Below, piece after piece: positions 1 to 64,000 of a stretch of DNA of 64,000 nt. Numbering within the stretch: position 1 is the stretch's first letter; every line of letters starts with the position of its first letter. The notes under the pieces are model-generated. The model was not told where the DNA came from, made no database searches, and was given only the letters and a program-made list of their open reading frames with translations. The stretch is from a virus, in IMG/VR virus record IMGVR_UViG_3300033150_002805, positions 1-64,000 of that record. One strand, 5' to 3'. The position numbers were made by a program, and so were the translations under genes.

Positions 1-943
1 TGTTTGAGATGCGGACTTCGTCAATAAGTCCGAGAAAAGGATATTGAATTTTATCGCTGTAAATTCCGACCAAGCTGGGGTATGTGCTTTCTTTTACAGC
101 CTCAATGGTCGAAGAATCCATCTTAGTTGCCTGTCCGTTTTTGTATACCTGTGCAACCGTGCCATCCAAAACTATATCGAGTTTTACCCATTCACCATCA
201 TTAAATTTTGGGGTAAGTAGAGCCGCTGTCCCACCGGAACCCCTGATATAGAGCCTTCCATCTATAAAAACAAGATACATCCCAGCGTCGCTATTCCAGT
301 ACTGTTTATCTATGAATAGAACAAGTGTTCCAGAACTTGAGAAGTTAAACCAGCAAGAAAAGGTTACTGGGTCAATACACATTCCTGGGGGGTATTCAAT
401 CCAGTCATTCACCCCATCAAAATCTTGTGCATCATCTATCTTTCCGTCCGCCTCTATCGGCTCATTCGCCGCAAGTTTTGTTCCATCATTAGCGTTTACG
501 GTGCTATCCCTGACATGTGAAGCATCAGGGTCATCTCTCATATGTTGAACCATTTTGTAATTGCTATCCCAGACATTCTGTCCTAGTGTGCTTCCGACAT
601 CTCCTACATAATCAGTATTATCAGGTGCTGTATTATCATAATAAAGATAATAAATTGTGTCCGCTGAACTGGATAAAACATCTCCATCTCTTCCTGCGTG
701 TAAAACTCCCACCTTATTTACGCTATCCCATTGCTCTATTTCTACATATAACTGAGTTGTGCCATCTGATTTAGTAACAGCTATTTTATATTTATTATCT
801 CCTAATTCATCAAAAACTTTCTGGGTATCCCCATTGCCATTTTTAAGGAAAAATGTTAAAGGAAAGTGAGATAAATCACTATCAATTAAAGTATGGTCTG
901 CGGTTATTTTTATTCTTTTTTGATATCCTGTTAGCCACGCCAT
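1..943 (-). CDS. DUF2341 + LamG/concanavalin-like virion protein (runs off the left edge; missing from the ORF track)
   Basis: Manual translation from ATG at 943: MAWLTGYQKRIKITADHTLIDSDLSHFPL...LYVEIEQWD...YYLYYDN...VWDSNYKMVQHM...DST.NANDG...AQDFDGVNDWI...TFSCWF...FLGLIDEVRISN; frame open to position 1. Confidence 0.85.
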   Translation of the reverse strand, partial: MAWLTGYQKRIKITADHTLIDSDLSHFPLTFFLKNGNGDTQKVFDELGDNKYKIAVTKSDGTTQLYVEIEQWDSVNKVGVLHAGRDGDVLSSSADTIYYLYYDNTAPDNTDYVGDVGSTLGQNVWDSNYKMVQHMRDDPDASHVRDSTVNANDGTKLAANEPIEADGKIDDAQDFDGVNDWIEYPPGMCIDPVTFSCWFNFSSSGTLVLFIDKQYWNSDAGMYLVFIDGRLYIRGSGGTAALLTPKFNDGEWVKLDIVLDGTVAQVYKNGQATKMDSSTIEAVKESTYPSLVGIYSDKIQYPFLGLIDEVRISN

Positions 944-1034
944 AATTATAGATAAGTTAATTAATAACTAGTTGTTTATTTCTCGAACATTGAACCAAAT
1001 TCACTAATAAAAAATGGACTCACTAGAGCCCAAC

Positions 1035-1085
1035 AAAAAAGATTCTCCTTTCTTCCTGGTTCTCCAGGAATAAGAATCTCTTTTT
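1035..1085. terminator. Hairpin flanked by A and T tracts, possible terminator
   Basis: AGATTCT/AGAATCT outer stem, TTCCTGG/CCAGGAA inner stem. Confidence 0.4.
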
Positions 1086-1090
1086 CTTTA

Positions 1091-1204
1091 TTAAAATATC
1101 AAGCTGGTTGCTGGGCAAGAGACGAAAGAGATTCCCATAAAGAGAACGCCTCCTACCCACGTGGATAAATCTCATGCCCAGCAACCAACTTAATATTATT
1201 TTAA
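1091..1204 (-). ncRNA. Intergenic structured element with ~30-bp imperfect closing stem
   Basis: AAGCTGGTTGCTGGGCAAGAGA pairs with TCTCATGCCCAGCAACCAACTT; GC-rich relative to surroundings. Confidence 0.45.
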
Positions 1205-1222
1205 TTCAAATTATCTATTGGG

Positions 1223-2164
1223 TCAATTATTTAATTTTTCTTCAAGCCAGGGTATTCTCACAAATTTTCTCAAATCAAGTTTGCATAAATAAGAGTATTT
1301 AATAAACTCTTTCAACATTATTTTTCTTGAGTTTAAGACTTTCTCTCTGTGTTTTTCAGTAAATCCTTCATTTTTGATATAACCATCCATAACTTTCATC
1401 AAATCTTTCACATAATCTTCTGACCAAAACTTCCCATGGTTCATTATCATTCCTTCTTCGGTTCCACTCAATATCAAATTTCCCTTCCTCATCATTCCAG
1501 TTTCAATTTTCATGGAAAAATGATGAATATTTGTAAGGCGATAGCTTGGCAATACTATCATTTTCTTATCTTTACCCATTTTTATTCCTAGAATATTCAA
1601 AAGCAAGAAATCATCAAAACTATCAATTCTTCTTGCATTATATAAAGCATCAAACCAATCCAAATCTTGAGGACTTAACCAAATCGGAGCAGTGGTATGA
1701 ATCTTGGGATAGAGGTATTCTTTTGAACCCAGGTTCACTCCATAATGTTTTTGGTATTCTTCATTAAAATTTATAATCATGTTATTTGCAGCAGTCACTA
1801 TAAAACCTTTACTTGCTACTCTAAATAGCAGATTAGCCTCATCTGACATGAAATACATGTCAGCATCAAGAATCAAAATTGCTTCATAATTTTTACCTTC
1901 TGAAACTGCCAATGCAAAACGCTCAATCGCTGTATCTTTTACTTGATCATTTCCTTCACTCTTAACTACTTTTATATTAAAATTGAAAGTTTCTTTAATT
2001 TTCTTCAGATAATCTTCGGGCAAACGGAAAGAAAGTAACAGAACATCAGCATCAATTTTCCAATAATCCATTGAATTTAATATTGCATTAATTCCTGGTA
2101 AATAATTGAGAGAACCAGCTACAACTAATAAATTTTTTGATTTCATGATAATTTTGAAAGCCAA
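1223..2164 (-). CDS. GT-A fold glycosyltransferase, GT8-like
   Basis: ILILDADMY DxD motif and C-terminal NHGKFW; paralog of 2932..3798. Confidence 0.7.
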   Translation of the reverse strand: MAFKIIMKSKNLLVVAGSLNYLPGINAILNSMDYWKIDADVLLLSFRLPEDYLKKIKETFNFNIKVVKSEGNDQVKDTAIERFALAVSEGKNYEAILILDADMYFMSDEANLLFRVASKGFIVTAANNMIINFNEEYQKHYGVNLGSKEYLYPKIHTTAPIWLSPQDLDWFDALYNARRIDSFDDFLLLNILGIKMGKDKKMIVLPSYRLTNIHHFSMKIETGMMRKGNLILSGTEEGMIMNHGKFWSEDYVKDLMKVMDGYIKNEGFTEKHREKVLNSRKIMLKEFIKYSYLCKLDLRKFVRIPWLEEKLNN

Positions 2165-2928
2165 TTTTTTATCATACTATCTTTATATTCCAAAATATTG
2201 ATTCGTTGAATACTATGCTTCTCTACAAAATCTTGTTTTACATAATCAGTTAACTTAAAATCTTTTTCTAAAATAAAAGAATGATTTGGCATAACTGAAA
2301 GAGCAGTCATGGCAGGTCCACTTAATACTCCTACAAATGCAAAAGAATGTTGAACTAAACCAATTAAATTTGCCAAATTAGCTTTACAATCTCTAACATC
2401 TCTATTTATAAAATCATATTTTTTATTAACAGGATTTGCAAAACCATGAAGCCAATGGGTTTCAAAAGGAACTAATCCAAATTCCAGAATTTCATTCCAA
2501 ATTTTTTTAGCTATCTCAGGAGAACAATTAATTTGATTTGGTAAAGCAGTAGCTTGAAAATGAACTAAAACTATCGGACTTTTTCTCTTAGGTAATTCAA
2601 TGACTCCACTAACGGGTGGAATACCAAGTTCATTGATACAACAATTTTCTACTTTGGTGAGTCCACTCCCTTCACTCATAGGAAAATTAGGTGAAAATAC
2701 CAAATCATACTTTTCTTCTTCTATTTTATTCACACTAGGGAATATTTTATCTTGATCATTTTCAAGATATAATGAAAATTCAACTTTTGGATAAAGTCGT
2801 TTTAACTCATTAAAAGCGACCATAAAAGTGAGTAAATCTCCCCATCCACAATGATAAAGAATCAATACCTTTTGTCCTGGTTTGAGATATTCAGCTATTT
2901 TTTTCTTTTCAAAATTATCTATTCTCAT
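2143..2928 (-). CDS. GT-B glycosyltransferase, GT9 (heptosyltransferase)-like
   Basis: GWGDLL N-terminal motif and FVGVLSGPAMTA (cf. GT9 xxGxDSGxxHxA). Confidence 0.65.
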   Translation of the reverse strand: MRIDNFEKKKIAEYLKPGQKVLILYHCGWGDLLTFMVAFNELKRLYPKVEFSLYLENDQDKIFPSVNKIEEEKYDLVFSPNFPMSEGSGLTKVENCCINELGIPPVSGVIELPKRKSPIVLVHFQATALPNQINCSPEIAKKIWNEILEFGLVPFETHWLHGFANPVNKKYDFINRDVRDCKANLANLIGLVQHSFAFVGVLSGPAMTALSVMPNHSFILEKDFKLTDYVKQDFVEKHSIQRINILEYKDSMIKNWLSKLS

Positions 2929-2931
2929 AAT

Positions 2932-3798
2932 CTAAGAAGGAAAATCCAAATTAACTTTCCATTGAGTATTAAATTTTTTATATTGCTCAAAAAATAATCT
3001 TATATTCTTTCTCCCAAAATCTATCAAATTGCTTTCTTTAATTTCTTCGGCTTTTTGATAATTTTTTGAAATCCACCATTTTCCATGAAACATATTCATT
3101 CGTTCATTCGCACAATATAGATAATTTCCTTTTTTCTCAATTAAATCATGATACCACCAAGTTTGAATCCATAAAGCATTCGGTAATCTAAACAAATTTC
3201 CCAAAAGTTTCTCCCAGTATAAGGTTCTAAATAAAGTACTCATGTCTCCCAAATCTCCCGAAATGCCATTTTCCCAAATTTTCTCTAAGAATTTTTGATA
3301 CCTTTTTCCATCGATAAAAATTGGCATACAATGAACAGGTGGAGAAGCAGCTCCACGAACTCCTTCAATTCCGTTTTTTTGGATATGTTCTAAACTGTAT
3401 CCAATTGGATTATTTACAACGATAATATATCCAGTATCCTTAGCTATTTTGAAATATTGCATAATATTATTCATGCAAACCATATCTGCATCTACTATTA
3501 ATAAAACATCATACTTCGATGCAATTTCCGTAGCAAATTTCCATCTAAAAAATCTGGCTTTCCAACCTTTAACATTTTTATTAGAAGGAATATCATAATT
3601 TAGTTGATTAATTCTTACATCAATGACTGGAAAATCAAATGCTCTAACTTTCTCGATATAATCTGGTTCAAAATCATTAATTAAATAGTAATCCAGTTCT
3701 TTATTTCCATAATAATCTAAACTATTAAGAAAAGCATTAGCACCGAATTTAAAATCACCTGTTGCTGTCATTATTACTGCATATTTGTTTTTTACCAT
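2932..3798 (-). CDS. GT-A fold glycosyltransferase, GT8-like
   Basis: LLIVDADMV, GDM, FHGKWW motifs. Confidence 0.7.
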   Translation of the reverse strand: MVKNKYAVIMTATGDFKFGANAFLNSLDYYGNKELDYYLINDFEPDYIEKVRAFDFPVIDVRINQLNYDIPSNKNVKGWKARFFRWKFATEIASKYDVLLIVDADMVCMNNIMQYFKIAKDTGYIIVVNNPIGYSLEHIQKNGIEGVRGAASPPVHCMPIFIDGKRYQKFLEKIWENGISGDLGDMSTLFRTLYWEKLLGNLFRLPNALWIQTWWYHDLIEKKGNYLYCANERMNMFHGKWWISKNYQKAEEIKESNLIDFGRKNIRLFFEQYKKFNTQWKVNLDFPS

Positions 3799-4586
3799 AT
3801 TCCAAAATTTCTTAATATTAATTTTTTTTCTTTTTCATTTATAAGTTTATTTCTGAAAGATATTTTCCATCTTGTTGCGATATTTTTTCCATGAATAGTA
3901 ACCAAATATTTTCTTCCCTCTAATTTTATCGCATCAAAGATTCTCGGAACATCATGATGAACTTTTAATCTGTCAGTCATATCAGAAAAATATCTACTGA
4001 AGTTGAAAAAATTTTTAGCTTCAAAAAGAATTGTATAGAATGGAGGACAAGTCGGAGGATCCCAATAACATAGTTCTTGGGTTTCGGTATTTAAAACATA
4101 ACCTTGAGAAAACCATAATGCCCGATTTTTTTTATAATCGTAACTTTGAATCTCCTTCACAGCATCCTTATAAAATAAGTCATCTGAATCTAAAACTGTA
4201 AAATAAACGAACTCTTCATCTTTATAAAAACTCTTAATTACTTTTAGAGATTGCTTAATTCTTTCAACCATTCCTTGATTATCACTGTGTGGTTCCCAAA
4301 TTGGTTGTCCATAAAAAGTAAATGCAAAATTATAATTAAGTTTCTTAAGATACTCATATAAATTCTCAACTGCTAGATTTTTCTCTTCTTCTGGTCTCCA
4401 AGAAATCCAATGTAAAAAATTCCTGTTCGTCTGAGCCAACAAACTTTTCAAAGTATATTCTTTAAATATCTTGATTCTAAATTCTAACCATTCTTGACTT
4501 GGACAACCTTGTCTTCTACCTGTAAAAACTGTTTGAATGATATGTAAAACTGATTTAGTCATCTTAGTGATATAGAACTTTTTCAT
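3792..4586 (-). CDS. GT-A glycosyltransferase (putative rhamnosyl-transferase-like family)
   Basis: WLEFRIKIFKEYTLKSLLAQTNRNF, LDSDD, IHGKN motifs. Confidence 0.65.
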   Translation of the reverse strand: MKKFYITKMTKSVLHIIQTVFTGRRQGCPSQEWLEFRIKIFKEYTLKSLLAQTNRNFLHWISWRPEEEKNLAVENLYEYLKKLNYNFAFTFYGQPIWEPHSDNQGMVERIKQSLKVIKSFYKDEEFVYFTVLDSDDLFYKDAVKEIQSYDYKKNRALWFSQGYVLNTETQELCYWDPPTCPPFYTILFEAKNFFNFSRYFSDMTDRLKVHHDVPRIFDAIKLEGRKYLVTIHGKNIATRWKISFRNKLINEKEKKLILRNFGIW

Positions 4587-5746
4587 TTTAATTGAAAGTA
4601 AGGTTGAATTGCTTTTGGTTCATAGTCCTTAAACCAAGTCCAAGCTTTCTCTGTTAAGTATATCTCTTTTATTTTTCTATATAAATCCAAATTTATTTTC
4701 TCCATTTTTCTTTTTTTGGAAGTTATAGGAGTAATACCATCAAAGGCAAAAACTGGCACTTTAGCTAATTCTATGATTACATTATTGACCTGAATATGTT
4801 CAGGGTGAACATATTCCCCCCAAGGATTATGAGTATAAATACAATCATAAGGCAGAATTTTTTCTTTCAATTTTGCAATTAATTTCTCATAATTTTCAAC
4901 ATGAGCTTCTATGTTTCTGATATCTCGTTTATAACCTGATTCAGTCAAATTAAGACATTCAATTTTCTCTTTTAAGGGATGTCTCTCAAGCACTCTTTTT
5001 CTACCTTCGGAAACTTGAAGATTATCCTTTCTTTTCAGAAAAGCGATTATTATTTTATTAAAATCTTGTGGATTAAACCATAAAATTTCATCATCTGGAT
5101 GTGCAACTACTAAAAGTTTTGATTCTTTTTTTCTACATAAAGCTAAAACCGTACCTCCCAAACCATAATCTTTCCAATTCTCAATATCATTATATTTTAT
5201 AATTCTAACAAAAAAATTATTTTTTTTGAATCTTTCGAAGTAATCTAAACTATATTTGACCCAACGATCACTCCAATTCTTTTCCATCAATCTAGTTTTC
5301 TCAGAAATAATTGGAACTAAAAATAAAATTCCATTGGGCTTCAAAATTCTAAAAAGTTCTTTTATCGCCAATTCATTTTTTTCTCTAATTTGATCTATTA
5401 TACAACTACAAATTATAATGTCAAAACTTTCATTCTTAAAAGAAGTTTTTCTTAAATCCATTTTTAAATCAGCTTTAGTAAAAGCATTAGTTTCTTGTAG
5501 TAAAAAATCAATGGAAATATATTCAAAATCATTTTGAAATCTTTCTTTCAAACATTTCATTGGTGAACAATGAAGCAATTTTCCTTTTTTAAATTCTTTA
5601 AATATTTCAGAATAAATCAACCAAATCAACCTATGTCTATTGCTTGATAAACATTTTGGGCATTTCCAATCATCGTCTGGATACCACTCTCCCTTTTTCT
5701 TAAATAGATTGAAATTTCCTTCAAAATGACAAATTGGACAATACAT
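4583..5746 (-). CDS. SAM-dependent methyltransferase fused to PIG-L/LmbE-like deacetylase
   Basis: CPIC..CPKC Zn motif, FDIIICS..ELFRILKPNG; then VVAHPDDE and THNPWGEYVHPEH. Confidence 0.75.
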   Translation of the reverse strand: MYCPICHFEGNFNLFKKKGEWYPDDDWKCPKCLSSNRHRLIWLIYSEIFKEFKKGKLLHCSPMKCLKERFQNDFEYISIDFLLQETNAFTKADLKMDLRKTSFKNESFDIIICSCIIDQIREKNELAIKELFRILKPNGILFLVPIISEKTRLMEKNWSDRWVKYSLDYFERFKKNNFFVRIIKYNDIENWKDYGLGGTVLALCRKKESKLLVVAHPDDEILWFNPQDFNKIIIAFLKRKDNLQVSEGRKRVLERHPLKEKIECLNLTESGYKRDIRNIEAHVENYEKLIAKLKEKILPYDCIYTHNPWGEYVHPEHIQVNNVIIELAKVPVFAFDGITPITSKKRKMEKINLDLYRKIKEIYLTEKAWTWFKDYEPKAIQPYFQLK

Positions 5747-7498
5747 TTAAACAGAAGGGATTTCTCCCTCAAATAAGTTTTTAGCATGGGTAAAATCTTC
5801 CAAAGTATTGATATTGATATATTTATATTTTTTTTCTTTCTTTTTCAATTCTGGAGGTACCATTTCCCAAAACTCATTCATTAATTGAACTCCCCTCAAG
5901 TACATAGCAACTGCTTTTGATTCGATCCCATCTCCTTTAATATGAAATGGTTGCAGACAAGAAAAATGGATGGCTTCAATAAATTTTACTCGAAGATACC
6001 AATTGATATCAACTTTGAAAAATTGTTCAAGTATAACAGGAAAACGTTTATTAATTGTTTGAAATTCCTCTTTCGCTAAACAATCATTTACAAAGAATTC
6101 AGCCTTTATAACTCTATTCTTTTCTTTCCATCTTAATTTGAAAATGTATTCATAGATGAAATCATAAAGCCCATTGAAATCATGAAAGAGTTTAGCAATA
6201 TCATACATAGGGTCTCCTATTGAGAAACCTTTGGGATCAACCAACATAAAATCAGGAGGTGATGATTTCAAATCGACCAAAATATTATCAAAGTGTGGAT
6301 CTCCATGAATCATGCTCAGATAAGGAGGTTGAAGATTAGCCAACAATTTGGTTTTATCTTTTATTCTTTCAAGAATAGGGAAAATATTCTCATATTCTTT
6401 TCCATTTATTATAATTTTTTTGGCTTCGAACAATTTTTTAAAGATCGGAGCTTTTTTCATACTCAATTTCTTTCTTTCATCTACTCTAAAAAAATGGACT
6501 GAATGTATATAAGAAATGGGTGTTAACTCTCGTTTAAGTGTATAAACTTCTTCTACTAAAAATTTAACAACTCGGGAAAGAATATCTATAGCATCAGTCG
6601 CAGAAAATCGTCCACTCAAAATCAATTTTTTCAATGATAACTGATCGTAATGAGGCATAGTATACCAAACTGGTTTTGATTTTATATCATACTCTAAAAT
6701 TTTAGGAAAATGCAATTTTACTCTTTCGGGCAAACTACGAAGATAACTAATCTCATTAATTAGACGTTTTGGATCATCCCAACTCTCTTTCTTGATTACT
6801 TCATCATTTTTGGTTATTGAAATTCTTGAAAAAGAACCGCCATCCATCATTAAATCTCCTGTTTTCTTTCTAATCATTTTTCTTTCTACATTCAAAACAT
6901 ATAGAGTCCTATTTCTAGAAAATTCATTAAGGAGCACATGCATTTCTGTATTCCTAAAAGTTTCTCTATTAGCCAAATTTTTATAATATTCAAAATCATC
7001 TGCTGAAATTTTGGTAATTCCACTATGAATCTGCCAAGGAAAGGTAGGCGAAATATAACGACCTATTTCCATCACGATATTATCTTCGACCTCAATTCGG
7101 CTACCAGCTTCAAGTTTGGATAAAGCTGTATAACTGACTATCAAAGATTTTTTGGAACAATTCAAAACCTCTTTTATCACACCCTCTTCAAATATAATAT
7201 CTGCATCTAAAATCAAAACTGGACCAGATTCAATTTTTTCAAGAGCTAATCTAAGCGAATAGGGAGTTTGAGTTGTAGCATAATCATAGTTAACGATTAC
7301 ATTATCAAACATACTTTCTATCTTTTCATGGAAATATCCAGCAACAATAATAATATCTTTCAAACCCAAATTTTTCAATTTTTGAATTGAATGTTCTAAT
7401 ATTGTGGAATTTCCAAGTGGTATTAAGCACTTAGGTATCTTTTTTGTAAGAGAACCCATTCGAGTTCCCATGCCTGCGGCTAAAATTATGACTTTCAT
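5747..7498 (-). CDS. LicC-like nucleotidyltransferase with inserted choline/aminoglycoside-kinase-like domain
   Basis: MKVIILAAGMGTRMGSLTKKIPKCL; IHGDPHFDNIL, LVDPKG, YDIAKL; NTase C-terminal ININTLEDFTHAK resumes after the kinase. Confidence 0.75.
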   Translation of the reverse strand: MKVIILAAGMGTRMGSLTKKIPKCLIPLGNSTILEHSIQKLKNLGLKDIIIVAGYFHEKIESMFDNVIVNYDYATTQTPYSLRLALEKIESGPVLILDADIIFEEGVIKEVLNCSKKSLIVSYTALSKLEAGSRIEVEDNIVMEIGRYISPTFPWQIHSGITKISADDFEYYKNLANRETFRNTEMHVLLNEFSRNRTLYVLNVERKMIRKKTGDLMMDGGSFSRISITKNDEVIKKESWDDPKRLINEISYLRSLPERVKLHFPKILEYDIKSKPVWYTMPHYDQLSLKKLILSGRFSATDAIDILSRVVKFLVEEVYTLKRELTPISYIHSVHFFRVDERKKLSMKKAPIFKKLFEAKKIIINGKEYENIFPILERIKDKTKLLANLQPPYLSMIHGDPHFDNILVDLKSSPPDFMLVDPKGFSIGDPMYDIAKLFHDFNGLYDFIYEYIFKLRWKEKNRVIKAEFFVNDCLAKEEFQTINKRFPVILEQFFKVDINWYLRVKFIEAIHFSCLQPFHIKGDGIESKAVAMYLRGVQLMNEFWEMVPPELKKKEKKYKYININTLEDFTHAKNLFEGEIPSV

Positions 7499-8348
7499 GA
7501 TTATCCATTTGTTTTTTCATAATTTTAAGTCCTTGTTCTATTTCATTTATATGAATATTTTTTAAAGAATTTTTCATTTTTGGATTTAAAGGTCTGTTCT
7601 TCAATTCTTGTTTTATCGGGATAATTTTAGTTTTTGGTAATTCAAATATTTTTATTATTTGTTTCGCCCAATTGAATTTGGTTATCGGAATTTGACTGCT
7701 CAAATGAAAACATCCATTTCTCTTTTCTTTAATAAGAAAATGAATAACTTTGGCAACATCATCAATTAAGACTGGATATCGTAGATGAACATTATTGAGT
7801 TCTAAAATTTCACCCTTCCTTGACTTTTTTATTACTTCTGTCACAAAAGTTATTTTGTCATCTTTATTATTAAACCCATAAAGTTTAGGAAGTCTGATTA
7901 TCAACCAGTCCTTGAGTTTTTTTACCTCACTTTCGCCAATTGCTTTAGTTTTACCATAGAAATTCAAAGGTTGAACTGAATCAGTTTCATCATATCCAGT
8001 AGATTTACTTCCTTCAAATACATAATTAGAAGAAATAAAAATCAATTTTTTTTCATATTTGGCACAAACTTTGACTATATTTTCTGTTCCAACAACATTA
8101 ACATTCCAAGCAAGTATTTTATCTTTTTCACATAAATCTGGATCTGCAATTCCAGCAACATGAATCAGAATATCTGGTTGAAAACCTTTGATTAGCTTTT
8201 CAATCGAATCTTTCTTAAGAATGTCAAGATACTGAAATTCTGGTATTTTTTTAATAAATTGGGTTCCAATCACATCATAATAGTCAGAAAGAACTTGATA
8301 TATTTTTAAACCCAAAAAACTATCTGCACCGATAACTAAAATTTTCAT
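7431..8348 (-). CDS. rmlD: dTDP-4-dehydrorhamnose reductase-like SDR
   Basis: MKILVIGADSFLG, ISSNYVFEG, PLNFYGKTKAIGE; start trimmed to ATG at 8348. Confidence 0.75.
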   Translation of the reverse strand: MKILVIGADSFLGLKIYQVLSDYYDVIGTQFIKKIPEFQYLDILKKDSIEKLIKGFQPDILIHVAGIADPDLCEKDKILAWNVNVVGTENIVKVCAKYEKKLIFISSNYVFEGSKSTGYDETDSVQPLNFYGKTKAIGESEVKKLKDWLIIRLPKLYGFNNKDDKITFVTEVIKKSRKGEILELNNVHLRYPVLIDDVAKVIHFLIKEKRNGCFHLSSQIPITKFNWAKQIIKIFELPKTKIIPIKQELKNRPLNPKMKNSLKNIHINEIEQGLKIMKKQMDNHESHNFSRRHGNSNGFSYKKDT

Positions 8349-8349
8349 A

Positions 8350-9477
8350 TTAAGAAAGAGGATTCCAATCTCCCCTGATACTTGGCATTTCCCACCACTT
8401 GAAATCTTTCTGATGAACTGGAATTCTCCAGTTCTTTCCATACCGAGATTTCAAATAATCCTCTATATCAGAAGGAAGATTGAATTTCTCTCCTTTAAAT
8501 TCAAACTCTAAAAATTTTTCATAATGTCTTTTAGAAACTACCGAAGCAAAGAAACCTTTCTTACCTGTCTTATAGGTAGGATCTTGTCCAAAATTAAAAG
8601 CTTCATCTCCAAACTTATCCAAAACACAAACATCTATATGGTTGTCATTTCGACCAATTTTACAACCTTGAAGTTTATTTGGAAGAAAATCTCGCCAAAC
8701 TTTTAAGATTTTGAAACCTTTTTTTTCAGCTTCTGGCCATATCTTGGGAATTTCTTCAGCATATTCCCTAGAAACTCCAACATCTATATCGTTTTCATCT
8801 CCTGGACAAAAATCATTATCTCTATATACACCCAAAGCCGTCCCATCTATCAAAACAAAAGGAATATTTAATTTTTCCATTATCCTCTTAAAGTCAAGCA
8901 AATTCTGAAAAGCTTGTTCTTTTTTCTTAATATTTTCGTTTTCATAAATGATAACTTTTTGTTTTCTTATGTGAATAATTTGGGGACTACCTGGAAAATC
9001 ATTATCTTCTAAAAGACAAAGATGTTTTTCATATTCATTCCCCATTACAGCTCTTCCCTGATCAAAATAATTAGGTGTGGATATTATAACCCAATGAGAT
9101 TTTTTTCTTGCTATTTCAAGAACTCTTAAGGCTTCTTCTTTTTCTAAATGTTCCAATACGTCTCCAAAGATAATCAAATCATAAGTTTCCATCTTTGAAA
9201 GCAATTTTTTGACATCTCCTATAAAGATTTTGTTATAAATCATTCTTTGCAACTCCGTTATGTTATCTTCACAGATTTCAATTCCATCAATTATGATTTC
9301 ATTTCTCCAGTTCTTATATTCTTGTCGACTTAAATCTTCTTTCCAAATAAATCCATACTCTCTTGATAAAAAACCCCAAAGTCCAAAACCTACTCCAACA
9401 TCTAAAATTCTCTTCGGACTAAGTTTCGAAAGCCACTTACAAATAATTGGAATTATATCTGGTTTAGCTACTGGCAT
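8350..9477 (-). CDS. SAM methyltransferase fused to LicD-family phosphotransferase
   Basis: ILDVGVGFG, DVLEHL; GTALGVYRDNDF..DENDIDVG and YLKSRYGKNWRIP. Confidence 0.8.
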   Translation of the reverse strand: MPVAKPDIIPIICKWLSKLSPKRILDVGVGFGLWGFLSREYGFIWKEDLSRQEYKNWRNEIIIDGIEICEDNITELQRMIYNKIFIGDVKKLLSKMETYDLIIFGDVLEHLEKEEALRVLEIARKKSHWVIISTPNYFDQGRAVMGNEYEKHLCLLEDNDFPGSPQIIHIRKQKVIIYENENIKKKEQAFQNLLDFKRIMEKLNIPFVLIDGTALGVYRDNDFCPGDENDIDVGVSREYAEEIPKIWPEAEKKGFKILKVWRDFLPNKLQGCKIGRNDNHIDVCVLDKFGDEAFNFGQDPTYKTGKKGFFASVVSKRHYEKFLEFEFKGEKFNLPSDIEDYLKSRYGKNWRIPVHQKDFKWWEMPSIRGDWNPLS

Positions 9478-10156
9478 TGTTTGAATCTATTAATAATCGC
9501 CAACCTTTATTTCGAAGAAATAGAAATGCTTTCTCTTTATAATCGATAATACCATAATATTGATCCTTTTTATCAGCTTCTATACTACATTTCTTTTCTA
9601 TAGCGAATAATCTCATTTTATATTTCATTCTCGCCAAATAACATAAATATAAATCTTCAGCTCTTCTCAAATTTTCTGGGATATTTTGCAAAACAGGTTC
9701 TTCATCAAAAATTTTTCTATCGATTATCATTCCTCCTGTTCCAATATAATCAACTTCAGTTCCATATGGTAATCTCTTTAGTGAAATCCAATAACTCTCT
9801 TTAATAAAAATCTTAGTCCACCAACCTAATATGCAATTAGAACCAAATTTCTTGAATTGCTGAAAATTATATTCAACAAAATCTGGTTCTATATTTTCAT
9901 CATCATCAAGAAAGATAATTGGATTCCCATTAGTCTTCGGAACTAGTTTAAACCTAGCCATTGAACCAAGGTTCGTCTCGGAATTTATAACATGAATCCT
10001 ATCACTTGGAAAATTATCAATTTCTAACTCTTTTTCACTATTATTCCAAAAGTTCAGTCTAAAATCTTGAAATGTTTGTTTCTTAAACTGTTCTAACATT
10101 CTGGGAACCCTATAAGGTCTCTGAAATACTGGAATACAAATTTCAATCATTTTCAC
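9464..10156 (-). CDS. GT2-family glycosyltransferase
   Basis: ICIPVFQR, FLDDDE, AEDLYL. Confidence 0.75.
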   Translation of the reverse strand: MKMIEICIPVFQRPYRVPRMLEQFKKQTFQDFRLNFWNNSEKELEIDNFPSDRIHVINSETNLGSMARFKLVPKTNGNPIIFLDDDENIEPDFVEYNFQQFKKFGSNCILGWWTKIFIKESYWISLKRLPYGTEVDYIGTGGMIIDRKIFDEEPVLQNIPENLRRAEDLYLCYLARMKYKMRLFAIEKKCSIEADKKDQYYGIIDYKEKAFLFLRNKGWRLLIDSNNASS

Positions 10157-10724
10157 ACACTTTGTTTAAAATTTCATCTTTAACCACCCAATAATGAACT
10201 GGTTTTCTGCTTACCCCTGCACTTCTTCTTACCTTCCAATTTCCATACCAATTATTCAATAATTCTTCTACATGATTTGGAATAAGAAATTCAAGACCCT
10301 TAAAATGAATCGGGACTAGATATTCAAAAAATTTGATTTCGTTGATATGCACCCTATATTTATTATCTCTTTCTTGTACCACATCGATTCTTTTGTCTTT
10401 GATTTTAAAATACAATTCGAGATCAATTTCCTCATTTCTGTAAAATCTATAAAGAAAATAACCCTTTCTTTTTCCTTTTGAACAAATAATTGGAACTTCT
10501 TTTTCTACTCTAAAACCTTTTATTTTTGCTTTCTCAATTATCAAGGGAATCTTATCGGAATTTTCAGCAAACATTCCAATATCTATATCATTATCTCCAA
10601 AAATAAAATTTCTTTCACGAATCGCACCCAACAAAGTTCCTCCAATCAGAAAAAAGGGAACTTTTAGATTATCATAAATCTCCTTAACTTCTTTTAAATC
10701 TTCAAAAGCTTTTTCGAAATTCAT
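10143..10724 (-). CDS. LicD-family phosphotransferase
   Basis: GGTLLGAIRERNFIFGDNDIDIG, LLNNWYGNWK. Confidence 0.8.
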   Translation of the reverse strand: MNFEKAFEDLKEVKEIYDNLKVPFFLIGGTLLGAIRERNFIFGDNDIDIGMFAENSDKIPLIIEKAKIKGFRVEKEVPIICSKGKRKGYFLYRFYRNEEIDLELYFKIKDKRIDVVQERDNKYRVHINEIKFFEYLVPIHFKGLEFLIPNHVEELLNNWYGNWKVRRSAGVSRKPVHYWVVKDEILNKVCEND

Positions 10725-10735
10725 GATTAATTCTT

Positions 10736-11833
10736 TTAAACTTCTAACTTTTCAATTTTATCAAATTCTTTCTTGAATTGTTCAAACTTTTCAATTTCTT
10801 CATCGGTGGGTAATTTACATCTTCCACCCTTATAATACTTTTCGACTGCATCAACCACCATATAGGGTTCTATCAAACTAAAACATCTCGGAACTTTTTC
10901 TCCTTGAAATTCAACTAAATTTTTGCATTTTCCTTTATTACCTCCTAACCAACAACCATCCCATTCACAACATTTAAGACATCCATTTGTATAAAGATAT
11001 TGAATATGAGGATAGATTTGCCATCTAACTCCTTCCTTGCCTCCTGCAACAACTACTGCTGGCTGATTAAAAGCAGCTGACATTACAAATTGAAAAGAAA
11101 TAGGCCCAATTGTTCCCTCTGCCCAATAACATAATCGAATCAATTGCCTAGTATTTGTTTTACCAACTAAATCAAGAACTCCTTTCAATTTTGGATGAAC
11201 ATGACTTGCATGACCAATCTGAACTAATTTCACCCTTCCTTGAAATCTCTCATTAAATAAATCAACAACTTCCTGCCACCTATGATATTGTTTTAATTCA
11301 TTATCTTGTTTTCTTCCTGCATTTAAAAGCCAGAAAGGTCCATCCCAACCGAATTCGCAATGTACTTGATTATACCAACTCTTTTCTTGATCCGAAATCC
11401 ATAATTCTGGTCTTATTCCAGTTTTTTTGATTGGAATACCGAGTTTCTTTTCTAAATCATAACGAAATGCATCTGTAAAATGTAAACCACGCCATCCACT
11501 CTCATTTATCAAGTCATAAGTGATATTAAAAATTTCTACTTCTGGATCATCTTCTTTTAAAGGAGTTAAGCGAGGATTATTTTGCCAAATTTCGGGTGCA
11601 GGACTTCTGATATCAATCTTGTAATTCTTATAACTTTCTGCTAAATCTCCTACAGCTCTGGTAAAAGTTAATATATCACCTGGACTCTGTCCTTGACGAA
11701 GGATTACTTTTCTTTTAGCATTAACAATTTCGGGATGTTTCTCAGCCCACTCATCCCAGTAGATATTTATATTCGAATACTCATAATGCTCAGGGACAAT
11801 TGCCTTGTTTTCGTCTTTATTCATAGTTTTCAA
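10736..11833 (-). CDS. GT9 ADP-heptose-dependent heptosyltransferase-like protein with Cys-rich C-terminus
   Basis: SPGDIL, IWQNNP, LVQIG, LDLVGKTNTRQLIRL, C-terminal CLKCCEWDGCW..KC..RCFSLIEPYMV; true ATG probably 11824. Confidence 0.7.
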   Translation of the reverse strand: MKTMNKDENKAIVPEHYEYSNINIYWDEWAEKHPEIVNAKRKVILRQGQSPGDILTFTRAVGDLAESYKNYKIDIRSPAPEIWQNNPRLTPLKEDDPEVEIFNITYDLINESGWRGLHFTDAFRYDLEKKLGIPIKKTGIRPELWISDQEKSWYNQVHCEFGWDGPFWLLNAGRKQDNELKQYHRWQEVVDLFNERFQGRVKLVQIGHASHVHPKLKGVLDLVGKTNTRQLIRLCYWAEGTIGPISFQFVMSAAFNQPAVVVAGGKEGVRWQIYPHIQYLYTNGCLKCCEWDGCWLGGNKGKCKNLVEFQGEKVPRCFSLIEPYMVVDAVEKYYKGGRCKLPTDEEIEKFEQFKKEFDKIEKLEV

Positions 11834-12623
11834 AATAATCTTTTATACCAGATTCGACTGTATATTCTGGTTTGAAACCCCAAGAAATATCTGCTTTAGT
11901 AAAAATTTGATATTTTCCTAAATAAGGATTGCTAATGAACTTAGGTTCAATTCTTACCCCCAAAGTTTTAATCACTATTTTCAAAACATCTCTAAAATCG
12001 GTTGCTATTCCTGTTCCGACATCATAAATTCCACTTCTCAGTTTTTTTGCTATTAGTAAGGATTTGATAACATCTTTAACATAGATGAAATCTCGTTTAA
12101 ACTCACCTTTGAAAATAACAGGTCGCTCTCCTCGTTTAATTTGTTCTCGCCATTGGGTAATCATACTTGCCATCTTTCCTTTTTTCTTTTCTCTAGGACC
12201 ATAAACATTCATAAATCTCAATCCAACAATCGGAATCTTATTCCAATATCGTTTAGCCAATTTATCATTCGTTAATTTGGTCTCACCATAGGCATTCAAT
12301 GGAAAATTATTATTGCCATAAACTGAACCAGAGGAAGCATAAACTAATCTTACTCTGTTATCAACGCAATATCTTAAGACATTCAAAAAACTTACGATAT
12401 TATTTCTATACATCTCTATGTCATCAGAAAAAGTGGTATCTGTATTCGCTGCTAAATGAAATATAATATTGGGTTTCTTATTTGGAAAAAATTTAACAGA
12501 AATATCATCATTATATTCTTCAATAAGGTTTTTGCTATCTTCTTGTAATTTTTGAACTAAATTTGAAGCAATAAAACCTTGACTTCCAGTAACACAATTC
12601 TTAATTTTATTTTTCTTGGCCAT
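11817..12623 (-). CDS. hldD: ADP-L-glycero-D-manno-heptose 6-epimerase-like
   Basis: VTGSQGFIASNL, YASSGSVYG, PLNAYGETK, LRFMNVYGPRE.KKGKMASM, RDFIYVKDV, YQIFTKAD. Confidence 0.8.
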   Translation of the reverse strand: MAKKNKIKNCVTGSQGFIASNLVQKLQEDSKNLIEEYNDDISVKFFPNKKPNIIFHLAANTDTTFSDDIEMYRNNIVSFLNVLRYCVDNRVRLVYASSGSVYGNNNFPLNAYGETKLTNDKLAKRYWNKIPIVGLRFMNVYGPREKKKGKMASMITQWREQIKRGERPVIFKGEFKRDFIYVKDVIKSLLIAKKLRSGIYDVGTGIATDFRDVLKIVIKTLGVRIEPKFISNPYLGKYQIFTKADISWGFKPEYTVESGIKDYFENYE

Positions 12624-12647
12624 AAAAAAGAAAAAAAGAGTTCAGAG

Positions 12648-13310
12648 TCATTTTGATTTTTGAACCTTTATTTCACCTACATTAACTATATGGCAATTTG
12701 GACAGAGCTTTTCTAATTTGGTAACTATTCTTGAATCGTTTTCATAAAATTCTTCAATTTTTAGTTTCTTAATCATCTCTGCCTTCCATCTTATTTCTTT
12801 CTCAAGAGTTTTTTCATTAATTGTTATAGCATTAAAATAAACTGGATGTTTCTCTCTTATTTTTCTATTTACCCTTTTTATTTCTTCAAAACTTCTACCC
12901 GTGATTATTGGAGCATCCTTTTCTGGTTTAATACCCGCTGTGATTACTCCATCATAATCATAGGCCCTTCTTAACTGAACTTTTCCCGATTGTTCTTTTC
13001 TATAAGAATCTGAATCTTCATGATGAGAAGAGAACTCTACAATTTGAGCATCTGTTAATCCAGTAAATCTGTGTAATACTCTGGGTTTGATATGAACCGA
13101 ATCTTTTGGTTTCATTATCCATTTTTTTCTTTCTACTTCCATTAGAACTTTACCACGAATAAGATAGAACGTTTCATCTTTTTTCTTATGATAATGAAGA
13201 CTACAACGAAAACCCCTCTTCAATTTTAAGAGCTTTCCACAATAATCTTTCTGATTTTGAATCCAAATTTCTTCTCCCCAAATTTTTGAAACTTTTTTAA
13301 TTTTATTCAT
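12648..13310 (-). CDS. Cupin (sugar isomerase-like) fused to HAD-like domain
   Basis: KIWGEEIW, SLHYHKKKDETF, HRF cupin motifs; AYDYDGVI (DxDG), ITGRS, FYEND HAD motifs. Confidence 0.7.
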   Translation of the reverse strand: MNKIKKVSKIWGEEIWIQNQKDYCGKLLKLKRGFRCSLHYHKKKDETFYLIRGKVLMEVERKKWIMKPKDSVHIKPRVLHRFTGLTDAQIVEFSSHHEDSDSYRKEQSGKVQLRRAYDYDGVITAGIKPEKDAPIITGRSFEEIKRVNRKIREKHPVYFNAITINEKTLEKEIRWKAEMIKKLKIEEFYENDSRIVTKLEKLCPNCHIVNVGEIKVQKSK

Positions 13311-14082
13311 GAATTAATTCTTTTAAAGAAACAACAGAAGTTCCGAATCGAGAAACAACAATTCCAGCAGCCTTATTAGCAAGTTTCATCATACTCTCAG
13401 GATTAGTAATTCCAACAGACAAACAATAAATTAAGACTGCCATTACTGTATCACCAGCACCCGTAACATCAATAACTTCCTTAGATATAACAGGAACATT
13501 CATTCTAAATTTTCCGTTTTCATAGTAATTTATTCCATTCTTACCTTGGGTAATAAAAGCTTGAGGAAAATTCACATTATAAGCTTCCTCGTATTCCTTC
13601 CGATTAATTTTCAAAATCTGTGAACCTTTGAAAACTGATAAATCTTTCTTTTTAGTATCAACTATAGTTGCTTTTCCACCATTAACAATTCCCTTATTAT
13701 AATCAACAAAAGCTATCAAATCAAATTCAGAAGAGGGATATTCCAATCTTTCTAAATCTTGAGTTCGATAAACTTGGGGTTCATCGACTCTTAAAAGTTG
13801 TTGATTCTGAGCAACAAACCTTGTCTTAACCAAGGAAACACAATTCTTAGGAGTTCTAACTTCGAAGGAAAAATTTTTCAAAAAATTTTTATCTACTATT
13901 GTAAATACTACAGGCTGAATGCCCAAAGAGGATAAATTTTTTGCCACGTTCAAAGCACCTCCCAAACGAATTTCTGTCTTTTTGATATCCAGAACTGGAA
14001 CTGGAGCTTCAGGAGAAATTCTATCAACTTCTCCAAAACAATATTTATCCAAAAAACTATCACCAACTATTGCAACTTTCAT
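13303..14082 (-). CDS. hldA: D-glycero-D-manno-heptose-7-phosphate kinase (HldE/RfaE domain I)
   Basis: GDSFLDKY..G.VDRISPEAPVPV, LGGALNVA, QQLLRVD, DYNKG, DVTGAGDT. Confidence 0.85.
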   Translation of the reverse strand: MKVAIVGDSFLDKYCFGEVDRISPEAPVPVLDIKKTEIRLGGALNVAKNLSSLGIQPVVFTIVDKNFLKNFSFEVRTPKNCVSLVKTRFVAQNQQLLRVDEPQVYRTQDLERLEYPSSEFDLIAFVDYNKGIVNGGKATIVDTKKKDLSVFKGSQILKINRKEYEEAYNVNFPQAFITQGKNGINYYENGKFRMNVPVISKEVIDVTGAGDTVMAVLIYCLSVGITNPESMMKLANKAAGIVVSRFGTSVVSLKELIHE

Positions 14083-15071
14083 GACAAATATCCTTTATTT
14101 TTAAACAAATCCTCTTTTTCAAAAGAACGACCCTTTATTTTTTTTAACAACCGAGTTGTTGAATAGTTTGCTAATCTTGGAATAATCACTACCTTTCCAC
14201 CATAATCTCTTACAAAATCATGTCCTATTACTGTTCGTTTAGTGTAATCACCTCCTTTTACTAATACATCGGGTTTGATTCGTTTTATCAGACGTAAAGG
14301 ATTACTTTCATTAAAAATCTCGACTTTATCAACATATTTTAAGGACTCAAGAATTTTCTTTCGTTCTTCTTGATTATTTATCGGTTTTCGTTTTATTCTT
14401 GTTGCTGATGTATCAGAATTAAGACCAACTATCAAAATATCTCCTAATTTTTTTGCTTCTTTCAACAAATAGATATGTCCCAAGGTTAATAAATCATAAA
14501 CTCCATTTGTGAATACCACTAATTCTTTTTTATATACTGCACTATAAATATCTTTTCTTATTCCGCATTCAACTTCTGGATAACCAGATTTAATAAGTTT
14601 GAAACCTCTAGCTTCAAAGAATAAATTCAAACTTTCCTTTGTAAAATAATGAAGATGTTCTCCAGTATCAAACTTAAAATGTTTCCAACCTCTTAATTTT
14701 TTTCCATCTGGAAGGATAGGTAAAGAAATGTAAACATAACGAGTCTTCTTAAATATCTTATCCAAAACTCTAAAATCTGGAATATGTTCCAAAACATCGC
14801 AAAAAAAGATTAGGTCATAAGATGTATGCCTAATCCCAGTATATTTTATTGGAAATTCACCAATATCAAAAGAATCAACTAAAACCCCTTTAGGAGAGAA
14901 TTTAGTCAAAAAGTTGGCTCCTGCTCCATAATCCAAAACGATCTTTGGTTTCAACTCTTTAACAAAATTCCAGCGAACTTTATTTAGTTTTTTCGCTGTT
15001 TTCTCGTAATCTTTTGAAATTGTTTTCCAATATTCTTTATTATATCGAAACAAATTTTTCTCTTTTTCCAT
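14079..15071 (-). CDS. hldC: SAM methyltransferase fused to heptose-1-phosphate nucleotidyltransferase (HldE/RfaE domain II)
   Basis: VLDYGAG, DVLEHI, EHLHYF; VFTNGVYDLLTLGHIYLLKEAKKLGDILIVGLNSD, IKPDVLVKGGDY, YSTTRL; start trimmed to ATG at 15071. Confidence 0.8.
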   Translation of the reverse strand: MEKEKNLFRYNKEYWKTISKDYEKTAKKLNKVRWNFVKELKPKIVLDYGAGANFLTKFSPKGVLVDSFDIGEFPIKYTGIRHTSYDLIFFCDVLEHIPDFRVLDKIFKKTRYVYISLPILPDGKKLRGWKHFKFDTGEHLHYFTKESLNLFFEARGFKLIKSGYPEVECGIRKDIYSAVYKKELVVFTNGVYDLLTLGHIYLLKEAKKLGDILIVGLNSDTSATRIKRKPINNQEERKKILESLKYVDKVEIFNESNPLRLIKRIKPDVLVKGGDYTKRTVIGHDFVRDYGGKVVIIPRLANYSTTRLLKKIKGRSFEKEDLFKNKGYLS

Positions 15072-15246
15072 GGTGGGAATCTCTTTTAAGGTTAGAGAAT
15101 CTCGGAAAGGTCTAATTCTCCAACCCACTTTCTTCTTTTTTTAATTCCTTGAGACCTTTCCATTTCATTGAGTTCAACGAATCTAACAAAGATAGATTCT
15201 CCCCCAATGAAAGACTCAAGGATGCTTAATCTATTGACTTTGAGAA

Positions 15247-16036
15247 TTACCAATCAGAACTTCCAGCGTATGCATACTGCCACATTCCAAAACCAGCATT
15301 TCCTCGCCAACTCACACCGAAATATATTTTCTTTCTCATGAAATCTTCCCAGGTATTTCCAGCATGAGTTTCAAATGTGATATCTTTTCTTAATTGTAGG
15401 ATAATTGGTTTTACTATTCCATTGGTATCCATCACACACCAGAAGTTAGTTGGCACACGAGAAGTAACATATAAATCTAACAATCCTTTCATCACATTCG
15501 TTGCAAGTTTTGTACCTGATACCTCAGTTGGGAAATATTGACTATTCAAGATTTCTCTCGCCAAGAACATGTTATTAGGATGAACTACTAACAAGTTTGG
15601 CCTGATATCCATTTCATTTCCTTTATCATCTACATATTGCATCATTGTCTGAATAGCAGTCTGCAAAGCACTAAAACTGAAAGCTGTACCTGTTGCTATA
15701 TTGGATTGAATTCCTGAACTACCAGATGAATGAGATGCTGAGAAGAAGGGCTGACCATCATAACAAGTGATATCCTTTCCCTCAAATAATCCAGTACCAG
15801 TAGATAAATTACCTTGACCCAAAAGGGTATAAACCAATCTACCCCAGAATCTTTTTGCCTTATCAGCTAAATCTCGAACTCTAATATTAATCTGCCCATA
15901 AAGCTCATCTTCCAATGCATCTTTATCAACTGCTATAGTGCTTTCCCAACTGTAGTTCTTGATGCTGAAATTGTGTTCGAGTAAAGCTTCAGGAACTCGT
16001 TCATCCTTCCATTCTTTTAGTTCAGGGACTCCACCT
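15247..16036 (-). CDS. Major capsid protein, Mu gpT-like, exon 2
   Basis: GGVPELKEWKDER...NYSWESTIAVDKDALEDE.YG, CYDGQPFFSASH, PNLLVV, GFGMWQYAY; spliced gene is 311 aa. Confidence 0.9.
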
Positions 16037-16999
16037 CTATTAACCTTTTATATTTCTATAAAAGCTAGACCATCTCATCCACTAAAAGTGGTCTGACGTA
16101 TGGCCGTTGAGGATCTTCAATCTCTGATAATCTAAGATATCTAAATCAGAATACGGTCTTGAATTTGATAAGGATAAACGCCTTTCACAAAAATCTTTTA
16201 TGATAGCGATTTTCCCATTTAAATCAATAGTTTCAAATCTTTTACAAAATTTAAAACATCTTTTAAGACCTAATATACTTATAACATATTTTGGTTTATT
16301 CCGATTTTTATCAAATCGCTGGATATGATGAGGAATTTTTTTATTTTCAAAGAATCTTTGAATTGAATTTTTCCCAGTTTGAGAAGTAGTAAAGAATCTA
16401 ATTCTAGGAATATACTTTGTTCGTTCACCCTTATAATTTCTTTTGATTATAGTAGCACTACCATCTCCTTCCCAAAATCCCATCAACCAATATTTATCAA
16501 TTTTCATTGTTGAAATCTTCTCTTTTTCTAAACTTGATTGAAAAGATTCTTTATAATTTTGGCGAAGCTTTGGTTCTATTTTGAGACTCTCTTTTATAAT
16601 CTCAGATTGATATTTTTTGATAACTAATTTGGGATTAATCAATTTAAGCCATCTGGAAACCTGTGGATCTCCTTTGATAAAAATAGAAGTTTGAATTCTA
16701 TACCAAGATTTTCGTTTTCTAATCGTAAGATGAAATTTAATCTCATTCAACTTAAGAAAATTGATATAACAATCAATAATCTTGGAATTAGTATTCACAA
16801 ATCCTATTATCGGATTCCAATATTTTCTTTTCTGTTTCTCAAAAGTAAACCAACCTTCGGCATCAAATAATCCAGCGATATAAGATTGAATTTCCTGCTG
16901 ATTGCCCGTTAAAATATCTTTCATATATTACCTAATTAGTTATGAAAGCTTTAGGGTTTTCCAGCATTTAGTCAGATTTTTCATGGTCAGGTGGTTTCT
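16037..16999 (-). mobile_element. Group I intron (963 nt) in the major capsid gene
   Basis: Exon ends in U, intron ends in G; IGS CCACCU-GACCAUG pairs with 5' exon CAUGGUU (U.G at the splice site) and 3' exon AGGUGG (P10); core-like AAUGCUGGAAA, UCAACGGCCAUACG, AUGGUC; splicing restores YAWLGGVPELKEW in frame. Confidence 0.92.
16082..16924 (-). CDS. Intron-encoded double-motif LAGLIDADG homing endonuclease
   Basis: YIAGLFDAEGWF and WLMGFWEGDGSA. Confidence 0.9.
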   Translation of the reverse strand: MKDILTGNQQEIQSYIAGLFDAEGWFTFEKQKRKYWNPIIGFVNTNSKIIDCYINFLKLNEIKFHLTIRKRKSWYRIQTSIFIKGDPQVSRWLKLINPKLVIKKYQSEIIKESLKIEPKLRQNYKESFQSSLEKEKISTMKIDKYWLMGFWEGDGSATIIKRNYKGERTKYIPRIRFFTTSQTGKNSIQRFFENKKIPHHIQRFDKNRNKPKYVISILGLKRCFKFCKRFETIDLNGKIAIIKDFCERRLSLSNSRPYSDLDILDYQRLKILNGHTSDHF

Positions 17000-17145
17000 A
17001 ACCATGCATATGGTTCAACGGATTTCCCTGATCTAATTAAAGTAGCAACTCTTTCCCATTCAGGAACGGTCATTTTCAGTTGTTTCATAAACTCCTTTCT
17101 CATTCCCGCAAGCAATAGATTAGGTATATCTGTTTTTGTTAACAT
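17000..17145 (-). CDS. Major capsid protein exon 1
   Basis: MLTKTDIPNLLLAGMRKEFMKQLKMTVPEWERVATLIRSGKSVEPYAW(L); 146 nt joins exon 2 in frame. Confidence 0.88.
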
Positions 17146-17151
17146 AGTTTA

Positions 17152-17676
17152 TTATCCACTCGAACAACTTGAACTGCAACTTGAGCTTGAACTCTCACTA
17201 GAACTAGACGAGCAAGAACTTGAAGAACTCCAAGATTCCTCTGTCCAAGTAGTTGAAGTAGCACAACAAATATCAACTTTTACTAAAGTAGAACTGATAT
17301 AACCAACTACTACACCTACAAGTACTCCATTAGTAACTTGCTGTCTAAGTCCAACGGTATTATCATCAACTACAAATACCTGATGACCAACCCAAGATTG
17401 AGTAGCTCCAGAACATGGAAGCTGAAATACTCCGTTTCGGAATACTCTTACTCCTCTGGCTCCATCTGAGTCGGTATCTACGTCATCAGATAAAGAACGC
17501 TCAACAGCAATCCCAGCAAAAGTATAGCCAGCACTATCCGTTGCAGCATACAAATAACCATTGCTATTATTAGTAGTCACAATCGCTCCTTTATAAATAT
17601 CTTCACCATTCTTAATCGGATAGTAGATTATATGTCCATCTTGACGTTTGTCTTCAAAGTCATCACTGAGTGCCAT
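17152..17676 (-). CDS. Capsid decoration/cement protein with Ser/Cys-rich C-terminal tail
   Basis: IYKGAIV..GY, FAGIAVE, V.V.RNGVF, VGHQVFVVDDNTV; lies between scaffold and MCP; ends SSSSSCSSSSSESSSSSCSSSCSSG. Confidence 0.75.
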   Translation of the reverse strand: MALSDDFEDKRQDGHIIYYPIKNGEDIYKGAIVTTNNSNGYLYAATDSAGYTFAGIAVERSLSDDVDTDSDGARGVRVFRNGVFQLPCSGATQSWVGHQVFVVDDNTVGLRQQVTNGVLVGVVVGYISSTLVKVDICCATSTTWTEESWSSSSSCSSSSSESSSSSCSSSCSSG

Positions 17677-17698
17677 CAATTATTAATTTGTTAATGAA

Positions 17699-20224
17699 TT
17701 AAAATGGAGTTGATTTTTCTTCCCTTTTTCCTTCTTTCTCTTTTTTAAATTCCTTATAAGCTTCTTTTTGAATATCTTCACTCAAACCCATTTTATCCAT
17801 CTCTTCTTTTATTTCATCGGGAATTTTTTCTTCTTTCTTCTTATCTTCTTCTATAGTTCCGAATTCTTCTAAAGAGAAAACGGGACTTCTAGACTTCAAA
17901 TACCTTTTTAAGGCTACATGGAGGTCGACCTTCCTTCCATCAGCTAACTCAATTGGAGTATTTGAAGCTAAAAGAGGAAGTAGAAGTTCTTTTTCAACGG
18001 GAGTTACTTTCCCCTGTCTCAAAAGAGCTTCAAATGTCTTTTCAGCTTCGGCTAACTCAACTCCTTCTTTAGCCTTAGCTTCTTCGGATTCTTCTTCAGT
18101 TTTGGTCTCTTCAGTTTCAGTCTCTTCAGTTTTCACTTCCTCTTCTCCCTCGGTTTCCTCACCGACTTCTGAAGACTCAGTTTCTTCTGAAGTTTCTTCT
18201 GCTGAAGTTTCCTCTACCGAAGTTCTTTCCGAAGTATTTTCATCTTCATTTAATCTTATTTTCTTTTCAATTTTTTCTATTTTTTTTGTAATTTCATCAA
18301 GAGTTAAGGGTGGTTCTGCATTCACTATTGGAATTACCAGACTATCTTCAAATTCTTCTGATAAGGGAACAAAATTTCCTAATCCTTTAATGTAGGGTTC
18401 ATTTACCAAGGCTGCATGAAATAAGGTTGGACCGACTTGTTCACCAGTATCTTTTTTAAGGTAATTTTCTACAAAGCTAGCAGAAATACCTTTAATAAGT
18501 CCTTTCTTGATTTTCTCAGCGATACTATCATCCTTAACATCAACCGTTGCTATCAGTTTATCTCCACCTTTAGATAATTCCAAATCAACTAATTCTCCGA
18601 CATTCTTTGAAGGATCATCACCTGCTGGGTGCCCCAATGGAACAAAGACATTATCAATAACCTTATTTTTAAAATTCTTAAGCAATTTCTTCAATGTTTC
18701 TTTAGTTATTTTTAATATACCATCTCTTCCAGCTCCATGAAACCAAGTTCCTTCTCGTAACAATTCTTTTTTGAATTTGGTTCCTTCGCTTAATCGAATA
18801 TCACCCGAATTGAAAACTTGATAAACTAATTTTTCATTTTCTGATAAGTTCTTCTTCTCTGGATAAGGGTAAGCTAAAGGTTGACCTACTCTTCTTAATT
18901 TATCAATCATAGTTCTGATTTTCTTAAGTTCAGTTAGTATCTTTTTATCAGTTACCTTTTTGATCAATTCATCCAAAGAATCTTTGATTATGTCAATTGC
19001 TCCACCATCCTTCTTGATTCCTTTTGGATAACGATAAGGATAACCATAAGGATAGCCGTAGGGATAACCATAGGGATAACCATAAGGATAGCCATAAGGA
19101 TAGCCGTAGGGATACTTCCTATTTCTTTTTAATTTCTTCTCTACCTCTTTTGATTTCTCTTCTCCTTTCACTTTTCCTTTACAAATTTTCGCAGCCTCTT
19201 TAAAAGGAGTTCCTTTTTTCAACTCTTCTTTCATACAATCAGTATAAGCAGATTTTTCAAACTGCATTATTTTACCAGACTTTTTGACTTTTTTGCTACA
19301 GATTTTTGCTGCTTCCTTAAACGGAGTTCCTTTTTTGAGCTCTTTTTTCATACACTGAGTATAAGCTGATTTCTCAACATAAACTGGTTCAGCTAACTCT
19401 CTTTCTGTTCCTTCCTCCTCTTCATCTTCTTTATCATCATCGACTTCTTTCTCCTTTTCTTCTGGTTCTTCGGTTTCTTCCTCTTTTTCTTCCTCTTCTT
19501 CATCATTAGTTTCTTCCTCTTTCTCGGTTTCCTCTTCATCAGTTTTTTCATCAGTTTCCTCATCTTCTTCAGTTTCTATTTCATCAGTTTCTTCATCTAT
19601 TTCATTTTTTTCTTCTGTTTCTTCCTCTTCCATCTCTTCAGTTTCCTCTTCGACTTCTTCTGGATTTCCTTCTTCAACCTCACTTAACTCTTCAAAATCT
19701 TCTTTTAAATTTTTCTCCATAATTTTTTCAGCCATATCAATGGCCTTTTTAATATACCATCGAATGACTTTAGCTTCTGGATTTGCACCTTGAGGTACCA
19801 ATGAAACTTCCTCAATGCACAAATCCTTAATTAATCTTAACTTCAAATCAGGAAATAGTTCGACCTTTTCACCATAATTCACTTGTCCTTTTACTGACAA
19901 GGAATTGAGTTCTCCTGACTTGACTTTTTCAATTATTGAAGGTTTTGATATTTCAACCTTAATCCAAATTCTACCTTTATCAAAATGACAATCGAGAACT
20001 TTTCCGATTATCTCCTTGGTATGATTCAAACAAAACTTTCCATTTCTTTTAAAATCTTCAACGCATTTTTTCAAAGCAAAATCTGTAATTATATCATTTT
20101 GTAAATCAAAATCATTCGCTGCTGCAAATCCTTCAAGAATAAATTTTCCTCCTTTTTCTTCTCTTTCATTTAGAAAAAGTGGAAAATTAAATTCTATTCT
20201 TGGATAATACAATAATTTATTCAT
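17699..20224 (-). CDS. Prohead protease/scaffold polyprotein (HK97-like protease + acidic linker + Mu gpI-like protease + scaffold)
   Basis: N-term LEGFA..DLQNDII..LNH..IGKV..LSVKG..EVSLVPQGANPEA; second domain VPLGH..IS.SF..TGEQVGPTLFHAALVNEPYIKGL. Confidence 0.8.
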   Translation of the reverse strand: MNKLLYYPRIEFNFPLFLNEREEKGGKFILEGFAAANDFDLQNDIITDFALKKCVEDFKRNGKFCLNHTKEIIGKVLDCHFDKGRIWIKVEISKPSIIEKVKSGELNSLSVKGQVNYGEKVELFPDLKLRLIKDLCIEEVSLVPQGANPEAKVIRWYIKKAIDMAEKIMEKNLKEDFEELSEVEEGNPEEVEEETEEMEEEETEEKNEIDEETDEIETEEDEETDEKTDEEETEKEEETNDEEEEEKEEETEEPEEKEKEVDDDKEDEEEEGTERELAEPVYVEKSAYTQCMKKELKKGTPFKEAAKICSKKVKKSGKIMQFEKSAYTDCMKEELKKGTPFKEAAKICKGKVKGEEKSKEVEKKLKRNRKYPYGYPYGYPYGYPYGYPYGYPYGYPYRYPKGIKKDGGAIDIIKDSLDELIKKVTDKKILTELKKIRTMIDKLRRVGQPLAYPYPEKKNLSENEKLVYQVFNSGDIRLSEGTKFKKELLREGTWFHGAGRDGILKITKETLKKLLKNFKNKVIDNVFVPLGHPAGDDPSKNVGELVDLELSKGGDKLIATVDVKDDSIAEKIKKGLIKGISASFVENYLKKDTGEQVGPTLFHAALVNEPYIKGLGNFVPLSEEFEDSLVIPIVNAEPPLTLDEITKKIEKIEKKIRLNEDENTSERTSVEETSAEETSEETESSEVGEETEGEEEVKTEETETEETKTEEESEEAKAKEGVELAEAEKTFEALLRQGKVTPVEKELLLPLLASNTPIELADGRKVDLHVALKRYLKSRSPVFSLEEFGTIEEDKKKEEKIPDEIKEEMDKMGLSEDIQKEAYKEFKKEKEGKREEKSTPF
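19026..19114 (-). repeat. 12-nt tandem repeat encoding (YPYG)6-YPYRYP
   Basis: Synonymous variants of TAYCCYTAYGGY. Confidence 0.9.
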
Positions 20225-20237
20225 AAGGGTCAAGAGT

Positions 20238-23200
20238 TTATTTTGGTCTAGGCAATTTGGTCTCTTTGAAAACCCAAAAATTGCTTGTGTTTTCTCTTTC
20301 CAAGACCCATAAACCTTTTAATTTTTCGCCTTTAAACTCAAATTTTTTAAAAGAATCAGAGTCTTCATAAACAACTGCCTTTCCTTTGTCTATTATCTTA
20401 ATATATGAACTCGTAGCTTTCGTAGGATTGGCATCCTCTATTCCTGGAGGCAATTTTGCCAATTCTTCCTTTGACATCTTTGCCCTTTCATTCTTTGGTG
20501 GCAAATACTGAGAAACTTCCATCCATTCTTTATATTTACAGGGTTTCCAAAGAGCGGTTACTTCCTTATTCTTCAAGGGATTCTGATTAAGAACAAAATG
20601 CATCAAGCCTGGCTGATCGGGGAAATTAAATCTTAGATCCCAATGTTCTCTAGAGACTCCCGCCCTAATAACCCTTTGCCCCCGCCACCAATGTCGTTGC
20701 AAAACAAAGGGAACTATCCTTATCTTCTTAACCTGTAAAAGTTCAATCATAATCATTTTCATATCATTAGGCCGTTTTTCCAACCAAGTTATGGCATCTT
20801 TCAACCATTCTTTCTTAAATGGATGAAGTTCTTTAAACTCTTGGAGTGCTTTCTCAACCCTTTTGACTTTTTCTGGATAAGGAGTTCGAAGCCAGAAAGT
20901 TAAAATCTGCTGGGACAAAATATAGCGATAAGCAGCTTTTGCCCAATTTGCACCTGGGTTCAATTTTTTCTCAACGAGAACTTTTCCAAGTTTCTCAACC
21001 AATTTATCTCGCACCTCTATTCTTTTTTTCTCATCATCGAATTTCCAATATTGAAATTCTTTAGGAACTTTTTTTCTTATCTTTTCTGGTAAAGCAGAAA
21101 CTTCTTTTGGAGGAATCCATTTCTTATCAACAGCCGCATCTGAGATCACATAAGGAGTTTCATCTAACGGCTTAACGAGGAACCACGGTGCCTCTTCCCT
21201 AAATTTTGTTTCCCTTGCTGGAGGTATGACTTCTTGTTTTTCTATTTTGCCTCGAAATTCAGCAGGTCTTAGTTGTCTGAAAAACCATCTGCCCTTAAGT
21301 TTACCGCCAGAAAAGAAATACTCATGAAAATAAGGTTTTTGAGCACCATATTGGCAATAACCTTTATCAATAATATGGAAAACTCCTGGTGCCGTTTTTG
21401 TTGCCCCTGGTGAACCCACTGGAACTATCCCTTCGACATTCAACCACTCAATAGGCTCAGCACTTTTCCGCATCGCAGCCAATTCAGCATATTTTTTCTT
21501 ATACCCAGGTTTAATCCCAGGTCTTAACTTTGGCACTCCTTTTTTCCAGTCAATTTTCCAAATATCTTTCGAATCTAGTTCTTTTGCTTGTTTCATTGTA
21601 GTCACTGGTTCTTTAATCGCTCCCTTCACCATATCTGCAATAGTCCAACCCAACAAATAATTATTCTGTTTAATTCGAAGATCACTATGACAAGACTTTA
21701 ATCTATAATGATGCTGAATAACATAAGGATATTTCTTTTCCACTTTCGGGTATTCCATATATGGATCGTGTTGTTTCTCAACTAATTCTTTAGACACTTT
21801 CTCATAAAGTTTCTTTGACCATTTTTTCATCTTTTGAGGTTCAAATTCATGTTTCATCCGTTTCTCCTTCACCCTCTTTTTTATTTCGTTATAAATAATC
21901 CTTGCTAAACTAATAACCTGTTTCTCTGTGTATTTGAATTTGTTTCCTTCTTTGATTCTAGAATACCAAGCATTCACTATTCGCCAATCATCGGCTAATT
22001 GCTTATTATTCGGTATCTTGGGATTATATTTGATGTCCTTGATTTTTTCTAACTCAGAAAGATAAATAATCTTTCCTTCTTTCGTAATCTCCTTCTCCTG
22101 TAAACAATAATTCTTCTTTGCTCGCTCAATCGCTTCCTTAACTGTATCGGCTTTCCTATTTACCTTACGCATCACTCTTGGTGCCCAAAGACTTATTCTC
22201 CAAGTATCATCTTTCAAATCATGTTCGACATTCAGAGTTTCACCCTCAATCTCTAGAACATCACCCTTATCAGCTTTTAAGGAAGTAGAGAAAGTTCTAC
22301 CAGAACGATGATAGAAAACATTGCCAAGCTCTTCTGTTTTCATTTTATATTTGCCAGGTTCTAAACCGAAATAATAGTTATATACCCCTTTCACTTTAGT
22401 CTCTTTAATATCAAGAACTTTGCCATAAATTGCTGTTGAATTGTGAAATTTTACCATTCCACTCCGTATACCTTTGAGATTGAATTTGAAGTCTTTTGTC
22501 TTGCAAACATTGCCTTCTGAACCTGGTAGACGCCTTAAAAACTCTGTATGCTTTCTTAATTTCTCTCTGTTCTTCGAAAGAAGATAAGGAGCAAAATTCA
22601 ATTTTATCTTAATATTTGGGATTTTCCAAGTTCTTTGTTTGAAGGGCAAAGATTCAAGTAATTTCAATCTTTTTTCAAAAGGTTCATTATGAATATCAAC
22701 TTTGAAATAGGGCATATCATAAACATTAGCAACGACATGAGAATCATCAGGTATTCCTTTCTGATGAATATAACCAGCAATTACTTCTCTTGGTTTATGG
22801 TCATTATCTTCCCACCATTCCAATTCAGCCATCAATACACAATCTTCTTTAGTTAACTGTTTTACTTCTTTAACCAAAGTTGGTAGCCTATGAGTTATTA
22901 CTTCACCATCTTCTGAAAAGATTTTCACTTCTTCTCCTTTTTTATGAATTTCTGCATTAAACCCATCATACTTCTTGGTCGAATAGAAAGGATATTTCCC
23001 CATATTCTCCATAACTTCTATGAACAAATCAATACTTTGTCGTTTTTCTGGATAATATCCTCTGGTTGGTTTTAGGGGCAAGAAAAATCTGAATAATTTT
23101 ATCTTGTCTTCTCTTGCTGAAACCTCAGCATCCTTGATTGCTGAAGTAACTCGTGGTTTTTCTCTTAATTGTTTTTCGAAATCAGACAACCTAAGCATCC

Positions 23201-24938
23201 TATCCTTACTTCTTAACATCACTAAATTATAAAGTGGAATAGCATTTGTGAAAGGAGTTGAAAACTTATCATAAACAAAATGCAATCTTCTTCTAATCCA
23301 CCAAGGGACGCTTCTAGCGATTCTGAATTCAATAATTCTTCTCATATCAAAACTCAACCACTCTGGTAGCAATATATCCAAATCGCCTCTAGTTGAACCC
23401 TGGTTCACTATTCCTCCTGTTAAATATATCAAAGGTCTTTGAATTATGAAATCTTTAAAATAAGGAAGGATTTCTTCCAAAATCATAAGTTTTCCCATTC
23501 TTTTTCCCGAAGTGTAAATTGGTGCCGAACCTTCACTCAAATTAATGACAATGTTATCAGTAGCTATTATAATTGGAACTTTAGTTAACTCTCGAATTTT
23601 AGTTAACAGAACATCATCTCCATAACTCAATGGTTCTTTGCCTAAATGAGTAACTACTATTCTTTTAACTTTGCCTGGCAAATACCAATTTTTTAATTGA
23701 TTTATCAAACTACTATGCCCGTATGGTTCACCCTTTTTACCTTTCCTTCTTGCCAAGGTCCTGGTAAGAGAGGAGCCATCAATAATTGCCAAATCTAAAT
23801 CTTTGACATACTTCTCTCGATCTCCAGAATGCCAGCCCAAAATATCGGTTGCTTGCAAAACTCTCTTATCTCCCATTTCAATTAGGAAAACATGCATTTT
23901 GGCTCGAATGGAATGTAAGACAGGAATTGGAGTTATCTTAAAAGGGCCAAGGTTAAAAGTCTTATAAGATTCGTATTTTGTCCTCGCATCTATATTGAAA
24001 TCTTTATAAAGATTTGGAACTTCTTTTTCAGTTTCTTTGGAAACTATAATAGCCATATCCTTCAGACCCAAAAGATGATCAGGATGAGAATGACTAACCA
24101 AAATATAATCAGGTTTGATTTTCTCTAAATTTCCTTGATTTATTTTTCCATAATCCACTAGCAGTCTCTTACCCTTATACTCATATAAGATTGAAGTATG
24201 AAATCTGTGTCCAGGACCTTCTTCTTCAATCAAACCTTTGGTTCCATAAAATGTTACTTTATAACCCTCTTTGCTAAACCTCTCCTTGAATTTTTTTGCT
24301 TCCTTATCCAAATCGTCATCAAAAGGTTCATATTCCAATTTTCTCTTTAATATTTCATCTTTAAGAAGGATATGATAGTTAATGCAATCTTCTTTTGAAG
24401 CTGCCGATTGTTGCCAAATCTTATGGATTTCTCTGTGAAGTTTCAAAAGTTCTTCATCACTCAATTTTGCTGGATCACCAAAGTTCATACTCTTAAAAGT
24501 TACATTTTCTAACCAAACCTGAGCTCCTTTAGGTCTTAAAATTTCTTTGGGTGGATCGAATTTTGAAATGAGTTCTATTGGATAATAATATAAGAATTTT
24601 TCTTTTGACCACCATCGTTTTCTTTCATCTTCTGAAATTTGATGAAATTTTCTCAACTCTTTAAACTTTCTTAGATTAATTTTTCTACCTTCCTTTATTT
24701 CAATAATTCCTAAAGCTTTATTATCTTCAATCAAATAAACTGGAATCCCGATGTATTTAGTGAATTTCCTCGAGCTAACAATTGCTTTTTTCTTTCCTTT
24801 CCAAATCAAAGTTCCATGAGGTTTAACCAAGATTTTTCCAGGCAACAAAACAGTTCTCCCAGGTTGCAAAAGCTGAGGAATATCTGACGGAACTAATAAT
24901 TTTTTTAACTTTTTAGTCATCTTTTCTTGTTTTAGCAT
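20238..24938 (-). CDS. Polyprotein: ASCH-like, metallo-beta-lactamase hydrolase, Pol-beta-type nucleotidyltransferase, ATP-dependent DNA ligase + OB fold, two LigD-type 3'-phosphoesterase domains
   Basis: PHGTLIWKGKKKAIV; LLVDYG..SHSHPDHLLG; YLTGGIV..GDLDIL; KKYDG, LMAEL, VYDM, SEGNVCK, MVKF; YVIQHHY..HSDLRI and FVLQRHW..HWDLRF. Confidence 0.8.
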   Translation of the reverse strand: MLKQEKMTKKLKKLLVPSDIPQLLQPGRTVLLPGKILVKPHGTLIWKGKKKAIVSSRKFTKYIGIPVYLIEDNKALGIIEIKEGRKINLRKFKELRKFHQISEDERKRWWSKEKFLYYYPIELISKFDPPKEILRPKGAQVWLENVTFKSMNFGDPAKLSDEELLKLHREIHKIWQQSAASKEDCINYHILLKDEILKRKLEYEPFDDDLDKEAKKFKERFSKEGYKVTFYGTKGLIEEEGPGHRFHTSILYEYKGKRLLVDYGKINQGNLEKIKPDYILVSHSHPDHLLGLKDMAIIVSKETEKEVPNLYKDFNIDARTKYESYKTFNLGPFKITPIPVLHSIRAKMHVFLIEMGDKRVLQATDILGWHSGDREKYVKDLDLAIIDGSSLTRTLARRKGKKGEPYGHSSLINQLKNWYLPGKVKRIVVTHLGKEPLSYGDDVLLTKIRELTKVPIIIATDNIVINLSEGSAPIYTSGKRMGKLMILEEILPYFKDFIIQRPLIYLTGGIVNQGSTRGDLDILLPEWLSFDMRRIIEFRIARSVPWWIRRRLHFVYDKFSTPFTNAIPLYNLVMLRSKDRMLRLSDFEKQLREKPRVTSAIKDAEVSAREDKIKLFRFFLPLKPTRGYYPEKRQSIDLFIEVMENMGKYPFYSTKKYDGFNAEIHKKGEEVKIFSEDGEVITHRLPTLVKEVKQLTKEDCVLMAELEWWEDNDHKPREVIAGYIHQKGIPDDSHVVANVYDMPYFKVDIHNEPFEKRLKLLESLPFKQRTWKIPNIKIKLNFAPYLLSKNREKLRKHTEFLRRLPGSEGNVCKTKDFKFNLKGIRSGMVKFHNSTAIYGKVLDIKETKVKGVYNYYFGLEPGKYKMKTEELGNVFYHRSGRTFSTSLKADKGDVLEIEGETLNVEHDLKDDTWRISLWAPRVMRKVNRKADTVKEAIERAKKNYCLQEKEITKEGKIIYLSELEKIKDIKYNPKIPNNKQLADDWRIVNAWYSRIKEGNKFKYTEKQVISLARIIYNEIKKRVKEKRMKHEFEPQKMKKWSKKLYEKVSKELVEKQHDPYMEYPKVEKKYPYVIQHHYRLKSCHSDLRIKQNNYLLGWTIADMVKGAIKEPVTTMKQAKELDSKDIWKIDWKKGVPKLRPGIKPGYKKKYAELAAMRKSAEPIEWLNVEGIVPVGSPGATKTAPGVFHIIDKGYCQYGAQKPYFHEYFFSGGKLKGRWFFRQLRPAEFRGKIEKQEVIPPARETKFREEAPWFLVKPLDETPYVISDAAVDKKWIPPKEVSALPEKIRKKVPKEFQYWKFDDEKKRIEVRDKLVEKLGKVLVEKKLNPGANWAKAAYRYILSQQILTFWLRTPYPEKVKRVEKALQEFKELHPFKKEWLKDAITWLEKRPNDMKMIMIELLQVKKIRIVPFVLQRHWWRGQRVIRAGVSREHWDLRFNFPDQPGLMHFVLNQNPLKNKEVTALWKPCKYKEWMEVSQYLPPKNERAKMSKEELAKLPPGIEDANPTKATSSYIKIIDKGKAVVYEDSDSFKKFEFKGEKLKGLWVLERENTSNFWVFKETKLPRPK

Positions 24939-24997
24939 CTAAAGGCCAACCGCACTTGCTACAGTGGCTATTTTCAGCTTTATTTTTTGTTCCACAC

Positions 24998-26467
24998 TTA
25001 GGACAAATTTTTTTGCTTTCGGTAGATGCCATTGGTAAATTTTTCACCTAATTTATAACATTTGGCTTCTAAATCAGGCTCATATTTTAAATTCAATAAT
25101 TTTTCTTTTAAGACCTTTGGGGTTCTTGGTGCATTGATATTCAGTTCATCAGCTCTCTTCTTTTTCCCTTTTTCAAAAGCCAAAAGGGGTTTTTTTTCTT
25201 TTTCAACTTTCTCTTTCATCGCCCATTTTAATCTCAATGCTTTTGCTGTTTCTGTAACAACTTCATTAACAAAACCATCTGGTAATTTCTCTCCAGTTCT
25301 CATTATTTGATTGAATACCTCTCTTAAGAATGCTTGAGAAGCATCAGCTAGTTTTTCAAACCGAATTTCTGGATAAGATTGAGTTCCAAAATTCCAATCT
25401 ATCAAAGGAGCTATCGCATAAGTATTCAGAGTGGCTTCCATTTGTTTCATAATTGATTGAATAGCTAAATCAACATATTGAGAGGCAGAAGTGCCTTTTC
25501 CATAAGGATAAGCATACTTGATTTGGTCTAAAATCTGAACCAAGGCTGACTTTGTCATTTCCCTGTTGTGATGATCAATCAATGGTAATGGATCAAAACC
25601 TTTTTCACCACCCCTTTGGATTTCCAATTCAATCCCAGGTGGCAAAGTTATTCTAGAATTTATTCCCAATGTATCCACAACCTCTTCTGCTTTTTTCCTT
25701 TCAGCCGAAGTGAGAGTTTGATTAACTTTTAAAATTTTTAAACCCAAAGTATCTATCTCAGCTTTTTTATGAGAAATATAATAAAGTTTATGTTTTTTGT
25801 CATAATGATAAAATGCAGTTTTCAAAATGGATTCTCCATAAAGCCAATGTTTCTCTTTTTGAAAAGTGAAAAGCATGCACTTTTCTGGAGGAATATTAAC
25901 ATCAACAGAATACGATCCAAAAGTTGCAGTTTGATGAGCACCAGCAAATCCACCATGCCGATCAGCTTTTAATTCTATAGTTTGAGCGTCTCTCGGAGCT
26001 AATTTCTTCCATCCAACTTTGCCTTTATATTTTCCCTCTTCAATAATTCTAGCAACTTTTTCATAGAGCCGAAATCCTTCAAAAATAGCTCTTGTCATAT
26101 CAGAAATGATAAAAGGAAGTGGTGTAGTCATACCACCTAAATGAGGGGGTGATAAAAAGATAGTTTCAATAAAATCTCTTTCTCCTCTATCGTTTTCAGC
26201 GGGAAGAATATGAAAAGGAGTTGAAACTATTGGAAGTGTTAAAAGTCTAACTATTGCTTGAACCTCTCCATCGTTTCTCTGCATTTCAATGTAGGTTTGA
26301 GGTCCAAGATCGTCTGGATTTTCTTCAGTATCATAAGCTCCAATAACTCCTTCACGAGCAATTCCCAACTCTCTAGTGAATTCTTCAAGAGTCAAAACTT
26401 TTCTCTTCTCTTCTTTTTCTACCTTTGATTCCTTTTTAGATTTTAATATAAAATCAAAGAAAGACAC
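24998..26467 (-). CDS. Portal protein (DUF935 / Mu gp29-like)
   Basis: M.RNDGEV, AIFEGFRLYEKV, LAPRD, IPPEKC, LYGESIL, LPPGIELEI, PLIDWNFG; GTG at 26467 preferred over TTG at 26488. Confidence 0.85.
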   Translation of the reverse strand: MSFFDFILKSKKESKVEKEEKRKVLTLEEFTRELGIAREGVIGAYDTEENPDDLGPQTYIEMQRNDGEVQAIVRLLTLPIVSTPFHILPAENDRGERDFIETIFLSPPHLGGMTTPLPFIISDMTRAIFEGFRLYEKVARIIEEGKYKGKVGWKKLAPRDAQTIELKADRHGGFAGAHQTATFGSYSVDVNIPPEKCMLFTFQKEKHWLYGESILKTAFYHYDKKHKLYYISHKKAEIDTLGLKILKVNQTLTSAERKKAEEVVDTLGINSRITLPPGIELEIQRGGEKGFDPLPLIDHHNREMTKSALVQILDQIKYAYPYGKGTSASQYVDLAIQSIMKQMEATLNTYAIAPLIDWNFGTQSYPEIRFEKLADASQAFLREVFNQIMRTGEKLPDGFVNEVVTETAKALRLKWAMKEKVEKEKKPLLAFEKGKKKRADELNINAPRTPKVLKEKLLNLKYEPDLEAKCYKLGEKFTNGIYRKQKNLS

Positions 26468-26510
26468 GGTTATTGAACCTAGGTTCAAAATCCATAGGTG
26501 CTTAGCAAGG

Positions 26511-26981
26511 TTATAAATTAATTATTAGACCGTTAATATTATAGCTTCCAGAAAAATTATAATGGAAATCAGTACCAGCAGCGGTAAAACCGAGAGTATC
26601 TGATGAAACATCAAAAACTAAATTTTCAGTGCTATAAGTAGTAGACCAATCCGAAGGATAAACTACCGAATAAGGTTTCCACCAAGGTTTTTCATAATGA
26701 TCACCTTCATGGATAATTGCTTCAATCTTCACAACGGAAGTCTCACGGGCAAGCTTGTCGACTTTTTGTCTTTCTTCAATCAAATCAAGCCTACCCTGTT
26801 TAAAATCCTCTAAATCTTTAGTAAGAATTTTTATTTTTTCTTGTAATCTTTTAACTTTTTCTTTCAAATTCTCTCTTTTTCTCAATGTCTCCAAAATTAT
26901 TTTTTTAATTTTTTCTCTTTTCTCTTTTTCGATGTCTTTAGAGGCTTCATCGAAAGCCTTTTTCACCAAACTTTTATCCAT
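26511..26981 (-). CDS. Hypothetical coiled-coil protein
   Basis: ORF track; ATG at 26981 more plausible than the TTG start. Confidence 0.6.
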   Translation of the reverse strand: MDKSLVKKAFDEASKDIEKEKREKIKKIILETLRKRENLKEKVKRLQEKIKILTKDLEDFKQGRLDLIEERQKVDKLARETSVVKIEAIIHEGDHYEKPWWKPYSVVYPSDWSTTYSTENLVFDVSSDTLGFTAAGTDFHYNFSGSYNINGLIINL

Positions 26982-27225
26982 ATTTTTCAACCTTGGGTCG
27001 CACCTATGGATTCTTTCTTCAATATAACAAGTAAGTAAGATAAAGGTCAAGTGTTCTCAATCCATTATGAATATTAAATAGAGAACCATAAGTTCAAAGC
27101 GGATTTGGAATTTTGATATCAGGTGAAAGAAAGAGGAGAGTTCTCTTTTTTCTCTTTCTCTTTTTTTTTCTATAATACACATTCTTCCATATCTCTTGCT
27201 CCTATCTGTACTCTCTCTCATTTGA

Positions 27226-27263
27226 GTTATCCACTTGACAGGGGTCTTTGGGTATGATAATAT
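27226..27263 (+). promoter_or_regulatory. Sigma70 promoter at the late/early divergence point
   Basis: GTTATCCAC-TTGACA-N17-TAATAT with TG extension. Confidence 0.7.
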
Positions 27264-27486
27264 AAAATAAAGGTCAATAATAATTAAAAACAAATAAAAA
27301 TATGATTAAGCACTTAACATGGGCGATGATCCAAAAGAGAAAAAGAAAAGAGAAAATTAAAAAGATATTGTTTGGAATTATTGGATGGCTGGGTTTGTTT
27401 TTGATTGCTTGTTTGTTGCTCCCGTTTGTTTGGTTTCTGTTTGTTTTAATGTTTTAAAGGTCGTAAAAAAAAATCTTTTAAAAACT

Positions 27487-27729
27487 ATGAATCCACGCAT
27501 TAACAACTATTATTTTGTAGGCTTTCATTTTGAATCAAATAGAGGATACATTACTCCTGAATATATGGTCATTTTTGCTGAAAGAAAAAAAGACGCTGAA
27601 AATAAAGCTAATATGATGAAAAAAAGTTTTGAAAAATCAGGAAGAGAAATTAGAGTAATAACTTTTTATCGTAATAAATACATAAAAGAGGCTGAAGAAT
27701 TGGTGAAAGAAAAGAAATTTATATCTTAA
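27487..27729 (+). CDS. Hypothetical protein
   Basis: ORF track, trimmed to the ATG downstream of an AAAGGTCG motif. Confidence 0.55.
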   Translation: MNPRINNYYFVGFHFESNRGYITPEYMVIFAERKKDAENKANMMKKSFEKSGREIRVITFYRNKYIKEAEELVKEKKFIS

Positions 27730-27736
27730 TTGATCC

Positions 27737-27804
27737 TTTTAGGTTTTTTGCTTGCTTGCTTTATTGTCCAGGTATTTTAAAGCAAGCATCAAAAGATCTA
27801 AAAG
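27737..27804. other. Long intergenic hairpin
   Basis: TTTTAGGTTTTTTG..TGCTTGCTTTA / TAAAGCAAGCA.CAAAAGATCTAAAA. Confidence 0.5.
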
Positions 27805-27852
27805 TTCATTAACAATCTTTAAATATGGCGAGGGTTTAAAGATTTAGAGAAA

Positions 27853-28458
27853 ATGAAAAATTATCCAAATCAAATTAGGCAAGAAGCCTACAAGTTATTT
27901 AACAATACTTTTAATTGTTTAGATTTTGAACTATTGAAAAAAGCAATCGGAGAAGATACTATAATTGATTATATTGAAAAACCAAGCGAGGAAATTTTAA
28001 GAAAGGAAGCGAAAGATAATTTTGATGAGAAAGAATGGGAAGAAAAAACAGAAGAAGAAAAAGAGGAAGCAACGCTGACATTCTTTGAGGAAAGCGAACA
28101 CTACCCCATGTGGTCTACAGTCTTCGAAGCGAAGGATGAGTTTATATCTCGAAAGATAATGAGAGGAATTGATGAGTTATATAATTTAGGAATCGGGGTA
28201 ATTGCTCCTACTGAGTACACTAACGCTTGTTTATTTATCGCTGGTGCTGGTTATGATTTTTATGATGCTCATTGGATACCTTTATTTATCCACTGGGGTT
28301 GGATTGATGAAGAAAAAATGAAAGAAGAAGAAGAAAGAAACAAAATAAAATTAACTGACTGGAAAGAGTTTGGCGAAACACTTGAAAAATTGACAGAGAA
28401 CAGAGACAAAACAATTAAAAGACACTCCAAGGGATTACTAAAAGCCCTAAAACTTTAA
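27853..28458 (+). CDS. Hypothetical phage protein (YPMW..GAGYDFY..HWIPL)
   Basis: 201-aa ORF with a conserved-looking motif; function unknown. Confidence 0.65.
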   Translation: MKNYPNQIRQEAYKLFNNTFNCLDFELLKKAIGEDTIIDYIEKPSEEILRKEAKDNFDEKEWEEKTEEEKEEATLTFFEESEHYPMWSTVFEAKDEFISRKIMRGIDELYNLGIGVIAPTEYTNACLFIAGAGYDFYDAHWIPLFIHWGWIDEEKMKEEEERNKIKLTDWKEFGETLEKLTENRDKTIKRHSKGLLKALKL

Positions 28459-28486
28459 CCGCCTTTTCGCAGGTTTCACCTGCCAC

Positions 28487-28534
28487 AAGCCCGCTAATGT
28501 TTGATGCCTTGCCACATTATCGGGCTTTTGTTTT
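28487..28534 (+). terminator. Probable intrinsic terminator
   Basis: AAGCCCG.TAATGT/ACATTA.CGGGCTT stem followed by TTGTTTT. Confidence 0.5.
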
Positions 28535-28566
28535 GAAAAAATTTAATCAGAAGTAAATAATCCAGC

Positions 28567-28626
28567 ATATAGCCGAGTAGTCATATAGCCAAAACTTTAC
28601 ATAGCCGAATTGAAATATAGCCCGAA
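28567..28626. repeat. Four ATAGCC motifs at exact 16-bp period
   Basis: ATAGCC at 28569, 28585, 28601, 28617. Confidence 0.8.
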
Positions 28627-28641
28627 TTTATCATAAAAATA

Positions 28642-28705
28642 GTTATCCACTTGACAAGGTTGCTTGATTTGCTAAAATAAAATAAGAGAGTTATCTTGTG
28701 GATAA
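28642..28705 (+). promoter_or_regulatory. Sigma70 promoter flanked by DnaA-box-like sites
   Basis: TTATCCAC-TTGACA-N16-TAAAAT; perfect reverse DnaA box TGTGGATAA at 28697-28705. Confidence 0.7.
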
Positions 28706-28741
28706 CTCCATAATAAAAGAGTGTTGGCTCTTTTAAAAAAT

Positions 28742-28969
28742 ATGAGGTCAATAGGGAAAAAATTTAAAAACTTAGTAAAAAAAAGAACATTAGAACTTTT
28801 AAAAAAAAGAGATAGAGAAAGGGAAGGCGAAAATATGAGGTATTATGGTTTGGATAATGAGATTGTAGAAAGTTTACCAGCCGAAATTTGGAATACTTGG
28901 GAAGGTGCTGATAGTGAAATAAGAAGAATAATTGATGAAACTATAAAAAATTTTGATATTATAGTTTAA
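28742..28969 (+). CDS. Hypothetical protein
   Basis: ORF track, trimmed to ATG. Confidence 0.55.
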   Translation: MRSIGKKFKNLVKKRTLELLKKRDREREGENMRYYGLDNEIVESLPAEIWNTWEGADSEIRRIIDETIKNFDIIV

Positions 28970-29013
28970 ATTGTAAATTATATCTTTTATCAGTTAGCAT
29001 CATAACCAGCAAT

Positions 29014-29298
29014 ATGATGCTAACAATAAAGGATATAATAAAAGTAAATAAAATTATGAGAATAATACAAATAAAGTTTATCTGTCCAAAATGTCATAAA
29101 CTAAAAAAAGAAAATAGATTTGCTTGTGCGGATGAAGAAGAAAATAAAAAAGCAGAAAAAAAAGTTTTTAAACAAGGTTTTATTTGTCAGGAATGTTGGA
29201 AAAAAGAAAAAATGCCGTTTAGATTTGAAAGTTTAATAAATAAGAGAAATAAACTGGCGGGTTTGAAAAGTAGAAGACAAGCGATTGAAAATTCTTAA
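29014..29298 (+). CDS. Small zinc-binding hypothetical protein
   Basis: CPKC...CQEC. Confidence 0.55.
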   Translation: MMLTIKDIIKVNKIMRIIQIKFICPKCHKLKKENRFACADEEENKKAEKKVFKQGFICQECWKKEKMPFRFESLINKRNKLAGLKSRRQAIENS

Positions 29299-29394
29299 TA
29301 TCTAATATATCTAATATCTAATAAATCTAATATCTAATATCTAATATCCGATCTAATACTTAATACTTGTTATCTTAATATCCTAATACTTAAT
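29296..29394. repeat. Degenerate TAATATC heptamer tandem array
   Basis: About a dozen imperfect copies, non-coding, extremely AT-rich. Confidence 0.8.
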
Positions 29395-29435
29395 TAAATT
29401 TTAGAAGGAAAAAAAAATAATCAATATATAAAATT

Positions 29436-29666
29436 ATGAAGAGAATAAAAAAATTACTTCCTAATAAATACTATCTTGATAAGAATTTTTATCGTTTAAG
29501 GGATGAGATTTTAGAGGCGTTTAAGGAAGATCAGAAAAAGTTTAATAATGATATTTATTCTATGTTTGGCAAATCAGAACCAGAAATAATAGTTAATGAA
29601 ATTATTACTATGACTTTATATAGTATAAAGCCGAAATATAATTTAAAAAAGAAAAAATTTTATTAG
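29436..29666 (+). CDS. Hypothetical protein
   Basis: ORF track. Confidence 0.5.
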   Translation: MKRIKKLLPNKYYLDKNFYRLRDEILEAFKEDQKKFNNDIYSMFGKSEPEIIVNEIITMTLYSIKPKYNLKKKKFY

Positions 29667-29913
29667 TTCTTTGTGATGCTGATAACTGAAAGAATTAGTT
29701 GTTGAATCTCATCAGCCCATTTTATTCTAATCATTCACTATAATTTTAGAAGAAATTAAGATTTAATTTTTGAACCCAGGTTCAATTTTAAATCTCTTGA
29801 AAGGAGTGAACCAAAATATCAAATTAACCATAAATATCTTTAAAACTATTAAATGAAACTAATATAATTATAGCAAATCAAAAGGTTGAAATCAAATTAA
29901 CACATTTAATTAT

Positions 29914-30531
29914 ATGTTTCTAAATAAATATAACTTTTTAGTTGAGAAATTTGCTCTAAAAGATAGTTCCAGAATTGAATTGACAGGAATTTTCGTTTCA
30001 CCAAAAGAGACTTGTGCCACCGATGGCGTTAAAATGATTAAGGTAGATACTCCAAAAAACTTTAAACTTGATGATTACCCAAAAATACCAAACAAACCGA
30101 AACCATTAACTAATTTTAAGAGTTTTATTTTGCCAAAGGAAAAAGCAAAGGATATTCTGAATTTATTTAAGACAAGAGAAAAAGATCTCGCTTTGCCAAT
30201 TTTGAATAATGCTATAATAGTTAGAAATGATAAAACAGGGGTGGAAATAGGCATGACTGATTTAAAAAGTTGGAATAGTATATTCAGTCAAAGAATTGAG
30301 GGTGAATATCCCAGATATAAGGATTTATTCGTTGAAAGAGGCAATTTTATTGAAATAGAGGTTGATGTAAAATTTTTAAAAGATATAATAGATTTTTATA
30401 CCGCTTTTCAGGATAAAACTCATTTGAAGATAAAAGTTCCAACTAAACCAAATGAACCGATTAGATTTGAAATGACAAGAAGAGATGAACAACAAGCCAA
30501 AGCACTTTTAATGCCAATTAAGAGTGAATAG
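29914..30531 (+). CDS. Beta sliding-clamp-like protein (partial, two-domain size)
   Basis: R.ELTGI, CATDG, IEGEYPRYK, C-terminal ALLMPIK resemble DnaN central/C domains. Confidence 0.65.
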   Translation: MFLNKYNFLVEKFALKDSSRIELTGIFVSPKETCATDGVKMIKVDTPKNFKLDDYPKIPNKPKPLTNFKSFILPKEKAKDILNLFKTREKDLALPILNNAIIVRNDKTGVEIGMTDLKSWNSIFSQRIEGEYPRYKDLFVERGNFIEIEVDVKFLKDIIDFYTAFQDKTHLKIKVPTKPNEPIRFEMTRRDEQQAKALLMPIKSE

Positions 30532-30767
30532 GTTTCTGATTACGGGTTCTCATAGTGCTGGATATGAGAACCCACATCAGAAACCTATCGCAAGAATTCC
30601 AAAATCTTTAAAAGATACTGATAAGATTATCTGTTTTGAAAAAAAAGTTAAGTGAGAACCCAGAAGCCACCTTCTACCGTTTCAATATCTTAACAAACCC
30701 AAGTCCATTATCTTATCTGATATCTTAAAAAAGATTTTAGATAATTGCTTGTGAGAAGTTTCTGATG
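30528..30767 (+). ncRNA. Structured RNA with two competing long stems
   Basis: 30528-30588 hairpin and 30575-30767 rod share ATCAGAAAC. Confidence 0.5.
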
Positions 30768-30885
30768 ACAATTTGGAAAGACAAATTGGCTTGGTAGGAA
30801 AGACTACCACCTTGAAAATTAGATTTTTAACTGAATAGAGATGTTTCGGTGGCTTTGGTCTCTATTCTAACCTCCATTTAACTTT

Positions 30886-31080
30886 ATGAAAACTCTCATC
30901 TTAATAATTTTTATTCTTTTGATCTTCGCTTTATTTATAGCTGGCAATCTTTTAATTGAATATATCCAGTTGAATGATGAAATTAAAGAAAAAAATTGGG
31001 ATTTGATACAAGATAATAGACATTTAGAACAACTGTTAAATGCTTGTGTTAAAAAATTAAGAGAATATAAAACTCAATAA
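30886..31080 (+). CDS. Small membrane-anchored coiled-coil protein
   Basis: N-terminal hydrophobic helix. Confidence 0.55.
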   Translation: MKTLILIIFILLIFALFIAGNLLIEYIQLNDEIKEKNWDLIQDNRHLEQLLNACVKKLREYKTQ

Positions 31081-31081
31081 A

Positions 31082-31264
31082 ATGTCTAAAGAACCTTCAA
31101 CCCAAAATTTGGTATTAAAAGAAATTGCTTCTATATTTAGAAAATACTATGGTTATGACTATGATAAAATGTTAGAAATCTTGGCTATGTTAAGAAATAC
31201 CATAAGAATTTTCAAAAATTATGAAGAAAGGCATAAAAATGACGGTGAAAAGAATAAAAATTAA
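31082..31264 (+). CDS. Hypothetical protein
   Basis: ORF track, tight packing. Confidence 0.5.
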   Translation: MSKEPSTQNLVLKEIASIFRKYYGYDYDKMLEILAMLRNTIRIFKNYEERHKNDGEKNKN

Positions 31265-31285
31265 AATTATCAACACATTTTAACT

Positions 31286-31677
31286 ATGCTCAAATGTAAA
31301 ATTTGTGGAAATTACTTTAATCATCTTGGTAGTCATATTTGGCATAAACATAAAATCTTGGCAAAGGATTACAAAGAGATATATGGATTGGATCACAAAT
31401 TCGCTTTGATTACCAAGAAACTAAAACAAAAGAAACAACGAAAATTTTGGGAAAATCCTATTGGTCTAAAAAATCTTAAAAAGGCAAAAAATATCAGTTC
31501 AAAAAAGGCAAAACTTACAAAATGGGTTATATCAGTTCTAAACAAAAAAGAAGAATTTATGAGAGATTAGCAAAAATGAATAAGAAGAGAAGAGGAAGAT
31601 GTCCTGTCTGTAAAATGATTTTTGATAACCTACCTTCTCATTTATATAATAAACATAAGTTAATAATAGCAAAATAG
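31286..31677 (+). CDS. Ros/MucR-like zinc-finger protein with apparent -1 frameshift near 31490
   Basis: CKICG..LGSHIWHKH...YKE.YGL; the -1 frame continues KYQFKKG...CPVCKMIFDNLPSHLYNKHKL. Confidence 0.6.
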
Positions 31678-31681
31678 CAAA

Positions 31682-31876
31682 ATGAAAACTTTAAAGGAAT
31701 TAATACAATTTAAGAAAAATTTTCCAAATAAACTCTGTGATAATACGGATTGTCCTGGAAATCCCAAAAATATAAAACCAGTAAGAATGAAATCAGAATT
31801 TGGTGATGAATGGTTTTATTGGTGTGAAAAATGTCGAAAAAGAGATAAAGATATGATAAAACAATGCCTAAACTAA
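31682..31876 (+). CDS. Small Cys-rich hypothetical protein
   Basis: CDNTDC...CEKC. Confidence 0.5.
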   Translation: MKTLKELIQFKKNFPNKLCDNTDCPGNPKNIKPVRMKSEFGDEWFYWCEKCRKRDKDMIKQCLN

Positions 31877-32556
31877 AAGAACACGAAATTCTCAAAAAGT
31901 TTTTACTCGGTTTAGAGAAAGGATTAGCAAATTCATTATTGATCGTTGGAAATGCTGGAATTGGAAAAACTGAAACCACTCTGCGGGGATTAAGAGAATT
32001 GGGATTGAAAGAAAATCAGCATTTTAAATATTTAAACAACTATTCTACTCCCCTTGAATTTTATCATTTATTAAAAGAGGTAAATAAATTGAGTTCGCCC
32101 CGTATTTTAATAATTGATGATGGAGAAGAAGTCATTTTTAACAAACGAATTTTGGGACTTTTACGTTCCGCTCTCTGGGGAAACTTGGAAGGAAGACGAA
32201 TTGTCCATTGGATTTCGCCAAGAGCAAAAAGTCATAGTTTTGAATTTACTGGAAAAATAATTATTTTGTTGAATGAATTAAATCCAAAAAATGGTTTGGT
32301 TCGTGCCTTGATAAGCAGAGGTTTTTATTATCATTTGTCTTTGAGTAATGAGAAAAAATTAGCACTTATGAGAGAACGAATTAAAGAACCATATAAGAAT
32401 TTAAATTTTAAAGATAGATGGAAGATACTGAACTACATTGAAAAAATTGGAAGGAATTCGGAAAAACTAACTTTGAGAACTCTACCAATGTCTTACAATA
32501 TCTATATTTTGAGTAAAAATCATTGGAAAGAGTTGATCGCCGAACTTCTTATATAA
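31864..32556 (+). CDS. AAA+ ATPase
   Basis: Walker A GNAGIGKT, Walker B ILIIDD, ALISR arginine finger. Confidence 0.8.
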   Translation: MPKLKEHEILKKFLLGLEKGLANSLLIVGNAGIGKTETTLRGLRELGLKENQHFKYLNNYSTPLEFYHLLKEVNKLSSPRILIIDDGEEVIFNKRILGLLRSALWGNLEGRRIVHWISPRAKSHSFEFTGKIIILLNELNPKNGLVRALISRGFYYHLSLSNEKKLALMRERIKEPYKNLNFKDRWKILNYIEKIGRNSEKLTLRTLPMSYNIYILSKNHWKELIAELLI

Positions 32557-32602
32557 AAAAAAGGTCGACTATACTATAATTTAAAAAAAAAGGAATTTCA
32601 TT

Positions 32603-32821
32603 ATGAAAAAATTAATCTGCCCAAAATGTAAAGCTGACTTAAGAAAAATAGGTTTGATAGAAATCTTGGATCAGGGTTATAAAAGAAGTCATTTGGTCTT
32701 GGACGAAAAAGGCAAAGTAAAAGAAATTGACTGGAAAAAAGAAAACTTTGAGAATAATTTAGGTTATTATTGCCCAAATTGTGATCAATTGATTACAACA
32801 GATGTTCCCGAATGGGCTTAA
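32603..32821 (+). CDS. Zinc-ribbon protein
   Basis: CPKC...CPNC. Confidence 0.6.
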   Translation: MKKLICPKCKADLRKIGLIEILDQGYKRSHLVLDEKGKVKEIDWKKENFENNLGYYCPNCDQLITTDVPEWA

Positions 32822-32889
32822 AAGTCATTTCAAAATAATATCAGATTTAAAAAAAAAGAAAAGGTCGCTCAAATAACCAAATAAAAATT

Positions 32890-33087
32890 ATGGAAAAAGA
32901 AAGATGTCTATTATGTAATCAGGAAATTTTCCAACCGCTTTTGGATGAATATCACAAAGGATTCACCGCTCAAAAAATTATTGATATTATTGAGTTTGAA
33001 TTAACAAACATTGATGAGAGAGAAAAATTATGGGAATGGTTTAATTCAAAAACACTGGTTGGTGGCATGATTTTAGATAATGAGTAA
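32890..33087 (+). CDS. Hypothetical protein
   Basis: ORF track. Confidence 0.5.
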   Translation: MEKERCLLCNQEIFQPLLDEYHKGFTAQKIIDIIEFELTNIDEREKLWEWFNSKTLVGGMILDNE

Positions 33088-33146
33088 TATAGTTGCTGAT
33101 GAAAAAAAACCTTGTTGGTTATCAATAAAATTGAGTTAAATTAAAT

Positions 33147-33368
33147 ATGTTGTTAGTAATAATTTGGATATTAGAAATTGTAGTTTGCTTATTTTTAGCA
33201 AAATTAAAGAATAGAAGTTTGGGTTGGTCAATTATTGCTGGTTCATTATTTGGCATAGTTGCTATCTTATTCTATCTACTCTGTTCAAAATTAGCTAATT
33301 GTCCTAAATGCGGAGGGGGAATTAAAACAGATAGCAGAATCTGTCCACATTGTGGAGAGAAAATTTGA
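33147..33368 (+). CDS. Two-TM membrane protein with C-terminal zinc ribbon
   Basis: AKLKNRSLGW, CPKCG..CPHCG. Confidence 0.7.
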   Translation: MLLVIIWILEIVVCLFLAKLKNRSLGWSIIAGSLFGIVAILFYLLCSKLANCPKCGGGIKTDSRICPHCGEKI

Positions 33369-33440
33369 ACCCTGGTTCAATTGACTATCTGTCCTTATTA
33401 GAATCCATTCCAAACTCTTAACTTTTAGTCATGGAGATCC

Positions 33441-34277
33441 TCACAAGCGACCCTTCATAACCTCCTCATAAGAAGGATAAGGAAACTTCTTCTTCTCTAT
33501 TTGATATCTACCAGCAAGAAATTCTGGCATTTTTCTTCGTATAGTTAATATAGTCCAATTTCTTAACCAACCAAATTCTTTTTCAACTTCTGTATTTCCA
33601 TTTTTTAATTCTTCACATACTCTATAACAAAATTTCATAAAATTTAATATATCTTCTTTTGTTCTACCTGAATAAAGAATGGTTTTGATTGCCCGTTTGA
33701 CCTCTCCAAATTCTGCCCCCTTTAATTTTATGCCTTTGTATTGTTGATATGCGTCAATAAGTTCCTTATAAATATCGTAAGAAACTTTAAAATCTTTTCT
33801 TTTAAGTGAGCGATTCTTTGAATCGCTATTAGTACTTATATTATTAGTATTGTTGTTATTAGTATTGTTACGTGCTACCACAGAAACAGGGGTGTTTCTG
33901 TGGTGATACACGGGGTGTTTCTGTAGTGATACACGACTTTGGTTGAACCAATCTTTCTTATTTTTCATTTTTTTCCATTCGGTATAATCAATAAGCCAAT
34001 AGATATAAGGAAAATTCCTCTGTTCAGGTTTTTCTATTTGGATTATATTCCATTTCAACAGTTCTTTGATTCCTCGTTGAATGGTGGCAACTGAAACTCC
34101 CAATTCTTTAGCCAGATGTCGGAGTCCTGGAAATGCTGTTCCATTCTTTTCATGACGACATAACGCCATATAAACTATCTGTCCTTTCCAACCCACTTTA
34201 TGAGCATAGCCATTCAAAAATTCATTATCTATATAAAATCGTTTTTCGATTCTCTTGCTTCTTACTTTGATATTCAT
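33441..34277 (-). CDS. Replication initiator-like wHTH protein with internal iterons
   Basis: VYMALCRH..AFPGLRHLAKELGVS..TIQRGIKEL; 23-bp direct repeats and AT-rich tract in the linker. Confidence 0.7.
   Translation of the reverse strand: MNIKVRSKRIEKRFYIDNEFLNGYAHKVGWKGQIVYMALCRHEKNGTAFPGLRHLAKELGVSVATIQRGIKELLKWNIIQIEKPEQRNFPYIYWLIDYTEWKKMKNKKDWFNQSRVSLQKHPVYHHRNTPVSVVARNNTNNNNTNNISTNSDSKNRSLKRKDFKVSYDIYKELIDAYQQYKGIKLKGAEFGEVKRAIKTILYSGRTKEDILNFMKFCYRVCEELKNGNTEVEKEFGWLRNWTILTIRRKMPEFLAGRYQIEKKKFPYPSYEEVMKGRL
33878..33934. repeat. Iteron-like repeats (candidate origin)
   Basis: GGGGTGTTTCTGTRGTGATACAC x2 (33889, 33912) plus inverted CCACAGAAACA; adjacent AT-rich TTATTAGTATTGTT x2. Confidence 0.6.
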
Positions 34278-34285
34278 AGATTTAA

Positions 34286-34380
34286 ATTCAAAGCGGTAGC
34301 CTCACAATCGCTCTTCAAGTGTTTAGAAAACTAAACTTTGAAGAGAAGAATAAAGACTACCGCTTTGAATCCGATTGTGA
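34286..34380 (-). promoter_or_regulatory. Structured 5' leader of the initiator gene (pseudoknot/switch)
   Basis: 14-bp and 9-bp perfect crossing complementarities plus an inner hairpin. Confidence 0.55.
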
Positions 34381-34486
34381 ACTATTCTTTTTTGATTTAT
34401 CATATATCCAAACAACAGGTCAAGTAAAAATCTGTACATAACTTTCCCCTTTGATAAGGGTCTTTGGATATGATAAATAAACAGGT

Positions 34487-34645
34487 TTAACATCTTATAG
34501 TCTCTAAAAATTCGTAATAACAATGCGGGCAAATTTTATCTTCATCTCCAACTAAATTTTTACAATTATCACACCATCTAACCCAACCCCTATCTTCATC
34601 CCACATTTCTATCTTTTTAGTTTCCTCCTTCATAGTTGTTTCCAT
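34487..34645 (-). CDS. 52-aa zinc-ribbon protein (below ORF-track cutoff)
   Basis: WCDNC..ICPHC; upstream TTGACA-N16-TAAACT on the minus strand. Confidence 0.5.
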   Translation of the reverse strand: METTMKEETKKIEMWDEDRGWVRWCDNCKNLVGDEDKICPHCYYEFLETIRC

Positions 34646-34742
34646 TTCCAAATTATCTTCTACTATCAGTTTAGCATATCAAAGATCTATGTCAAGAAGA
34701 TATTGAAATCAGTTGAATTTTCGTTTAAAGAGAATTATCAGA

Positions 34743-34780
34743 GTTTTCCACTTGACAGAGTTTTTGGGGAGTGATAGGAT
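34743..34780 (+). promoter_or_regulatory. Sigma70 promoter
   Basis: GTTTTCCAC-TTGACA-N17-TAGGAT with TG extension. Confidence 0.7.
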
Positions 34781-34923
34781 GAAATATGAACAAAGAAAAA
34801 GAAGGCTTTTTATAAGAAAACGGGCGAAGAAATGAGATTTTCTCAAGGTCGCTGGTGGATTATTCCCTCAGGGGGCGGGCAATGGCTGGAATTTAATGAC
34901 AAAGAAAGTGAAATTAAATTTAA

Positions 34924-35259
34924 ATGAAGAAAATTATGAATATTTATCGTCAAGGGGATTTACTCCTTTATCCCTTAAAAGAAAAACCAAAAAATCTTAA
35001 ATTGGTTTTTAAAGGAAAAAAATATGTTCTTAAGTATGGTGAGGCTACAGGCCATAAACATTTATTGGTTGTTGAACCAACAAAATTATTTGAGATTTTA
35101 GAGGATGAAAAAGGTCAAAAATATATTAAACTTTCTCATTCTGGCAAGATTGTTCATGAAGAACACAAGACATTGACAATTATGCCTGATTTTTATGTGG
35201 TTCATGAAGAAAGAGAATATGATTATCCAGAGCAAGAAATAAATAAAGTTGTAGATTAA
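34924..35259 (+). CDS. Phage protein with RQGD..GEATGHxH..HEEH motifs
   Basis: Motifs recognised; such genes usually precede DUF6745 genes. Confidence 0.7.
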   Translation: MKKIMNIYRQGDLLLYPLKEKPKNLKLVFKGKKYVLKYGEATGHKHLLVVEPTKLFEILEDEKGQKYIKLSHSGKIVHEEHKTLTIMPDFYVVHEEREYDYPEQEINKVVD

Positions 35260-36189
35260 ATGAAAAATACCAAAGAAAATAGAGTCGCTTTTTTAAAAGA
35301 ATGTTTTAATAAATCTTTTTATCAAAAAGATGGAGATTTAATGATTGGGGCTAAAAAACTTAATGATGCTTTGAGTAAAAAAAGACAGGTTGTTTTAATT
35401 AAGGATTGGTCTGAACTTGGGTCTGAACTTAGGTTTGAACTTGAGTCTGAACTTAGGTTTGAACTTAGGTCTGAACTTTGGTCTGAATTTTGGTCTGAAT
35501 TTGGGTCTGAACTTAGGTCTGAACTTAGGTCTGAACTTTGGTCTGAGCTTGGGTTTGAATATTATGAAAACGTTTTTCTTATCTTTATAAAGGAATTTTA
35601 TCCTCAATTAAAAACTATTCAAAGAAATAAAAAGAAGATTGAAGCATTGGAAGAATTAGTCAACCAAGGTAATTGTTATATATTTATTTCAGAAAAGGAA
35701 TTATTTATATTACCTCTTCCTGAAGAAATTAAAATAGATAATCAAAAAAGGCTTCATTCTGAAACCCAATATGCTTTGCGTTGGTTAGGTAAAGAAAGTT
35801 ATTGGCTTTATGGAAGAAAATTTGAGAAATCATTATGGGAAAGAGCGGTAAAAAGGAAAATATCAGCTAAAGAATTATTAGAAATGAAAAATATAGAGCA
35901 AAGAATGACAATATTACAGATTTATGGCAATAAGTGGCTTCTTGAAAATTTAAACGCTAAATTGATAGATAAATCTTCTCGGGGAAATGAATTGTATTTG
36001 GTGGATAAAGTATTTAGGGAACCTGCATATTTTTTGAAATATAAAGATAGTTCTACTGATAGGGTGTATGTTTCTGGAATTGCTCCAGATTTTGCTAAAA
36101 CGCCATACGAATTAACTGCAGATAATGCAATGGCTTGGAAATTTCAAATTACTCCTTATGAGTATAAACAATTAAGAAATGAAACATAA
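35260..36189 (+). CDS. DUF6745-like protein with SEL[WRG] tetrapeptide repeats
   Basis: RLHSE..YAL.W....YWL.G, NIEQR, D.STDRVY...I.P, AMAW; 12-nt repeat at ~35407-35556. Confidence 0.65.
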   Translation: MKNTKENRVAFLKECFNKSFYQKDGDLMIGAKKLNDALSKKRQVVLIKDWSELGSELRFELESELRFELRSELWSEFWSEFGSELRSELRSELWSELGFEYYENVFLIFIKEFYPQLKTIQRNKKKIEALEELVNQGNCYIFISEKELFILPLPEEIKIDNQKRLHSETQYALRWLGKESYWLYGRKFEKSLWERAVKRKISAKELLEMKNIEQRMTILQIYGNKWLLENLNAKLIDKSSRGNELYLVDKVFREPAYFLKYKDSSTDRVYVSGIAPDFAKTPYELTADNAMAWKFQITPYEYKQLRNET

Positions 36190-36217
36190 ATATTAAAAGG
36201 TTTAAAAGAACAACCCT

Positions 36218-36772
36218 ATGGAAAAAGAAAAGGAAACACGACGAGGACGAAAAAGGGGATATAAATATTCAGAGGAAACCAAAAAGAAGATGTCTATTAA
36301 AAAAATAGGCAATAAAAATAAGTTAGGTAAAACTGGTTATAAATTATCAGAAGAAACGAAGAGAAAAATATCAGAAGCAAGGAGGGGAATAAAATTGTCA
36401 GAAGAAACTCGTAAAAAAATGAGCAAAACTCGGAAAGGAAGAACAGGAGAAAGAGCCAATAGTTGGAAAGGCGGGATTAGTCAAAACAAAGAATATTTGA
36501 GTTGGCTTAAAAATAAAAGGAATAGAATGCCAAAAATTGGAAGTCACACTTTTGGAGAATGGGAATTATTGAAAAAACAATATGGATATAGATGCCCCGC
36601 TTGTGGAAGAAAAGAACCTGAAATTAAATTAACCGAAGACCACATTATTCCATTAAGCAAAGGTGGTTCGGATTATATTGAAAATATTCAGCCATTATGT
36701 AAAAGTTGTAATTTTAGAAAACATACTAAAATTATTAAATATGAATTTGAAAAAAGAAAAGAAAACAATTAA
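36218..36772 (+). CDS. NUMOD3 + HNH homing endonuclease
   Basis: SEETKKKMS repeats, WKGG, CPACG..LTEDHIIPLSKGGSDYIENIQPLCKSCN. Confidence 0.9.
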   Translation: MEKEKETRRGRKRGYKYSEETKKKMSIKKIGNKNKLGKTGYKLSEETKRKISEARRGIKLSEETRKKMSKTRKGRTGERANSWKGGISQNKEYLSWLKNKRNRMPKIGSHTFGEWELLKKQYGYRCPACGRKEPEIKLTEDHIIPLSKGGSDYIENIQPLCKSCNFRKHTKIIKYEFEKRKENN

Positions 36773-36941
36773 AACTTACGCCGATAAGGTAAAATTGGAA
36801 CTTGATGGATTTGAAATTCAACATTTAATGAATTTATTAGAAGAAGAGGCAGTTGAAGCAAAAGATATATTAAATATACAGATTGCTGTTAGATTGTATG
36901 AAAAACTGAAAGAGGTTTTTAAGGAAAATTGGAAAAACTAA
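36741..36941 (+). CDS. Hypothetical protein
   Basis: ORF track, trimmed to ATG. Confidence 0.5.
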   Translation: MNLKKEKKTIKTYADKVKLELDGFEIQHLMNLLEEEAVEAKDILNIQIAVRLYEKLKEVFKENWKN

Positions 36942-36948
36942 ATAACCT

Positions 36949-37230
36949 ATGAAGAAAGAAACATTAAAAGAAAATTGGGAAAAGGAGTTTGAAGAAAGAT
37001 TTATTAAAAATCGGGATTTTTATTTATATGACCCAGAGGAAGAAAGATATAAAGTTTTGTCCTTTATCCGCCAACTTCTTGCTTCCCAAAAACAAGAATT
37101 ATTAGAGAAGATAGAGGGAGAGATAAAAAATTGTAAGAAGTTTGGAATGAGATTTGGTAAGTTATCTGCTTGGATCTATTTAAAAGAAGAAATAGATAAA
37201 ATTGTTGACAAATATGGGGGAAATAATTAG
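36949..37230 (+). CDS. Hypothetical protein (WEKEFEE..FIRQLL family)
   Basis: Starts at the conserved junction motif. Confidence 0.6.
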   Translation: MKKETLKENWEKEFEERFIKNRDFYLYDPEEERYKVLSFIRQLLASQKQELLEKIEGEIKNCKKFGMRFGKLSAWIYLKEEIDKIVDKYGGNN

Positions 37231-37335
37231 TCAGGATACTGACTAACGGGTAGGAATTCATACCCGATAAATCGAGTGGTTCGAATCCACCTTGGTGGGA
37301 AGCAGGCGACTTCCACCCCCATATTTGTCAATAAT
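37201..37335 (+). ncRNA. Multi-branched RNA containing a tRNA-type T-arm
   Basis: 20-bp closing stem, four inner hairpins including GTGG-TTCGAAT-CCAC. Confidence 0.6.
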
Positions 37336-37495
37336 TAACCAGCTATTAAAATAACTATGAAAAAACAAAAGAAAAAATGTAATTGCCAGTATGAAAAACT
37401 AAAAAGATATTGGGGAACAGAAAAAGGAATAACGCATAATCGGAATTGTCCTCAATTTAAAAGGTCGGTTAAATTAAAAGGATTAAAATAATATT

Positions 37496-37744
37496 ATGAT
37501 GACCAAAGAAGAAGTAGAAAAAAATAAAGTCAACCTCAGGGAAGCCAACCTCAGGAAAGCCGACCTCAGGGAAGCCAACCTCAGAGGAGCCGACCTTAGG
37601 GAAGCCAACCTCAGAGGAGCCGACCTTAGGGAAGCCGACCTTAGGGAAGCCGACTTCAGGGGAGTCGACCTCGAGAGAGCTAAAATAAATAAATCTCAAA
37701 TAAAGGATTTATTAAAAACACTTGGTGTTATAATTATGGATTAA
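37496..37744 (+). CDS. Pentapeptide repeat protein
   Basis: A[DN]LR[EGK] repeats, about 11 units. Confidence 0.85.
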   Translation: MMTKEEVEKNKVNLREANLRKADLREANLRGADLREANLRGADLREADLREADFRGVDLERAKINKSQIKDLLKTLGVIIMD

Positions 37745-37879
37745 AAAAAAGGTTGGTTAAAAAATTAAACAAAGAGTATGAAACATCTATCATCAAGATA
37801 AAAAAGAGATTTAAAAATTACCACCTAAAATAATAATCAACTACTCAAATCCGAATAAATAAGGAGGCGAGATAATAAG

Positions 37880-38221
37880 ATGTTTAAGTGGCAAAAACAA
37901 CTAAAACAACTAAAAGAAAAAGAGCAGGAGCTTCAACTAAAAGAAAAAGAGCAAGAGTTGAAAAAGGAATGGTGGAACAGAGTATTTGATGAACGAGAAA
38001 AAAATCTATCAGTTGAGATTAAGAGAAAAATAAAGGAGAAAGAAATAGAACTATTGGAAGCCAAGAATGATACTGAATTAAGACTTACCAAAGAAAAGTT
38101 TGAAGCAATTTTAAAGGTCAAAGACGATACGATTAAAAGATTAGAAGAAGAAATTAAAGTTTTAATCGCAAAACTTCCCGAAGTCAATTTAAAAGATTTC
38201 AATTTTACGATTAAAAAATAA
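37880..38221 (+). CDS. Coiled-coil hypothetical protein
   Basis: ORF track; AGGAGG upstream. Confidence 0.6.
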   Translation: MFKWQKQLKQLKEKEQELQLKEKEQELKKEWWNRVFDEREKNLSVEIKRKIKEKEIELLEAKNDTELRLTKEKFEAILKVKDDTIKRLEEEIKVLIAKLPEVNLKDFNFTIKK

Positions 38222-38224
38222 ATT

Positions 38225-39869
38225 ATGTATCTGTATGATATAAATTATCCATCGTATCGGGCAATATATTATGGTGCATGGAATACAACTCCTCCTTCAA
38301 TAGAAATAAAGAAAGGTCAAGAGAATTATTATCAGAATCTCTTAAAGTTTTATCAAAAAGCTCGTCCACAATTTTTCAAAGAAAATAACCTTGAAGAACG
38401 ACCAATTGGTGAGATTTTATGGAATTTAACTCATTGATTTCTCTAAGAAAAAAACTCTAAATAAACCCTATGAAGAAAGAAAAGAAAATTAAGCCAATTA
38501 TGAAGATAAAAGAAAAAAATAGATATTGGATAAAAAAACCAGAAAGTTTTTTATATGTAATGGCAGTAGTGGGAGATTATTGGGTCGGTTGGGTGGAGAA
38601 TTTAAATTGGCTATGGGTTTTAGGAAGATGGGAAGGAGTATATAGAAACGGAATAGGAGCTGGCTCAGAAGAAGGAATAGGGTGGACTATGAGCTTAAAA
38701 GAGGCTTCTAAAAGATATAGTCATCACAAATTAACTAAAGTTGAAAACAAAATAATTGGTAAAATTTTTATAGATAAAGAAGATTTTGCTAAATTATTAA
38801 AAATTCAAAAATCTAAATAAACCTATGGAAAGACAAAAAAAGTTCCCAAAATTTATTAAAAATGTTCCTTATGAAATAAAATGGGTAGATACATTTGGGT
38901 ATTCTGGTTGGTTTAGTGAAGAAGAAATAGATAAAAGGATTAAACATCCAGCAACCAGTTTAACAATAGGATATTTTGTTAAAGAGAGGAATGGATTTAT
39001 CGTTTTAGCGATGGGTCAAGAAATAGAAGACAAGAGTTTTTTGCCTTATAATTCTCCTAAATTTATACCGAGAGGATATATTAAATCAATTAGAAAATGT
39101 GTCTTCCCAACCAGAAAAACTAAATAAACCTTATGAGAGAAGCAAAAAAAATTAAAATGGGAAAATTATACGGGAAAGATGTAGAAGTTAAACTTAAAAA
39201 AGGCGAAACTTTACACTTTCCTGTAATGTTGCCTTTTGAAAGATTTAGCAATTCTCCCTGGAAAGAGATGCTGAAAATATCTAAGAAATACAAGATTCCC
39301 CTTGAAAAATTGAGATACAAAAGAGAGATATTTTATCTCAAAGGATGGGAAGATGGAGCAGAAATAAGTTATACTAAATAAACCTATGAAAGATGAAGAA
39401 TTAAGTAAAGAAATAATAGATACTACTCATAATTCGGATAATGAAGTATGGACGGGATGTAAACATAAATGGCGATTGTTAATTTTTTGGAGAGACGGCG
39501 GACAGGTATTATATTGGGAATGTGAAAGGTGTGGAGAAACAAAATCTTATTGTGAGTGGAGTTGTGTTTAATTAAAAAACTATGAGATACGATACAGCAG
39601 GAAATCCAATAAAAGAGCCTCTTGATGGTTGTGATTGTGGCTTAACTGGAGGTTGTGAAAAATGTAATCCTGATTTATTTGGATTCAAAATAAAGACCAA
39701 GATATGGTTGAAAGAAAATGAGTGGGGATTTTTGCCACCAAAGACCATTGAAATTGATAAAGTTATTGATATGTTAAGAGAGATAGAAAAACAAGCGATT
39801 CCTTCTGATGTGGATATTCCAGATGATTTTATTTGGGAAATAGCAATGAGGTATAAGATTAAACCCTAA
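38225..39869 (+). CDS. Run of six small hypothetical genes (38225-38437, 38470-38820, 38825-39127, 39133-39381, 39386-39571, 39582-39869)
   Basis: Tightly packed ORFs; four begin at the CTAAATAAACCTATG junction motif. Confidence 0.6.
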
Positions 39870-39913
39870 CCAAAACCTAAATTATGAGAAAAGAAAAGAA
39901 AATATAATGGTTT

Positions 39914-40858
39914 ATGTTTAAAATTCAAACCAAAACGTTTCGTGATATTTGGCAAAAAGATGCAAGAATAGAAAAAATAAGAAAAGTGTTAATCCCTAAA
40001 ATAAATAGAAGTTTAGCCCATTCAAAAATTAAATTTGATAGCCAAGATTTAGAACATCAAGTTCTTTTTAGAATGACAACTAGTCTTGATTTTCAAAAAG
40101 CGTTTGAAGAACAAAGATACATTGTAATTGAAAGAATGAAAAATACTCAAGTAAAACCTAATCAATTATTTTGTTTCGGCTTTAAAAGAAAAGACGAATG
40201 GTATGTAAAATGGGGAAAGCGTAGAGAAAAATTATATGCTATACATGAATCAGGAAAAAAAAGAGAAATTATTTTTAAAGAATTAACAGAAAGCTATAGC
40301 CATATTTTTAATGACTATCATTATATTCATTGTTCAAGAGGAAACGGAATGACATTTGGATTTTTTCTAAAAGGTAAAAAATATCCCTTTGCTATTGAAC
40401 AAGTTGAACCTTGTTCAGAAAGTAGTGATTATAAAAAAGCGGTGTTGATGTTATTAGGCATAAATTATAATATGGCAGTAGAGTTAACAAGATTTTATTC
40501 TGTTCCCAATACTCCCAAAAATCTTATTGGAATTCTCGATAAGTTGGTAGGAAGGGCTTTAAGAGATAAAGGATATGAATATATGATGACGGCAGTAATG
40601 CCAGCTTTTGCTAAAACTAAAGCTACCACTATAGCTGGAGGAATAAATAAACCTATTTTTGCTAAAAGATTAAAACTACAATTTTATAAAAGATCAGATG
40701 GCAGGTTTCAACTATGCGTTAATAGAAATAAACCAAAAAACGCGGAAATAATTCAAAGCAAATGGGAATTGTTTCCTGTAATTGAAATGATTAAACCATT
40801 GCTTAAAGGTTTAAAAATCAATATAGACAAAAATAAATTATATTATATATGGCAATAG
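39914..40858 (+). CDS. Mom-like GNAT-fold protein (possible DNA modification enzyme)
   Basis: YHYIH and ELTRFYSVPNTPKNLIG resemble Mom-family HY / EL.R....P.N motifs. Confidence 0.4.
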   Translation: MFKIQTKTFRDIWQKDARIEKIRKVLIPKINRSLAHSKIKFDSQDLEHQVLFRMTTSLDFQKAFEEQRYIVIERMKNTQVKPNQLFCFGFKRKDEWYVKWGKRREKLYAIHESGKKREIIFKELTESYSHIFNDYHYIHCSRGNGMTFGFFLKGKKYPFAIEQVEPCSESSDYKKAVLMLLGINYNMAVELTRFYSVPNTPKNLIGILDKLVGRALRDKGYEYMMTAVMPAFAKTKATTIAGGINKPIFAKRLKLQFYKRSDGRFQLCVNRNKPKNAEIIQSKWELFPVIEMIKPLLKGLKINIDKNKLYYIWQ

Positions 40859-41361
40859 AAATAGAATTGAAATTTAAAGTAAGAAATTTAGATAATTTAT
40901 GGAAAAAACTCAAAGGAGCAGAACCAAATATTTTGTACATTCACGATGAAGTTTTTGGTAAAAAGAGAATTGATTATAAGATAAGAAAAAGAACCGAAAT
41001 TTCTGCAAAGGGAATAAATGTCGAACATCAAAGAACAATTCCAGTTAAGAATAAAGATAAAACTAAAAAAATTATAGAAGAAACCATTAACAGATTGCCA
41101 AACAGTTTTAAAAGTGAGAATTCTTATGAAAAGATAAGATTTTTATTTAAGCGAGGAGGGTGTGAGGTTAGTGTTGATTTTTATCCAATAGGCGTTTATT
41201 GCGAAATAGAAGGAAATGAAAAGAAAATTAAAAAGCTGGCAAAAAAGTTAGGATTTGATTTAGAAAAAAGTATCAAGAAAAATGTTGATTTGATTTATTG
41301 TGATTGGTGTAAAAAAAGAAATAGAAAACCAAGATTACACTGGGGTTTTGGGAAAATATAA
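40849..41361 (+). CDS. CYTH-domain protein
   Basis: IEIELKF (ExExK), YEKIR, VSVD, YCEIEG. Confidence 0.75.
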   Translation: MAIEIELKFKVRNLDNLWKKLKGAEPNILYIHDEVFGKKRIDYKIRKRTEISAKGINVEHQRTIPVKNKDKTKKIIEETINRLPNSFKSENSYEKIRFLFKRGGCEVSVDFYPIGVYCEIEGNEKKIKKLAKKLGFDLEKSIKKNVDLIYCDWCKKRNRKPRLHWGFGKI

Positions 41362-41523
41362 TAATTATGGAAAAAGAAACAATTAAAAAAGAGATAATGA
41401 ACATAGTTAGTGTTCCACTCGAAGCCGAAGGAGAAACGGGCTATTTAAAATTAACAGACGAAGAAATTGATAGAGTGTGGATTTATTCTACCAAACCTTC
41501 CAATCTAAAAACTAAATAAAACT

Positions 41524-42036
41524 ATGAAGAGAGAAATTGACCTAACAACTTGGAAATGTGCTAATCCACCAAAAAAAGGAAAAGGTCAAGCATTTCCTTC
41601 AAGGTTTTTAAGAAATTTAGAAAGATTTTATCCTACAAAAAATAAGGAAGTTTTGTGGATGTTCGCTGGAAATATAAGACCAAGTGAGAGCAATGATACT
41701 AACGATATTCGTCCAAAAACCAAACCAACTTACTGTTGTGATTTTAGAGAAATTCCTGAAACTAAAAAATATGATGTTATTATTGCCGACCCACCATATA
41801 ATAAGTTATTTGCTAAAGAGTGGAAAAACGATTTGCCGAAACCGAAACATATTGTAGAAAAATCAGCTAAATTACTTAAAAAAAATGGATTATTACTTCT
41901 ACTTCATATAATTGTGATTCCTGCTTATGAAAAGCAAACTGGATTTGAAAGAATTGCTCTTCACCCTATTTTATGCGGAGCTGGTAATGCTATTAGGGTG
42001 TTAAATGTTTTTCAAAAAAAAAGATTGTTTAACTAA
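41524..42036 (+). CDS. Amino-methyltransferase (DPPY)
   Basis: LWMFAG, YDVIIADPPY, LKKNG. Confidence 0.7.
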   Translation: MKREIDLTTWKCANPPKKGKGQAFPSRFLRNLERFYPTKNKEVLWMFAGNIRPSESNDTNDIRPKTKPTYCCDFREIPETKKYDVIIADPPYNKLFAKEWKNDLPKPKHIVEKSAKLLKKNGLLLLLHIIVIPAYEKQTGFERIALHPILCGAGNAIRVLNVFQKKRLFN

Positions 42037-42044
42037 ATAAAACT

Positions 42045-42302
42045 ATGACTAAAAGAAAAGAGGAGAAAATCAAAGCGTGGGCAATAATAAGTCAGTCAAG
42101 AAAAAATCCCTGTATGATAGAAACTGCTTGGGATTTATTGGGAGAAGATAATGAATTTTATACCCCATTAGCAGTTTTTAGTAGTAGACAAGAGGCGAAA
42201 GAGTATCTAGATTACAGAAATGGAGGAAAGTCTATTTATCCTTGTTCACCAAGATTAAAAATAATTAGGGTAGAAATAATCTATAACCAACCAAAAAACT
42301 AA
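42045..42302 (+). CDS. Hypothetical protein
   Basis: ORF between two junction motifs. Confidence 0.55.
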   Translation: MTKRKEEKIKAWAIISQSRKNPCMIETAWDLLGEDNEFYTPLAVFSSRQEAKEYLDYRNGGKSIYPCSPRLKIIRVEIIYNQPKN

Positions 42303-42327
42303 ATAAACCTATGAAGAAAGAAAAAAT

Positions 42328-43017
42328 ATGAAACCGTATTACGAAAAAAATGGACAAACAATTTTTCATGGAGATTGTCTCAAAATAATGAAGCAGTTTT
42401 CCGATAAGAGTTTTGACCTCTGCCTTACCGACCCACCATATGGAATAAGTCAAAAAAGTGGTGGTTTTAGAGGCAAGGAGTTAGATTTTGGAAAATGGGA
42501 TAAGTTTACAAAAAAACAATTAAAAAATTTATTAAGACAGATTATTAGAGTAATCAGAGGAACTATTTTTATGTTCTGTAGTGCAGAGCAATTATCGTTT
42601 TTATTAACAGAATTGAAGAAAAAAGATTTTTTAACTAGACAGCTCATATGGTATAAACCTACTGCTTTTTCAATGAATGCTGACAAAATGTATATGTGGG
42701 CAACTGAAAATATTATTTGGGCAAAAAAGAGGAAAGCAAAATTTAATCCACGACTTAAAAGAAATTTATTTGTTTGTAATTCGGAATCAAATCAAAGATG
42801 GCATAAGACTCAAAAACCCATTAAACTGATTAAAGAATTTATTTTAGATGCCACTGATGAAAACGATACTATCCTTGACCCCTTCATGGGAAGTGGTACA
42901 ACTCTTGTCGCTGCCAGACAACTTGGCAGGAAAGCGGTGGGAATAGAAATCAATCAAAAATATTGTGAGATAGCTAAACAAAGGTTGAGACAAGAAACTC
43001 TTAATTTAAAATCATAA
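42328..43017 (+). CDS. N4/N6 DNA methyltransferase (beta class)
   Basis: GDCL, LTDPPY, HKTQKP, ILDPFMGSGTT, GIEIN..YC. Confidence 0.9.
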   Translation: MKPYYEKNGQTIFHGDCLKIMKQFSDKSFDLCLTDPPYGISQKSGGFRGKELDFGKWDKFTKKQLKNLLRQIIRVIRGTIFMFCSAEQLSFLLTELKKKDFLTRQLIWYKPTAFSMNADKMYMWATENIIWAKKRKAKFNPRLKRNLFVCNSESNQRWHKTQKPIKLIKEFILDATDENDTILDPFMGSGTTLVAARQLGRKAVGIEINQKYCEIAKQRLRQETLNLKS

Positions 43018-43021
43018 AATT

Positions 43022-43492
43022 ATGAAAAAAGAGAAAAAGAAAAAAATTATAGATAGATTTTATAAAAAATACAACAAAGAAAGAAGAGCCAAAGATGGAT
43101 ATTGGTTAATTCCTCCCGAGATTTACGAACCCCTAAAAAAAGAATTTAATTTCGATTTCGATCCTTGTCCAAATCCAAGACCAAAAAATTTTAATGGGTT
43201 AAAAGTAGAATGGGGTAAATCAAATTGGGTTAACCCCCCCCCATTCTGGGCAGGAATTACGGCTTGGGTTAGAAAAGCTATAGAGGAACAGAAAAAAGGT
43301 AAAACTTCTGTTTTAATTTTGCCACTCGATAATTGGGTTAATTTATTGTTCCAAGCGAAAGCACAAATAAGACCGCTAGGATTTCACGAGTGGGTGCATA
43401 CCAAAGATAAATCAAGAAGAAAAGCACCAAGACCATCATTTTTATTTATTTTAAAACCTGAATCAAAAAAATCGAAAGATTTAAAACAATAA
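43022..43492 (+). CDS. Phage Dam-type N6-adenine methyltransferase
   Basis: W..PP, FNFDFDPCP, GLKVEWG...VNPPPF. Confidence 0.75.
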   Translation: MKKEKKKKIIDRFYKKYNKERRAKDGYWLIPPEIYEPLKKEFNFDFDPCPNPRPKNFNGLKVEWGKSNWVNPPPFWAGITAWVRKAIEEQKKGKTSVLILPLDNWVNLLFQAKAQIRPLGFHEWVHTKDKSRRKAPRPSFLFILKPESKKSKDLKQ

Positions 43493-43712
43493 ACCATATT
43501 CTAGATTTGACCCGAAAATCCAAAAATGGCATAATAGATTCCTAAATCATATAAATTAAACCAACTAATAATTTCTGAAGAAAGAAGTTTTCAAATTCAA
43601 AACAACAAGGAATAAAATAAGTAAGAGAGTTATTTGGAAAGTATGAATCTTTCAACTTTCCAATTAGCCCTTTTACAAATGAAAAAAGAAGTGGCTAAAG
43701 AAAGGAGAGAAT

Positions 43713-43880
43713 ATGTTTGTTTTGAGGGTGTTACTTCCGTTAAAATGTTCTGAATGTCATAGTAGAGAGTTTAAAGTTTCCATTATCAGATATAATCCTG
43801 TTTTAATGAATATTTTTTGTGTTAAATGTAATAAACGATGGGTTTATGATGAAAAAAAGTTAGTTGAAAAAAGGAGGTAG
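43713..43880 (+). CDS. 55-aa zinc-ribbon protein (below ORF-track cutoff)
   Basis: CSEC...CVKC; SD AAGGAG upstream. Confidence 0.55.
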   Translation: MFVLRVLLPLKCSECHSREFKVSIIRYNPVLMNIFCVKCNKRWVYDEKKLVEKRR

Positions 43881-43881
43881 T

Positions 43882-44061
43882 ATGATGTCTGAGTCTCTTC
43901 AATTTCCGATGAATTGCCAATTTTGTGGAAATAAAACTAAGTTTATTATCTATAAGTTTAATAATCACTATTTTTTGAGATGCGGTGTTTGTAATCGAAT
44001 ATTGATGTCTGTTCCTGAAAAAGTTATTGAGGTTATCACTGTTGAAGAAAAGCCACCATAA
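43882..44061 (+). CDS. Zinc-ribbon protein
   Basis: CQFC...CGVC; SD AGGAGG upstream. Confidence 0.6.
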   Translation: MMSESLQFPMNCQFCGNKTKFIIYKFNNHYFLRCGVCNRILMSVPEKVIEVITVEEKPP

Positions 44062-44066
44062 TAAAC

Positions 44067-44100
44067 ATTGTGAGGAAGTGATAACTCACTTCCTCACAAT
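44067..44100. other. Perfect 15-bp hairpin
   Basis: ATTGTGAGGAAGTGA-TAAC-TCACTTCCTCACAAT. Confidence 0.7.
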
Positions 44101-44404
44101 CTTAATATATGAAACCACCATTAAGCAAAAGGTACTCTGATGATTTTCAAACTCCACCAGAGGCTCTTAGACCACTCATCCCGTTTTTGAAAAAGGGTTG
44201 GATAATTTGGGAATGTGCAGAAGGCAAAGGCAATTTATCTCAATCTTTGTGGAGAAAGGGATTTGAGGTAATAGGCTCTGATGTGATTGGAGACAAATTT
44301 GAGAGAACAAAATTGATTGTGGAACCAATGAAAAATGGTTATCAACAATGGAGAGGAGCTGATTTTTTAAAATGGAAGCCCGAAATTTTTAATTGTATAA
44401 TTAC

Positions 44405-45802
44405 AAAGATTTAACCGAGAAAGCTCCCGAATTTATTCGTAGAGATGAATCGGAAAGTTCTTTAAGGGTTTGACACATATTGTTGATAGAGCGATAATGA
44501 ATGTAGCGGTTAGGTCATTTTTTATGCCCGCCAAGACCTAACCGTTAAGGCGGGCACTTAATTATAAGACCATGCCAAAAGGAGTTTATAAACATAAAAG
44601 AAAATCGAAATTAGATTTAATTAAAAAGGGGAGAATAAGCGAATGGAATACCATTTGGTAAAAAAATATGAAAAAAACATTTCAGTATAGAATTAAACCA
44701 AATCTTCAAACTTATCAAAAAGCAGAAAAATGGCTTTCTCTTTGTCGTCAACTATACAATAATTGTCTTAATGAAAGGATAATTGCTTATCAAGAAAACA
44801 AGAAATCAATCTCTCAATATAATCAGATGAAAAGACTTCCTCAATTGAAGAAAGTATTTCCAGAGTATAAACAAGTCAATTCTCAAACCCTTCAAGATGT
44901 GATACAGAGATTAGATAAAGCTTTTCAGGGATTTTTCAGAAGAGTTAAATCTAAAAATGGTAAGGCAGGATTTCCAAGGTTCAAAGGGCAAAATAGATAT
45001 GATTCATTCACTCTTAAACAAACAGGATGGAAACTTCAGAATCAAAATAACTATTTGGAAATAAAGAACATTGGCAAATTTAAGATTTTTCTCTCCAGAC
45101 CAATTGAAGGCGATGTTAAAACAATAACTATCCGCAGAACTTCAACTAATAAATGGTTTGTCTCTTTTGCTTGCGAGAATGTTCCTCAAAAAATACTTCC
45201 CAAAACAGGAAAAGAAATTGGAATTGATATGGGTTGTCAGTCATTTCTGACCGATTCTAATGGCAATAAAATTAACAATCCAAGATTTTTCAAAAAATCT
45301 CAGGATATTCTTAAAATGAGACAGCAAAGACTTTCTCAAAAAGTTAAAGGCTCTAATCGTAGAAATAAAGCAAGATTATTGGTAGCTAAAATTCACGAGA
45401 AAATTTCTAATCAACGGAAGAATTTTCACTTCAAAATAGCAAATAAACTAATTAAAGAAAACGATAAAATCTATATTGAAAAGTTAAATTCTTTTAAATC
45501 TTTTAGAAGTCTAAATAAATCAATAAAAGATGTAGCTTGGTTTCAGTTCTTTAATATTCTTGCTTTCAAAGCGGAGGAGGCTGGGAAGCAAGTTATTAAG
45601 GTTCCAGCTAAAAATACATCTCAAGTCTGTTCCAAATGCGGAAAGATAGTAGAAAAAGATTTGTCTGTCCGTATTCATAAATGTCCTTTTTGTGGATTAG
45701 AAACAGACCGTGATTGGAATTCAGCTTTAAATATTCTTAGGCTCGGGCAGAGCCTTCGGTTAATCCCGAGAATCTCCTGACTTCAGTCAAGGAGAGTGTC
45801 AA
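44405..45802 (+). mobile_element. Non-autonomous IS200/IS605-family element (tnpB only)
   Basis: Inserted 3' of TTAC; left end has AAAG at +16..19 then a hairpin; right end GAAT-hairpin-GTGTCAA (IS608-type geometry); no tnpA. Confidence 0.88.
44668..45780 (+). CDS. tnpB: TnpB RNA-guided nuclease
   Basis: CRQLYN, GFPRFK, RuvC IGIDMG / IYIEKL / DRDWNSALNI, Zn finger CSKC..CPFC. Confidence 0.93.
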   Translation: MKKTFQYRIKPNLQTYQKAEKWLSLCRQLYNNCLNERIIAYQENKKSISQYNQMKRLPQLKKVFPEYKQVNSQTLQDVIQRLDKAFQGFFRRVKSKNGKAGFPRFKGQNRYDSFTLKQTGWKLQNQNNYLEIKNIGKFKIFLSRPIEGDVKTITIRRTSTNKWFVSFACENVPQKILPKTGKEIGIDMGCQSFLTDSNGNKINNPRFFKKSQDILKMRQQRLSQKVKGSNRRNKARLLVAKIHEKISNQRKNFHFKIANKLIKENDKIYIEKLNSFKSFRSLNKSIKDVAWFQFFNILAFKAEEAGKQVIKVPAKNTSQVCSKCGKIVEKDLSVRIHKCPFCGLETDRDWNSALNILRLGQSLRLIPRIS

Positions 45803-46210
45803 AACTTTCGAAACAAGAAAACGTCAAAAGTTATTTAAAAAAAATGGAATTGAAGTAATTTTATTCGATAAGAGAATAAATTTTGAAACTCCGAGTGGAA
45901 AAGGCTCGGGTAGCTGGTTCGCCTCAGCTTGGTTCACGAATTGGTTAAACATTGGTAGACAATTAACCTTTGTGAATCTGTGAATTTGTTCAAATGAAAA
46001 TTGTTCGAGAAAAAAATAAATTAGGATTTAAAGAAAATAACTTGTTTAAGAAAAAGAGCCAGATTTTTTTTAAATCTGGCTTAAGAAAGGTAATGGCAGA
46101 ACCTTTGAAAGGACTATCTCATTTTAACAAAATCAAATCATGTGTCAAGAGGATTACCAACCTTTTGGAAAAATGCTTAACAATTAAACGAAATATGAAT
46201 ATAATGAATA

Positions 46211-47130
46211 ATGGAACTTATTTGTAAAGTTTGTGGAAAAAAATTTGAAAAAAAAGATATTACACAAAAACTTATAATAAGGAATGTTTTTCCGAGTGGA
46301 AAAAATTGACTACCCCAAAAGGAGATAAATCTCCTTTTTGGAAGGGTGAAATTAAGAAAAGGTGCTTAAATTGTGGAAAAATTTTCCATTCATTTCCTTT
46401 CTTAAAACAGAAGTATTGTTCTCATAAGTGTGCTAATTCAAAAAATAGAATATATCACCTTGATGAGAATTTTTTTCAAGAAATTCGAACTGAAAACCAA
46501 GCTTATTGGCTTGGATTTGTTCTTGCTGATGGTTGTATTGGAGCTAATAAATCTCTAGATATTACTCTTAAGATTCAAGATAGAAACCATCTTGAGAAGT
46601 TTCTTAGAGATATCAAAGCTAAAAATCCATTAAAAGATTCAACAACAAAAACAAAAATCAAAATCTTTTCAGTTAAATTGATTCGGAATTTAAAAAAATT
46701 CAATATGGTTTCTCCCAGACCTAAAAATGTCGGATTACCAAAAATTTCAAAAAAATTATTTCCACATTTAATTAGAGGAATTTTTGATGGTGATGGTTGT
46801 TTAATATTTAATAAGATAAATCGAAAAAATAAAAAATCGGAGTTTTATTATTCTAGTTTTTCTATTTCTAATTCTTCAAGAATTTTATTATCAGATATTC
46901 AAATTATTTTGATGAAAAATTGTCAATTGGAAAGAACTAAACTCATAAAGAGAAGTGGAGGTTATGAATTGATCTATGGTGGAAGATTACAAACTCGAAG
47001 AATAATGTCTTTCCTTTATAGTAATGCTCACATCTATTTGGAAAGGAAATTCAAGATTTTTGAAGATTTAATGAATTATTCACCAAAAATACGAAAAAGA
47101 GACTGGCATGGACGATTTACCAATTCTTAG
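46211..47130 (+). CDS. Free-standing double LAGLIDADG endonuclease with N-terminal Zn motifs (apparent frameshift in A8 at ~46248-46255)
   Basis: YWLGFVLADGCI, LIRGIFDGDGCL, LYS...YLERK; upstream MELICKVCGKKF in the adjacent frame. Confidence 0.8.
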
Positions 47131-48607
47131 GAATGGGAGGCTGTTCCCCACCTCCTGGTAAGAATAACGATTTGCCTCCCGCTCTCACTTCTCTATCCTG
47201 TTTTCCTGAAGTTCCAAATTTTGAAAGACCGATTAGGGCAAGGGCTATACTATCGAAATCATCAGCATGACCCTCAGCACTCTCGATCTTTTGCAAATCA
47301 TCGGTCATAGAACAGATGCTATTAAGCATTTCCTCGTCATCGAATATCTGAATTTGTTTATTCAGAACAGCTTTTTCAAATTCGGTCGCCATTTGGATTC
47401 TCATTTTGGGGGTAAAAATAATGGGAATAAAATGAGTGGTTAACAATCCAGAATCTTGAGCACCCAAAAACTCTCCTCTTGTTGCGTCAAAATAAAGATA
47501 GCTGATCCCGAAATTTTTAATAGCTTCCTTACAATACTCGACTTGGCTAGGGTGAAAAGGATCGAAAGGCTTTGCAGTATAGTAGGGCCAAGATTTCATA
47601 ATTTTGTGGTGAATCATAATCGCTTTCTTATCTTTAATCTCAAACACAACAAAAGAACTGTTGTGTTTTTTTCGGCCGATATCTAATCCCGCAACAACTA
47701 AATTAGGAGTATCTAATCCTTGAGCCAAAGGAATGTTTCTTAGTTGAGGATTTACAACATCCTTTCTTAGTTGTTCTTTTTTGAAAAAGGAATCAGTGGA
47801 ATAATAAGGTTCACATTGGATTTCTGAGGCAAAGGCACGTTCGCCCATGACTTTTACTTTTGCTTTTAATTGTTCTAGGGTGTAAAACTCGGGCCAGGTT
47901 GGGACTTCATTGCCTTGACTATCTTTGGTAATTCCAGGATATTTTCTAAAATGGAATTTCTTTTGTAATTCAGGATCAAAATAAAAATCTGCTCTTGTTA
48001 ATGGACTTCCTACTATATGAATTTCACCTCCTGGCTTTACGGTTTCCAAAATTACACTTCTAAATATCTCACCAATCTTTAAGATGATAGTTGGATGAGT
48101 CTTCGAAGCTGGATCTGAAAGAACATCATCCAACAGAAGAATATCGCTCTTGGCTCCTCTCGTGAACGAAGTGATACCAACAGGCCTTATTCTAGTTATA
48201 TATCTTTTATCCCAGGTATAAGCAGCTATGTTTTCTGCAAGAGGTTTTAGGTTTATGAGTTCTTTGAAGTATGGATTTTTATCTATAAGAGTCTTGACTT
48301 GAGAAATATGCCAGCCTGCAAGAGTTTCGTTATAGGAAAACAGCCTGATATCCAAATCTTCATTAACTCCTCTAAACATAATATTATATAAAATCCAGGA
48401 ATAAAAGGATGATGATTTGAAGTGACTTCTGGCAGCAATCTTCATTGTCCTATCATATTTTTGTAAGTAATTACAACTTTCTTCAATATAGTCACCTCCG
48501 ATGAAATTAGTAAAACTTTTTGAAAATATTTTAGTTGTGAACAAAAAAAACGATTTCGAACAATCGCTTAAAAGCTGAACTTTTTCTTTGAGTTCTTGAT
48601 TACTCAT
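47117..48607 (-). CDS. terL: Terminase large subunit
   Basis: AARSHFKSS Walker A variant, LLLDDV Walker B, VGSP, WPE, F.SEIQCEP, AGLDIG, HADDFDS. Confidence 0.85.
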   Translation of the reverse strand: MSNQELKEKVQLLSDCSKSFFLFTTKIFSKSFTNFIGGDYIEESCNYLQKYDRTMKIAARSHFKSSSFYSWILYNIMFRGVNEDLDIRLFSYNETLAGWHISQVKTLIDKNPYFKELINLKPLAENIAAYTWDKRYITRIRPVGITSFTRGAKSDILLLDDVLSDPASKTHPTIILKIGEIFRSVILETVKPGGEIHIVGSPLTRADFYFDPELQKKFHFRKYPGITKDSQGNEVPTWPEFYTLEQLKAKVKVMGERAFASEIQCEPYYSTDSFFKKEQLRKDVVNPQLRNIPLAQGLDTPNLVVAGLDIGRKKHNSSFVVFEIKDKKAIMIHHKIMKSWPYYTAKPFDPFHPSQVEYCKEAIKNFGISYLYFDATRGEFLGAQDSGLLTTHFIPIIFTPKMRIQMATEFEKAVLNKQIQIFDDEEMLNSICSMTDDLQKIESAEGHADDFDSIALALIGLSKFGTSGKQDREVRAGGKSLFLPGGGEQPPIPKNW

Positions 48608-48623
48608 ATTGAATCCTGGTTTA

Positions 48624-49073
48624 TTATTTCTTCTCTTTGGATATTGCCTTTAATATTTCTCGAATACTGCCACCACTTTCTACTTCAACAGAATACCTTT
48701 CTTGATAAATATTTTTTAACTTATTTAATTCAATCTCATCATTTCTTATTTCAGAATTCAATTCTTTAACATTTCTAATCGATGGTTCTTTCCGTTTATA
48801 TTCTTTTTCCAATAGGTCAGTTAATTTTTTTATCCTTTCCTCGATGGAGAAAATCGCTCCCGATAAAATTATCTTATTGGGAATCTTAAGAAAATTCTTT
48901 TGCACCCATGAGATGGATTTTCGAACCGTAGATATGGAAACATTATATTTCTTCGTAAGTTCCCAGTAAGGAAGCTTTTCGTAAAAATGGCTAACAAAAA
49001 TTTTAATTCTTTTATCCAGAATTTTTTCGTCTTCAAGTGCTGATGGTCTTCCTGGTGAATTGTATTTTTTCAT
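48624..49073 (-). CDS. Probable terminase small subunit
   Basis: GRPS, HTH, helical C-terminus; directly upstream of terL. Confidence 0.55.
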   Translation of the reverse strand: MKKYNSPGRPSALEDEKILDKRIKIFVSHFYEKLPYWELTKKYNVSISTVRKSISWVQKNFLKIPNKIILSGAIFSIEERIKKLTDLLEKEYKRKEPSIRNVKELNSEIRNDEIELNKLKNIYQERYSVEVESGGSIREILKAISKEKK

Positions 49074-49080
49074 ATTTTTA

Positions 49081-49118
49081 GTTTTCCACTTGACAGTCTT
49101 TCTTGAGAATGATAATAT
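49081..49118 (+). promoter_or_regulatory. Sigma70 promoter
   Basis: GTTTTCCAC-TTGACA-N17-TAATAT. Confidence 0.7.
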
Positions 49119-49138
49119 AAGATAAGATTGCCAATATT

Positions 49139-49423
49139 ATGAATAAAGATAATAATGAAATATTCAAAACTTCTAATTTGAATTTAGCGACCTTTTTAGT
49201 TGTTAAAAATTTTAAATTGATTAAAATTTTAAATGGTTCAAAAAGAAAGACTTTTGTTTTCATTGACTCTCCCAAATTACAGAAAATGGTTTGGGTTTTT
49301 AATTTTGGGGAAGATAATGATGATAATCTTATGGTTGACGGAAGAAAAATACTTCAGACTCTAAGAGATATGAAAACAAAACTCTATAGTAGTTTACCAA
49401 AGGAAGAATTAAATGTCAAGTGA
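49139..49423 (+). CDS. DUF5659-like protein
   Basis: FKTSNLNLATFL...KTFVF. Confidence 0.6.
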   Translation: MNKDNNEIFKTSNLNLATFLVVKNFKLIKILNGSKRKTFVFIDSPKLQKMVWVFNFGEDNDDNLMVDGRKILQTLRDMKTKLYSSLPKEELNVK

Positions 49424-49489
49424 ACCCAGGTTCAAATATGATTCAAACTTCTCTTGATATAAAAATCAATTATTTCAATCTATTTTAGA

Positions 49490-50173
49490 ATGAAGATGAA
49501 ATGCAAAAAATGTAGCAAGCCAGCAAAAAGTCGCGGTCTGTGTAGCACTCATTATTATAAACAATATCGTAGAAAATATCGTCAAGAATATCATTATAAA
49601 AATAAAGAAAAAGAGAATACAAGAAGTAGAAAGTATTATAAAAAACATAAAGAAGAAAAGAGAGAATATGATAAAAAATATCGAGAAAAAAATAGAGAAA
49701 AGAGAAGACTATATGCGAAAGAATGGAGAAAAAGAAATAAAGAAAAAGTAAAAAAGATATAAAAAGACATATAGAGAGAAAAATCCCGATCGTTATAGAA
49801 AGTATAAACGAGAATATCAGGAAAAAAGAATGCAAACTAATCCAAAATTTCGTCTAGATAGAAGCATCTCAACTGCTATTTGTCATTCTTTACACGGTAA
49901 AAAAGCGGGAAGAAATGGGAATTTTTGGTTGATTATACATTAGATGCCTTGATGAAACATTTAGAAAACCAATTTGATAAGAATATGAACTGGAATAATT
50001 ATGGATCTTATTGGGAAATTGATCATAAGAAACCAAAGTCTCTTTTCGAATATAATTCTTCAGAAGATTTAGAATTTAGAGAATGTTGGGCTTTGGAAAA
50101 TTTACAACCTTTAGAAAAAATAAAAAATCATAAGAAGAGAAATAAATATGTATCAAAAGAAACCGAAAATTAG
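49490..50173 (+). pseudogene. HNH-type endonuclease with two apparent frameshifts
   Basis: Basic helical N-terminus; middle frame NPKFRLDRSISTAI..GKKAG; C-terminal LMKHLENQF..MNWNNYG..WEIDH..P..CWALENLQPL. Confidence 0.7.
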
Positions 50174-50392
50174 AAGAAAAATGAGAAAACAAGAAATTGA
50201 TACGACGACTAAATTTAAAATAACTAAATTTGAAATAGAACTTGGGTTACCTAATTTAAGAGAAAAAAATCCAAAAGAAATTATGAATGCTCCACTCAAA
50301 TTAAGAAAATTTAGAATAGAATTTGAGGAAAATAATGGAAGAAATTAAATGAATCTGTTCTTAAAAACACAAAAGCTTACAGTAATAATCAA

Positions 50393-50427
50393 AGAAACTC
50401 TCCGACTTTAGTCGTGGAAGTAGCAAC
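50393..50427 (+). mobile_element. Orphan IS200/IS605-type end hairpin
   Basis: AGAAACTCTCCGACTTTAGTCGTGGAAGTAG, with the bulged T typical of these ends. Confidence 0.5.
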
Positions 50428-50435
50428 TAAAAGAA

Positions 50436-50975
50436 ATGAAAAATCTAAGCCTCATACAAAAAAATAAATTGGCTCAAGAGTCAGATAATGAACTCTCAAA
50501 ATGGCGAAGAGTGGGTTCGATTGCATATCTATATCAAGGAAAAATTCTTAAGAAAATAAAAGAAGAAAAACTTTATAAATATTTGGGAGAAAGTCCTGAA
50601 TTTGAAAGTTTTGAGATATATGTGAATTCAAGAGGGCTTGATTTAAGGAAAGCATATTATTTAATTCAAATTTGGACGACTTTCTGTGAGAAATTTAAAT
50701 ATAAACCAGAAGAATTAAGTGATATACATTGGACCTCGCTTAGAACTATACTTCCTTGTGTGAATGAAACTAATATAAAGGAATTAGTTGAAAAAGCACG
50801 AATATTAACAAGAACTCATTTGAATACTGAGATAAAACAATTGAAAGAAGGACTTTCTTCATTGGAAGAACTTGATCAACATAAACACGAATTTGTCCAT
50901 ATTGAATACTGGAGATGTCGAATTTGTGGAGAAAAAAGCATGGTTAAACCAAAAGATGATGAAATGGTAAAATAA
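50436..50975 (+). CDS. Hypothetical protein (G.IL..IKE.KLY...SFE.Y family)
   Basis: ORF track. Confidence 0.6.
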   Translation: MKNLSLIQKNKLAQESDNELSKWRRVGSIAYLYQGKILKKIKEEKLYKYLGESPEFESFEIYVNSRGLDLRKAYYLIQIWTTFCEKFKYKPEELSDIHWTSLRTILPCVNETNIKELVEKARILTRTHLNTEIKQLKEGLSSLEELDQHKHEFVHIEYWRCRICGEKSMVKPKDDEMVK

Positions 50976-51028
50976 TATAAATTGGAAACTTTCTTTATAG
51001 CACTTTAATATAATCTATATTCAATGAC

Positions 51029-51433
51029 ATGCTAACCAAAAAACAAAAAAGCAAATTAGGTAAACAAAGCAAACGAAAAGGATTGGATGCAGAATTGGAA
51101 TCAGTCCGATTCTGGTCAAAAGAATTAGATATTAAAACTTTGAGAAGAACTCCAAAATCAGGGGGTTTTGCACTTGATTGGAAAGGAGATTTATTTGATA
51201 CTGGTAATTCTATTCTCAAAGATTTTATCATTGAACGTAAATATGGAAAACAAGTTCCAAAAAAAATAGAACAATGGATGGAAAAATTAAAGGATGAAGC
51301 CCAAGATAAAATGTATTTTTTAGAAGTATCTCGCCCTTACCAAGAAGTATATATCATATTAAGCAGAAAACAATTTGCAAGATTGCTTTATGAACTTCAA
51401 AATTATAGAAATTTGACAGAGAACAAATTTTAA
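51029..51433 (+). CDS. PD-(D/E)xK Holliday junction resolvase-like nuclease
   Basis: SKRKG..AE, RTPKSG, GDL, IERK. Confidence 0.7.
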   Translation: MLTKKQKSKLGKQSKRKGLDAELESVRFWSKELDIKTLRRTPKSGGFALDWKGDLFDTGNSILKDFIIERKYGKQVPKKIEQWMEKLKDEAQDKMYFLEVSRPYQEVYIILSRKQFARLLYELQNYRNLTENKF

Positions 51434-51440
51434 CATCAAT

Positions 51441-52158
51441 ATGCTTTTTACTTATCTTATTTTTTCTATTATCATTTTCTTTCCCATAATTATTTTACAA
51501 AAAATATTAGGGTTTTCTGTTAATGAATTATTGATTGCTGTTTTTATAACAGGAGTAGCGGTGGTAGTCTCAATTGAACATGGATTAAAAAAATGGCTGA
51601 AAATAATCTTAAGATCCTTCTTTATTAAAAATGATTACTCAAAAAGAAAATCTAAAAAACATGAAAAGGTGCCCAAGATTTAATTTCTGTAATATTCCGA
51701 AATGTCCACTTGATTTTTGGATGTCTAAACGAATAGAATTACCAGAGGATGAAAGATGTATTCTTATTTCTCCAAGAGGAAAACGAGTAAAAGGAAAAAT
51801 AAGAGGAAGTCTTAAAAGGTTAATAGGGAAATATGTTTGGAAACATAATCGGAATAGAAATATACCTCTTCCACCATGCTCATTTAAAATGAACGGGGCA
51901 AAGACCCAAAACTAGGCAAATATGACGTTTCAAAACAAGGTTAAGATATTTAAGAAATTAAGAAATTGTCCAGGAAAACTCCATTCATGGGTGGATAGCA
52001 ATGTAGGTATCATTCGTAAAGAAAATAAAAATATACCAAGTTATCTTTTGAATAATTTTAAACAGAAACAAATAAAAAAACGACCAAAATTAAAATGGTA
52101 TCAAAAATTATTGTTCTTTCTAAAAAACATTATAAATTCATTTAGAAAAAGGTCGTAA
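51441..52158 (+). CDS. Three small hypothetical genes (51441-51683 membrane; 51631-51915 Cys-rich; 51922-52158)
   Basis: ORF track. Confidence 0.5.
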
Positions 52159-52184
52159 TTCAAATAATATAATTAGATAATAAT

Positions 52185-52382
52185 ATGGAAAATAAATTTG
52201 GATATTGTATGAAATGCAAGCAGAAACGCGAAATTAGTAATCCGAAAGAAATCATAATGAAAAATAAAAGGAAAGCAATTCAAGGAACCTGTTTGATTTG
52301 TGGAAGCAAAATCTTTCGTATTTTAGGAAAAAAAGATGAAATTCATCAAGAAGAAACGACTGAAGAAATTTCTAATATTTAA
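52185..52382 (+). CDS. DUF5679-like zinc-ribbon protein
   Basis: YCMKCK..RE...MKN.R.AI.G.C..CG.KIFRI. Confidence 0.75.
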   Translation: MENKFGYCMKCKQKREISNPKEIIMKNKRKAIQGTCLICGSKIFRILGKKDEIHQEETTEEISNI

Positions 52383-52419
52383 GTTTTCCTCTTGACAAGG
52401 TTTCTTGGAATGATAGAAT
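52383..52419 (+). promoter_or_regulatory. Sigma70 promoter
   Basis: GTTTTCCTC-TTGACA-N16-TAGAAT with TG extension. Confidence 0.7.
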
Positions 52420-52446
52420 GAAAGTAGAATTAATTGATTAAAAAAT

Positions 52447-52677
52447 ATGAGTCCTAAAGGAATTTATGATCATGGAGGCCCCAGCGAAAAAATAATAAAA
52501 CAAATCCTTAAACATCGAATTCGAGGGTATAGTTTAAGAACGATTGGAAAAATGTTTCATTATTCAAGGCAACGAATTCATCAAATAATCAAAGAAAACA
52601 AACATGAGCCTAAGTTCAAAAATCTTTATAAGGAGATCGAATTAACCCAATCGTTTCTTCGTAGGAAGATAGAATAA
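52447..52677 (+). CDS. Sigma70 region-4-like HTH protein
   Basis: GYSLRTIGKMFHYSRQRIHQI. Confidence 0.7.
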   Translation: MSPKGIYDHGGPSEKIIKQILKHRIRGYSLRTIGKMFHYSRQRIHQIIKENKHEPKFKNLYKEIELTQSFLRRKIE

Positions 52678-52811
52678 AGAGGAGGAATGCGAGATTGTTA
52701 ATTTCGTAGAAATCCGCTTGAAATATATTAACATTGATATATCAAAAAAGTTGTTTTCTACGACAGTCTGGCTTCCTCCTCTATATTCTCAAAAAAAAGT
52801 CAATCAAAACT

Positions 52812-53081
52812 ATGTATACATCAACTTTTCTCATCGCATTGGTAACGGGTATTACAGAAGTAATAAAACGTGCCTTTAAACTAAATAAAAGATATTTACC
52901 CTTGATTTCCTTGATTTTGGGAATAGGAATTGCATTCTTGGTTCAGAATGGTTTTGATTATACATCAAAAGAAACTATCTTATTCGGAATAATGATAGGA
53001 CTTTCATCATGTGGACTTTTTTCTGGGATTAAATCATTTATTTATGTTGCGGAAAAACTCAGCCAAAAAACTAAAAGATAA
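52812..53081 (+). CDS. Holin
   Basis: LVTGITEVIK..KRYLPLISLILG..G.MIGLSSCGLFSG; three TM segments. Confidence 0.8.
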   Translation: MYTSTFLIALVTGITEVIKRAFKLNKRYLPLISLILGIGIAFLVQNGFDYTSKETILFGIMIGLSSCGLFSGIKSFIYVAEKLSQKTKR

Positions 53082-53565
53082 GATTTTAGTTTTAGTAGTT
53101 TTAATTCTGCTTATCCCAATCCAAATCAGTAATTCTGAAATTTCCAAAATTCCAGAAACTAAGGGATTTATCATTAAAGAAAAAAATAGTTTGATTGCAA
53201 TGACTTCAATGGTTTCTGTTGAAAATCATTCATATAAAACTCTTAATAGTTTTGAACATAAAAAAGCCGTTGAAATTCTTTTAAAAGAGATAATAAAACG
53301 AGAAAGTGGTGGAAATCCTAAGGTGTGTAATTCAAATGGCTGTATTTATGGTCAAGGTCTTACTCAAATTATTCCCAGTAGTGTTGAATTTTGTGAAAAA
53401 GGTTTAAAGAAAGAAATAAATCCGTTCAATTCCGAAGATAATTTACTCTGTGCTCGTTATCTTTTAGAACATGGTGGAATATGGCATTGGGAAAAATATT
53501 CGGGTCCCTATGTTTCTCTCTTAAAAGATTTAAATTTATATGAGGAATTCTACTTACTTAATTAA
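53044..53565 (+). CDS. Lytic transglycosylase (SLT) with N-terminal signal/anchor
   Basis: IIKRESGGNP, GLTQII, NPFNSEDNL..ARYL. Confidence 0.75.
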   Translation: MLRKNSAKKLKDKILVLVVLILLIPIQISNSEISKIPETKGFIIKEKNSLIAMTSMVSVENHSYKTLNSFEHKKAVEILLKEIIKRESGGNPKVCNSNGCIYGQGLTQIIPSSVEFCEKGLKKEINPFNSEDNLLCARYLLEHGGIWHWEKYSGPYVSLLKDLNLYEEFYLLN

Positions 53566-53598
53566 AAAAGGTCGACAAATAAAAATAAAAATAAAAAT

Positions 53599-54144
53599 AT
53601 GAATTACAATCACTTATACTTATCAGCCAAATTCGCTGCTTATCTATTGCATAAAGGAATGCTTGATCCGTTAACTCTCGCTTACCAAGAATTCTTAGAA
53701 CGCCAGAATTTTCCATTTGAATTAAAGGAAAAGCGAATCGCAGTTCAAGCAGTATTTAAAGGACTTTGTGAACTTTACGCTTCTCGTGGTTTTAAAGAAG
53801 AAGATCTAATTTCTAGCAAAGAAATTTTGGAAGAAGCGAAGAAAATTGTGAAAGAAATCTGGAATAATGAACCTCAACTCTGGGAAAAGAAAGAAAAAAC
53901 AGAAAGTTCTCAATTAATTCAGAAAACAATTGAGAGTTTTAAGGAAAAACAAACCAAAACGAAAAAATCATATGTTCTTGATATCAAAGGTCGAGGAAAA
54001 GTGAAGGATTTTCATGCTACTTGTTTTGCTGATTCAAAAGAAGAAGCTTATAAATTGTTAACTGAAAAATTTCCTGCACTTAAGGAACAGAAAAAAGAAA
54101 TAGTAATCAAAACAATCAAAGAAAAAAATGGAGACGGCTTCTAA
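53599..54144 (+). CDS. Hypothetical protein
   Basis: ORF track. Confidence 0.6.
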   Translation: MNYNHLYLSAKFAAYLLHKGMLDPLTLAYQEFLERQNFPFELKEKRIAVQAVFKGLCELYASRGFKEEDLISSKEILEEAKKIVKEIWNNEPQLWEKKEKTESSQLIQKTIESFKEKQTKTKKSYVLDIKGRGKVKDFHATCFADSKEEAYKLLTEKFPALKEQKKEIVIKTIKEKNGDGF

Positions 54145-54601
54145 AAAAATATTAAATAGAGCTGAGGAATCAGGAATGATCACGAAAAAGAATTTCATAA
54201 AATTCAAAGGTACTGGTAAACATATAGTAAAATTCATAAGCGATAAGATAATTCATGGCACTAATTTCAAAACGGGAAAGCCAGAAGATAAAGTCAGTTA
54301 TGTATTTGAAGAAAATGGAAAGGAGAAATTATATGAAACAGCCATCTTTAAACAGGATCCCGAAACTGGTGAAAAGAGTTTAAGTCATTTTATTCAAAGT
54401 ATGGCTGAATTTGAGTATGGAGATTTACTTGAAATGGAATGGAAACCGATTCCTGGCACTCCTCGAGGCTTTATAGATATCAAAAAGGCTGAAACTTCGA
54501 AAAAAACGACAGATGACGAGATTCCAGTTATTGAAGAACCATTGATTGAATTTTCAAAAGAAGAAGATAATGAAATAAAATCCGAGGATATCTTTGAATG
54601 A
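54128..54601 (+). CDS. Possible single-stranded DNA-binding protein
   Basis: Beta-rich core with acidic tail ending SEDIFE. Confidence 0.4.
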   Translation: METASKKILNRAEESGMITKKNFIKFKGTGKHIVKFISDKIIHGTNFKTGKPEDKVSYVFEENGKEKLYETAIFKQDPETGEKSLSHFIQSMAEFEYGDLLEMEWKPIPGTPRGFIDIKKAETSKKTTDDEIPVIEEPLIEFSKEEDNEIKSEDIFE

Positions 54602-54834
54602 CAATAAGCCGCAAACTAGCTCAAAAATTTAATGGGTTTCCACTTTATCGTTTTAAAGTGGAAAGCAGAACCAAAGCAGGAAAATTTTATACCGTTGAAC
54701 TTTATCGAAATGGTAAATTTTTATGTGATTGTCCAGCAAATTGTTTCCAAAAGATAGAATGTTATCATATAAAGAAGGTGAAAAGTCAACTAAATTATGA
54801 TAAGCAAATCAAAATTAAGAAGAATTCAATATGA
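54598..54834 (+). CDS. SWIM zinc-finger protein
   Basis: V.S....Y.V..CDCP......CYHI. Confidence 0.7.
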   Translation: MTISRKLAQKFNGFPLYRFKVESRTKAGKFYTVELYRNGKFLCDCPANCFQKIECYHIKKVKSQLNYDKQIKIKKNSI

Positions 54835-54997
54835 AAAAAGCAAAGAAAGGATAAGACAAGAGTTTGGATTGAAAAATAAAAAAAGTTATGAGGATTACCT
54901 AATCCAAGCAGCAAAGAATGGTAATAAAGAATGTAAAGATTTTTTGGATCTCAATGGTTTTAGAAAAAGAAGATTGAGAAAAAGAACAAGGAAATAG
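54797..54997 (+). CDS. Hypothetical protein
   Basis: ORF track. Confidence 0.5.
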   Translation: MISKSKLRRIQYEKSKERIRQEFGLKNKKSYEDYLIQAAKNGNKECKDFLDLNGFRKRRLRKRTRK

Positions 54998-55047
54998 TTT
55001 TACTACTATTTGATTAAGAGAAACATCAAATTTGGGGGAAAAAAGAT

Positions 55048-57192
55048 ATGTTCTGGTTCAAAAGAAAAAAATACGAAATAGCATTGGGAGCAGTCCCTGA
55101 ACCCTTTGATATTCGAGACCATAGAATTGAAGAAGTATTAAGAGCTTTCCCATCTTTTGATTGGGAGAAAGGATTTGATATTGAAGAAAAATTGGGAATT
55201 AAAATACCGATTAAAAATCAGGGAAGTTCAGGAAGTTGCGTTGGGCAGGCTTGGAGTTATTATGCAGGAATTTTAGAAGCGTTTGAAATTGGGATTTATA
55301 GGGAAAAATCAGCTCGTTGGATTTATTCTCAGATTTATTTACCGAATGGAGGAGCCTATCTGAGGCAAGGTGGAAAAATATTGACTAATCAGGGAGTAGT
55401 GCCAAGCGTTCTATTTCCAGACAAAAGAACTGAAATGGAAATGCGAGAGAGAAAAGACGCTACCAAAGATTTAGAAGCAATCGCTAAAGTCTATTTGAAA
55501 GAAAATTATTTATCAATTCCAGAAAGAAATATAGATGAAATTGCCTCAATTATGGCAATGAATAATGGTTTCGTTTCAGGAGTTAAGGACGACTTCACAC
55601 AATGGAATTCCGCCTTTCCTAAAATGGGAATTAAAGATGACAATGGACACGCTTTATATTTCTGCAAAGCCAGAAAAATAAATGGCAGAAAATATCTTGG
55701 ATTTATTAATTCCTGGGGATGTTATGATAAGAGGACAGAAATTTTAACTGATAAAGGATGGAAATCCTTTGAAAATTTAGACGGAACGGAAAAAGTTGCA
55801 ACATTAAATCCAGATATTCATGAATTAGAATATCAAAAAATTAAAAAGAAATTCATTTATGATTATGATGGGTATCTTTGGCATTATAAAGCAAGAGATA
55901 TTGATTTACTGATTACTCCAAATCATAAATTATATATTCAGCCAACACGTAGAAATAAATGGTTATTATTAGAAGCAGATAAGATATGGATTAAAGGATT
56001 TAGAATGAAAAAAAATGCTAAATGGCAAGGAAGAGAAAAAAGATATTATCAGATTGGTAAAAAGAAAATTCCAATGGATTTATGGCTTGAATTTTTAGGA
56101 TATTTTATTTCAGAAGGTCATATTTCTTTTAATAAATTTTGGCGAAAAGAAAGAATTAGAAAGAGGAAATATAAAGTAAAAGGAGAATTATTAAGAGATC
56201 CTAAGACTGGAAAGTTTATTCCTTCTCCAAAAAAAAAGAAAAAGATTATAAAAGAATGCTGGGTTAAAGAAAAACCTTATAAACAATTTACTTATATAAC
56301 TGGTATCAGTCAAAAGACAAAAAATTCAAAAATAGAAAAATGCCTTTCTCGATTACCTTGGAAATTTAGTTATTATAATCATACTTTTTCTACAAACAAT
56401 AAAGATTTATATTTAGAATTAAAACCATTAGGAAAAGCTCCTCAAAAATATATTCCTAACTATATTAAACAGTTATCATCAAGACAATTAAGAATATTTT
56501 TTAAAGCCTTAATGTTAGGAGATGGAAGTGGAAACCCTTTAAAAAAATGGACTTATTATACTTCCTCTAAAAGATTAGCAAATGATGTTCAGGAAATTCT
56601 ATTAAAAATGGGTTGGGCGGGAGATATTTCTTTTACTGATAGACGAGGAAGAAAAAATAAAAAAGGAATAACAAAATTTATTGAATATAGAATTGGAATT
56701 AAAACAAAAGAATTAACTCCAGGAAAAAAATGGAAACCTAAATTAGTTCCATATAAAGGAAAAGTTTATTGTATAGAAGTTCCAAATCATTTAATTTATG
56801 TTAGAAGAAATGGAAAAGCTGTTTGGAGTGGGAATTCAGACTGGGGAGACAAAGGATGGGGATGGTTAGGAGAAGAATGGATCAATGCTGGTAGATTTTT
56901 CAATCCAAAAACAATTATGGATTTACCATCAGAAGTAGAAAGAAAAATGGAGAAACCGCATTATATCTTTAACAACAATTTAAAATATGGAATGAAGAAT
57001 AATGAAGAAGTTAAAAAACTTCAAGAATGTCTGGCTTATGAAGAATGCTTCCTTTATCCAGAATTCACTGGTAATTTTTATGGATATACATTAAGAGCAG
57101 TTCGTTGCTATCAGGCTAAATATGGCATTGAACCTATTTCAGGATTTGTAGGACCAAAAACAAGGGCAATGTTGAATAAACACTTTGCCTAA
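55048..57192 (+). CDS. Papain-like (C1) cysteine peptidase + peptidoglycan-binding domain, intein-containing; putative endolysin
   Basis: NQGSSGSCVGQA, GHAL, INSWG|SDWGDKG; C-terminal VKKLQ.CL..TGNF...T..AV..YQ..G.VGPKTRA.LN. Confidence 0.8.
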   Translation: MFWFKRKKYEIALGAVPEPFDIRDHRIEEVLRAFPSFDWEKGFDIEEKLGIKIPIKNQGSSGSCVGQAWSYYAGILEAFEIGIYREKSARWIYSQIYLPNGGAYLRQGGKILTNQGVVPSVLFPDKRTEMEMRERKDATKDLEAIAKVYLKENYLSIPERNIDEIASIMAMNNGFVSGVKDDFTQWNSAFPKMGIKDDNGHALYFCKARKINGRKYLGFINSWGCYDKRTEILTDKGWKSFENLDGTEKVATLNPDIHELEYQKIKKKFIYDYDGYLWHYKARDIDLLITPNHKLYIQPTRRNKWLLLEADKIWIKGFRMKKNAKWQGREKRYYQIGKKKIPMDLWLEFLGYFISEGHISFNKFWRKERIRKRKYKVKGELLRDPKTGKFIPSPKKKKKIIKECWVKEKPYKQFTYITGISQKTKNSKIEKCLSRLPWKFSYYNHTFSTNNKDLYLELKPLGKAPQKYIPNYIKQLSSRQLRIFFKALMLGDGSGNPLKKWTYYTSSKRLANDVQEILLKMGWAGDISFTDRRGRKNKKGITKFIEYRIGIKTKELTPGKKWKPKLVPYKGKVYCIEVPNHLIYVRRNGKAVWSGNSDWGDKGWGWLGEEWINAGRFFNPKTIMDLPSEVERKMEKPHYIFNNNLKYGMKNNEEVKKLQECLAYEECFLYPEFTGNFYGYTLRAVRCYQAKYGIEPISGFVGPKTRAMLNKHFA
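55720..56835 (+). mobile_element. Intein (372 aa) with LAGLIDADG endonuclease
   Basis: CYDKRTEILT start, ITPNHK block B, FLGYFISEG, LMLGDG, VYCIEVPNH..VWSGN|S end. Confidence 0.9.
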
Positions 57193-57269
57193 TGCCCAAA
57201 GGAATTTAATGAAATTTCTTAAATTAATAATCCAAATAATATAAAATAACCTTAATACTCAATTAAACA

Positions 57270-57485
57270 ATGATTAAATATTTTTGTGATAAATGTGGTG
57301 AAGAGATAAAACAAGGTTCAGATTCTGGACATTTTGTTTATCTTTCAAAAGAGATTGCACTTGATCCAAAGACTAAACGATTAAGTTCTGGATTAAAATC
57401 TCGGGAATTTCAATTATGCGAAAAACATGGTAAAGAAATTTTGGAATTCATTCAGAATAAAGATAAAAAATTAAAGGTCGAATAA
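57270..57485 (+). CDS. Small Zn-binding hypothetical protein
   Basis: FCDKCG...LCEKH. Confidence 0.6.
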   Translation: MIKYFCDKCGEEIKQGSDSGHFVYLSKEIALDPKTKRLSSGLKSREFQLCEKHGKEILEFIQNKDKKLKVE

Positions 57486-57513
57486 TTTTAAAATAAAGAG
57501 ATTCCTATATAAT

Positions 57514-57978
57514 TTGGGCTATCCTAAACGATCCACTCTGGGACGTGTATCTTGTCGTCCTAAAGAATTTGATTCAGATATTTTCCCAAGACCAAACTTT
57601 AAATGTAATGAAGATTGTCCCTATTATATATTCTGTAAAATGGAAGTAAGCAAAACAACTTTACAAGATAGAATAAGAAAACTAAGACTTTCATTGCAAA
57701 GACCATATCATCTATTTTCTGCTATGGAAAATGGAGATATTTATTTAGTTTTTGAAAATGACAAGGGAGAAAGAATTTCTTTTCGGGAAAAGACAATCGC
57801 TGGCTGTGTTAAAAAAGCCGAAGATTATTTAGAAGCATCAAAAATTAGAGCTGGGCAGCAAAAAAAATTGGAAGAAAAGAAGGAAATAGAAAAAGAAAAA
57901 ACAGATGAAAAGATAAAGGTAGAAACAAATATTCGTGATGATAGAGGAAAAAAATTCTCAGATTCAGATTCAGATTAG
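57514..57978 (+). CDS. Hypothetical protein (start uncertain, possibly ATG at 57640)
   Basis: ORF track. Confidence 0.5.
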   Translation: MGYPKRSTLGRVSCRPKEFDSDIFPRPNFKCNEDCPYYIFCKMEVSKTTLQDRIRKLRLSLQRPYHLFSAMENGDIYLVFENDKGERISFREKTIAGCVKKAEDYLEASKIRAGQQKKLEEKKEIEKEKTDEKIKVETNIRDDRGKKFSDSDSD

Positions 57979-58042
57979 AATTTATTGATATATTTCACTT
58001 GGGTTAGTCTTAGTATTGTCTTAAAACTTTTTTTTGAGTAAG

Positions 58043-58075
58043 AAAAGAGCTTCTTCGAGGAAGAGGCTCTTTTTT
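58043..58075. terminator. Bidirectional intrinsic terminator at a convergence point
   Basis: AAAAGAGCTTCTT..AAGAGGCTCTTTTTT. Confidence 0.7.
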
Positions 58076-58110
58076 GAACCTGGGTTCACTTGAATTATTC
58101 TAAATAAAAT

Positions 58111-58257
58111 CTAATCTTTTGTCAGAAAACATTGATTTAAACCATATAAAATAAGAATTACTCCTAAAGCAACTTTAATACTAAAAACATCTGCTACAAG
58201 AAAAAGTCCAACAACTGCAAGTAAGAATTTATAAACAAATGATAGAAAAGATTTCAT
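58111..58257 (-). CDS. 48-aa two-TM membrane protein (below cutoff)
   Basis: MKSFLSFVYKFLLAVVGLFLVADVFSIKVALGVILILYGLNQCFLTKD. Confidence 0.4.
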   Translation of the reverse strand: MKSFLSFVYKFLLAVVGLFLVADVFSIKVALGVILILYGLNQCFLTKD

Positions 58258-58315
58258 AATTCCATGTCAACCGAATGGTTAACATAGTTAATTCTTATTA
58301 TCGACCTTTGATAGT

Positions 58316-58516
58316 TTATTTTGATTCCTCTTTTTTCAGTTCTTCGTTTTCTTTAATCAATTCATTAAGCATTTCAATTTTTCCTTTCAATTCCGTTATC
58401 TCAGAAGCAAGTTGATTTCTGATATTTTCAGTATTTTGGAATTGCTGAAGTTTTTGTTGAAGTTTAGTCCGAAGAATCTCTTGTTTTTGTTTTAATTTTT
58501 CCTTTAAATTCTCCAT
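58316..58516 (-). CDS. Small coiled-coil protein
   Basis: ORF track. Confidence 0.6.
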   Translation of the reverse strand: MENLKEKLKQKQEILRTKLQQKLQQFQNTENIRNQLASEITELKGKIEMLNELIKENEELKKEESK

Positions 58517-58552
58517 TATTTCAAAATATCAAATATTAAATATTTGTCAAAT

Positions 58553-58831
58553 TTAGTCAGTCAAAAGAAAAACAATTAAACCTGTCATAATAGAAAGTAA
58601 AGCACCAATAACTAAAGAAAAAAGCCAAGTTGGACGTCTATTTAAACTATTTTCTATTTTACTCAAAACTGTTTTTGACTCCTCAAATTCTTTTTTAAGC
58701 CAACAAAGATCTTTCTTTATTTTAGCCATTTCAATTTTAACCCCTCCCAATTCCTCATTGATTACACTCAAACGATATTCCATCTGATTTAATATTTCAT
58801 TTTTTTGTTTATTTAAGTAACTTCCAGACAT
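58553..58831 (-). CDS. Coiled-coil + C-terminal TM protein (XhlA-like)
   Basis: Heptad N-terminus, RPTWLFSLVIGALLSIMTGLIV. Confidence 0.55.
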   Translation of the reverse strand: MSGSYLNKQKNEILNQMEYRLSVINEELGGVKIEMAKIKKDLCWLKKEFEESKTVLSKIENSLNRRPTWLFSLVIGALLSIMTGLIVFLLTD

Positions 58832-58885
58832 ATTTAATTATTTTAATCTATCAAAGATTAAGGGTCAAGATTTCTTTTCTTCTCA

Positions 58886-61800
58886 TTATATTGCTTCTGC
58901 TGTTACCTTATACCAGTTGGTGCCATTGCTAAAAACCATATCTTGTTGAGTAGTATCAAAATACACAAAACCTTTATAATCAGATGCATTTCCTGGTGGG
59001 CTACTTAACTGACGAAGACCCAATGGCATCCACATATCAAATCCTTTGCTAGTTAATTGAACATAATCCGATCCTGCTCTTTTGATATATTTATCTGCTC
59101 CTATATCTATATCTCCCGAGACGTCTATATTGCCTGATACGTCTATATTTCCTGAAAGATAAAGATTTTGCCATTTATAGGAAGAAGAACCTAGATCGTA
59201 GTTATCTGTAACATAAGGAAGTAAAGAATTAGCAAATTTATTACCACAGATTGAAAGATTAGAAGTCGGACCTCCTATTGTTAAAAAATCACTATCTTCT
59301 TGAGTTGAAATTATTAACCCCCCTCCCACTTCTCCCACGATTGCTGCTAAATCGGCATCCCCAGAAGAAACCCAAACTAGTGCATCTGGAAAATGTGGAA
59401 CTCCTGTTTCCCGAATTTCTAATCTAAAATTCCCAGCAGATGCGGTTCTCAGTAGTGTTCCAGTTATAGTGCCTCCAGTTATAGTTGAGGCAGTGATATC
59501 ACCACTGAAAGTGGCATCACCTGTGTTATCTACTGCAAAAGTTGTATTTCCTGCCTTTTTTCCTAAAATTCCAGTTGGAGAAAGCCATAAACCATTATTG
59601 GCATCAGTTTTTATTGCTATCGCTCCAGAATCCTGAAATTGAAATTCAGCAAGAATTCTTTGGGTTTGGGTATTCAATTTGCTACTTATCAATTCAGTAG
59701 TTAGGTTTCCTGAACTATCTAAGCTATCATAAGCTCTTGTTGCACCCTCTCTCTGTATTTCTGGCTCAACAGCAGTTTGTTTCGCATTTATTATTGCTGA
59801 ACCTTCGGTATTATCATTTTTCGCACCAGTACTTATCAATATCTGTGATTCTGGATTAAGATATAATTCATAATAATCTCCATTAGAAATAGCGTAAGGC
59901 AAAGCATCAAAATGCAAAGTATCATCACTAGCTGTAAAATCAGTAATCGTTCTTGTAAGTCCCATATTATCTCCAGAAAGTATTTTTAATTCATAACCAT
60001 TCCAAAAATCATCTGTTTCATTTAAAGCACTATCTCTTAAGCTGGTGGTAGAACCAGAATCGGCCTGAACGCCTCTTTTACTCAGTTTAGTAGTTTTTCT
60101 TAAGACAAGTTTGTATATTTCATAAGAACAATTGGAATCAGTTGTGTTAAAAGGATCATGTCCTTCAACTATTATCTCATGCTCATAGTTTTGAGCGATA
60201 ATATGCTTCTCTGGTTTTGAATCTGGGTTTACCCAAAGAACATAACCCCTCCATTGATCTTTTTTCCAATCAGCACTTGTATCTACTAAACTATTCTCAC
60301 CTGCTTTCACCGAACCAGTTCCACTTTCTTCTGGAGAAGAACCAACATCCTTTCCACACCAAACATTTTTCTCATCCAAGTATAAATAATAAGTAGTACC
60401 AGAAGTCATTGTACCCGTGCTACCAGACTCTATCACTCGATAAACTCCATTTGGTAGTTGAAAAGTTCCTCCTGTCCAGTCTATTTGATCATTGGAAGGA
60501 GCAGAAAACTGAATATCTTCTGTTATCCAATGTAATGCACCAGGTTCTAATCTTGATGCATCTATTCTGGTTATTATATTTCCAAACCAAGTTAATTGTC
60601 TATCAATATATTCTCTATCTGTTTCCACTTGAGTACTTAAATCTGGTCTTGGTTTTGATAGTTCTAAAACTGCTTCTCTTGGTGCAAGTGTAATTTTATG
60701 AATTACCAAAACATCATCGGGAAATAATGAAGTATTTTTGGTATCTCTTATGTTAATAACATCACCTAATTTTAAACTTAAAATATCAAAATTGGTATCC
60801 GAGACTGTAACGGTTATTTCGGCTTTCAAATCTTTCGCTTCTTTTAATCTGGCTTGAGCCAATAATTCAGCTTGAGTATAAGTAGAGACTTTGGAATCAG
60901 TAATTCTATCAGCAACTCTATCATATTTTTCTTGAGAATCTGAATCTTCTGCGGTCATCAAGACTTTTTCTCCAGTTCTTCCTTGTTCATTCCAGAAATA
61001 AACTGTATTAACCAAACTTTCAATATTCTTTCTCATTGACAAGTTGGTAATATGCTTATTTATCTGTAAGATATGATCAGCAGTAGTTGAAAGTGTTTTT
61101 AATCTAAATCTTGATTTCCCAGTGGTATCATCCTCATCCAAATAATAATACCAAAAATCTCCAGTTGCTTGATTCTTTGACAAAAATTTTCCTATCTCTT
61201 TGATCGCTTCTAAGTGTTTAAAATTGAAATATCTATATGGAATATTCCCTAATGCCGAAGTATCTTCAATATAATCAGTATCAGACCAGTATGAATCTGG
61301 ATCATCTATCATACATGGACCATAATCTCCATAGGTAGCATTTATGCTATCTCTATAATTTTCCAATATTTTCTTTATATGTTGATCTATCTTTTGATTT
61401 TCAACTTCAAAGGCTAAATATTCTCCTGTTTGTTGCAAGAAATCATTTTGTAATTTAGAAACAGCACCCAAACAAGTAATAGCAGTCCTTTCTTCTCCTG
61501 CTTGAATAGTTGGATCAATTGAACTAATATAGCCATAATAAACCAATTTGGGATCTGAATTCCATTTGTTTCTAAAATAAATTCTGATTTTGCTATTTAA
61601 TGAAATATCAGAAGCCAAATCATCAATTTTGTCTTTCAAAGTAATCGTTACTGGTCCTGAACCAGAATACAGAGTTTTTTCTATTGAAACATCACTTAAA
61701 GCTTCATTCAAATTTCTCTGATAGACATCATCTTTATCATAGAGTTTAATAAGAACTTTTCTTTCTATCAAAATACTCTCACTACTTGAGGAATAACTTG

Positions 61801-64000
61801 AAAAACTTGAAAAACTGCTACTACTCGAACTAAAACTCGAAGAAGAACTACTACTAGAAGAAAAACTCAAGGATGAGGAAGAAAAAGAACTTGAACTAGA
61901 ACTGCTAGATGAAAAAGAAGAACTACCAGATGAGAAAGAAGAACTACTAGATGAAAAAGAATAACTGCTACTAGATGAGGAAGAAAAAGAACTTGAGGAA
62001 GAACTTGAGGAAACAGCAGAAAGATAATTTAAATAATCCCATAATGATTTACTATTTTGGTTACTGCCAGCACTCCAATCACCGAATATTATCTTATTAT
62101 CCGTTGAAGATTCAGTCATTGTTCCTGAAAGCCTCTCAATTCCATCGACATAAACTTTGATTGATGTATTCTGAACATCAATTCGATAAGTATGATAATC
62201 ATTGGTTGTATCCATCAAATAAGAATTCCCATCAAAAGCTAACTTTATTTTTCCTTTTTCAAACAACAAAAATTCTTTATAACTTCCATCTGCCCAAAGA
62301 ATTCCCAAACCGTTACCAATATCTCCAGCAGGGGTATCAGTATGAACCTTTATTCTTGCTTCTATAAGATAACCTGCTGAAGCATTAAAACCAACATTAT
62401 CTTGAGTATAGAAGCAGTAATCAGTTTCTCCAGTAGTTGTATCAAGTGTGAAAATATTGCCATCAGAGCTATGAATCGGACTTCCTGCTTGATCTCTTGT
62501 CCAATCATAATTGCCTCCTGAATCTGGTTCCGCAGCTCCATCATATTCCTTAGTCCAAGAAACTGAAGAACTGCTAGAAGAACTGCTAAAAGAGGAACTA
62601 CTGCTTAAACAAGAAGAAGAAGAACTGCTGGAACTTGAACTAAATGAAGAACTGGAACTACTAGAAGAAAAACTTGATGAACTACTACTCGAAAGACTGC
62701 TACTAGAACTGCTAAAACTAGATGAACTGCTTGAAAAAGAAGAACTACTAGAACTACTGGAAGAAGAAAATGAAGAACTGCTAGAACTAAAGGACGATGA
62801 AGAACTGCTAGAACTTGAAAAACTAGATGAAGATGAACTACTCGAGGAACTACTTGATGATGAAGAAAAACTAGAACTACTGGAACTTGAAAAACTACTG
62901 GAAGATGAGAAACTTGATGAGGAAAATGAACTTGAAGAACTAGAACTACTAAAACTAGAAGAACTAGAACTAGAACTTGAGGAAAAACTGGAGCTAGAAG
63001 AAAAACTTAAACTAAAGCTGGATGAACTAGAAGATGAGTTTGATAAACTCGAACTAGAGGATGAGCTGGATGAATAAGGTTCTTCGGCAATATGGTCAAA
63101 GTAAGTAGTAACAGTCCCAGTTGGGGCATACAATCTAACTCTATTAGGACCTGTTGCCCAAGTCGTCCCTGGGGTTTGCCAATCTGTCCAGTCATCATCA
63201 TCTACCTTCACTCTGAACTTTTTATCAGGCGAGCTTCTCCATTCTATCTGAATACAATGCCAAGTGTTAGCAGAATAAGGTCCATATTGAAGGTCGCCAC
63301 CACTACGACTGACATAAATATAACCACTGCTTTCAAGATAGGTTCCTGCTACTAAGTTGGTGCTATTTTCAAATAAAGTAAAGAATCCTCCTGTTACACC
63401 ATTACTGGTTTGCCTAACATAAAAGGTAATTTTTCCTGTGGCAAGCTGATTTCCTGATTTATAAATTACATTCCCAGTCGGATTCACTATTTCAACCGCT
63501 TTTGCCCCTTCTTTAACAACAACTCCCTGTACATCAAATTTGGTATCTCCGCTCCAACCTCCTTGTCCATTCAAATCCCCGTCATTATAGGAATTAAAAT
63601 TGTCGGAAAATATTGGTGAAAGTGGATAAGGATATTCAGCAATGTAGTCGATGTAAAAATTTCCTGCTGGGTTTTGTGTATTCAATAGTATTTTATCAAG
63701 CCCATTCGTCCAAGTAGCATAAGGATTATACCAATTTGTCCAAGTTCCTTCGTTTATTCTTGCTCTTACCGTATGATTGGTGCTTTCCCATTCTATTTCA
63801 CACTCATACCAAGTATTGGCTGAGTAAGATTTAATAGATTGCCAACCACCGTTTCCATAAATATAAATATTTCCATCATCACCAAAATACAACCTAACAC
63901 ACCTTGTTGTTCCCTCATATAACTGAAATTCAAACCTCGCATTGGTCTGTGCAGGTCTAATATAAAATGTAACTCTTCCATCGTTTGTTGATGTTCCAGT
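58886..64000 (-). CDS. Large tail/baseplate-hub protein with lectin-like beta modules and two poly-serine tracts (5' end outside the window)
   Basis: Frame open to 64000; repeated FSDNF..G.LNGQGGW / YSANTW..IEW modules; hub-like YYGYI..., DSQEKY, LKLGDVI; YDLGSSSYKWQNLY fibre motif. Confidence 0.8.
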   Translation of the reverse strand, partial: TGTSTNDGRVTFYIRPAQTNARFEFQLYEGTTRCVRLYFGDDGNIYIYGNGGWQSIKSYSANTWYECEIEWESTNHTVRARINEGTWTNWYNPYATWTNGLDKILLNTQNPAGNFYIDYIAEYPYPLSPIFSDNFNSYNDGDLNGQGGWSGDTKFDVQGVVVKEGAKAVEIVNPTGNVIYKSGNQLATGKITFYVRQTSNGVTGGFFTLFENSTNLVAGTYLESSGYIYVSRSGGDLQYGPYSANTWHCIQIEWRSSPDKKFRVKVDDDDWTDWQTPGTTWATGPNRVRLYAPTGTVTTYFDHIAEEPYSSSSSSSSSLSNSSSSSSSFSLSFSSSSSFSSSSSSSSSSFSSSSSSSSFSSSSFSSSSSFSSSSSSSFSSSSSSSSSSSSSSSFSSSSSSSSSFSSSSSSFSSSSSSSSSSFSSSSSSFSSSSSSLSSSSSSSFSSSSSSSSFSSSSSSSSSSCLSSSSSFSSSSSSSSVSWTKEYDGAAEPDSGGNYDWTRDQAGSPIHSSDGNIFTLDTTTGETDYCFYTQDNVGFNASAGYLIEARIKVHTDTPAGDIGNGLGILWADGSYKEFLLFEKGKIKLAFDGNSYLMDTTNDYHTYRIDVQNTSIKVYVDGIERLSGTMTESSTDNKIIFGDWSAGSNQNSKSLWDYLNYLSAVSSSSSSSSFSSSSSSSYSFSSSSSSFSSGSSSFSSSSSSSSSFSSSSLSFSSSSSSSSSFSSSSSSFSSFSSYSSSSESILIERKVLIKLYDKDDVYQRNLNEALSDVSIEKTLYSGSGPVTITLKDKIDDLASDISLNSKIRIYFRNKWNSDPKLVYYGYISSIDPTIQAGEERTAITCLGAVSKLQNDFLQQTGEYLAFEVENQKIDQHIKKILENYRDSINATYGDYGPCMIDDPDSYWSDTDYIEDTSALGNIPYRYFNFKHLEAIKEIGKFLSKNQATGDFWYYYLDEDDTTGKSRFRLKTLSTTADHILQINKHITNLSMRKNIESLVNTVYFWNEQGRTGEKVLMTAEDSDSQEKYDRVADRITDSKVSTYTQAELLAQARLKEAKDLKAEITVTVSDTNFDILSLKLGDVINIRDTKNTSLFPDDVLVIHKITLAPREAVLELSKPRPDLSTQVETDREYIDRQLTWFGNIITRIDASRLEPGALHWITEDIQFSAPSNDQIDWTGGTFQLPNGVYRVIESGSTGTMTSGTTYYLYLDEKNVWCGKDVGSSPEESGTGSVKAGENSLVDTSADWKKDQWRGYVLWVNPDSKPEKHIIAQNYEHEIIVEGHDPFNTTDSNCSYEIYKLVLRKTTKLSKRGVQADSGSTTSLRDSALNETDDFWNGYELKILSGDNMGLTRTITDFTASDDTLHFDALPYAISNGDYYELYLNPESQILISTGAKNDNTEGSAIINAKQTAVEPEIQREGATRAYDSLDSSGNLTTELISSKLNTQTQRILAEFQFQDSGAIAIKTDANNGLWLSPTGILGKKAGNTTFAVDNTGDATFSGDITASTITGGTITGTLLRTASAGNFRLEIRETGVPHFPDALVWVSSGDADLAAIVGEVGGGLIISTQEDSDFLTIGGPTSNLSICGNKFANSLLPYVTDNYDLGSSSYKWQNLYLSGNIDVSGNIDVSGDIDIGADKYIKRAGSDYVQLTSKGFDMWMPLGLRQLSSPPGNASDYKGFVYFDTTQQDMVFSNGTNWYKVTAEAI
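61778..62012 (-). repeat. Poly-serine tract 2 (~75 codons)
   Basis: Direct translation. Confidence 0.95.
62556..63075 (-). repeat. Poly-serine tract 1 (~170 codons, punctuated by F/L)
   Basis: Direct translation; mixed TCN/AGY codons. Confidence 0.95.

Follow-up and report, generated by a model that had tools for sequence, protein, structure and literature searches.

An uncultured tailed phage with a 77-kb genome carries 15 ORFs on the minus strand between its capsid gene and a LamG gene (1223-15128 of the window, the whole stretch of 64,000 nucleotides analysed here) that we consider, on balance, to form a phage-encoded cytoplasmic O-glycosylation system for proteins of its own particle. 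The cluster combines genes for an ADP-heptose donor with a GT9-like glycosyltransferase, GT9L, and in other phages GT9L co-occurs with virion proteins bearing long poly-Ser tracts; as judged from sequence, the particle is probably sugar-coated by the phage's own enzymes. No published account of a phage heptose cluster associated with poly-Ser virion proteins was found. The features are as follows, with the supporting matches.

2..943, minus strand: LamG protein, N-terminal 314 of 1005 residues, candidate acceptor (Laminin_G_3, E 4e-14)
1223..2164, minus strand: second GT8-like GT-A enzyme, with a DxD motif, core member (profile A2)
2143..2928, minus strand: small GT9-like protein, core member (profile comparison, Atlas)
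2932..3798, minus strand: GT8-like GT-A enzyme, core member (PF01501, E 3.3e-4, below cut-off)
3792..4586, minus strand: rhamnosyltransferase-like GT-A enzyme (PF11316, Rhamno_transf, E 1.6e-7)
4583..5746, minus strand: methyltransferase and PIG-L-type de-N-acetylase fusion (Methyltransf_11, E 2.3e-8; PIG-L, E 9.3e-7)
5747..7498, minus strand: LicC-like nucleotidyltransferase and APH-fold kinase fusion, domain order LicC then LicA (NTP_transf_3, E 1.8e-15; APH, E 2.1e-6)
7431..8441, minus strand: RmlD-like 4-keto-sugar reductase (RmlD_sub_bind, E 1.8e-49; TIGR01214, E 1e-46)
8350..9477, minus strand: methyltransferase and LicD phosphotransferase fusion (LicD, E 2.6e-8; Methyltransf_23, E 3e-5; NF045866, E 1.9e-16)
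9464..10156, minus strand: GT2 (GT-A) glycosyltransferase (PF00535, E 1.8e-9)
10143..10724, minus strand: LicD-family phosphotransferase (PF04991, E 5.2e-12, 46.8 bits; NF045866, E 4.4e-12)
10736..11833, minus strand: GT9-like GT-B glycosyltransferase GT9L, 365 aa (predicted fold, structure comparison)
11817..12623, minus strand: HldD-like ADP-heptose 6-epimerase (TIGR02197, E 3.9e-62, 210 bits, cut-off 274.6)
12648..13310, minus strand: cupin (type II PMI-like) and minimal HAD-type phosphatase fusion (Cupin_2, MannoseP_isomer)
13303..14082, minus strand: HldA-like heptose-7-phosphate kinase (TIGR02198, rfaE domain I, E 7.1e-59, 199.5 bits, cut-off 345; PfkB, E 1.1e-18)
14079..15128, minus strand: N-terminal methyltransferase and C-terminal HldC-like heptose-1-P adenylyltransferase fusion (Methyltransf_23, E 1.5e-12; CTP_transf_like, E 1e-19; TIGR02199, rfaE domain II, E 2.4e-48, 163.6 bits, cut-off 181.5)
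15247..17148, minus strand: Mu gpT-type major capsid gene (PF10124, E 8.5e-31)
17152..17679, minus strand: head decoration (cement) protein with a Ser/Cys C-terminal tail at 149-175, candidate acceptor (phrog_1731, E 6.4e-20)
58886..64000, minus strand: distal tail protein, 1760 aa, continuing to genome position 64168, candidate acceptor (from sequence)

Every gene from position 1 to 27050 lies on the minus strand. The cluster is co-directional with the structural genes and packed tightly or overlapping with them; it forms part of the late structural operon, flanked by the capsid gene and the neck genes, and follows directly behind the capsid gene as the earlier note stated. That note counted 13 genes and did not list 12648-13310; its account of gene content is otherwise borne out by Pfam, NCBIfam and structure or profile comparisons. 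The HldA-, HldC- and HldD-like enzymes have rfaE domain I, rfaE domain II and heptose epimerase matches in NCBIfam; two GT9-like (10736-11833, 2143-2928) and two GT8-like (2932-3798, 1223-2164) genes are present; the two other GT-A enzymes match GT2 and Rhamno_transf in Pfam; and the RmlD, the kinase-NTase, two LicD domains, three methyltransferase domains and the deacetylase all have Pfam or NCBIfam matches. Membrane machinery is indeed absent, with no TM segment in any of the 15 proteins. Their sole hydrophobic window is in the RmlD ORF, upstream of Met32, which is probably the true start and is where the Pfam match begins.

Five activities encoded here would convert sedoheptulose-7-phosphate to ADP-L-glycero-beta-D-manno-heptose without host help: a cupin isomerase, the HldA-like kinase, a HAD phosphatase, the HldC-like adenylyltransferase and the HldD-like epimerase. 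The three Hld-like enzymes all score below their NCBIfam equivalog cut-offs. Neither SIS nor Hydrolase_like (HAD) has a Pfam match anywhere in the genome, and the cupin-HAD fusion is a candidate non-orthologous replacement for GmhA and GmhB; in its C-terminal half D118-x-D120-G-V, T137, a Lys and an ED motif are invariant among five orthologues, and its Atlas lead is a viral cluster with MannoseP_isomer and Hydrolase_3 (score 0.86). In the methyltransferase-HldC fusion, only residues 29-201 align with the short genes that adjoin GT9L in 20 loci; this methyltransferase half corresponds to the conserved partner gene that immediately precedes GT9L in other phages.

GT9L has no Pfam GT9 match, being too diverged from the LPS heptosyltransferases, but its AF2 model, built with alignment A1 (pLDDT 89), has the GT9 fold, with VIA Z scores of 23.5 to 3tov, 20.8 to TibC and 20.6 to WaaF; the other GT-B folds compared do not exceed 11.7. 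Within the module it is the best-conserved gene, with 60-76% identity between phages compared with 62-64% for the capsid proteins of the closest relatives. The family comprises 882 clusters at E <= 1e-30, and its distant members, which pass Pfam GT9, include methyltransferase-GT9 and GT-GT9 fusions.

The bacterial autotransporter heptosyltransferases (BAHT) TibC and AAH heptosylate protein serines, and BAHT structures are available (PDB 4RAP/4RB4; PMC4358343). They have the same GT9-type GT-B fold, are cytoplasmic and TM-free like the cluster enzymes, and use ADP-heptose to heptosylate a single protein at many serines; a C-lobe insertion of GT9L holds four conserved cysteines (C288, C294, C303, C317) reminiscent of the TibC iron finger (Cys339, 342, 358, 370). 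GT9L differs in that the N-terminal β-barrel domain is absent from its model, in its conserved partner methyltransferase and three further GTs, and in its candidate acceptor, which in these phage proteins is a pure (S~8 F)n tract and not an autotransporter β-helix. It shows no sequence-level similarity to TibC, is structurally no nearer to it than to LPS enzymes, and is not a member of the TibC family. We regard GT9L as a candidate initiating Ser-O-heptosyltransferase.

Among the other core transferases, the small GT9-like protein aligns collinearly with GT9L over 186 columns (hhalign A3 against A1, probability 38%, E 3.3e-4) and falls in an Atlas cluster (score 0.96) in which 32% of members carry PF01075. 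Homologues of the 2932-3798 enzyme were found in 16 GT9L loci. The 1223-2164 enzyme, in which D100-A-D102 is invariant, belongs to a family that by synteny lies directly upstream of LamG/poly-Ser genes in several lineages. Its best PDB relative is the GT8 structure 5gvv (E 1.7e-4, profile A2), which we take to be pneumococcal GlyE, acting on a serine-rich repeat protein. Such Gram-positive adhesins (SRRPs) have very long Ser-rich tracts to which enzymes encoded by adjacent genes, GT8 enzymes such as GlyE among them, add glycans in the cytoplasm. The phage shares the adjacent GT8 genes and long Ser tracts, but has no GT4 GtfA/B-type initiator or accessory Sec system, and its near-pure Ser tracts with periodic Phe, in place of SASx repeats, are on particle parts.

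The 5gvv relationship would also suit a scheme of tract glycosylation with a first sugar other than heptose or an initiator other than GT9L; a GT8-like or GT2 enzyme might, for instance, start the chain and GT9L extend it, with heptose as an inner or side-chain residue. Hld genes are missing within 10 kb in most GT9L-bearing phages of other lineages, so that the donor need not be heptose everywhere, and G001, a syntenic 77-kb relative, lacks HldD and the cupin-HAD gene. We nevertheless think this scheme unlikely, as GT9L alone is present in every locus (a consequence of the search design) and is the best conserved, the Hld block directly adjoins it in the clade of this phage, and TibC and AAH, the only known GT9-fold protein-Ser transferases, use ADP-heptose (PMC4358343). 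Addition of a first sugar by GT9L, probably heptose, remains our preferred first step.

The Ser tracts that the earlier note described on the decoration and tail proteins are real and more widespread, extending to five structural-module proteins whose 983 tract residues are 85% Ser and 9.5% Phe. Tracts lie at exposed C-termini and between lectin-like modules: at the end of the decoration protein, at residues 329-357 of the tail tube, and as stalks at 366-538 and 720-799 of the distal tail protein, whose G001 orthologue likewise has tracts. The LamG protein crosses the circular junction to genome 74658-76732 and in the circularised ORF has a poly-Ser tract of ∼137 residues; for the DUF2341 domain of the earlier note no Pfam match was obtained, Laminin_G_3 alone being found. 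A 1016-aa protein, also at the junction, has a further Ser tract. The neighbouring capsid gene is split by a group I-like intron of ∼960 nt carrying a LAGLIDADG ORF (16082-16924); comparison with the uninterrupted genes of L003 and L004 places the exon junction between YAWL and GGVPEL, and the Intron_gpI match (24.8 bits, E 8e-4) is below the gathering score.

The conserved core of the module, comprising the methyltransferase, GT9L, the small GT9-like protein, GT8 and GT8-like enzymes, was found in 28 IMG/VR loci and two MAG contigs, the sampling being keyed on GT9L. Of 22 non-redundant GT9L loci, 13 carry poly-Ser tracts (at least 25 residues, at least 80% Ser), rising to 16 when whole contigs are read (adding G001, G004 and G007); the 78 capsid-related loci that lack GT9L (1.17 Mb) have none. 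For 13/22 against 0/78 the Fisher p of 7e-11 overstates independence, because many GT9L loci are phylogenetically related and most controls come from smaller, unrelated phages. Genes for poly-Ser proteins often directly adjoin the module, and the two travel together across lineages without mutual capsid BLAST matches. G001 has Ser tails on its decoration, tube and distal tail proteins. The decoration-protein tail is also present in L088 and absent in L087, and from the close relatives G002 and G003, which have the Hld block and GT9L and whose contigs are fragments ending before the tail genes. The link drawn in the earlier note between cluster and poly-Ser proteins is thus supported; relatives with the cluster and no Ser-rich proteins, which it held would count against it, are represented by one exception among the 22 loci, the 90-kb record G006, with a GT9L homologue and no Ser/Thr-rich tract in a screen for both residues.

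This co-occurrence supports poly-Ser as the acceptor, and argues against a reading in which the tracts carry no glycan and are just flexible spacers or low-complexity expansions, the cluster acting on phage DNA or a small molecule. Many proteins do have unglycosylated Ser-rich linkers, and DNA-glycosylating phage GT-B enzymes are known (cited in PMC12619734). Such a role is highly improbable given the co-occurrence, the exposed tract positions and a mixed Ser codon usage (all six codons, much as elsewhere in the genome) that indicates selection at the protein level; moreover, the ten largest non-structural proteins, when scanned with Pfam, include an N6/N4 DNA methylase but no match to a hydroxymethylase or a thymidylate-synthase-like protein.

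A further possibility is that the cluster remodels host LPS core, LOS or another glycoconjugate, the poly-Ser tracts being unrelated linkers. The phage would make ADP-heptose and place heptose, hexose and a phosphocholine-like group on lipid A-core at the cytoplasmic face, blocking superinfection or stopping progeny from adsorbing to debris. GT9 (WaaC/F/Q), GT8 (WaaO/R/J type), HldA/C/D and LicC/LicD are canonical LPS-core and LOS enzymes, and these families do not separate a protein from a lipid A-core acceptor; the structures that best match GT9L include WaaF and WaaC, and LicC (1jyk, E 6.5e-14) is the nearest PDB relative of the NTase domain in 5747-7498. Because LPS-core GT9/GT8 and Lic phosphocholine enzymes likewise work in the cytoplasm and have no TM segments, the lack of such segments in the cluster is compatible with this role. 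The earlier note, otherwise upheld on gene content, missing membrane machinery, late operon and poly-Ser link, was right about that absence, which has less force than it supposed in excluding conversion of the host surface. Compared with the HldE/HldD, WaaC/WaaF, GT8 Waa and Lic1 systems, however, the phage has the cupin-HAD fusion instead of SIS-type GmhA, and has no LicB permease. We judge host remodelling to be improbable, since the module is embedded in a structural operon and its occurrence is linked across lineages with that of poly-Ser proteins, the proteins scanned include no integrase or lysogeny module, and GT9L is remote from the LPS heptosyltransferases.

Glycosylation of the phage's own particle has a precedent in the mycobacteriophages Che8, Corndog and Myrna, in which phage-encoded glycosyltransferases are reported to modify capsid and tail-tube C-termini (Freeman et al. 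2023, as cited in PMC12363180 and PMC12619734), comparable with the Ser tails at the C-termini of the decoration and tube proteins here. There, one or two glycosyltransferases are named as the essential enzymes (PMC12363180), and these two articles mention no sugar-nucleotide pathway. In the present phage 15 genes are clustered, an ADP-heptose pathway and a GT9-like enzyme among them, and the tracts run to hundreds of serines.

We infer the acceptor, the sugar identities and the order of steps as follows. GT9L would put the first sugar, probably heptose, on serines of the (Ser~8-Phe)n tracts of the decoration protein, the tail tube, two large LamG/fibre-like proteins and the distal tail protein. 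The small GT9-like and two GT8-like enzymes would extend the glycan, which the conserved methyltransferase may cap or modify. Lineage-specific insertions (GT2, the rhamnosyltransferase-like GT, RmlD and methyltransferase/PIG-L) could supply further sugars, while the LicC-LicA-like activating enzyme and the two LicD transferases could attach a phosphocholine-type phospho-alcohol, so that the coat may be methylated and phospho-substituted, as the earlier note proposed. If this proposal is true, the head, tail and fibres would be expected to bear a mucin-like coat of glycans.

The IMG/VR record from which this phage is known is 76,846 bp long, of which the window holds bases 1-64000, and its 114-bp direct terminal repeats allow the sequence to be read as a circle. 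The GC content is ∼30%, and every gene in 1-27050 lies on the minus strand. Read across the junction, the late structural genes form a single string.

Late structural gene string and sugar cluster, from the portal onwards, with the serine tracts of the encoded proteins
24998-26488, minus strand: portal, first in transcription order
20238-24938, minus strand: 1566-aa head polyprotein, between portal and protease/scaffold
17699-20233, minus strand: protease/scaffold
17152-17679, minus strand: decoration protein, after protease/scaffold; tract at residues 149-175
15247-17148, minus strand: major capsid gene, Mu gpT-type, between decoration gene and sugar cluster
15128 down to 1223, minus strand: sugar cluster, after capsid gene
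943, across the junction to genome position 74658, minus strand: 1005-aa LamG protein, after sugar cluster; tract of ∼137 residues
genome 71647-74697: 1016-aa protein, after LamG protein; tract at residues 423-975
after the 1016-aa protein: 318-aa protein, then Neck1
genome 68095-69168: tail tube (Phage_tube_2, E 4.9e-13), after Neck1; tract at residues 329-357
between tail tube and distal tail protein: tape measure, then Dit
58886-64168: 1760-aa distal tail protein, last in this order; tracts at residues 366-538 and 720-799

The phage is siphovirus-like, and the sugar cluster sits inside its late structural gene string. The structural region has no megablast match among GenBank phages. A scan for promoters and terminators performed overall no better than chance; its top terminator-like hairpin in this region (1015-1032, minus strand; a 7-bp stem followed by TTTTTT) falls within the 279 nt that separate the last gene of the cluster from the LamG gene.

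Several genes show unusual features of their own. An insert of ∼960 nt, carrying a LAGLIDADG ORF (16082-16924), interrupts the capsid gene; comparison with the uninterrupted genes of two related loci, L003 and L004, places the exon join at YAWL|GGVPEL, and the insert matches Rfam Intron_gpI at 24.8 bits (E 8e-4), below the gathering score. The 1566-aa protein, 72-81% identical among relatives, contains a metallo-beta-lactamase-fold hydrolase and an ATP-dependent DNA ligase domain (PF01068, E 3e-16), and the protease/scaffold carries a (GYPY)n repeat at residues ∼366-403 as well as long acidic stretches. On the plus strand, a 714-aa protein (55048-57192) has LAGLIDADG_3 at residues 481-532 and PG_binding_1 at its C-terminus, and may be a lysin-like gene that has taken in an intein or a homing endonuclease. 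A TnpB/IS605 OrfB-type gene (44668-45780, plus strand; OrfB_IS605 and Cas12f1-like TNB) is followed ∼0.5 kb downstream by a third LAGLIDADG gene (46306-47130, plus strand). The phage genome harbours several mobile elements.

Between the capsid and LamG genes we count 15 ORFs, the majority overlapping or abutting, rather than the 13 genes of the earlier note. The enzymes listed in that note are borne out by Pfam and NCBIfam, although the gene at 12648-13310, encoding a cupin-HAD protein, had been overlooked.

Domains of the sugar cluster proteins (Pfam and NCBIfam)
methyltransferase + HldC-like (TIGR02199, E 2.4e-48)
HldA-like (TIGR02198, E 7e-59)
HldD-like (TIGR02197, E 3.9e-62)
RmlD (E 1e-46)
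LicD
GT2
methyltransferase + LicD
NTP transferase + APH-fold kinase
methyltransferase + PIG-L
rhamnosyltransferase-like GT-A
weak GT8

All 15 proteins are without a credible transmembrane segment. Three of the ORFs (10736-11833, 2143-2928 and 1223-2164) have no Pfam match, and analysis of these by fold, hhalign and profile showed that the two GT9-like and two GT8-like enzymes of the earlier count were correctly called.

The central member of this group is GT9L, the GT9-like glycosyltransferase encoded at 10736-11833. Homologues with 60-76% identity number in the hundreds, and an AF2 model built with a 34-homologue alignment reaches pLDDT 89, compared with 32 from the single sequence. The model superimposes best on GT9 structures, with VIA Z 23.5 for 3tov (rmsd 3.0, 275 aligned), 20.8 for TibC, 20.6 for WaaF and 18.8 for WaaC, whereas unrelated GT-B folds reach at most 11.7; Foldseek gives E 8e-11. 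We conclude that the predicted fold of GT9L is that of the GT9 family. At the sequence level, GT9L itself gives nothing against Pfam PF01075 at E ≤ 1, and PDB searches with the protein and with the profile from its alignment (A1) yield no meaningful match. Weak PF01075 matches appear in 10 of 34 close homologues (best E 8.6e-4), and more distant members found with the A1 profile exceed the PF01075 cut-off (P0155, 77 bits; P0178, 64.5 bits). The family is large, comprising 882 clusters at E ≤ 1e-30 in a profile search of 1.84 billion representatives, and many distant members are fused to methyltransferases or extra GT domains. No Ser tract occurs in any of 150 family representatives, so enzyme-substrate fusions are absent among them.

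The other two Pfam-negative ORFs are a small GT9-like gene and a GT8-like gene. That at 2143-2928 aligns collinearly with the GT9L alignment across 186 columns (hhalign E 3.3e-4), and its Atlas neighbour cluster has PF01075 in 32% of members; it is a shorter, distant paralogue of GT9L. In 1223-2164 a D-A-D motif is invariant, and the profile matches the GT8 structure 5gvv (E 1.7e-4).

GT9L was also compared with the autotransporter heptosyltransferases (BAHT; TibC and AAH), for which a dodecameric ring is a further trait. Within a 30-residue C-lobe insertion of GT9L, Cys294, Cys303 and Cys317 are invariant and Cys288 is at least 90% conserved, in a position that seems reminiscent of the Cys4 iron finger of TibC. 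Cys motifs at this place are possible in other GT9 enzymes too. TibC begins with a flattened β-barrel, residues 1–97, which is required for activity (PMC4358343), whereas in the GT9L model only ∼40 residues precede the first Rossmann strand (residues 42-46); residues 1-21 have pLDDT < 50, and two short helices (26-32 and 34-37) come next. The acceptor of a BAHT is the passenger of an adjacently encoded autotransporter, whereas the neighbours of GT9L are phage structural and glycan genes. With neither the β-barrel nor an autotransporter partner, GT9L is ruled out as a BAHT family member.

The serine tracts are carried by five proteins of the structural module and total 983 residues, of which 85% are Ser, 9.5% Phe and 1.6% Cys; Ser runs are most often 8 residues long. 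The decoration and tube proteins carry theirs as C-terminal tails. The tracts draw on all six Ser codons, at frequencies similar to those in ordinary genes of this genome, which argues that they are kept by selection on the protein and do not arise by simple slippage.

Comparisons with other phages separate a conserved core from lineage-specific additions. The cluster is present in only 2 of 80 capsid-related loci, the two closest (62-63% identity), in both directly after the capsid gene. A search with the GT9L alignment found 28 IMG/VR loci, in which the conserved core order is a ∼175-aa methyltransferase, GT9L, the small GT9-like enzyme, GT8 and GT8-like; the methyltransferase corresponds to residues 29-201 of the methyltransferase-HldC fusion in this phage. 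The core also occurs in lineages whose capsid proteins are unmatched in the BLAST comparison. The Hld block (the HldC-, HldA- and HldD-like genes with the cupin-HAD gene) is an add-on in the clade of this phage. Between GT9L and GT8 lies an insertion that runs from LicD to the rhamnosyltransferase-like gene; its counterparts in the other loci are limited to single homologues of LicD (L087, L089) or of the rhamnosyltransferase-like gene (L120).

Giant Ser-rich proteins, of up to 3090 aa, often adjoin the core module. When a tract is defined strictly as 25 or more residues of which 80% or more are Ser, tracts are found in 13 of 22 non-redundant GT9L loci and in none of the 78 capsid-related loci (1.17 Mb) that lack GT9L; the Fisher p of 7e-11 is indicative only, since the loci are phylogenetically non-independent and the controls are another kind of phage. 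Reading of whole contigs gave three further positives: G001, a syntenic 77-kb relative with Ser tails on its decoration, tube and distal tail proteins; G004, with two giant poly-Ser proteins downstream of the cluster; and G007, with six poly-Ser-tract ORFs on the gene strand. The decoration proteins of G002 and G003, both fragments ending at the LamG gene, are without a Ser tail. A scan of genome contigs found three loci only, all on phage-looking MAG contigs that give no clue to the host; in two MAG-binned contigs LamG poly-Ser proteins come after this same module. Co-occurrence has one clear exception, G006 (locus L106), a 90,403-bp record classed as provirus. Its GT9L homologue is a fused protein of 528 aa whose gene contains a single in-frame TAG, and the record has no other core genes and, in a screen for Ser and Thr, no Ser/Thr-rich tract.

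Upstream of the methyltransferase-GT9L pair in L095, L099, L100 and L104 lie ORFs of 2339-3090 aa, several of them cut by the locus or contig end. In them, modules of ∼150 residues alternate with Ser/Thr tracts, and a single protein has as many as ∼1470 tract residues.

Enzymes of these families also assemble LPS core and LOS, and are free of transmembrane segments there as well, so on gene content alone the cluster might serve to remodel the host surface. We consider such a role unlikely, given that the cluster is coupled to poly-Ser proteins and lies in the late operon. DNA hypermodification was also set aside, the ten largest non-structural proteins having been scanned and no supporting genes found among them. 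It is most economical to suppose that the phage O-glycosylates the proteins of its own particle in the cytoplasm, the acceptor, the sugars and the order of steps being inferred. On this O-glycosylation reading, the cluster would make ADP-heptose and GT9L would start a glycan on the tract serines; the small GT9-like and two GT8-like enzymes would lengthen the chain and the methyltransferase modify it, after which this lineage would add more sugars and a phospho-alcohol.

ADP-heptose as the GT9L donor is supported only by the Hld block lying next to GT9L in this clade. All three Hld enzymes score below their NCBIfam equivalog cut-offs (HldA-like, 199.5 bits against 345; HldC-like, 163.6 against 181.5; HldD-like, 210 against 274.6), for which reason "-like" is fitting; the Hld families are nevertheless far the best matches, unrelated NCBIfam families reaching only E 1e-11 to 1e-19. 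The 76.8-kb genome has no match to PF13580 (SIS-type GmhA) or PF13242 (HAD-type GmhB), and no Pfam-detectable HAD. In the protein from 12648-13310, residues 1-95 are a type II PMI-like cupin, and in the C-terminal half five orthologues share unchanged DxDGV, Thr, Lys and ED motifs, the signature by which we assign this half as a putative minimal HAD phosphatase. Viral cupin-plus-HAD proteins are indicated by an Atlas lead, at a score of only 0.86. Since the genome has neither a SIS isomerase nor a Pfam-detectable HAD, this fusion is a candidate, judged from its motifs, for replacing the missing GmhA and GmhB steps.

The phospho-alcohol branch is suggested by Lic-type genes. LicC (1jyk) is the best PDB match of the NTase domain (E 6.5e-14), and the two LicD domains score 34.7 and 46.8 bits against a Pfam cut-off of 22.6; the cluster has both the LicC-type cytidylyltransferase and the LicD transferase of the Lic phosphocholine pathway. 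The kinase domain matches APH (E 2e-6) and EcKL, with Choline_kinase unmatched, and as the cluster has no transmembrane protein it has no LicB permease.

Known systems offer partial parallels. TibC and AAH heptosylate many serines of one protein (PMC4358343). Mycobacteriophage virions bear glycans, made by phage glycosyltransferases, on the C-termini of capsid and tube proteins, according to work cited in PMC12363180 and PMC12619734; here, C-terminal Ser tails lie on the decoration and tube proteins. SRRP glycosylation differs in being initiated by the GT4 pair GtfA/GtfB, whereas Glycos_transf_1 is unmatched in the 15 cluster proteins. In the literature on phage poly-serine and heptosyltransferases we found no description of phage poly-Ser tags with GT9-like enzymes. 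This genome contributes an autonomous heptose block that is nearly complete and includes a cupin-HAD fusion, a larger set of tailoring genes than any other locus compared, and a closed sequence that places all five tagged proteins.

Taken together, we tentatively propose, as a reading that may prove correct, a widespread phage-specific protein O-glycosylation. In it, a GT9-like heptosyltransferase of exceptional conservation would recognise (Ser∼8-Phe)n tags on head, tail-tube and fibre proteins, acting with methyltransferase, GT9 and GT8 partners to give a mucin-like virion fur. In this phage it would be supplied by autonomous ADP-heptose synthesis, with the cupin-HAD fusion replacing GmhA/GmhB, and further decorated by a LicC/LicA/LicD-type phospho-alcohol.

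If this is true, ADP-heptose, a compound that is also an innate-immune agonist, would be reached by a non-orthologous route through the cupin-HAD fusion, and a poly-Ser tag with a soluble GT9-like enzyme would make a compact, portable tagging scheme of interest for glyco-engineering. The known cases involve a few sugars on capsid and tube C-termini; here, one copy each of the five proteins presents ∼840 tract serines. Should the tracts be glycosylated, dense glycan coats of their own making would cover tailed phages of uncultured hosts, with consequences for adsorption, aggregation, grazing and the way immune or defence systems recognise the particles.

Follow-up and report, generated by a model that had tools for sequence, protein, structure and literature searches.

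Why would a virus keep a DNA ligase, phosphoesterase barrels and other enzyme-like domains in a single chain beside its portal gene, and where would these enzymes act? The question was raised by one gene in the window, which is the whole 64,000-nucleotide stretch of DNA analyzed here, from an uncultured tailed virus. An earlier note had read its product as a complete nucleic-acid end-healing and sealing kit, encoded between portal and protease, packaged into the head and injected to circularize the genome or repair breaks made by host nucleases. The product, P0001, is encoded by one uninterrupted ORF, and the modules that we assigned to it and its two neighbors are as follows.

17699..20233, minus strand, prohead protease/scaffold, assigned by PHROG head-maturation-protease families and the junction sequence
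20238..24938, minus strand, whole polyprotein P0001, single ORF of 1,566 aa
20241..20753, minus strand, PE2, compact LigD-type phosphoesterase barrel, aa 1396-1566, assigned by structure match and profile
20754..20978, minus strand, helical linker, aa 1321-1395
20979..21782, minus strand, PE1, LigD-type phosphoesterase barrel carrying an approximately 50-aa insertion, aa 1053-1320, assigned by profile and hhalign
21783..22058, minus strand, helical module E, aa 961-1052, at the position held by Dam methylases in relatives
22059..23129, minus strand, ATP-dependent DNA ligase, adenylation domain and C-terminal part, aa 604-960, assigned by Pfam PF01068, profiles and motifs
23130..23528, minus strand, small Pol-beta-type nucleotidyltransferase (NTase)-like module (NT), aa 471-603, assigned by motif and predicted topology only
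23529..24263, minus strand, metallo-beta-lactamase (MBL)-fold phosphodiesterase of the RNase Z / ElaC / PhnP type, aa 226-470, assigned by Pfam, motif and model
24264..24488, minus strand, helical module, aa 151-225, from predicted helices
24489..24851, minus strand, ASCH-like (PUA-like barrel) domain, aa about 30-150, assigned by a sub-threshold Pfam match and a structural match
24998..26488, minus strand, Mu-type portal protein directly upstream of the polyprotein (Pfam Portal_Mu E 8e-32; phrog_113)

The slot between portal and protease was thus as claimed, with the Mu-type portal on one side and the prohead protease/scaffold on the other. The protease/scaffold gene begins about 5-14 nt past the polyprotein stop as read from the junction sequence, and in the window the two are separate, unfused ORFs. 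Pfam searches of P0001 detected neither a MuF domain (PF04233, Phage Mu F / SPP1 gp7; none at E ≤ 1) nor any known capsid-targeting domain. A weak MuF match in one related locus (L014) falls on the portal protein and not on the polyprotein.

Domain HMM searches and structure predictions upheld the ASCH-like, MBL, ligase and both PE assignments of the earlier note. For the ASCH-like domain, the Pfam score was just under threshold (PF04266, 19.8 bits against a cut-off of 21.2, E 1.3e-3), and its model matched the Zymomonas ASCH structure 5guq (Z 10.2, rmsd 3.1 Å, 118 of 143 aa). The helical module behind it accompanies ASCH in relatives and is weakly similar to module E (pairwise BLAST E 0.013). 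The MBL module scored above cut-off for Lactamase_B_2 (38 bits against 27, E 1.5e-9) and retains the H-x-H-x-D-H motif intact as H-S-H-P-D-H, and its model matched the ElaC homologue 1zkp (Z 22.7), PhnP (Z 22.2) and Apyc1 (7u2r, Z 18.5). We rejected its identification as anti-Pycsar Apyc1, because a precomputed hint of PF23023 was not reproduced (no match in the record at E ≤ 10) and the Z score to 7u2r was below those to ElaC and PhnP. Both the ASCH and the MBL module are missing from most members of the sampled family, as annotated with local HMMs.

The ligase was confirmed by DNA_ligase_A_M (PF01068) over aa 639-831 with 60 bits against a cut-off of 26.2 (E 3e-16). Its motif I reads K-Y-D-G, so the KxDG claimed for it is intact, while the Arg of KxDGxR is replaced by Asn here. 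Family-wide conservation extends over motifs I, III, IV and V, with the motif I Lys kept in 97/100, the motif IV E-G in 99-100/100 and the motif V Lys in 100/100 members. The ligase profile matched human Lig1 and archaeal ligases at E about 1e-12, and the LigD ligase domain 1vs0 more weakly than these replicative ligases (E 5e-3). Approximately 130 conserved residues follow the adenylation domain, where a C-terminal OB-fold was sought by Pfam and PDB profiles and gave no match.

The LigD PE has Mn-dependent 3'-phosphomonoesterase/diesterase activity. The two PE domains of P0001 were assigned by different routes. PE2 was modeled, and its model (aa about 1408-1562) matched the LigD PE structures 3p43 (VIA Z 15.6, rmsd 1.9 Å, 119 of 124 aa) and 3p4h (Z 14.9); the seven Foldseek matches in the PDB at E ≤ 1e-3 were all LigD PE domains, and its profile matched 3p4h at E 2.8e-5. 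In BFVD, a library of viral structures, nothing matched the PE region convincingly. PE1 is a paralogue of PE2 (hhalign probability 97.7%, E 1.7e-12) and its profile matched 3p4h at E 1.3e-3. The eight-stranded β-barrel of PE was found in PE2 by structure and assigned to PE1 through its alignment to PE2. In Pfam, both stayed under the LigD_N (PF13298) gathering score of 31.1, with 18.6 bits (E 2e-3) for PE1 and 12.2 bits for PE2.

The metal ligands of the LigD PE are His42, His48 and Asp50, together with Arg52 (PaeLigD numbering), and His84 and Tyr88 are essential to both of its activities (PMC3300020). The ligands and the Arg are present in PE1 (Q-H-H...H-S-D-L-R) and in PE2 (Q-R-H...H-W-D-L-R). 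Among relatives, the His-His-Asp-Arg set is kept in 85-87 of 88 for PE1 and in only about 28-38 of 79 for PE2, in which it is intact in P0001. At the positions of His84 and Tyr88, as placed at the sequence level by low-identity HMMER alignments to 3p4h and 3p43, PE1 has Glu (Glu or Gln in the family as a whole) and Trp; PE2 has Lys and Trp, and its second position varies in the family. Since both equivalents are replaced, the chemistry of PE1 and PE2 may differ from that of LigD.

The NTase-like module is the weakest of the domain calls. Pol-beta-type NTases carry an hG[GS]-x9-13-Dh[DE]h signature, a third carboxylate and an α-β-α-β-α-β core. NT has an invariant G-G-x9-D-x-D and a third acidic residue, its G/D/D residues are kept in at least 155 of 162 family members, and its predicted topology of α-β-α-β-α-β fits the core. 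NT had no Pfam match, and no PDB entry was matched by its profile at E ≤ 10. The structural search with the N-terminal model returned MBL matches throughout, none informative on the NT fold, and an ESM Atlas score of 0.85 for NT was taken as a lead only. The Pol-beta assignment of the earlier note is thus tentative, in agreement with motif and predicted topology only. Across NT, ligase and PE1, the catalytic residues are nearly invariant in more than 85 divergent representatives each, which suggests selection for catalysis.

Two statements about the content of the kit were also examined. No Ku was found in the window, as stated, and the search of the whole 76.8-kb record also gave no match. 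Calling the kit complete was an overstatement, because Pfam detected no polynucleotide 5'-kinase domain in P0001. Since the record has direct terminal repeats, there is no clear need for ligation to circularize the genome; a role in countering host nucleases is plausible.

Where the enzymes would act was approached through the family of P0001, which is large, uncharacterized and viral, with 558 representative clusters for the NTase module and a core of NTase, ligase, PE and PE. In all loci checked, the polyprotein immediately follows the portal or immediately precedes the prohead protease. The synteny survey showed that this slot beside portal and/or protease is common to three portal families, including that of the archaeal virus ANMV-1. 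The order terminase, portal, polyprotein, protease, capsid occurs with Portal_Mu and Mu-like_Pro in the window and in L012, and with Phage_portal and Peptidase_S78 in L014 and L016, while in ANMV-1 a Phage_portal_3 portal is directly upstream of the ligase-family gene. The protease then follows the polyprotein in 17/17 related loci that reach far enough, as the N-terminal part of the window's type of protease in most.

Architectures were annotated with local HMMs over 173 sampled members, and 35 of these carry a C-terminal fusion to the S78_2 prohead protease. Pfam placed Peptidase_S78_2 at the extreme C-terminus of P0016, P0017, P0019, P0020 and P0027, and in P0013 the ASCH-MBL part is fused to the window's type of protease. 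Insertions of DNA methylases are frequent in the family (Dam in 34 members, C5 in 3; local HMMs), and AdoMet_dc was found by Pfam in one. Words of the form hydrophobic-E-K (hEK) and L-S-E/D cluster at inter-module linkers: hEK precedes 26-51% of the starts of PE1, S78_2 and Dam modules, where 6% would be expected, counts that are inflated by shared ancestry, and 5-6 of the 13 hEK sites of P0001 lie at module borders.

Among 50,697 phage records, ANMV-1 was the only match to P0001, and there was no cultured relative. One close relative is binned with Hodarchaeales, others occur in Planctomycetia and Elusimicrobia MAGs, and ANMV-1 is archaeal. A specifically Asgard virus was rejected despite the Hodarchaeales-binned relative, considering the Planctomycetia and Elusimicrobia relatives and a peptidoglycan-binding domain encoded in the window.

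Fusions of the polyprotein to the capsid protease in many relatives make it probable that the polyprotein is taken up into the head and enters the cell together with the DNA. Capsid loading is well supported by the protease fusions and synteny from which we infer it, and the idea of a head-internal cargo is partly supported, with strong comparative backing from the slot kept in three portal lineages and the 35/173 S78_2 fusions. We therefore favor, with about even confidence, a 'beads-on-a-string' cargo of the head module, that is, a Ku-independent, LigD-like heal-and-seal set that would be co-packaged, cleaved and co-injected. In such a scheme, the chain would be co-assembled into the procapsid via its link to protease/scaffold, and the prohead protease would cut it at the inter-module linkers where the hEK and L-S-E/D words cluster. 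The freed enzymes, being too large to exit the shell, would remain in the head and then enter the cell with the genome. Inside the cell the set would act on incoming DNA independently of Ku, with PE1 (and here also PE2) freeing 3' ends of blocking groups, the NTase adding or adjusting a 3' nucleotide, and the ligase carrying out the sealing step. Host nucleases are one conceivable source of the breaks and damage accumulating in the virion is another, and the methylases inserted in relatives could serve the same theme as pre-emptive genome protection. A wider statement is held more tentatively, at somewhat below even confidence: that uncultured tailed viruses of bacteria and archaea, forming a widespread group, tether a LigD-like, Ku-independent kit of NTase, remodeled PE and ligase, often with methylases, to the prohead protease, so that it would be built into the capsid, cut free and injected, repairing breaks before viral gene expression.

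The best surviving alternative, which we consider unlikely, is an unpackaged late set for cytoplasmic DNA maturation that heals and seals nicks in replicated concatemers for packaging, its place in the head operon reflecting co-expression only. Nicked DNA is packaged poorly, which is why phages need ligases such as T4 gp30, and both the separate ORF in the window and the lack of a known capsid-targeting domain in P0001 agree with this explanation. It is opposed by the C-terminal protease fusion in 35/173 members, since such a fusion would put the enzymes inside the procapsid in those viruses, and by the slot itself, which is kept across three unrelated portal lineages beyond the needs of co-expression.

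A kit for RNA repair is less probable still. It would mend, for example, tRNAs cut by host anticodon nucleases, with ASCH and MBL handling RNA ends and PE removing 2',3'-cyclic or 3' phosphates. The best MBL matches are indeed ElaC, RNase Z and PhnP phosphodiesterases, the ASCH match is a PDB entry titled ASCH, and LigD PE acts on 3'-ribonucleotide ends (PMC3300020). However, the 5'-kinase domain was not detected, the ligase belongs to the DNA-ligase family, where Lig1 and the archaeal enzymes are its nearest matches, DNA methylases are frequent as co-cargo, and ASCH and MBL are absent in most members. That the modules descend from enzymes but now serve mainly as structure, in a scaffold or as filler of an internal core, and catalyze little or nothing, is very improbable: PE2 lacks His-His-Asp-Arg in most relatives and helical modules of unknown function separate the enzymes, but the catalytic residues of NT, ligase and PE1 are nearly invariant and the MBL motif is intact.

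If the cargo reading is true, this capsid-built and injected kit would be the first example in prokaryotic viruses of a DNA ligase/repair system packaged in the capsid. DNA break repair would then join the pre-packaged counter-defence tools of phages, so far methylation, nuclease inhibitors and RNA polymerases, with a bearing on viral survival of restriction or CRISPR cleavage and of long extracellular dormancy. For biochemistry, the sequences offer a compact and apparently Ku-independent combination of ligase, PE and NTase, a putative PE active site with an altered second shell (Lys, Glu/Gln and Trp replacing His84 and Tyr88), and a predicted natural route to load foreign enzymes into capsids via the prohead protease.

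Among known systems, LigD (POL-PE-LIG, acting with Ku) and the split archaeal NHEJ set (PE 3n9b, 3p43, 3p4h, 5dmp) are one of the two nearest concepts, the other being the polyvalent proteins. LigD and P0001 both combine an ATP-dependent ligase, a PE fold with the His-His-Asp triad and Arg, and a nucleotide-adding module, putative in P0001, in one polypeptide. In contrast to LigD, P0001 has no AEP-type POL and carries instead the roughly 130-aa Pol-beta-type NTase-like module; it has two PE copies, with the insertion of about 50 aa in PE1 and the His84/Tyr88 positions replaced; its ligase resembles the LigD ligase domain less than it does Lig1 and the replicative ligases of archaea; and it is viral, encoded in a head module, with no Ku.

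No packaged phage DNA ligase or LigD PE was found in searches of the literature. P1 DarB and T4 IPI*/Alt are head-internal anti-restriction proteins, loaded into the prohead and ejected with DNA; the T4 cargo is trimmed by the prohead protease, and DarB is a methyltransferase-helicase that protects incoming DNA. We know of no ligase or end-healing enzyme among cargo of this type, and these proteins, to our knowledge, have no sequence relation to P0001 and represent other enzymatic cargo.

The polyvalent proteins, known from phages and conjugative elements, join enzymatic domains into long chains, DNA methylases among them, and their genes lie next to those of the portal or MuF; the prediction is that they enter the virion, undergo cleavage by peptidases and reach the host with the DNA to act against its defences (Iyer et al. 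2017; PMC5512222). Their description does not mention LigD or ASCH, treats ligases only as RNA ligases unassociated with polyvalent proteins, and reports few such proteins in archaeal elements (Iyer et al. 2017; PMC5512222). P0001 fits this layout, having six enzyme-like domains in one chain adjoining the portal and methylase-bearing relatives, with packaging that we likewise infer. It differs in that its family is anchored by the prohead protease (S78_2/S78) or by adjacency, not by MuF, and in that the cargo would be a DNA heal-and-seal set.

One annotated relative is AJP62006 of ANMV-1 (KP703175), recorded as 'ATP-dependent DNA ligase', which is an NT-LIG-PE1-PE2 homologue with 31% identity over aa 469-1311. 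Compared with P0001, it is shorter (866 aa), lacks the ASCH and MBL modules and comes from a virus whose host is an ANME-1 archaeon. Since the portal of ANMV-1 is annotated as 'MutT-like hydrolase', the head-module context is hidden in that record; AJP62006 lies directly downstream of this portal gene.

The gene of the polyprotein P0001 (1,566 aa) is a single unbroken minus-strand ORF (20238..24938) with a regional G+C of ~34%, and the source record is an IMG/VR virus contig of 76,846 nt with direct terminal repeats. As the earlier note had claimed, it lies between a portal and a protease gene:

24998-26488, upstream of the P0001 gene: Mu-type portal (Pfam Portal_Mu, E 8e-32; phrog_113)
17699-20233, minus strand, ~5-14 nt downstream of the P0001 stop: head-maturation protease/scaffold, 844 aa

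PHROG protease families match both halves of the protease/scaffold, which also carries two weak matches to the S78_2 model (aa 77-118 and 560-585). Downstream of it follow a decoration protein and then the Mu gpT-type major capsid gene (15247-17100, minus strand), which is split by an ORF for a 280-aa LAGLIDADG endonuclease (16082-16924); the separate capsid ORF (15247-15915) covers the C-terminal part only. Directly downstream of the capsid gene (13303-15128, minus strand), a methyltransferase-cytidylyltransferase fusion (HldC-like) and a PfkB-type kinase form part of a sugar-nucleotide gene block. A 44-codon open frame (24913-25047, minus strand; 39 aa from Met) with the zinc-ribbon pattern C-P-K-C...C-S-K-C overlaps the portal gene end and the polyprotein start and is read +1 to the portal. 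The portal frame has seven consecutive A bases just ahead of it; the small frame may be a gene in its own right or extend the portal by frameshifting. A TnpB/IS605 OrfB-type protein (OrfB_IS605 and Cas12f-like TNB domain) is encoded at 44668-45780 (plus strand).

Peptidase_S78_2 (XkdF-type prohead protease) formed the extreme C-terminus in 35 of 173 sampled proteins, backed by Pfam in five of the 35, and a prohead protease was the next gene in 17/17 related IMG/VR loci reaching far enough. Terminase, portal, polyprotein, protease and capsid are arranged in this order in Mu-type modules (the window, and the related locus L012 with Portal_Mu and Mu-like_Pro) and likewise in the HK97-type modules of loci L014 and L016 (Phage_portal, Peptidase_S78, Phage_capsid). 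Among GenBank phage records, the archaeal virus ANMV-1 (KP703175) alone has a homologue. Its region 1913-3193, annotated as a MutT-like phage hydrolase, matches Phage_portal_3 (E 3e-22) and is by this match a portal, directly upstream of the ligase-phosphoesterase polyprotein. The prohead protease is the only enzyme whose presence within the procapsid is obligatory. Since the slot is kept across three portal lineages and fusion to the prohead protease is repeated, the polyprotein is very likely a head-internal protein. The slot had been likened to that of MuF-type minor head genes; the synteny survey upheld the position beside portal and protease, but no MuF domain was found in P0001.

The word 'hydrophobic-Glu-Lys' (hEK) was found within 15 residues before the starts of PE1 (first phosphoesterase module), S78_2 and Dam methylase in 26%, 34% and 51%, respectively, while ~6% was expected from its overall density, the sequences being related and the counts not independent. 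The control word K-E had no comparable enrichment before module starts. P0001 itself has hEK or L-S-E/D words at its MBL/NT, NT/LIG, LIG/E, E/PE1, PE1/linker and linker/PE2 borders, which would fit cleavage of the chain by the prohead protease.

Two modules exceeded curated Pfam cut-offs:

aa 246-431: MBL domain (E 1.5e-9)
aa 639-831: ATP-dependent DNA ligase adenylation domain (E 3e-16)

In the N-terminal AlphaFold2 model (aa 1-620, mean pLDDT 70), residues 224-467 match the ElaC homologue 1zkp (Z 22.7), PhnP (22.2), RNase Z/J enzymes and Apyc1 (Z 18.5), and residues 32-150 match the Zymomonas ASCH protein 5guq (Z 10.2, 118 aa). The ligase motif I Lys, motif IV and motif V Lys are kept in 97/100, 99-100/100 and 100/100 family members, respectively, and the C-terminal 130 residues of the ligase are presumed to be an OB fold. 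Residues 471-603 are probably a nucleotidyltransferase (NTase) module, as judged by the signature G-G-x9-D-x-D followed by a third acidic residue past a further strand, a predicted alpha-beta-alpha-beta-alpha-beta order, and a weak ESM Atlas lead to 'nucleotidyltransferase' clusters. The signature is conserved in at least 155 of 162 family members. For the proposed Pol-beta NTase, signature and predicted topology agreed, but Pfam and PDB sequence searches gave no match; the ligase, MBL, ASCH-like and LigD-type phosphoesterase calls were all borne out by Pfam or by model and profile matches.

The C-terminal AlphaFold2 model (aa 961-1566) had a mean pLDDT of 78, with ~90 in both phosphoesterase barrels, and its significant Foldseek PDB matches were seven LigD phosphoesterase entries only. 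VIA-align puts the match on PE2 (aa ~1408-1562), with Z 15.6 to 3p43 (rmsd 1.9 A, 119/124 aa), 14.9 to 3p4h, 13.1 to 3n9d and 12.1 to 5dmp. PE1, with a ~50-residue insertion past the third strand, was linked to PE2 by profile-profile comparison (probability 97.7%, E 1.7e-12) and to 3p4h in two collinear stretches (E 1.3e-3), and had a sub-threshold Pfam LigD_N match. In LigD, His42, His48, Asp50, Arg52, His84 and Tyr88 are required for both activities, and His42, His48 and Asp50 are the Mn ligands (PMC3300020). Both P0001 barrels retain His, His, Asp and Arg. In the HMMER alignments, His84 corresponds to Glu in PE1 and to Lys in PE2, and Tyr88 to Trp in both. The four residues are kept in PE1 of 85-87/88 family members, together with an invariant Lys and Trp plus Glu/Gln; of the PE2 copies, only about one in three has kept the catalytic residues. 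Since they are near-invariant in PE1 and lost in most PE2 copies, PE1 is the predicted conserved catalyst of the pair; PE2 appears to be a duplicate, degenerate in most relatives and intact in the clade of P0001.

There are 29 homologues of similar length, and the NTase-module profile matched 558 representative clusters at E<=1e-3, of which 390 also passed E<=1e-10 (1.84 billion representatives searched). Modules are shuffled, the core order being NT, LIG, PE1, PE2 or NT, PE1, PE2, LIG; ASCH and MBL are occasional (MBL in 14 members), Dam and C5 methylases are inserted in 34 and 3 members, respectively, and some members contain inteins. One intein (~330 aa) lies within PE1 of the relative P0003 (locus L004, 12190-13169), an Intein_splicing plus LAGLIDADG_2 element lies within the ligase of P0020 (aa 357-694), and P0013 also has an intein inside the polyprotein. 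In P0016, an S-adenosylmethionine decarboxylase-like domain (aa 756-844; PF02675, E 1e-19) lies beside the Dam methylase among the cargo modules.

From the anatomy, conservation, synteny and fusions of the polyprotein we infer its loading, cutting, retention and delivery: the procapsid would take up the chain, cutting would release single enzymes, and these would stay folded in the head and be carried into the cell along with the DNA. There they would work together much as LigD does, but independently of Ku: PE would remove 3'-phosphate or 3'-ribonucleotide ends, NT would add a nucleotide and the ligase would seal, with MBL and ASCH as accessory nucleic-acid or nucleotide phosphodiesterases. 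The breaks may come from host nucleases, as first proposed, or from damage built up in the virion; cohesive-end ligation is not obviously needed, because the record has terminal repeats. The earlier observation is confirmed, including the lack of Ku, which had no match in the window or anywhere in the 76,846-nt record, and its interpretation is partly supported. A late cytoplasmic role in DNA maturation is possible for the unfused P0001, but the protease fusions speak against it. The polyprotein could also be read as an RNA repair set, against which stand the lack of a 5'-kinase, the DNA-ligase-type ligase and the methylases among the co-cargo. A purely structural role is opposed by the conserved catalytic residues.

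A 71%-identical relative of P0001 was binned as Hodarchaeales, and other relatives are in Planctomycetia and Elusimicrobia MAGs. The window encodes a 714-aa protein (55048-57192, plus strand), a possible endolysin, whose PG_binding_1 domain is C-terminal and whose internal LAGLIDADG_3 domain may mark an intein. Because of this PG_binding_1 protein, the gene content favours a bacterial (peptidoglycan-bearing) host.

The enzyme logic of P0001 is similar to that of LigD, but P0001 lacks the AEP polymerase and the record lacks Ku, His84 and Tyr88 are replaced in its phosphoesterases, and its ligase is of a different subtype, with the LigD ligase domain a more distant match than Lig1 and the replicative ligases of archaea. 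Its inferred delivery resembles that of polyvalent proteins, for which DNA ligase, LigD phosphoesterase and ASCH are not among the domains given, large examples outside bacteria are few, and the anchors are MuF or portal, not prohead protease (Iyer et al. 2017, PMC5512222). A literature search, of incomplete coverage, found no capsid-packaged ligase or phosphoesterase in a prokaryotic virus. Head-packaged multi-enzyme proteins are a known theme, to which P0001, with its predicted packaging, adds a new cargo and a new anchor.
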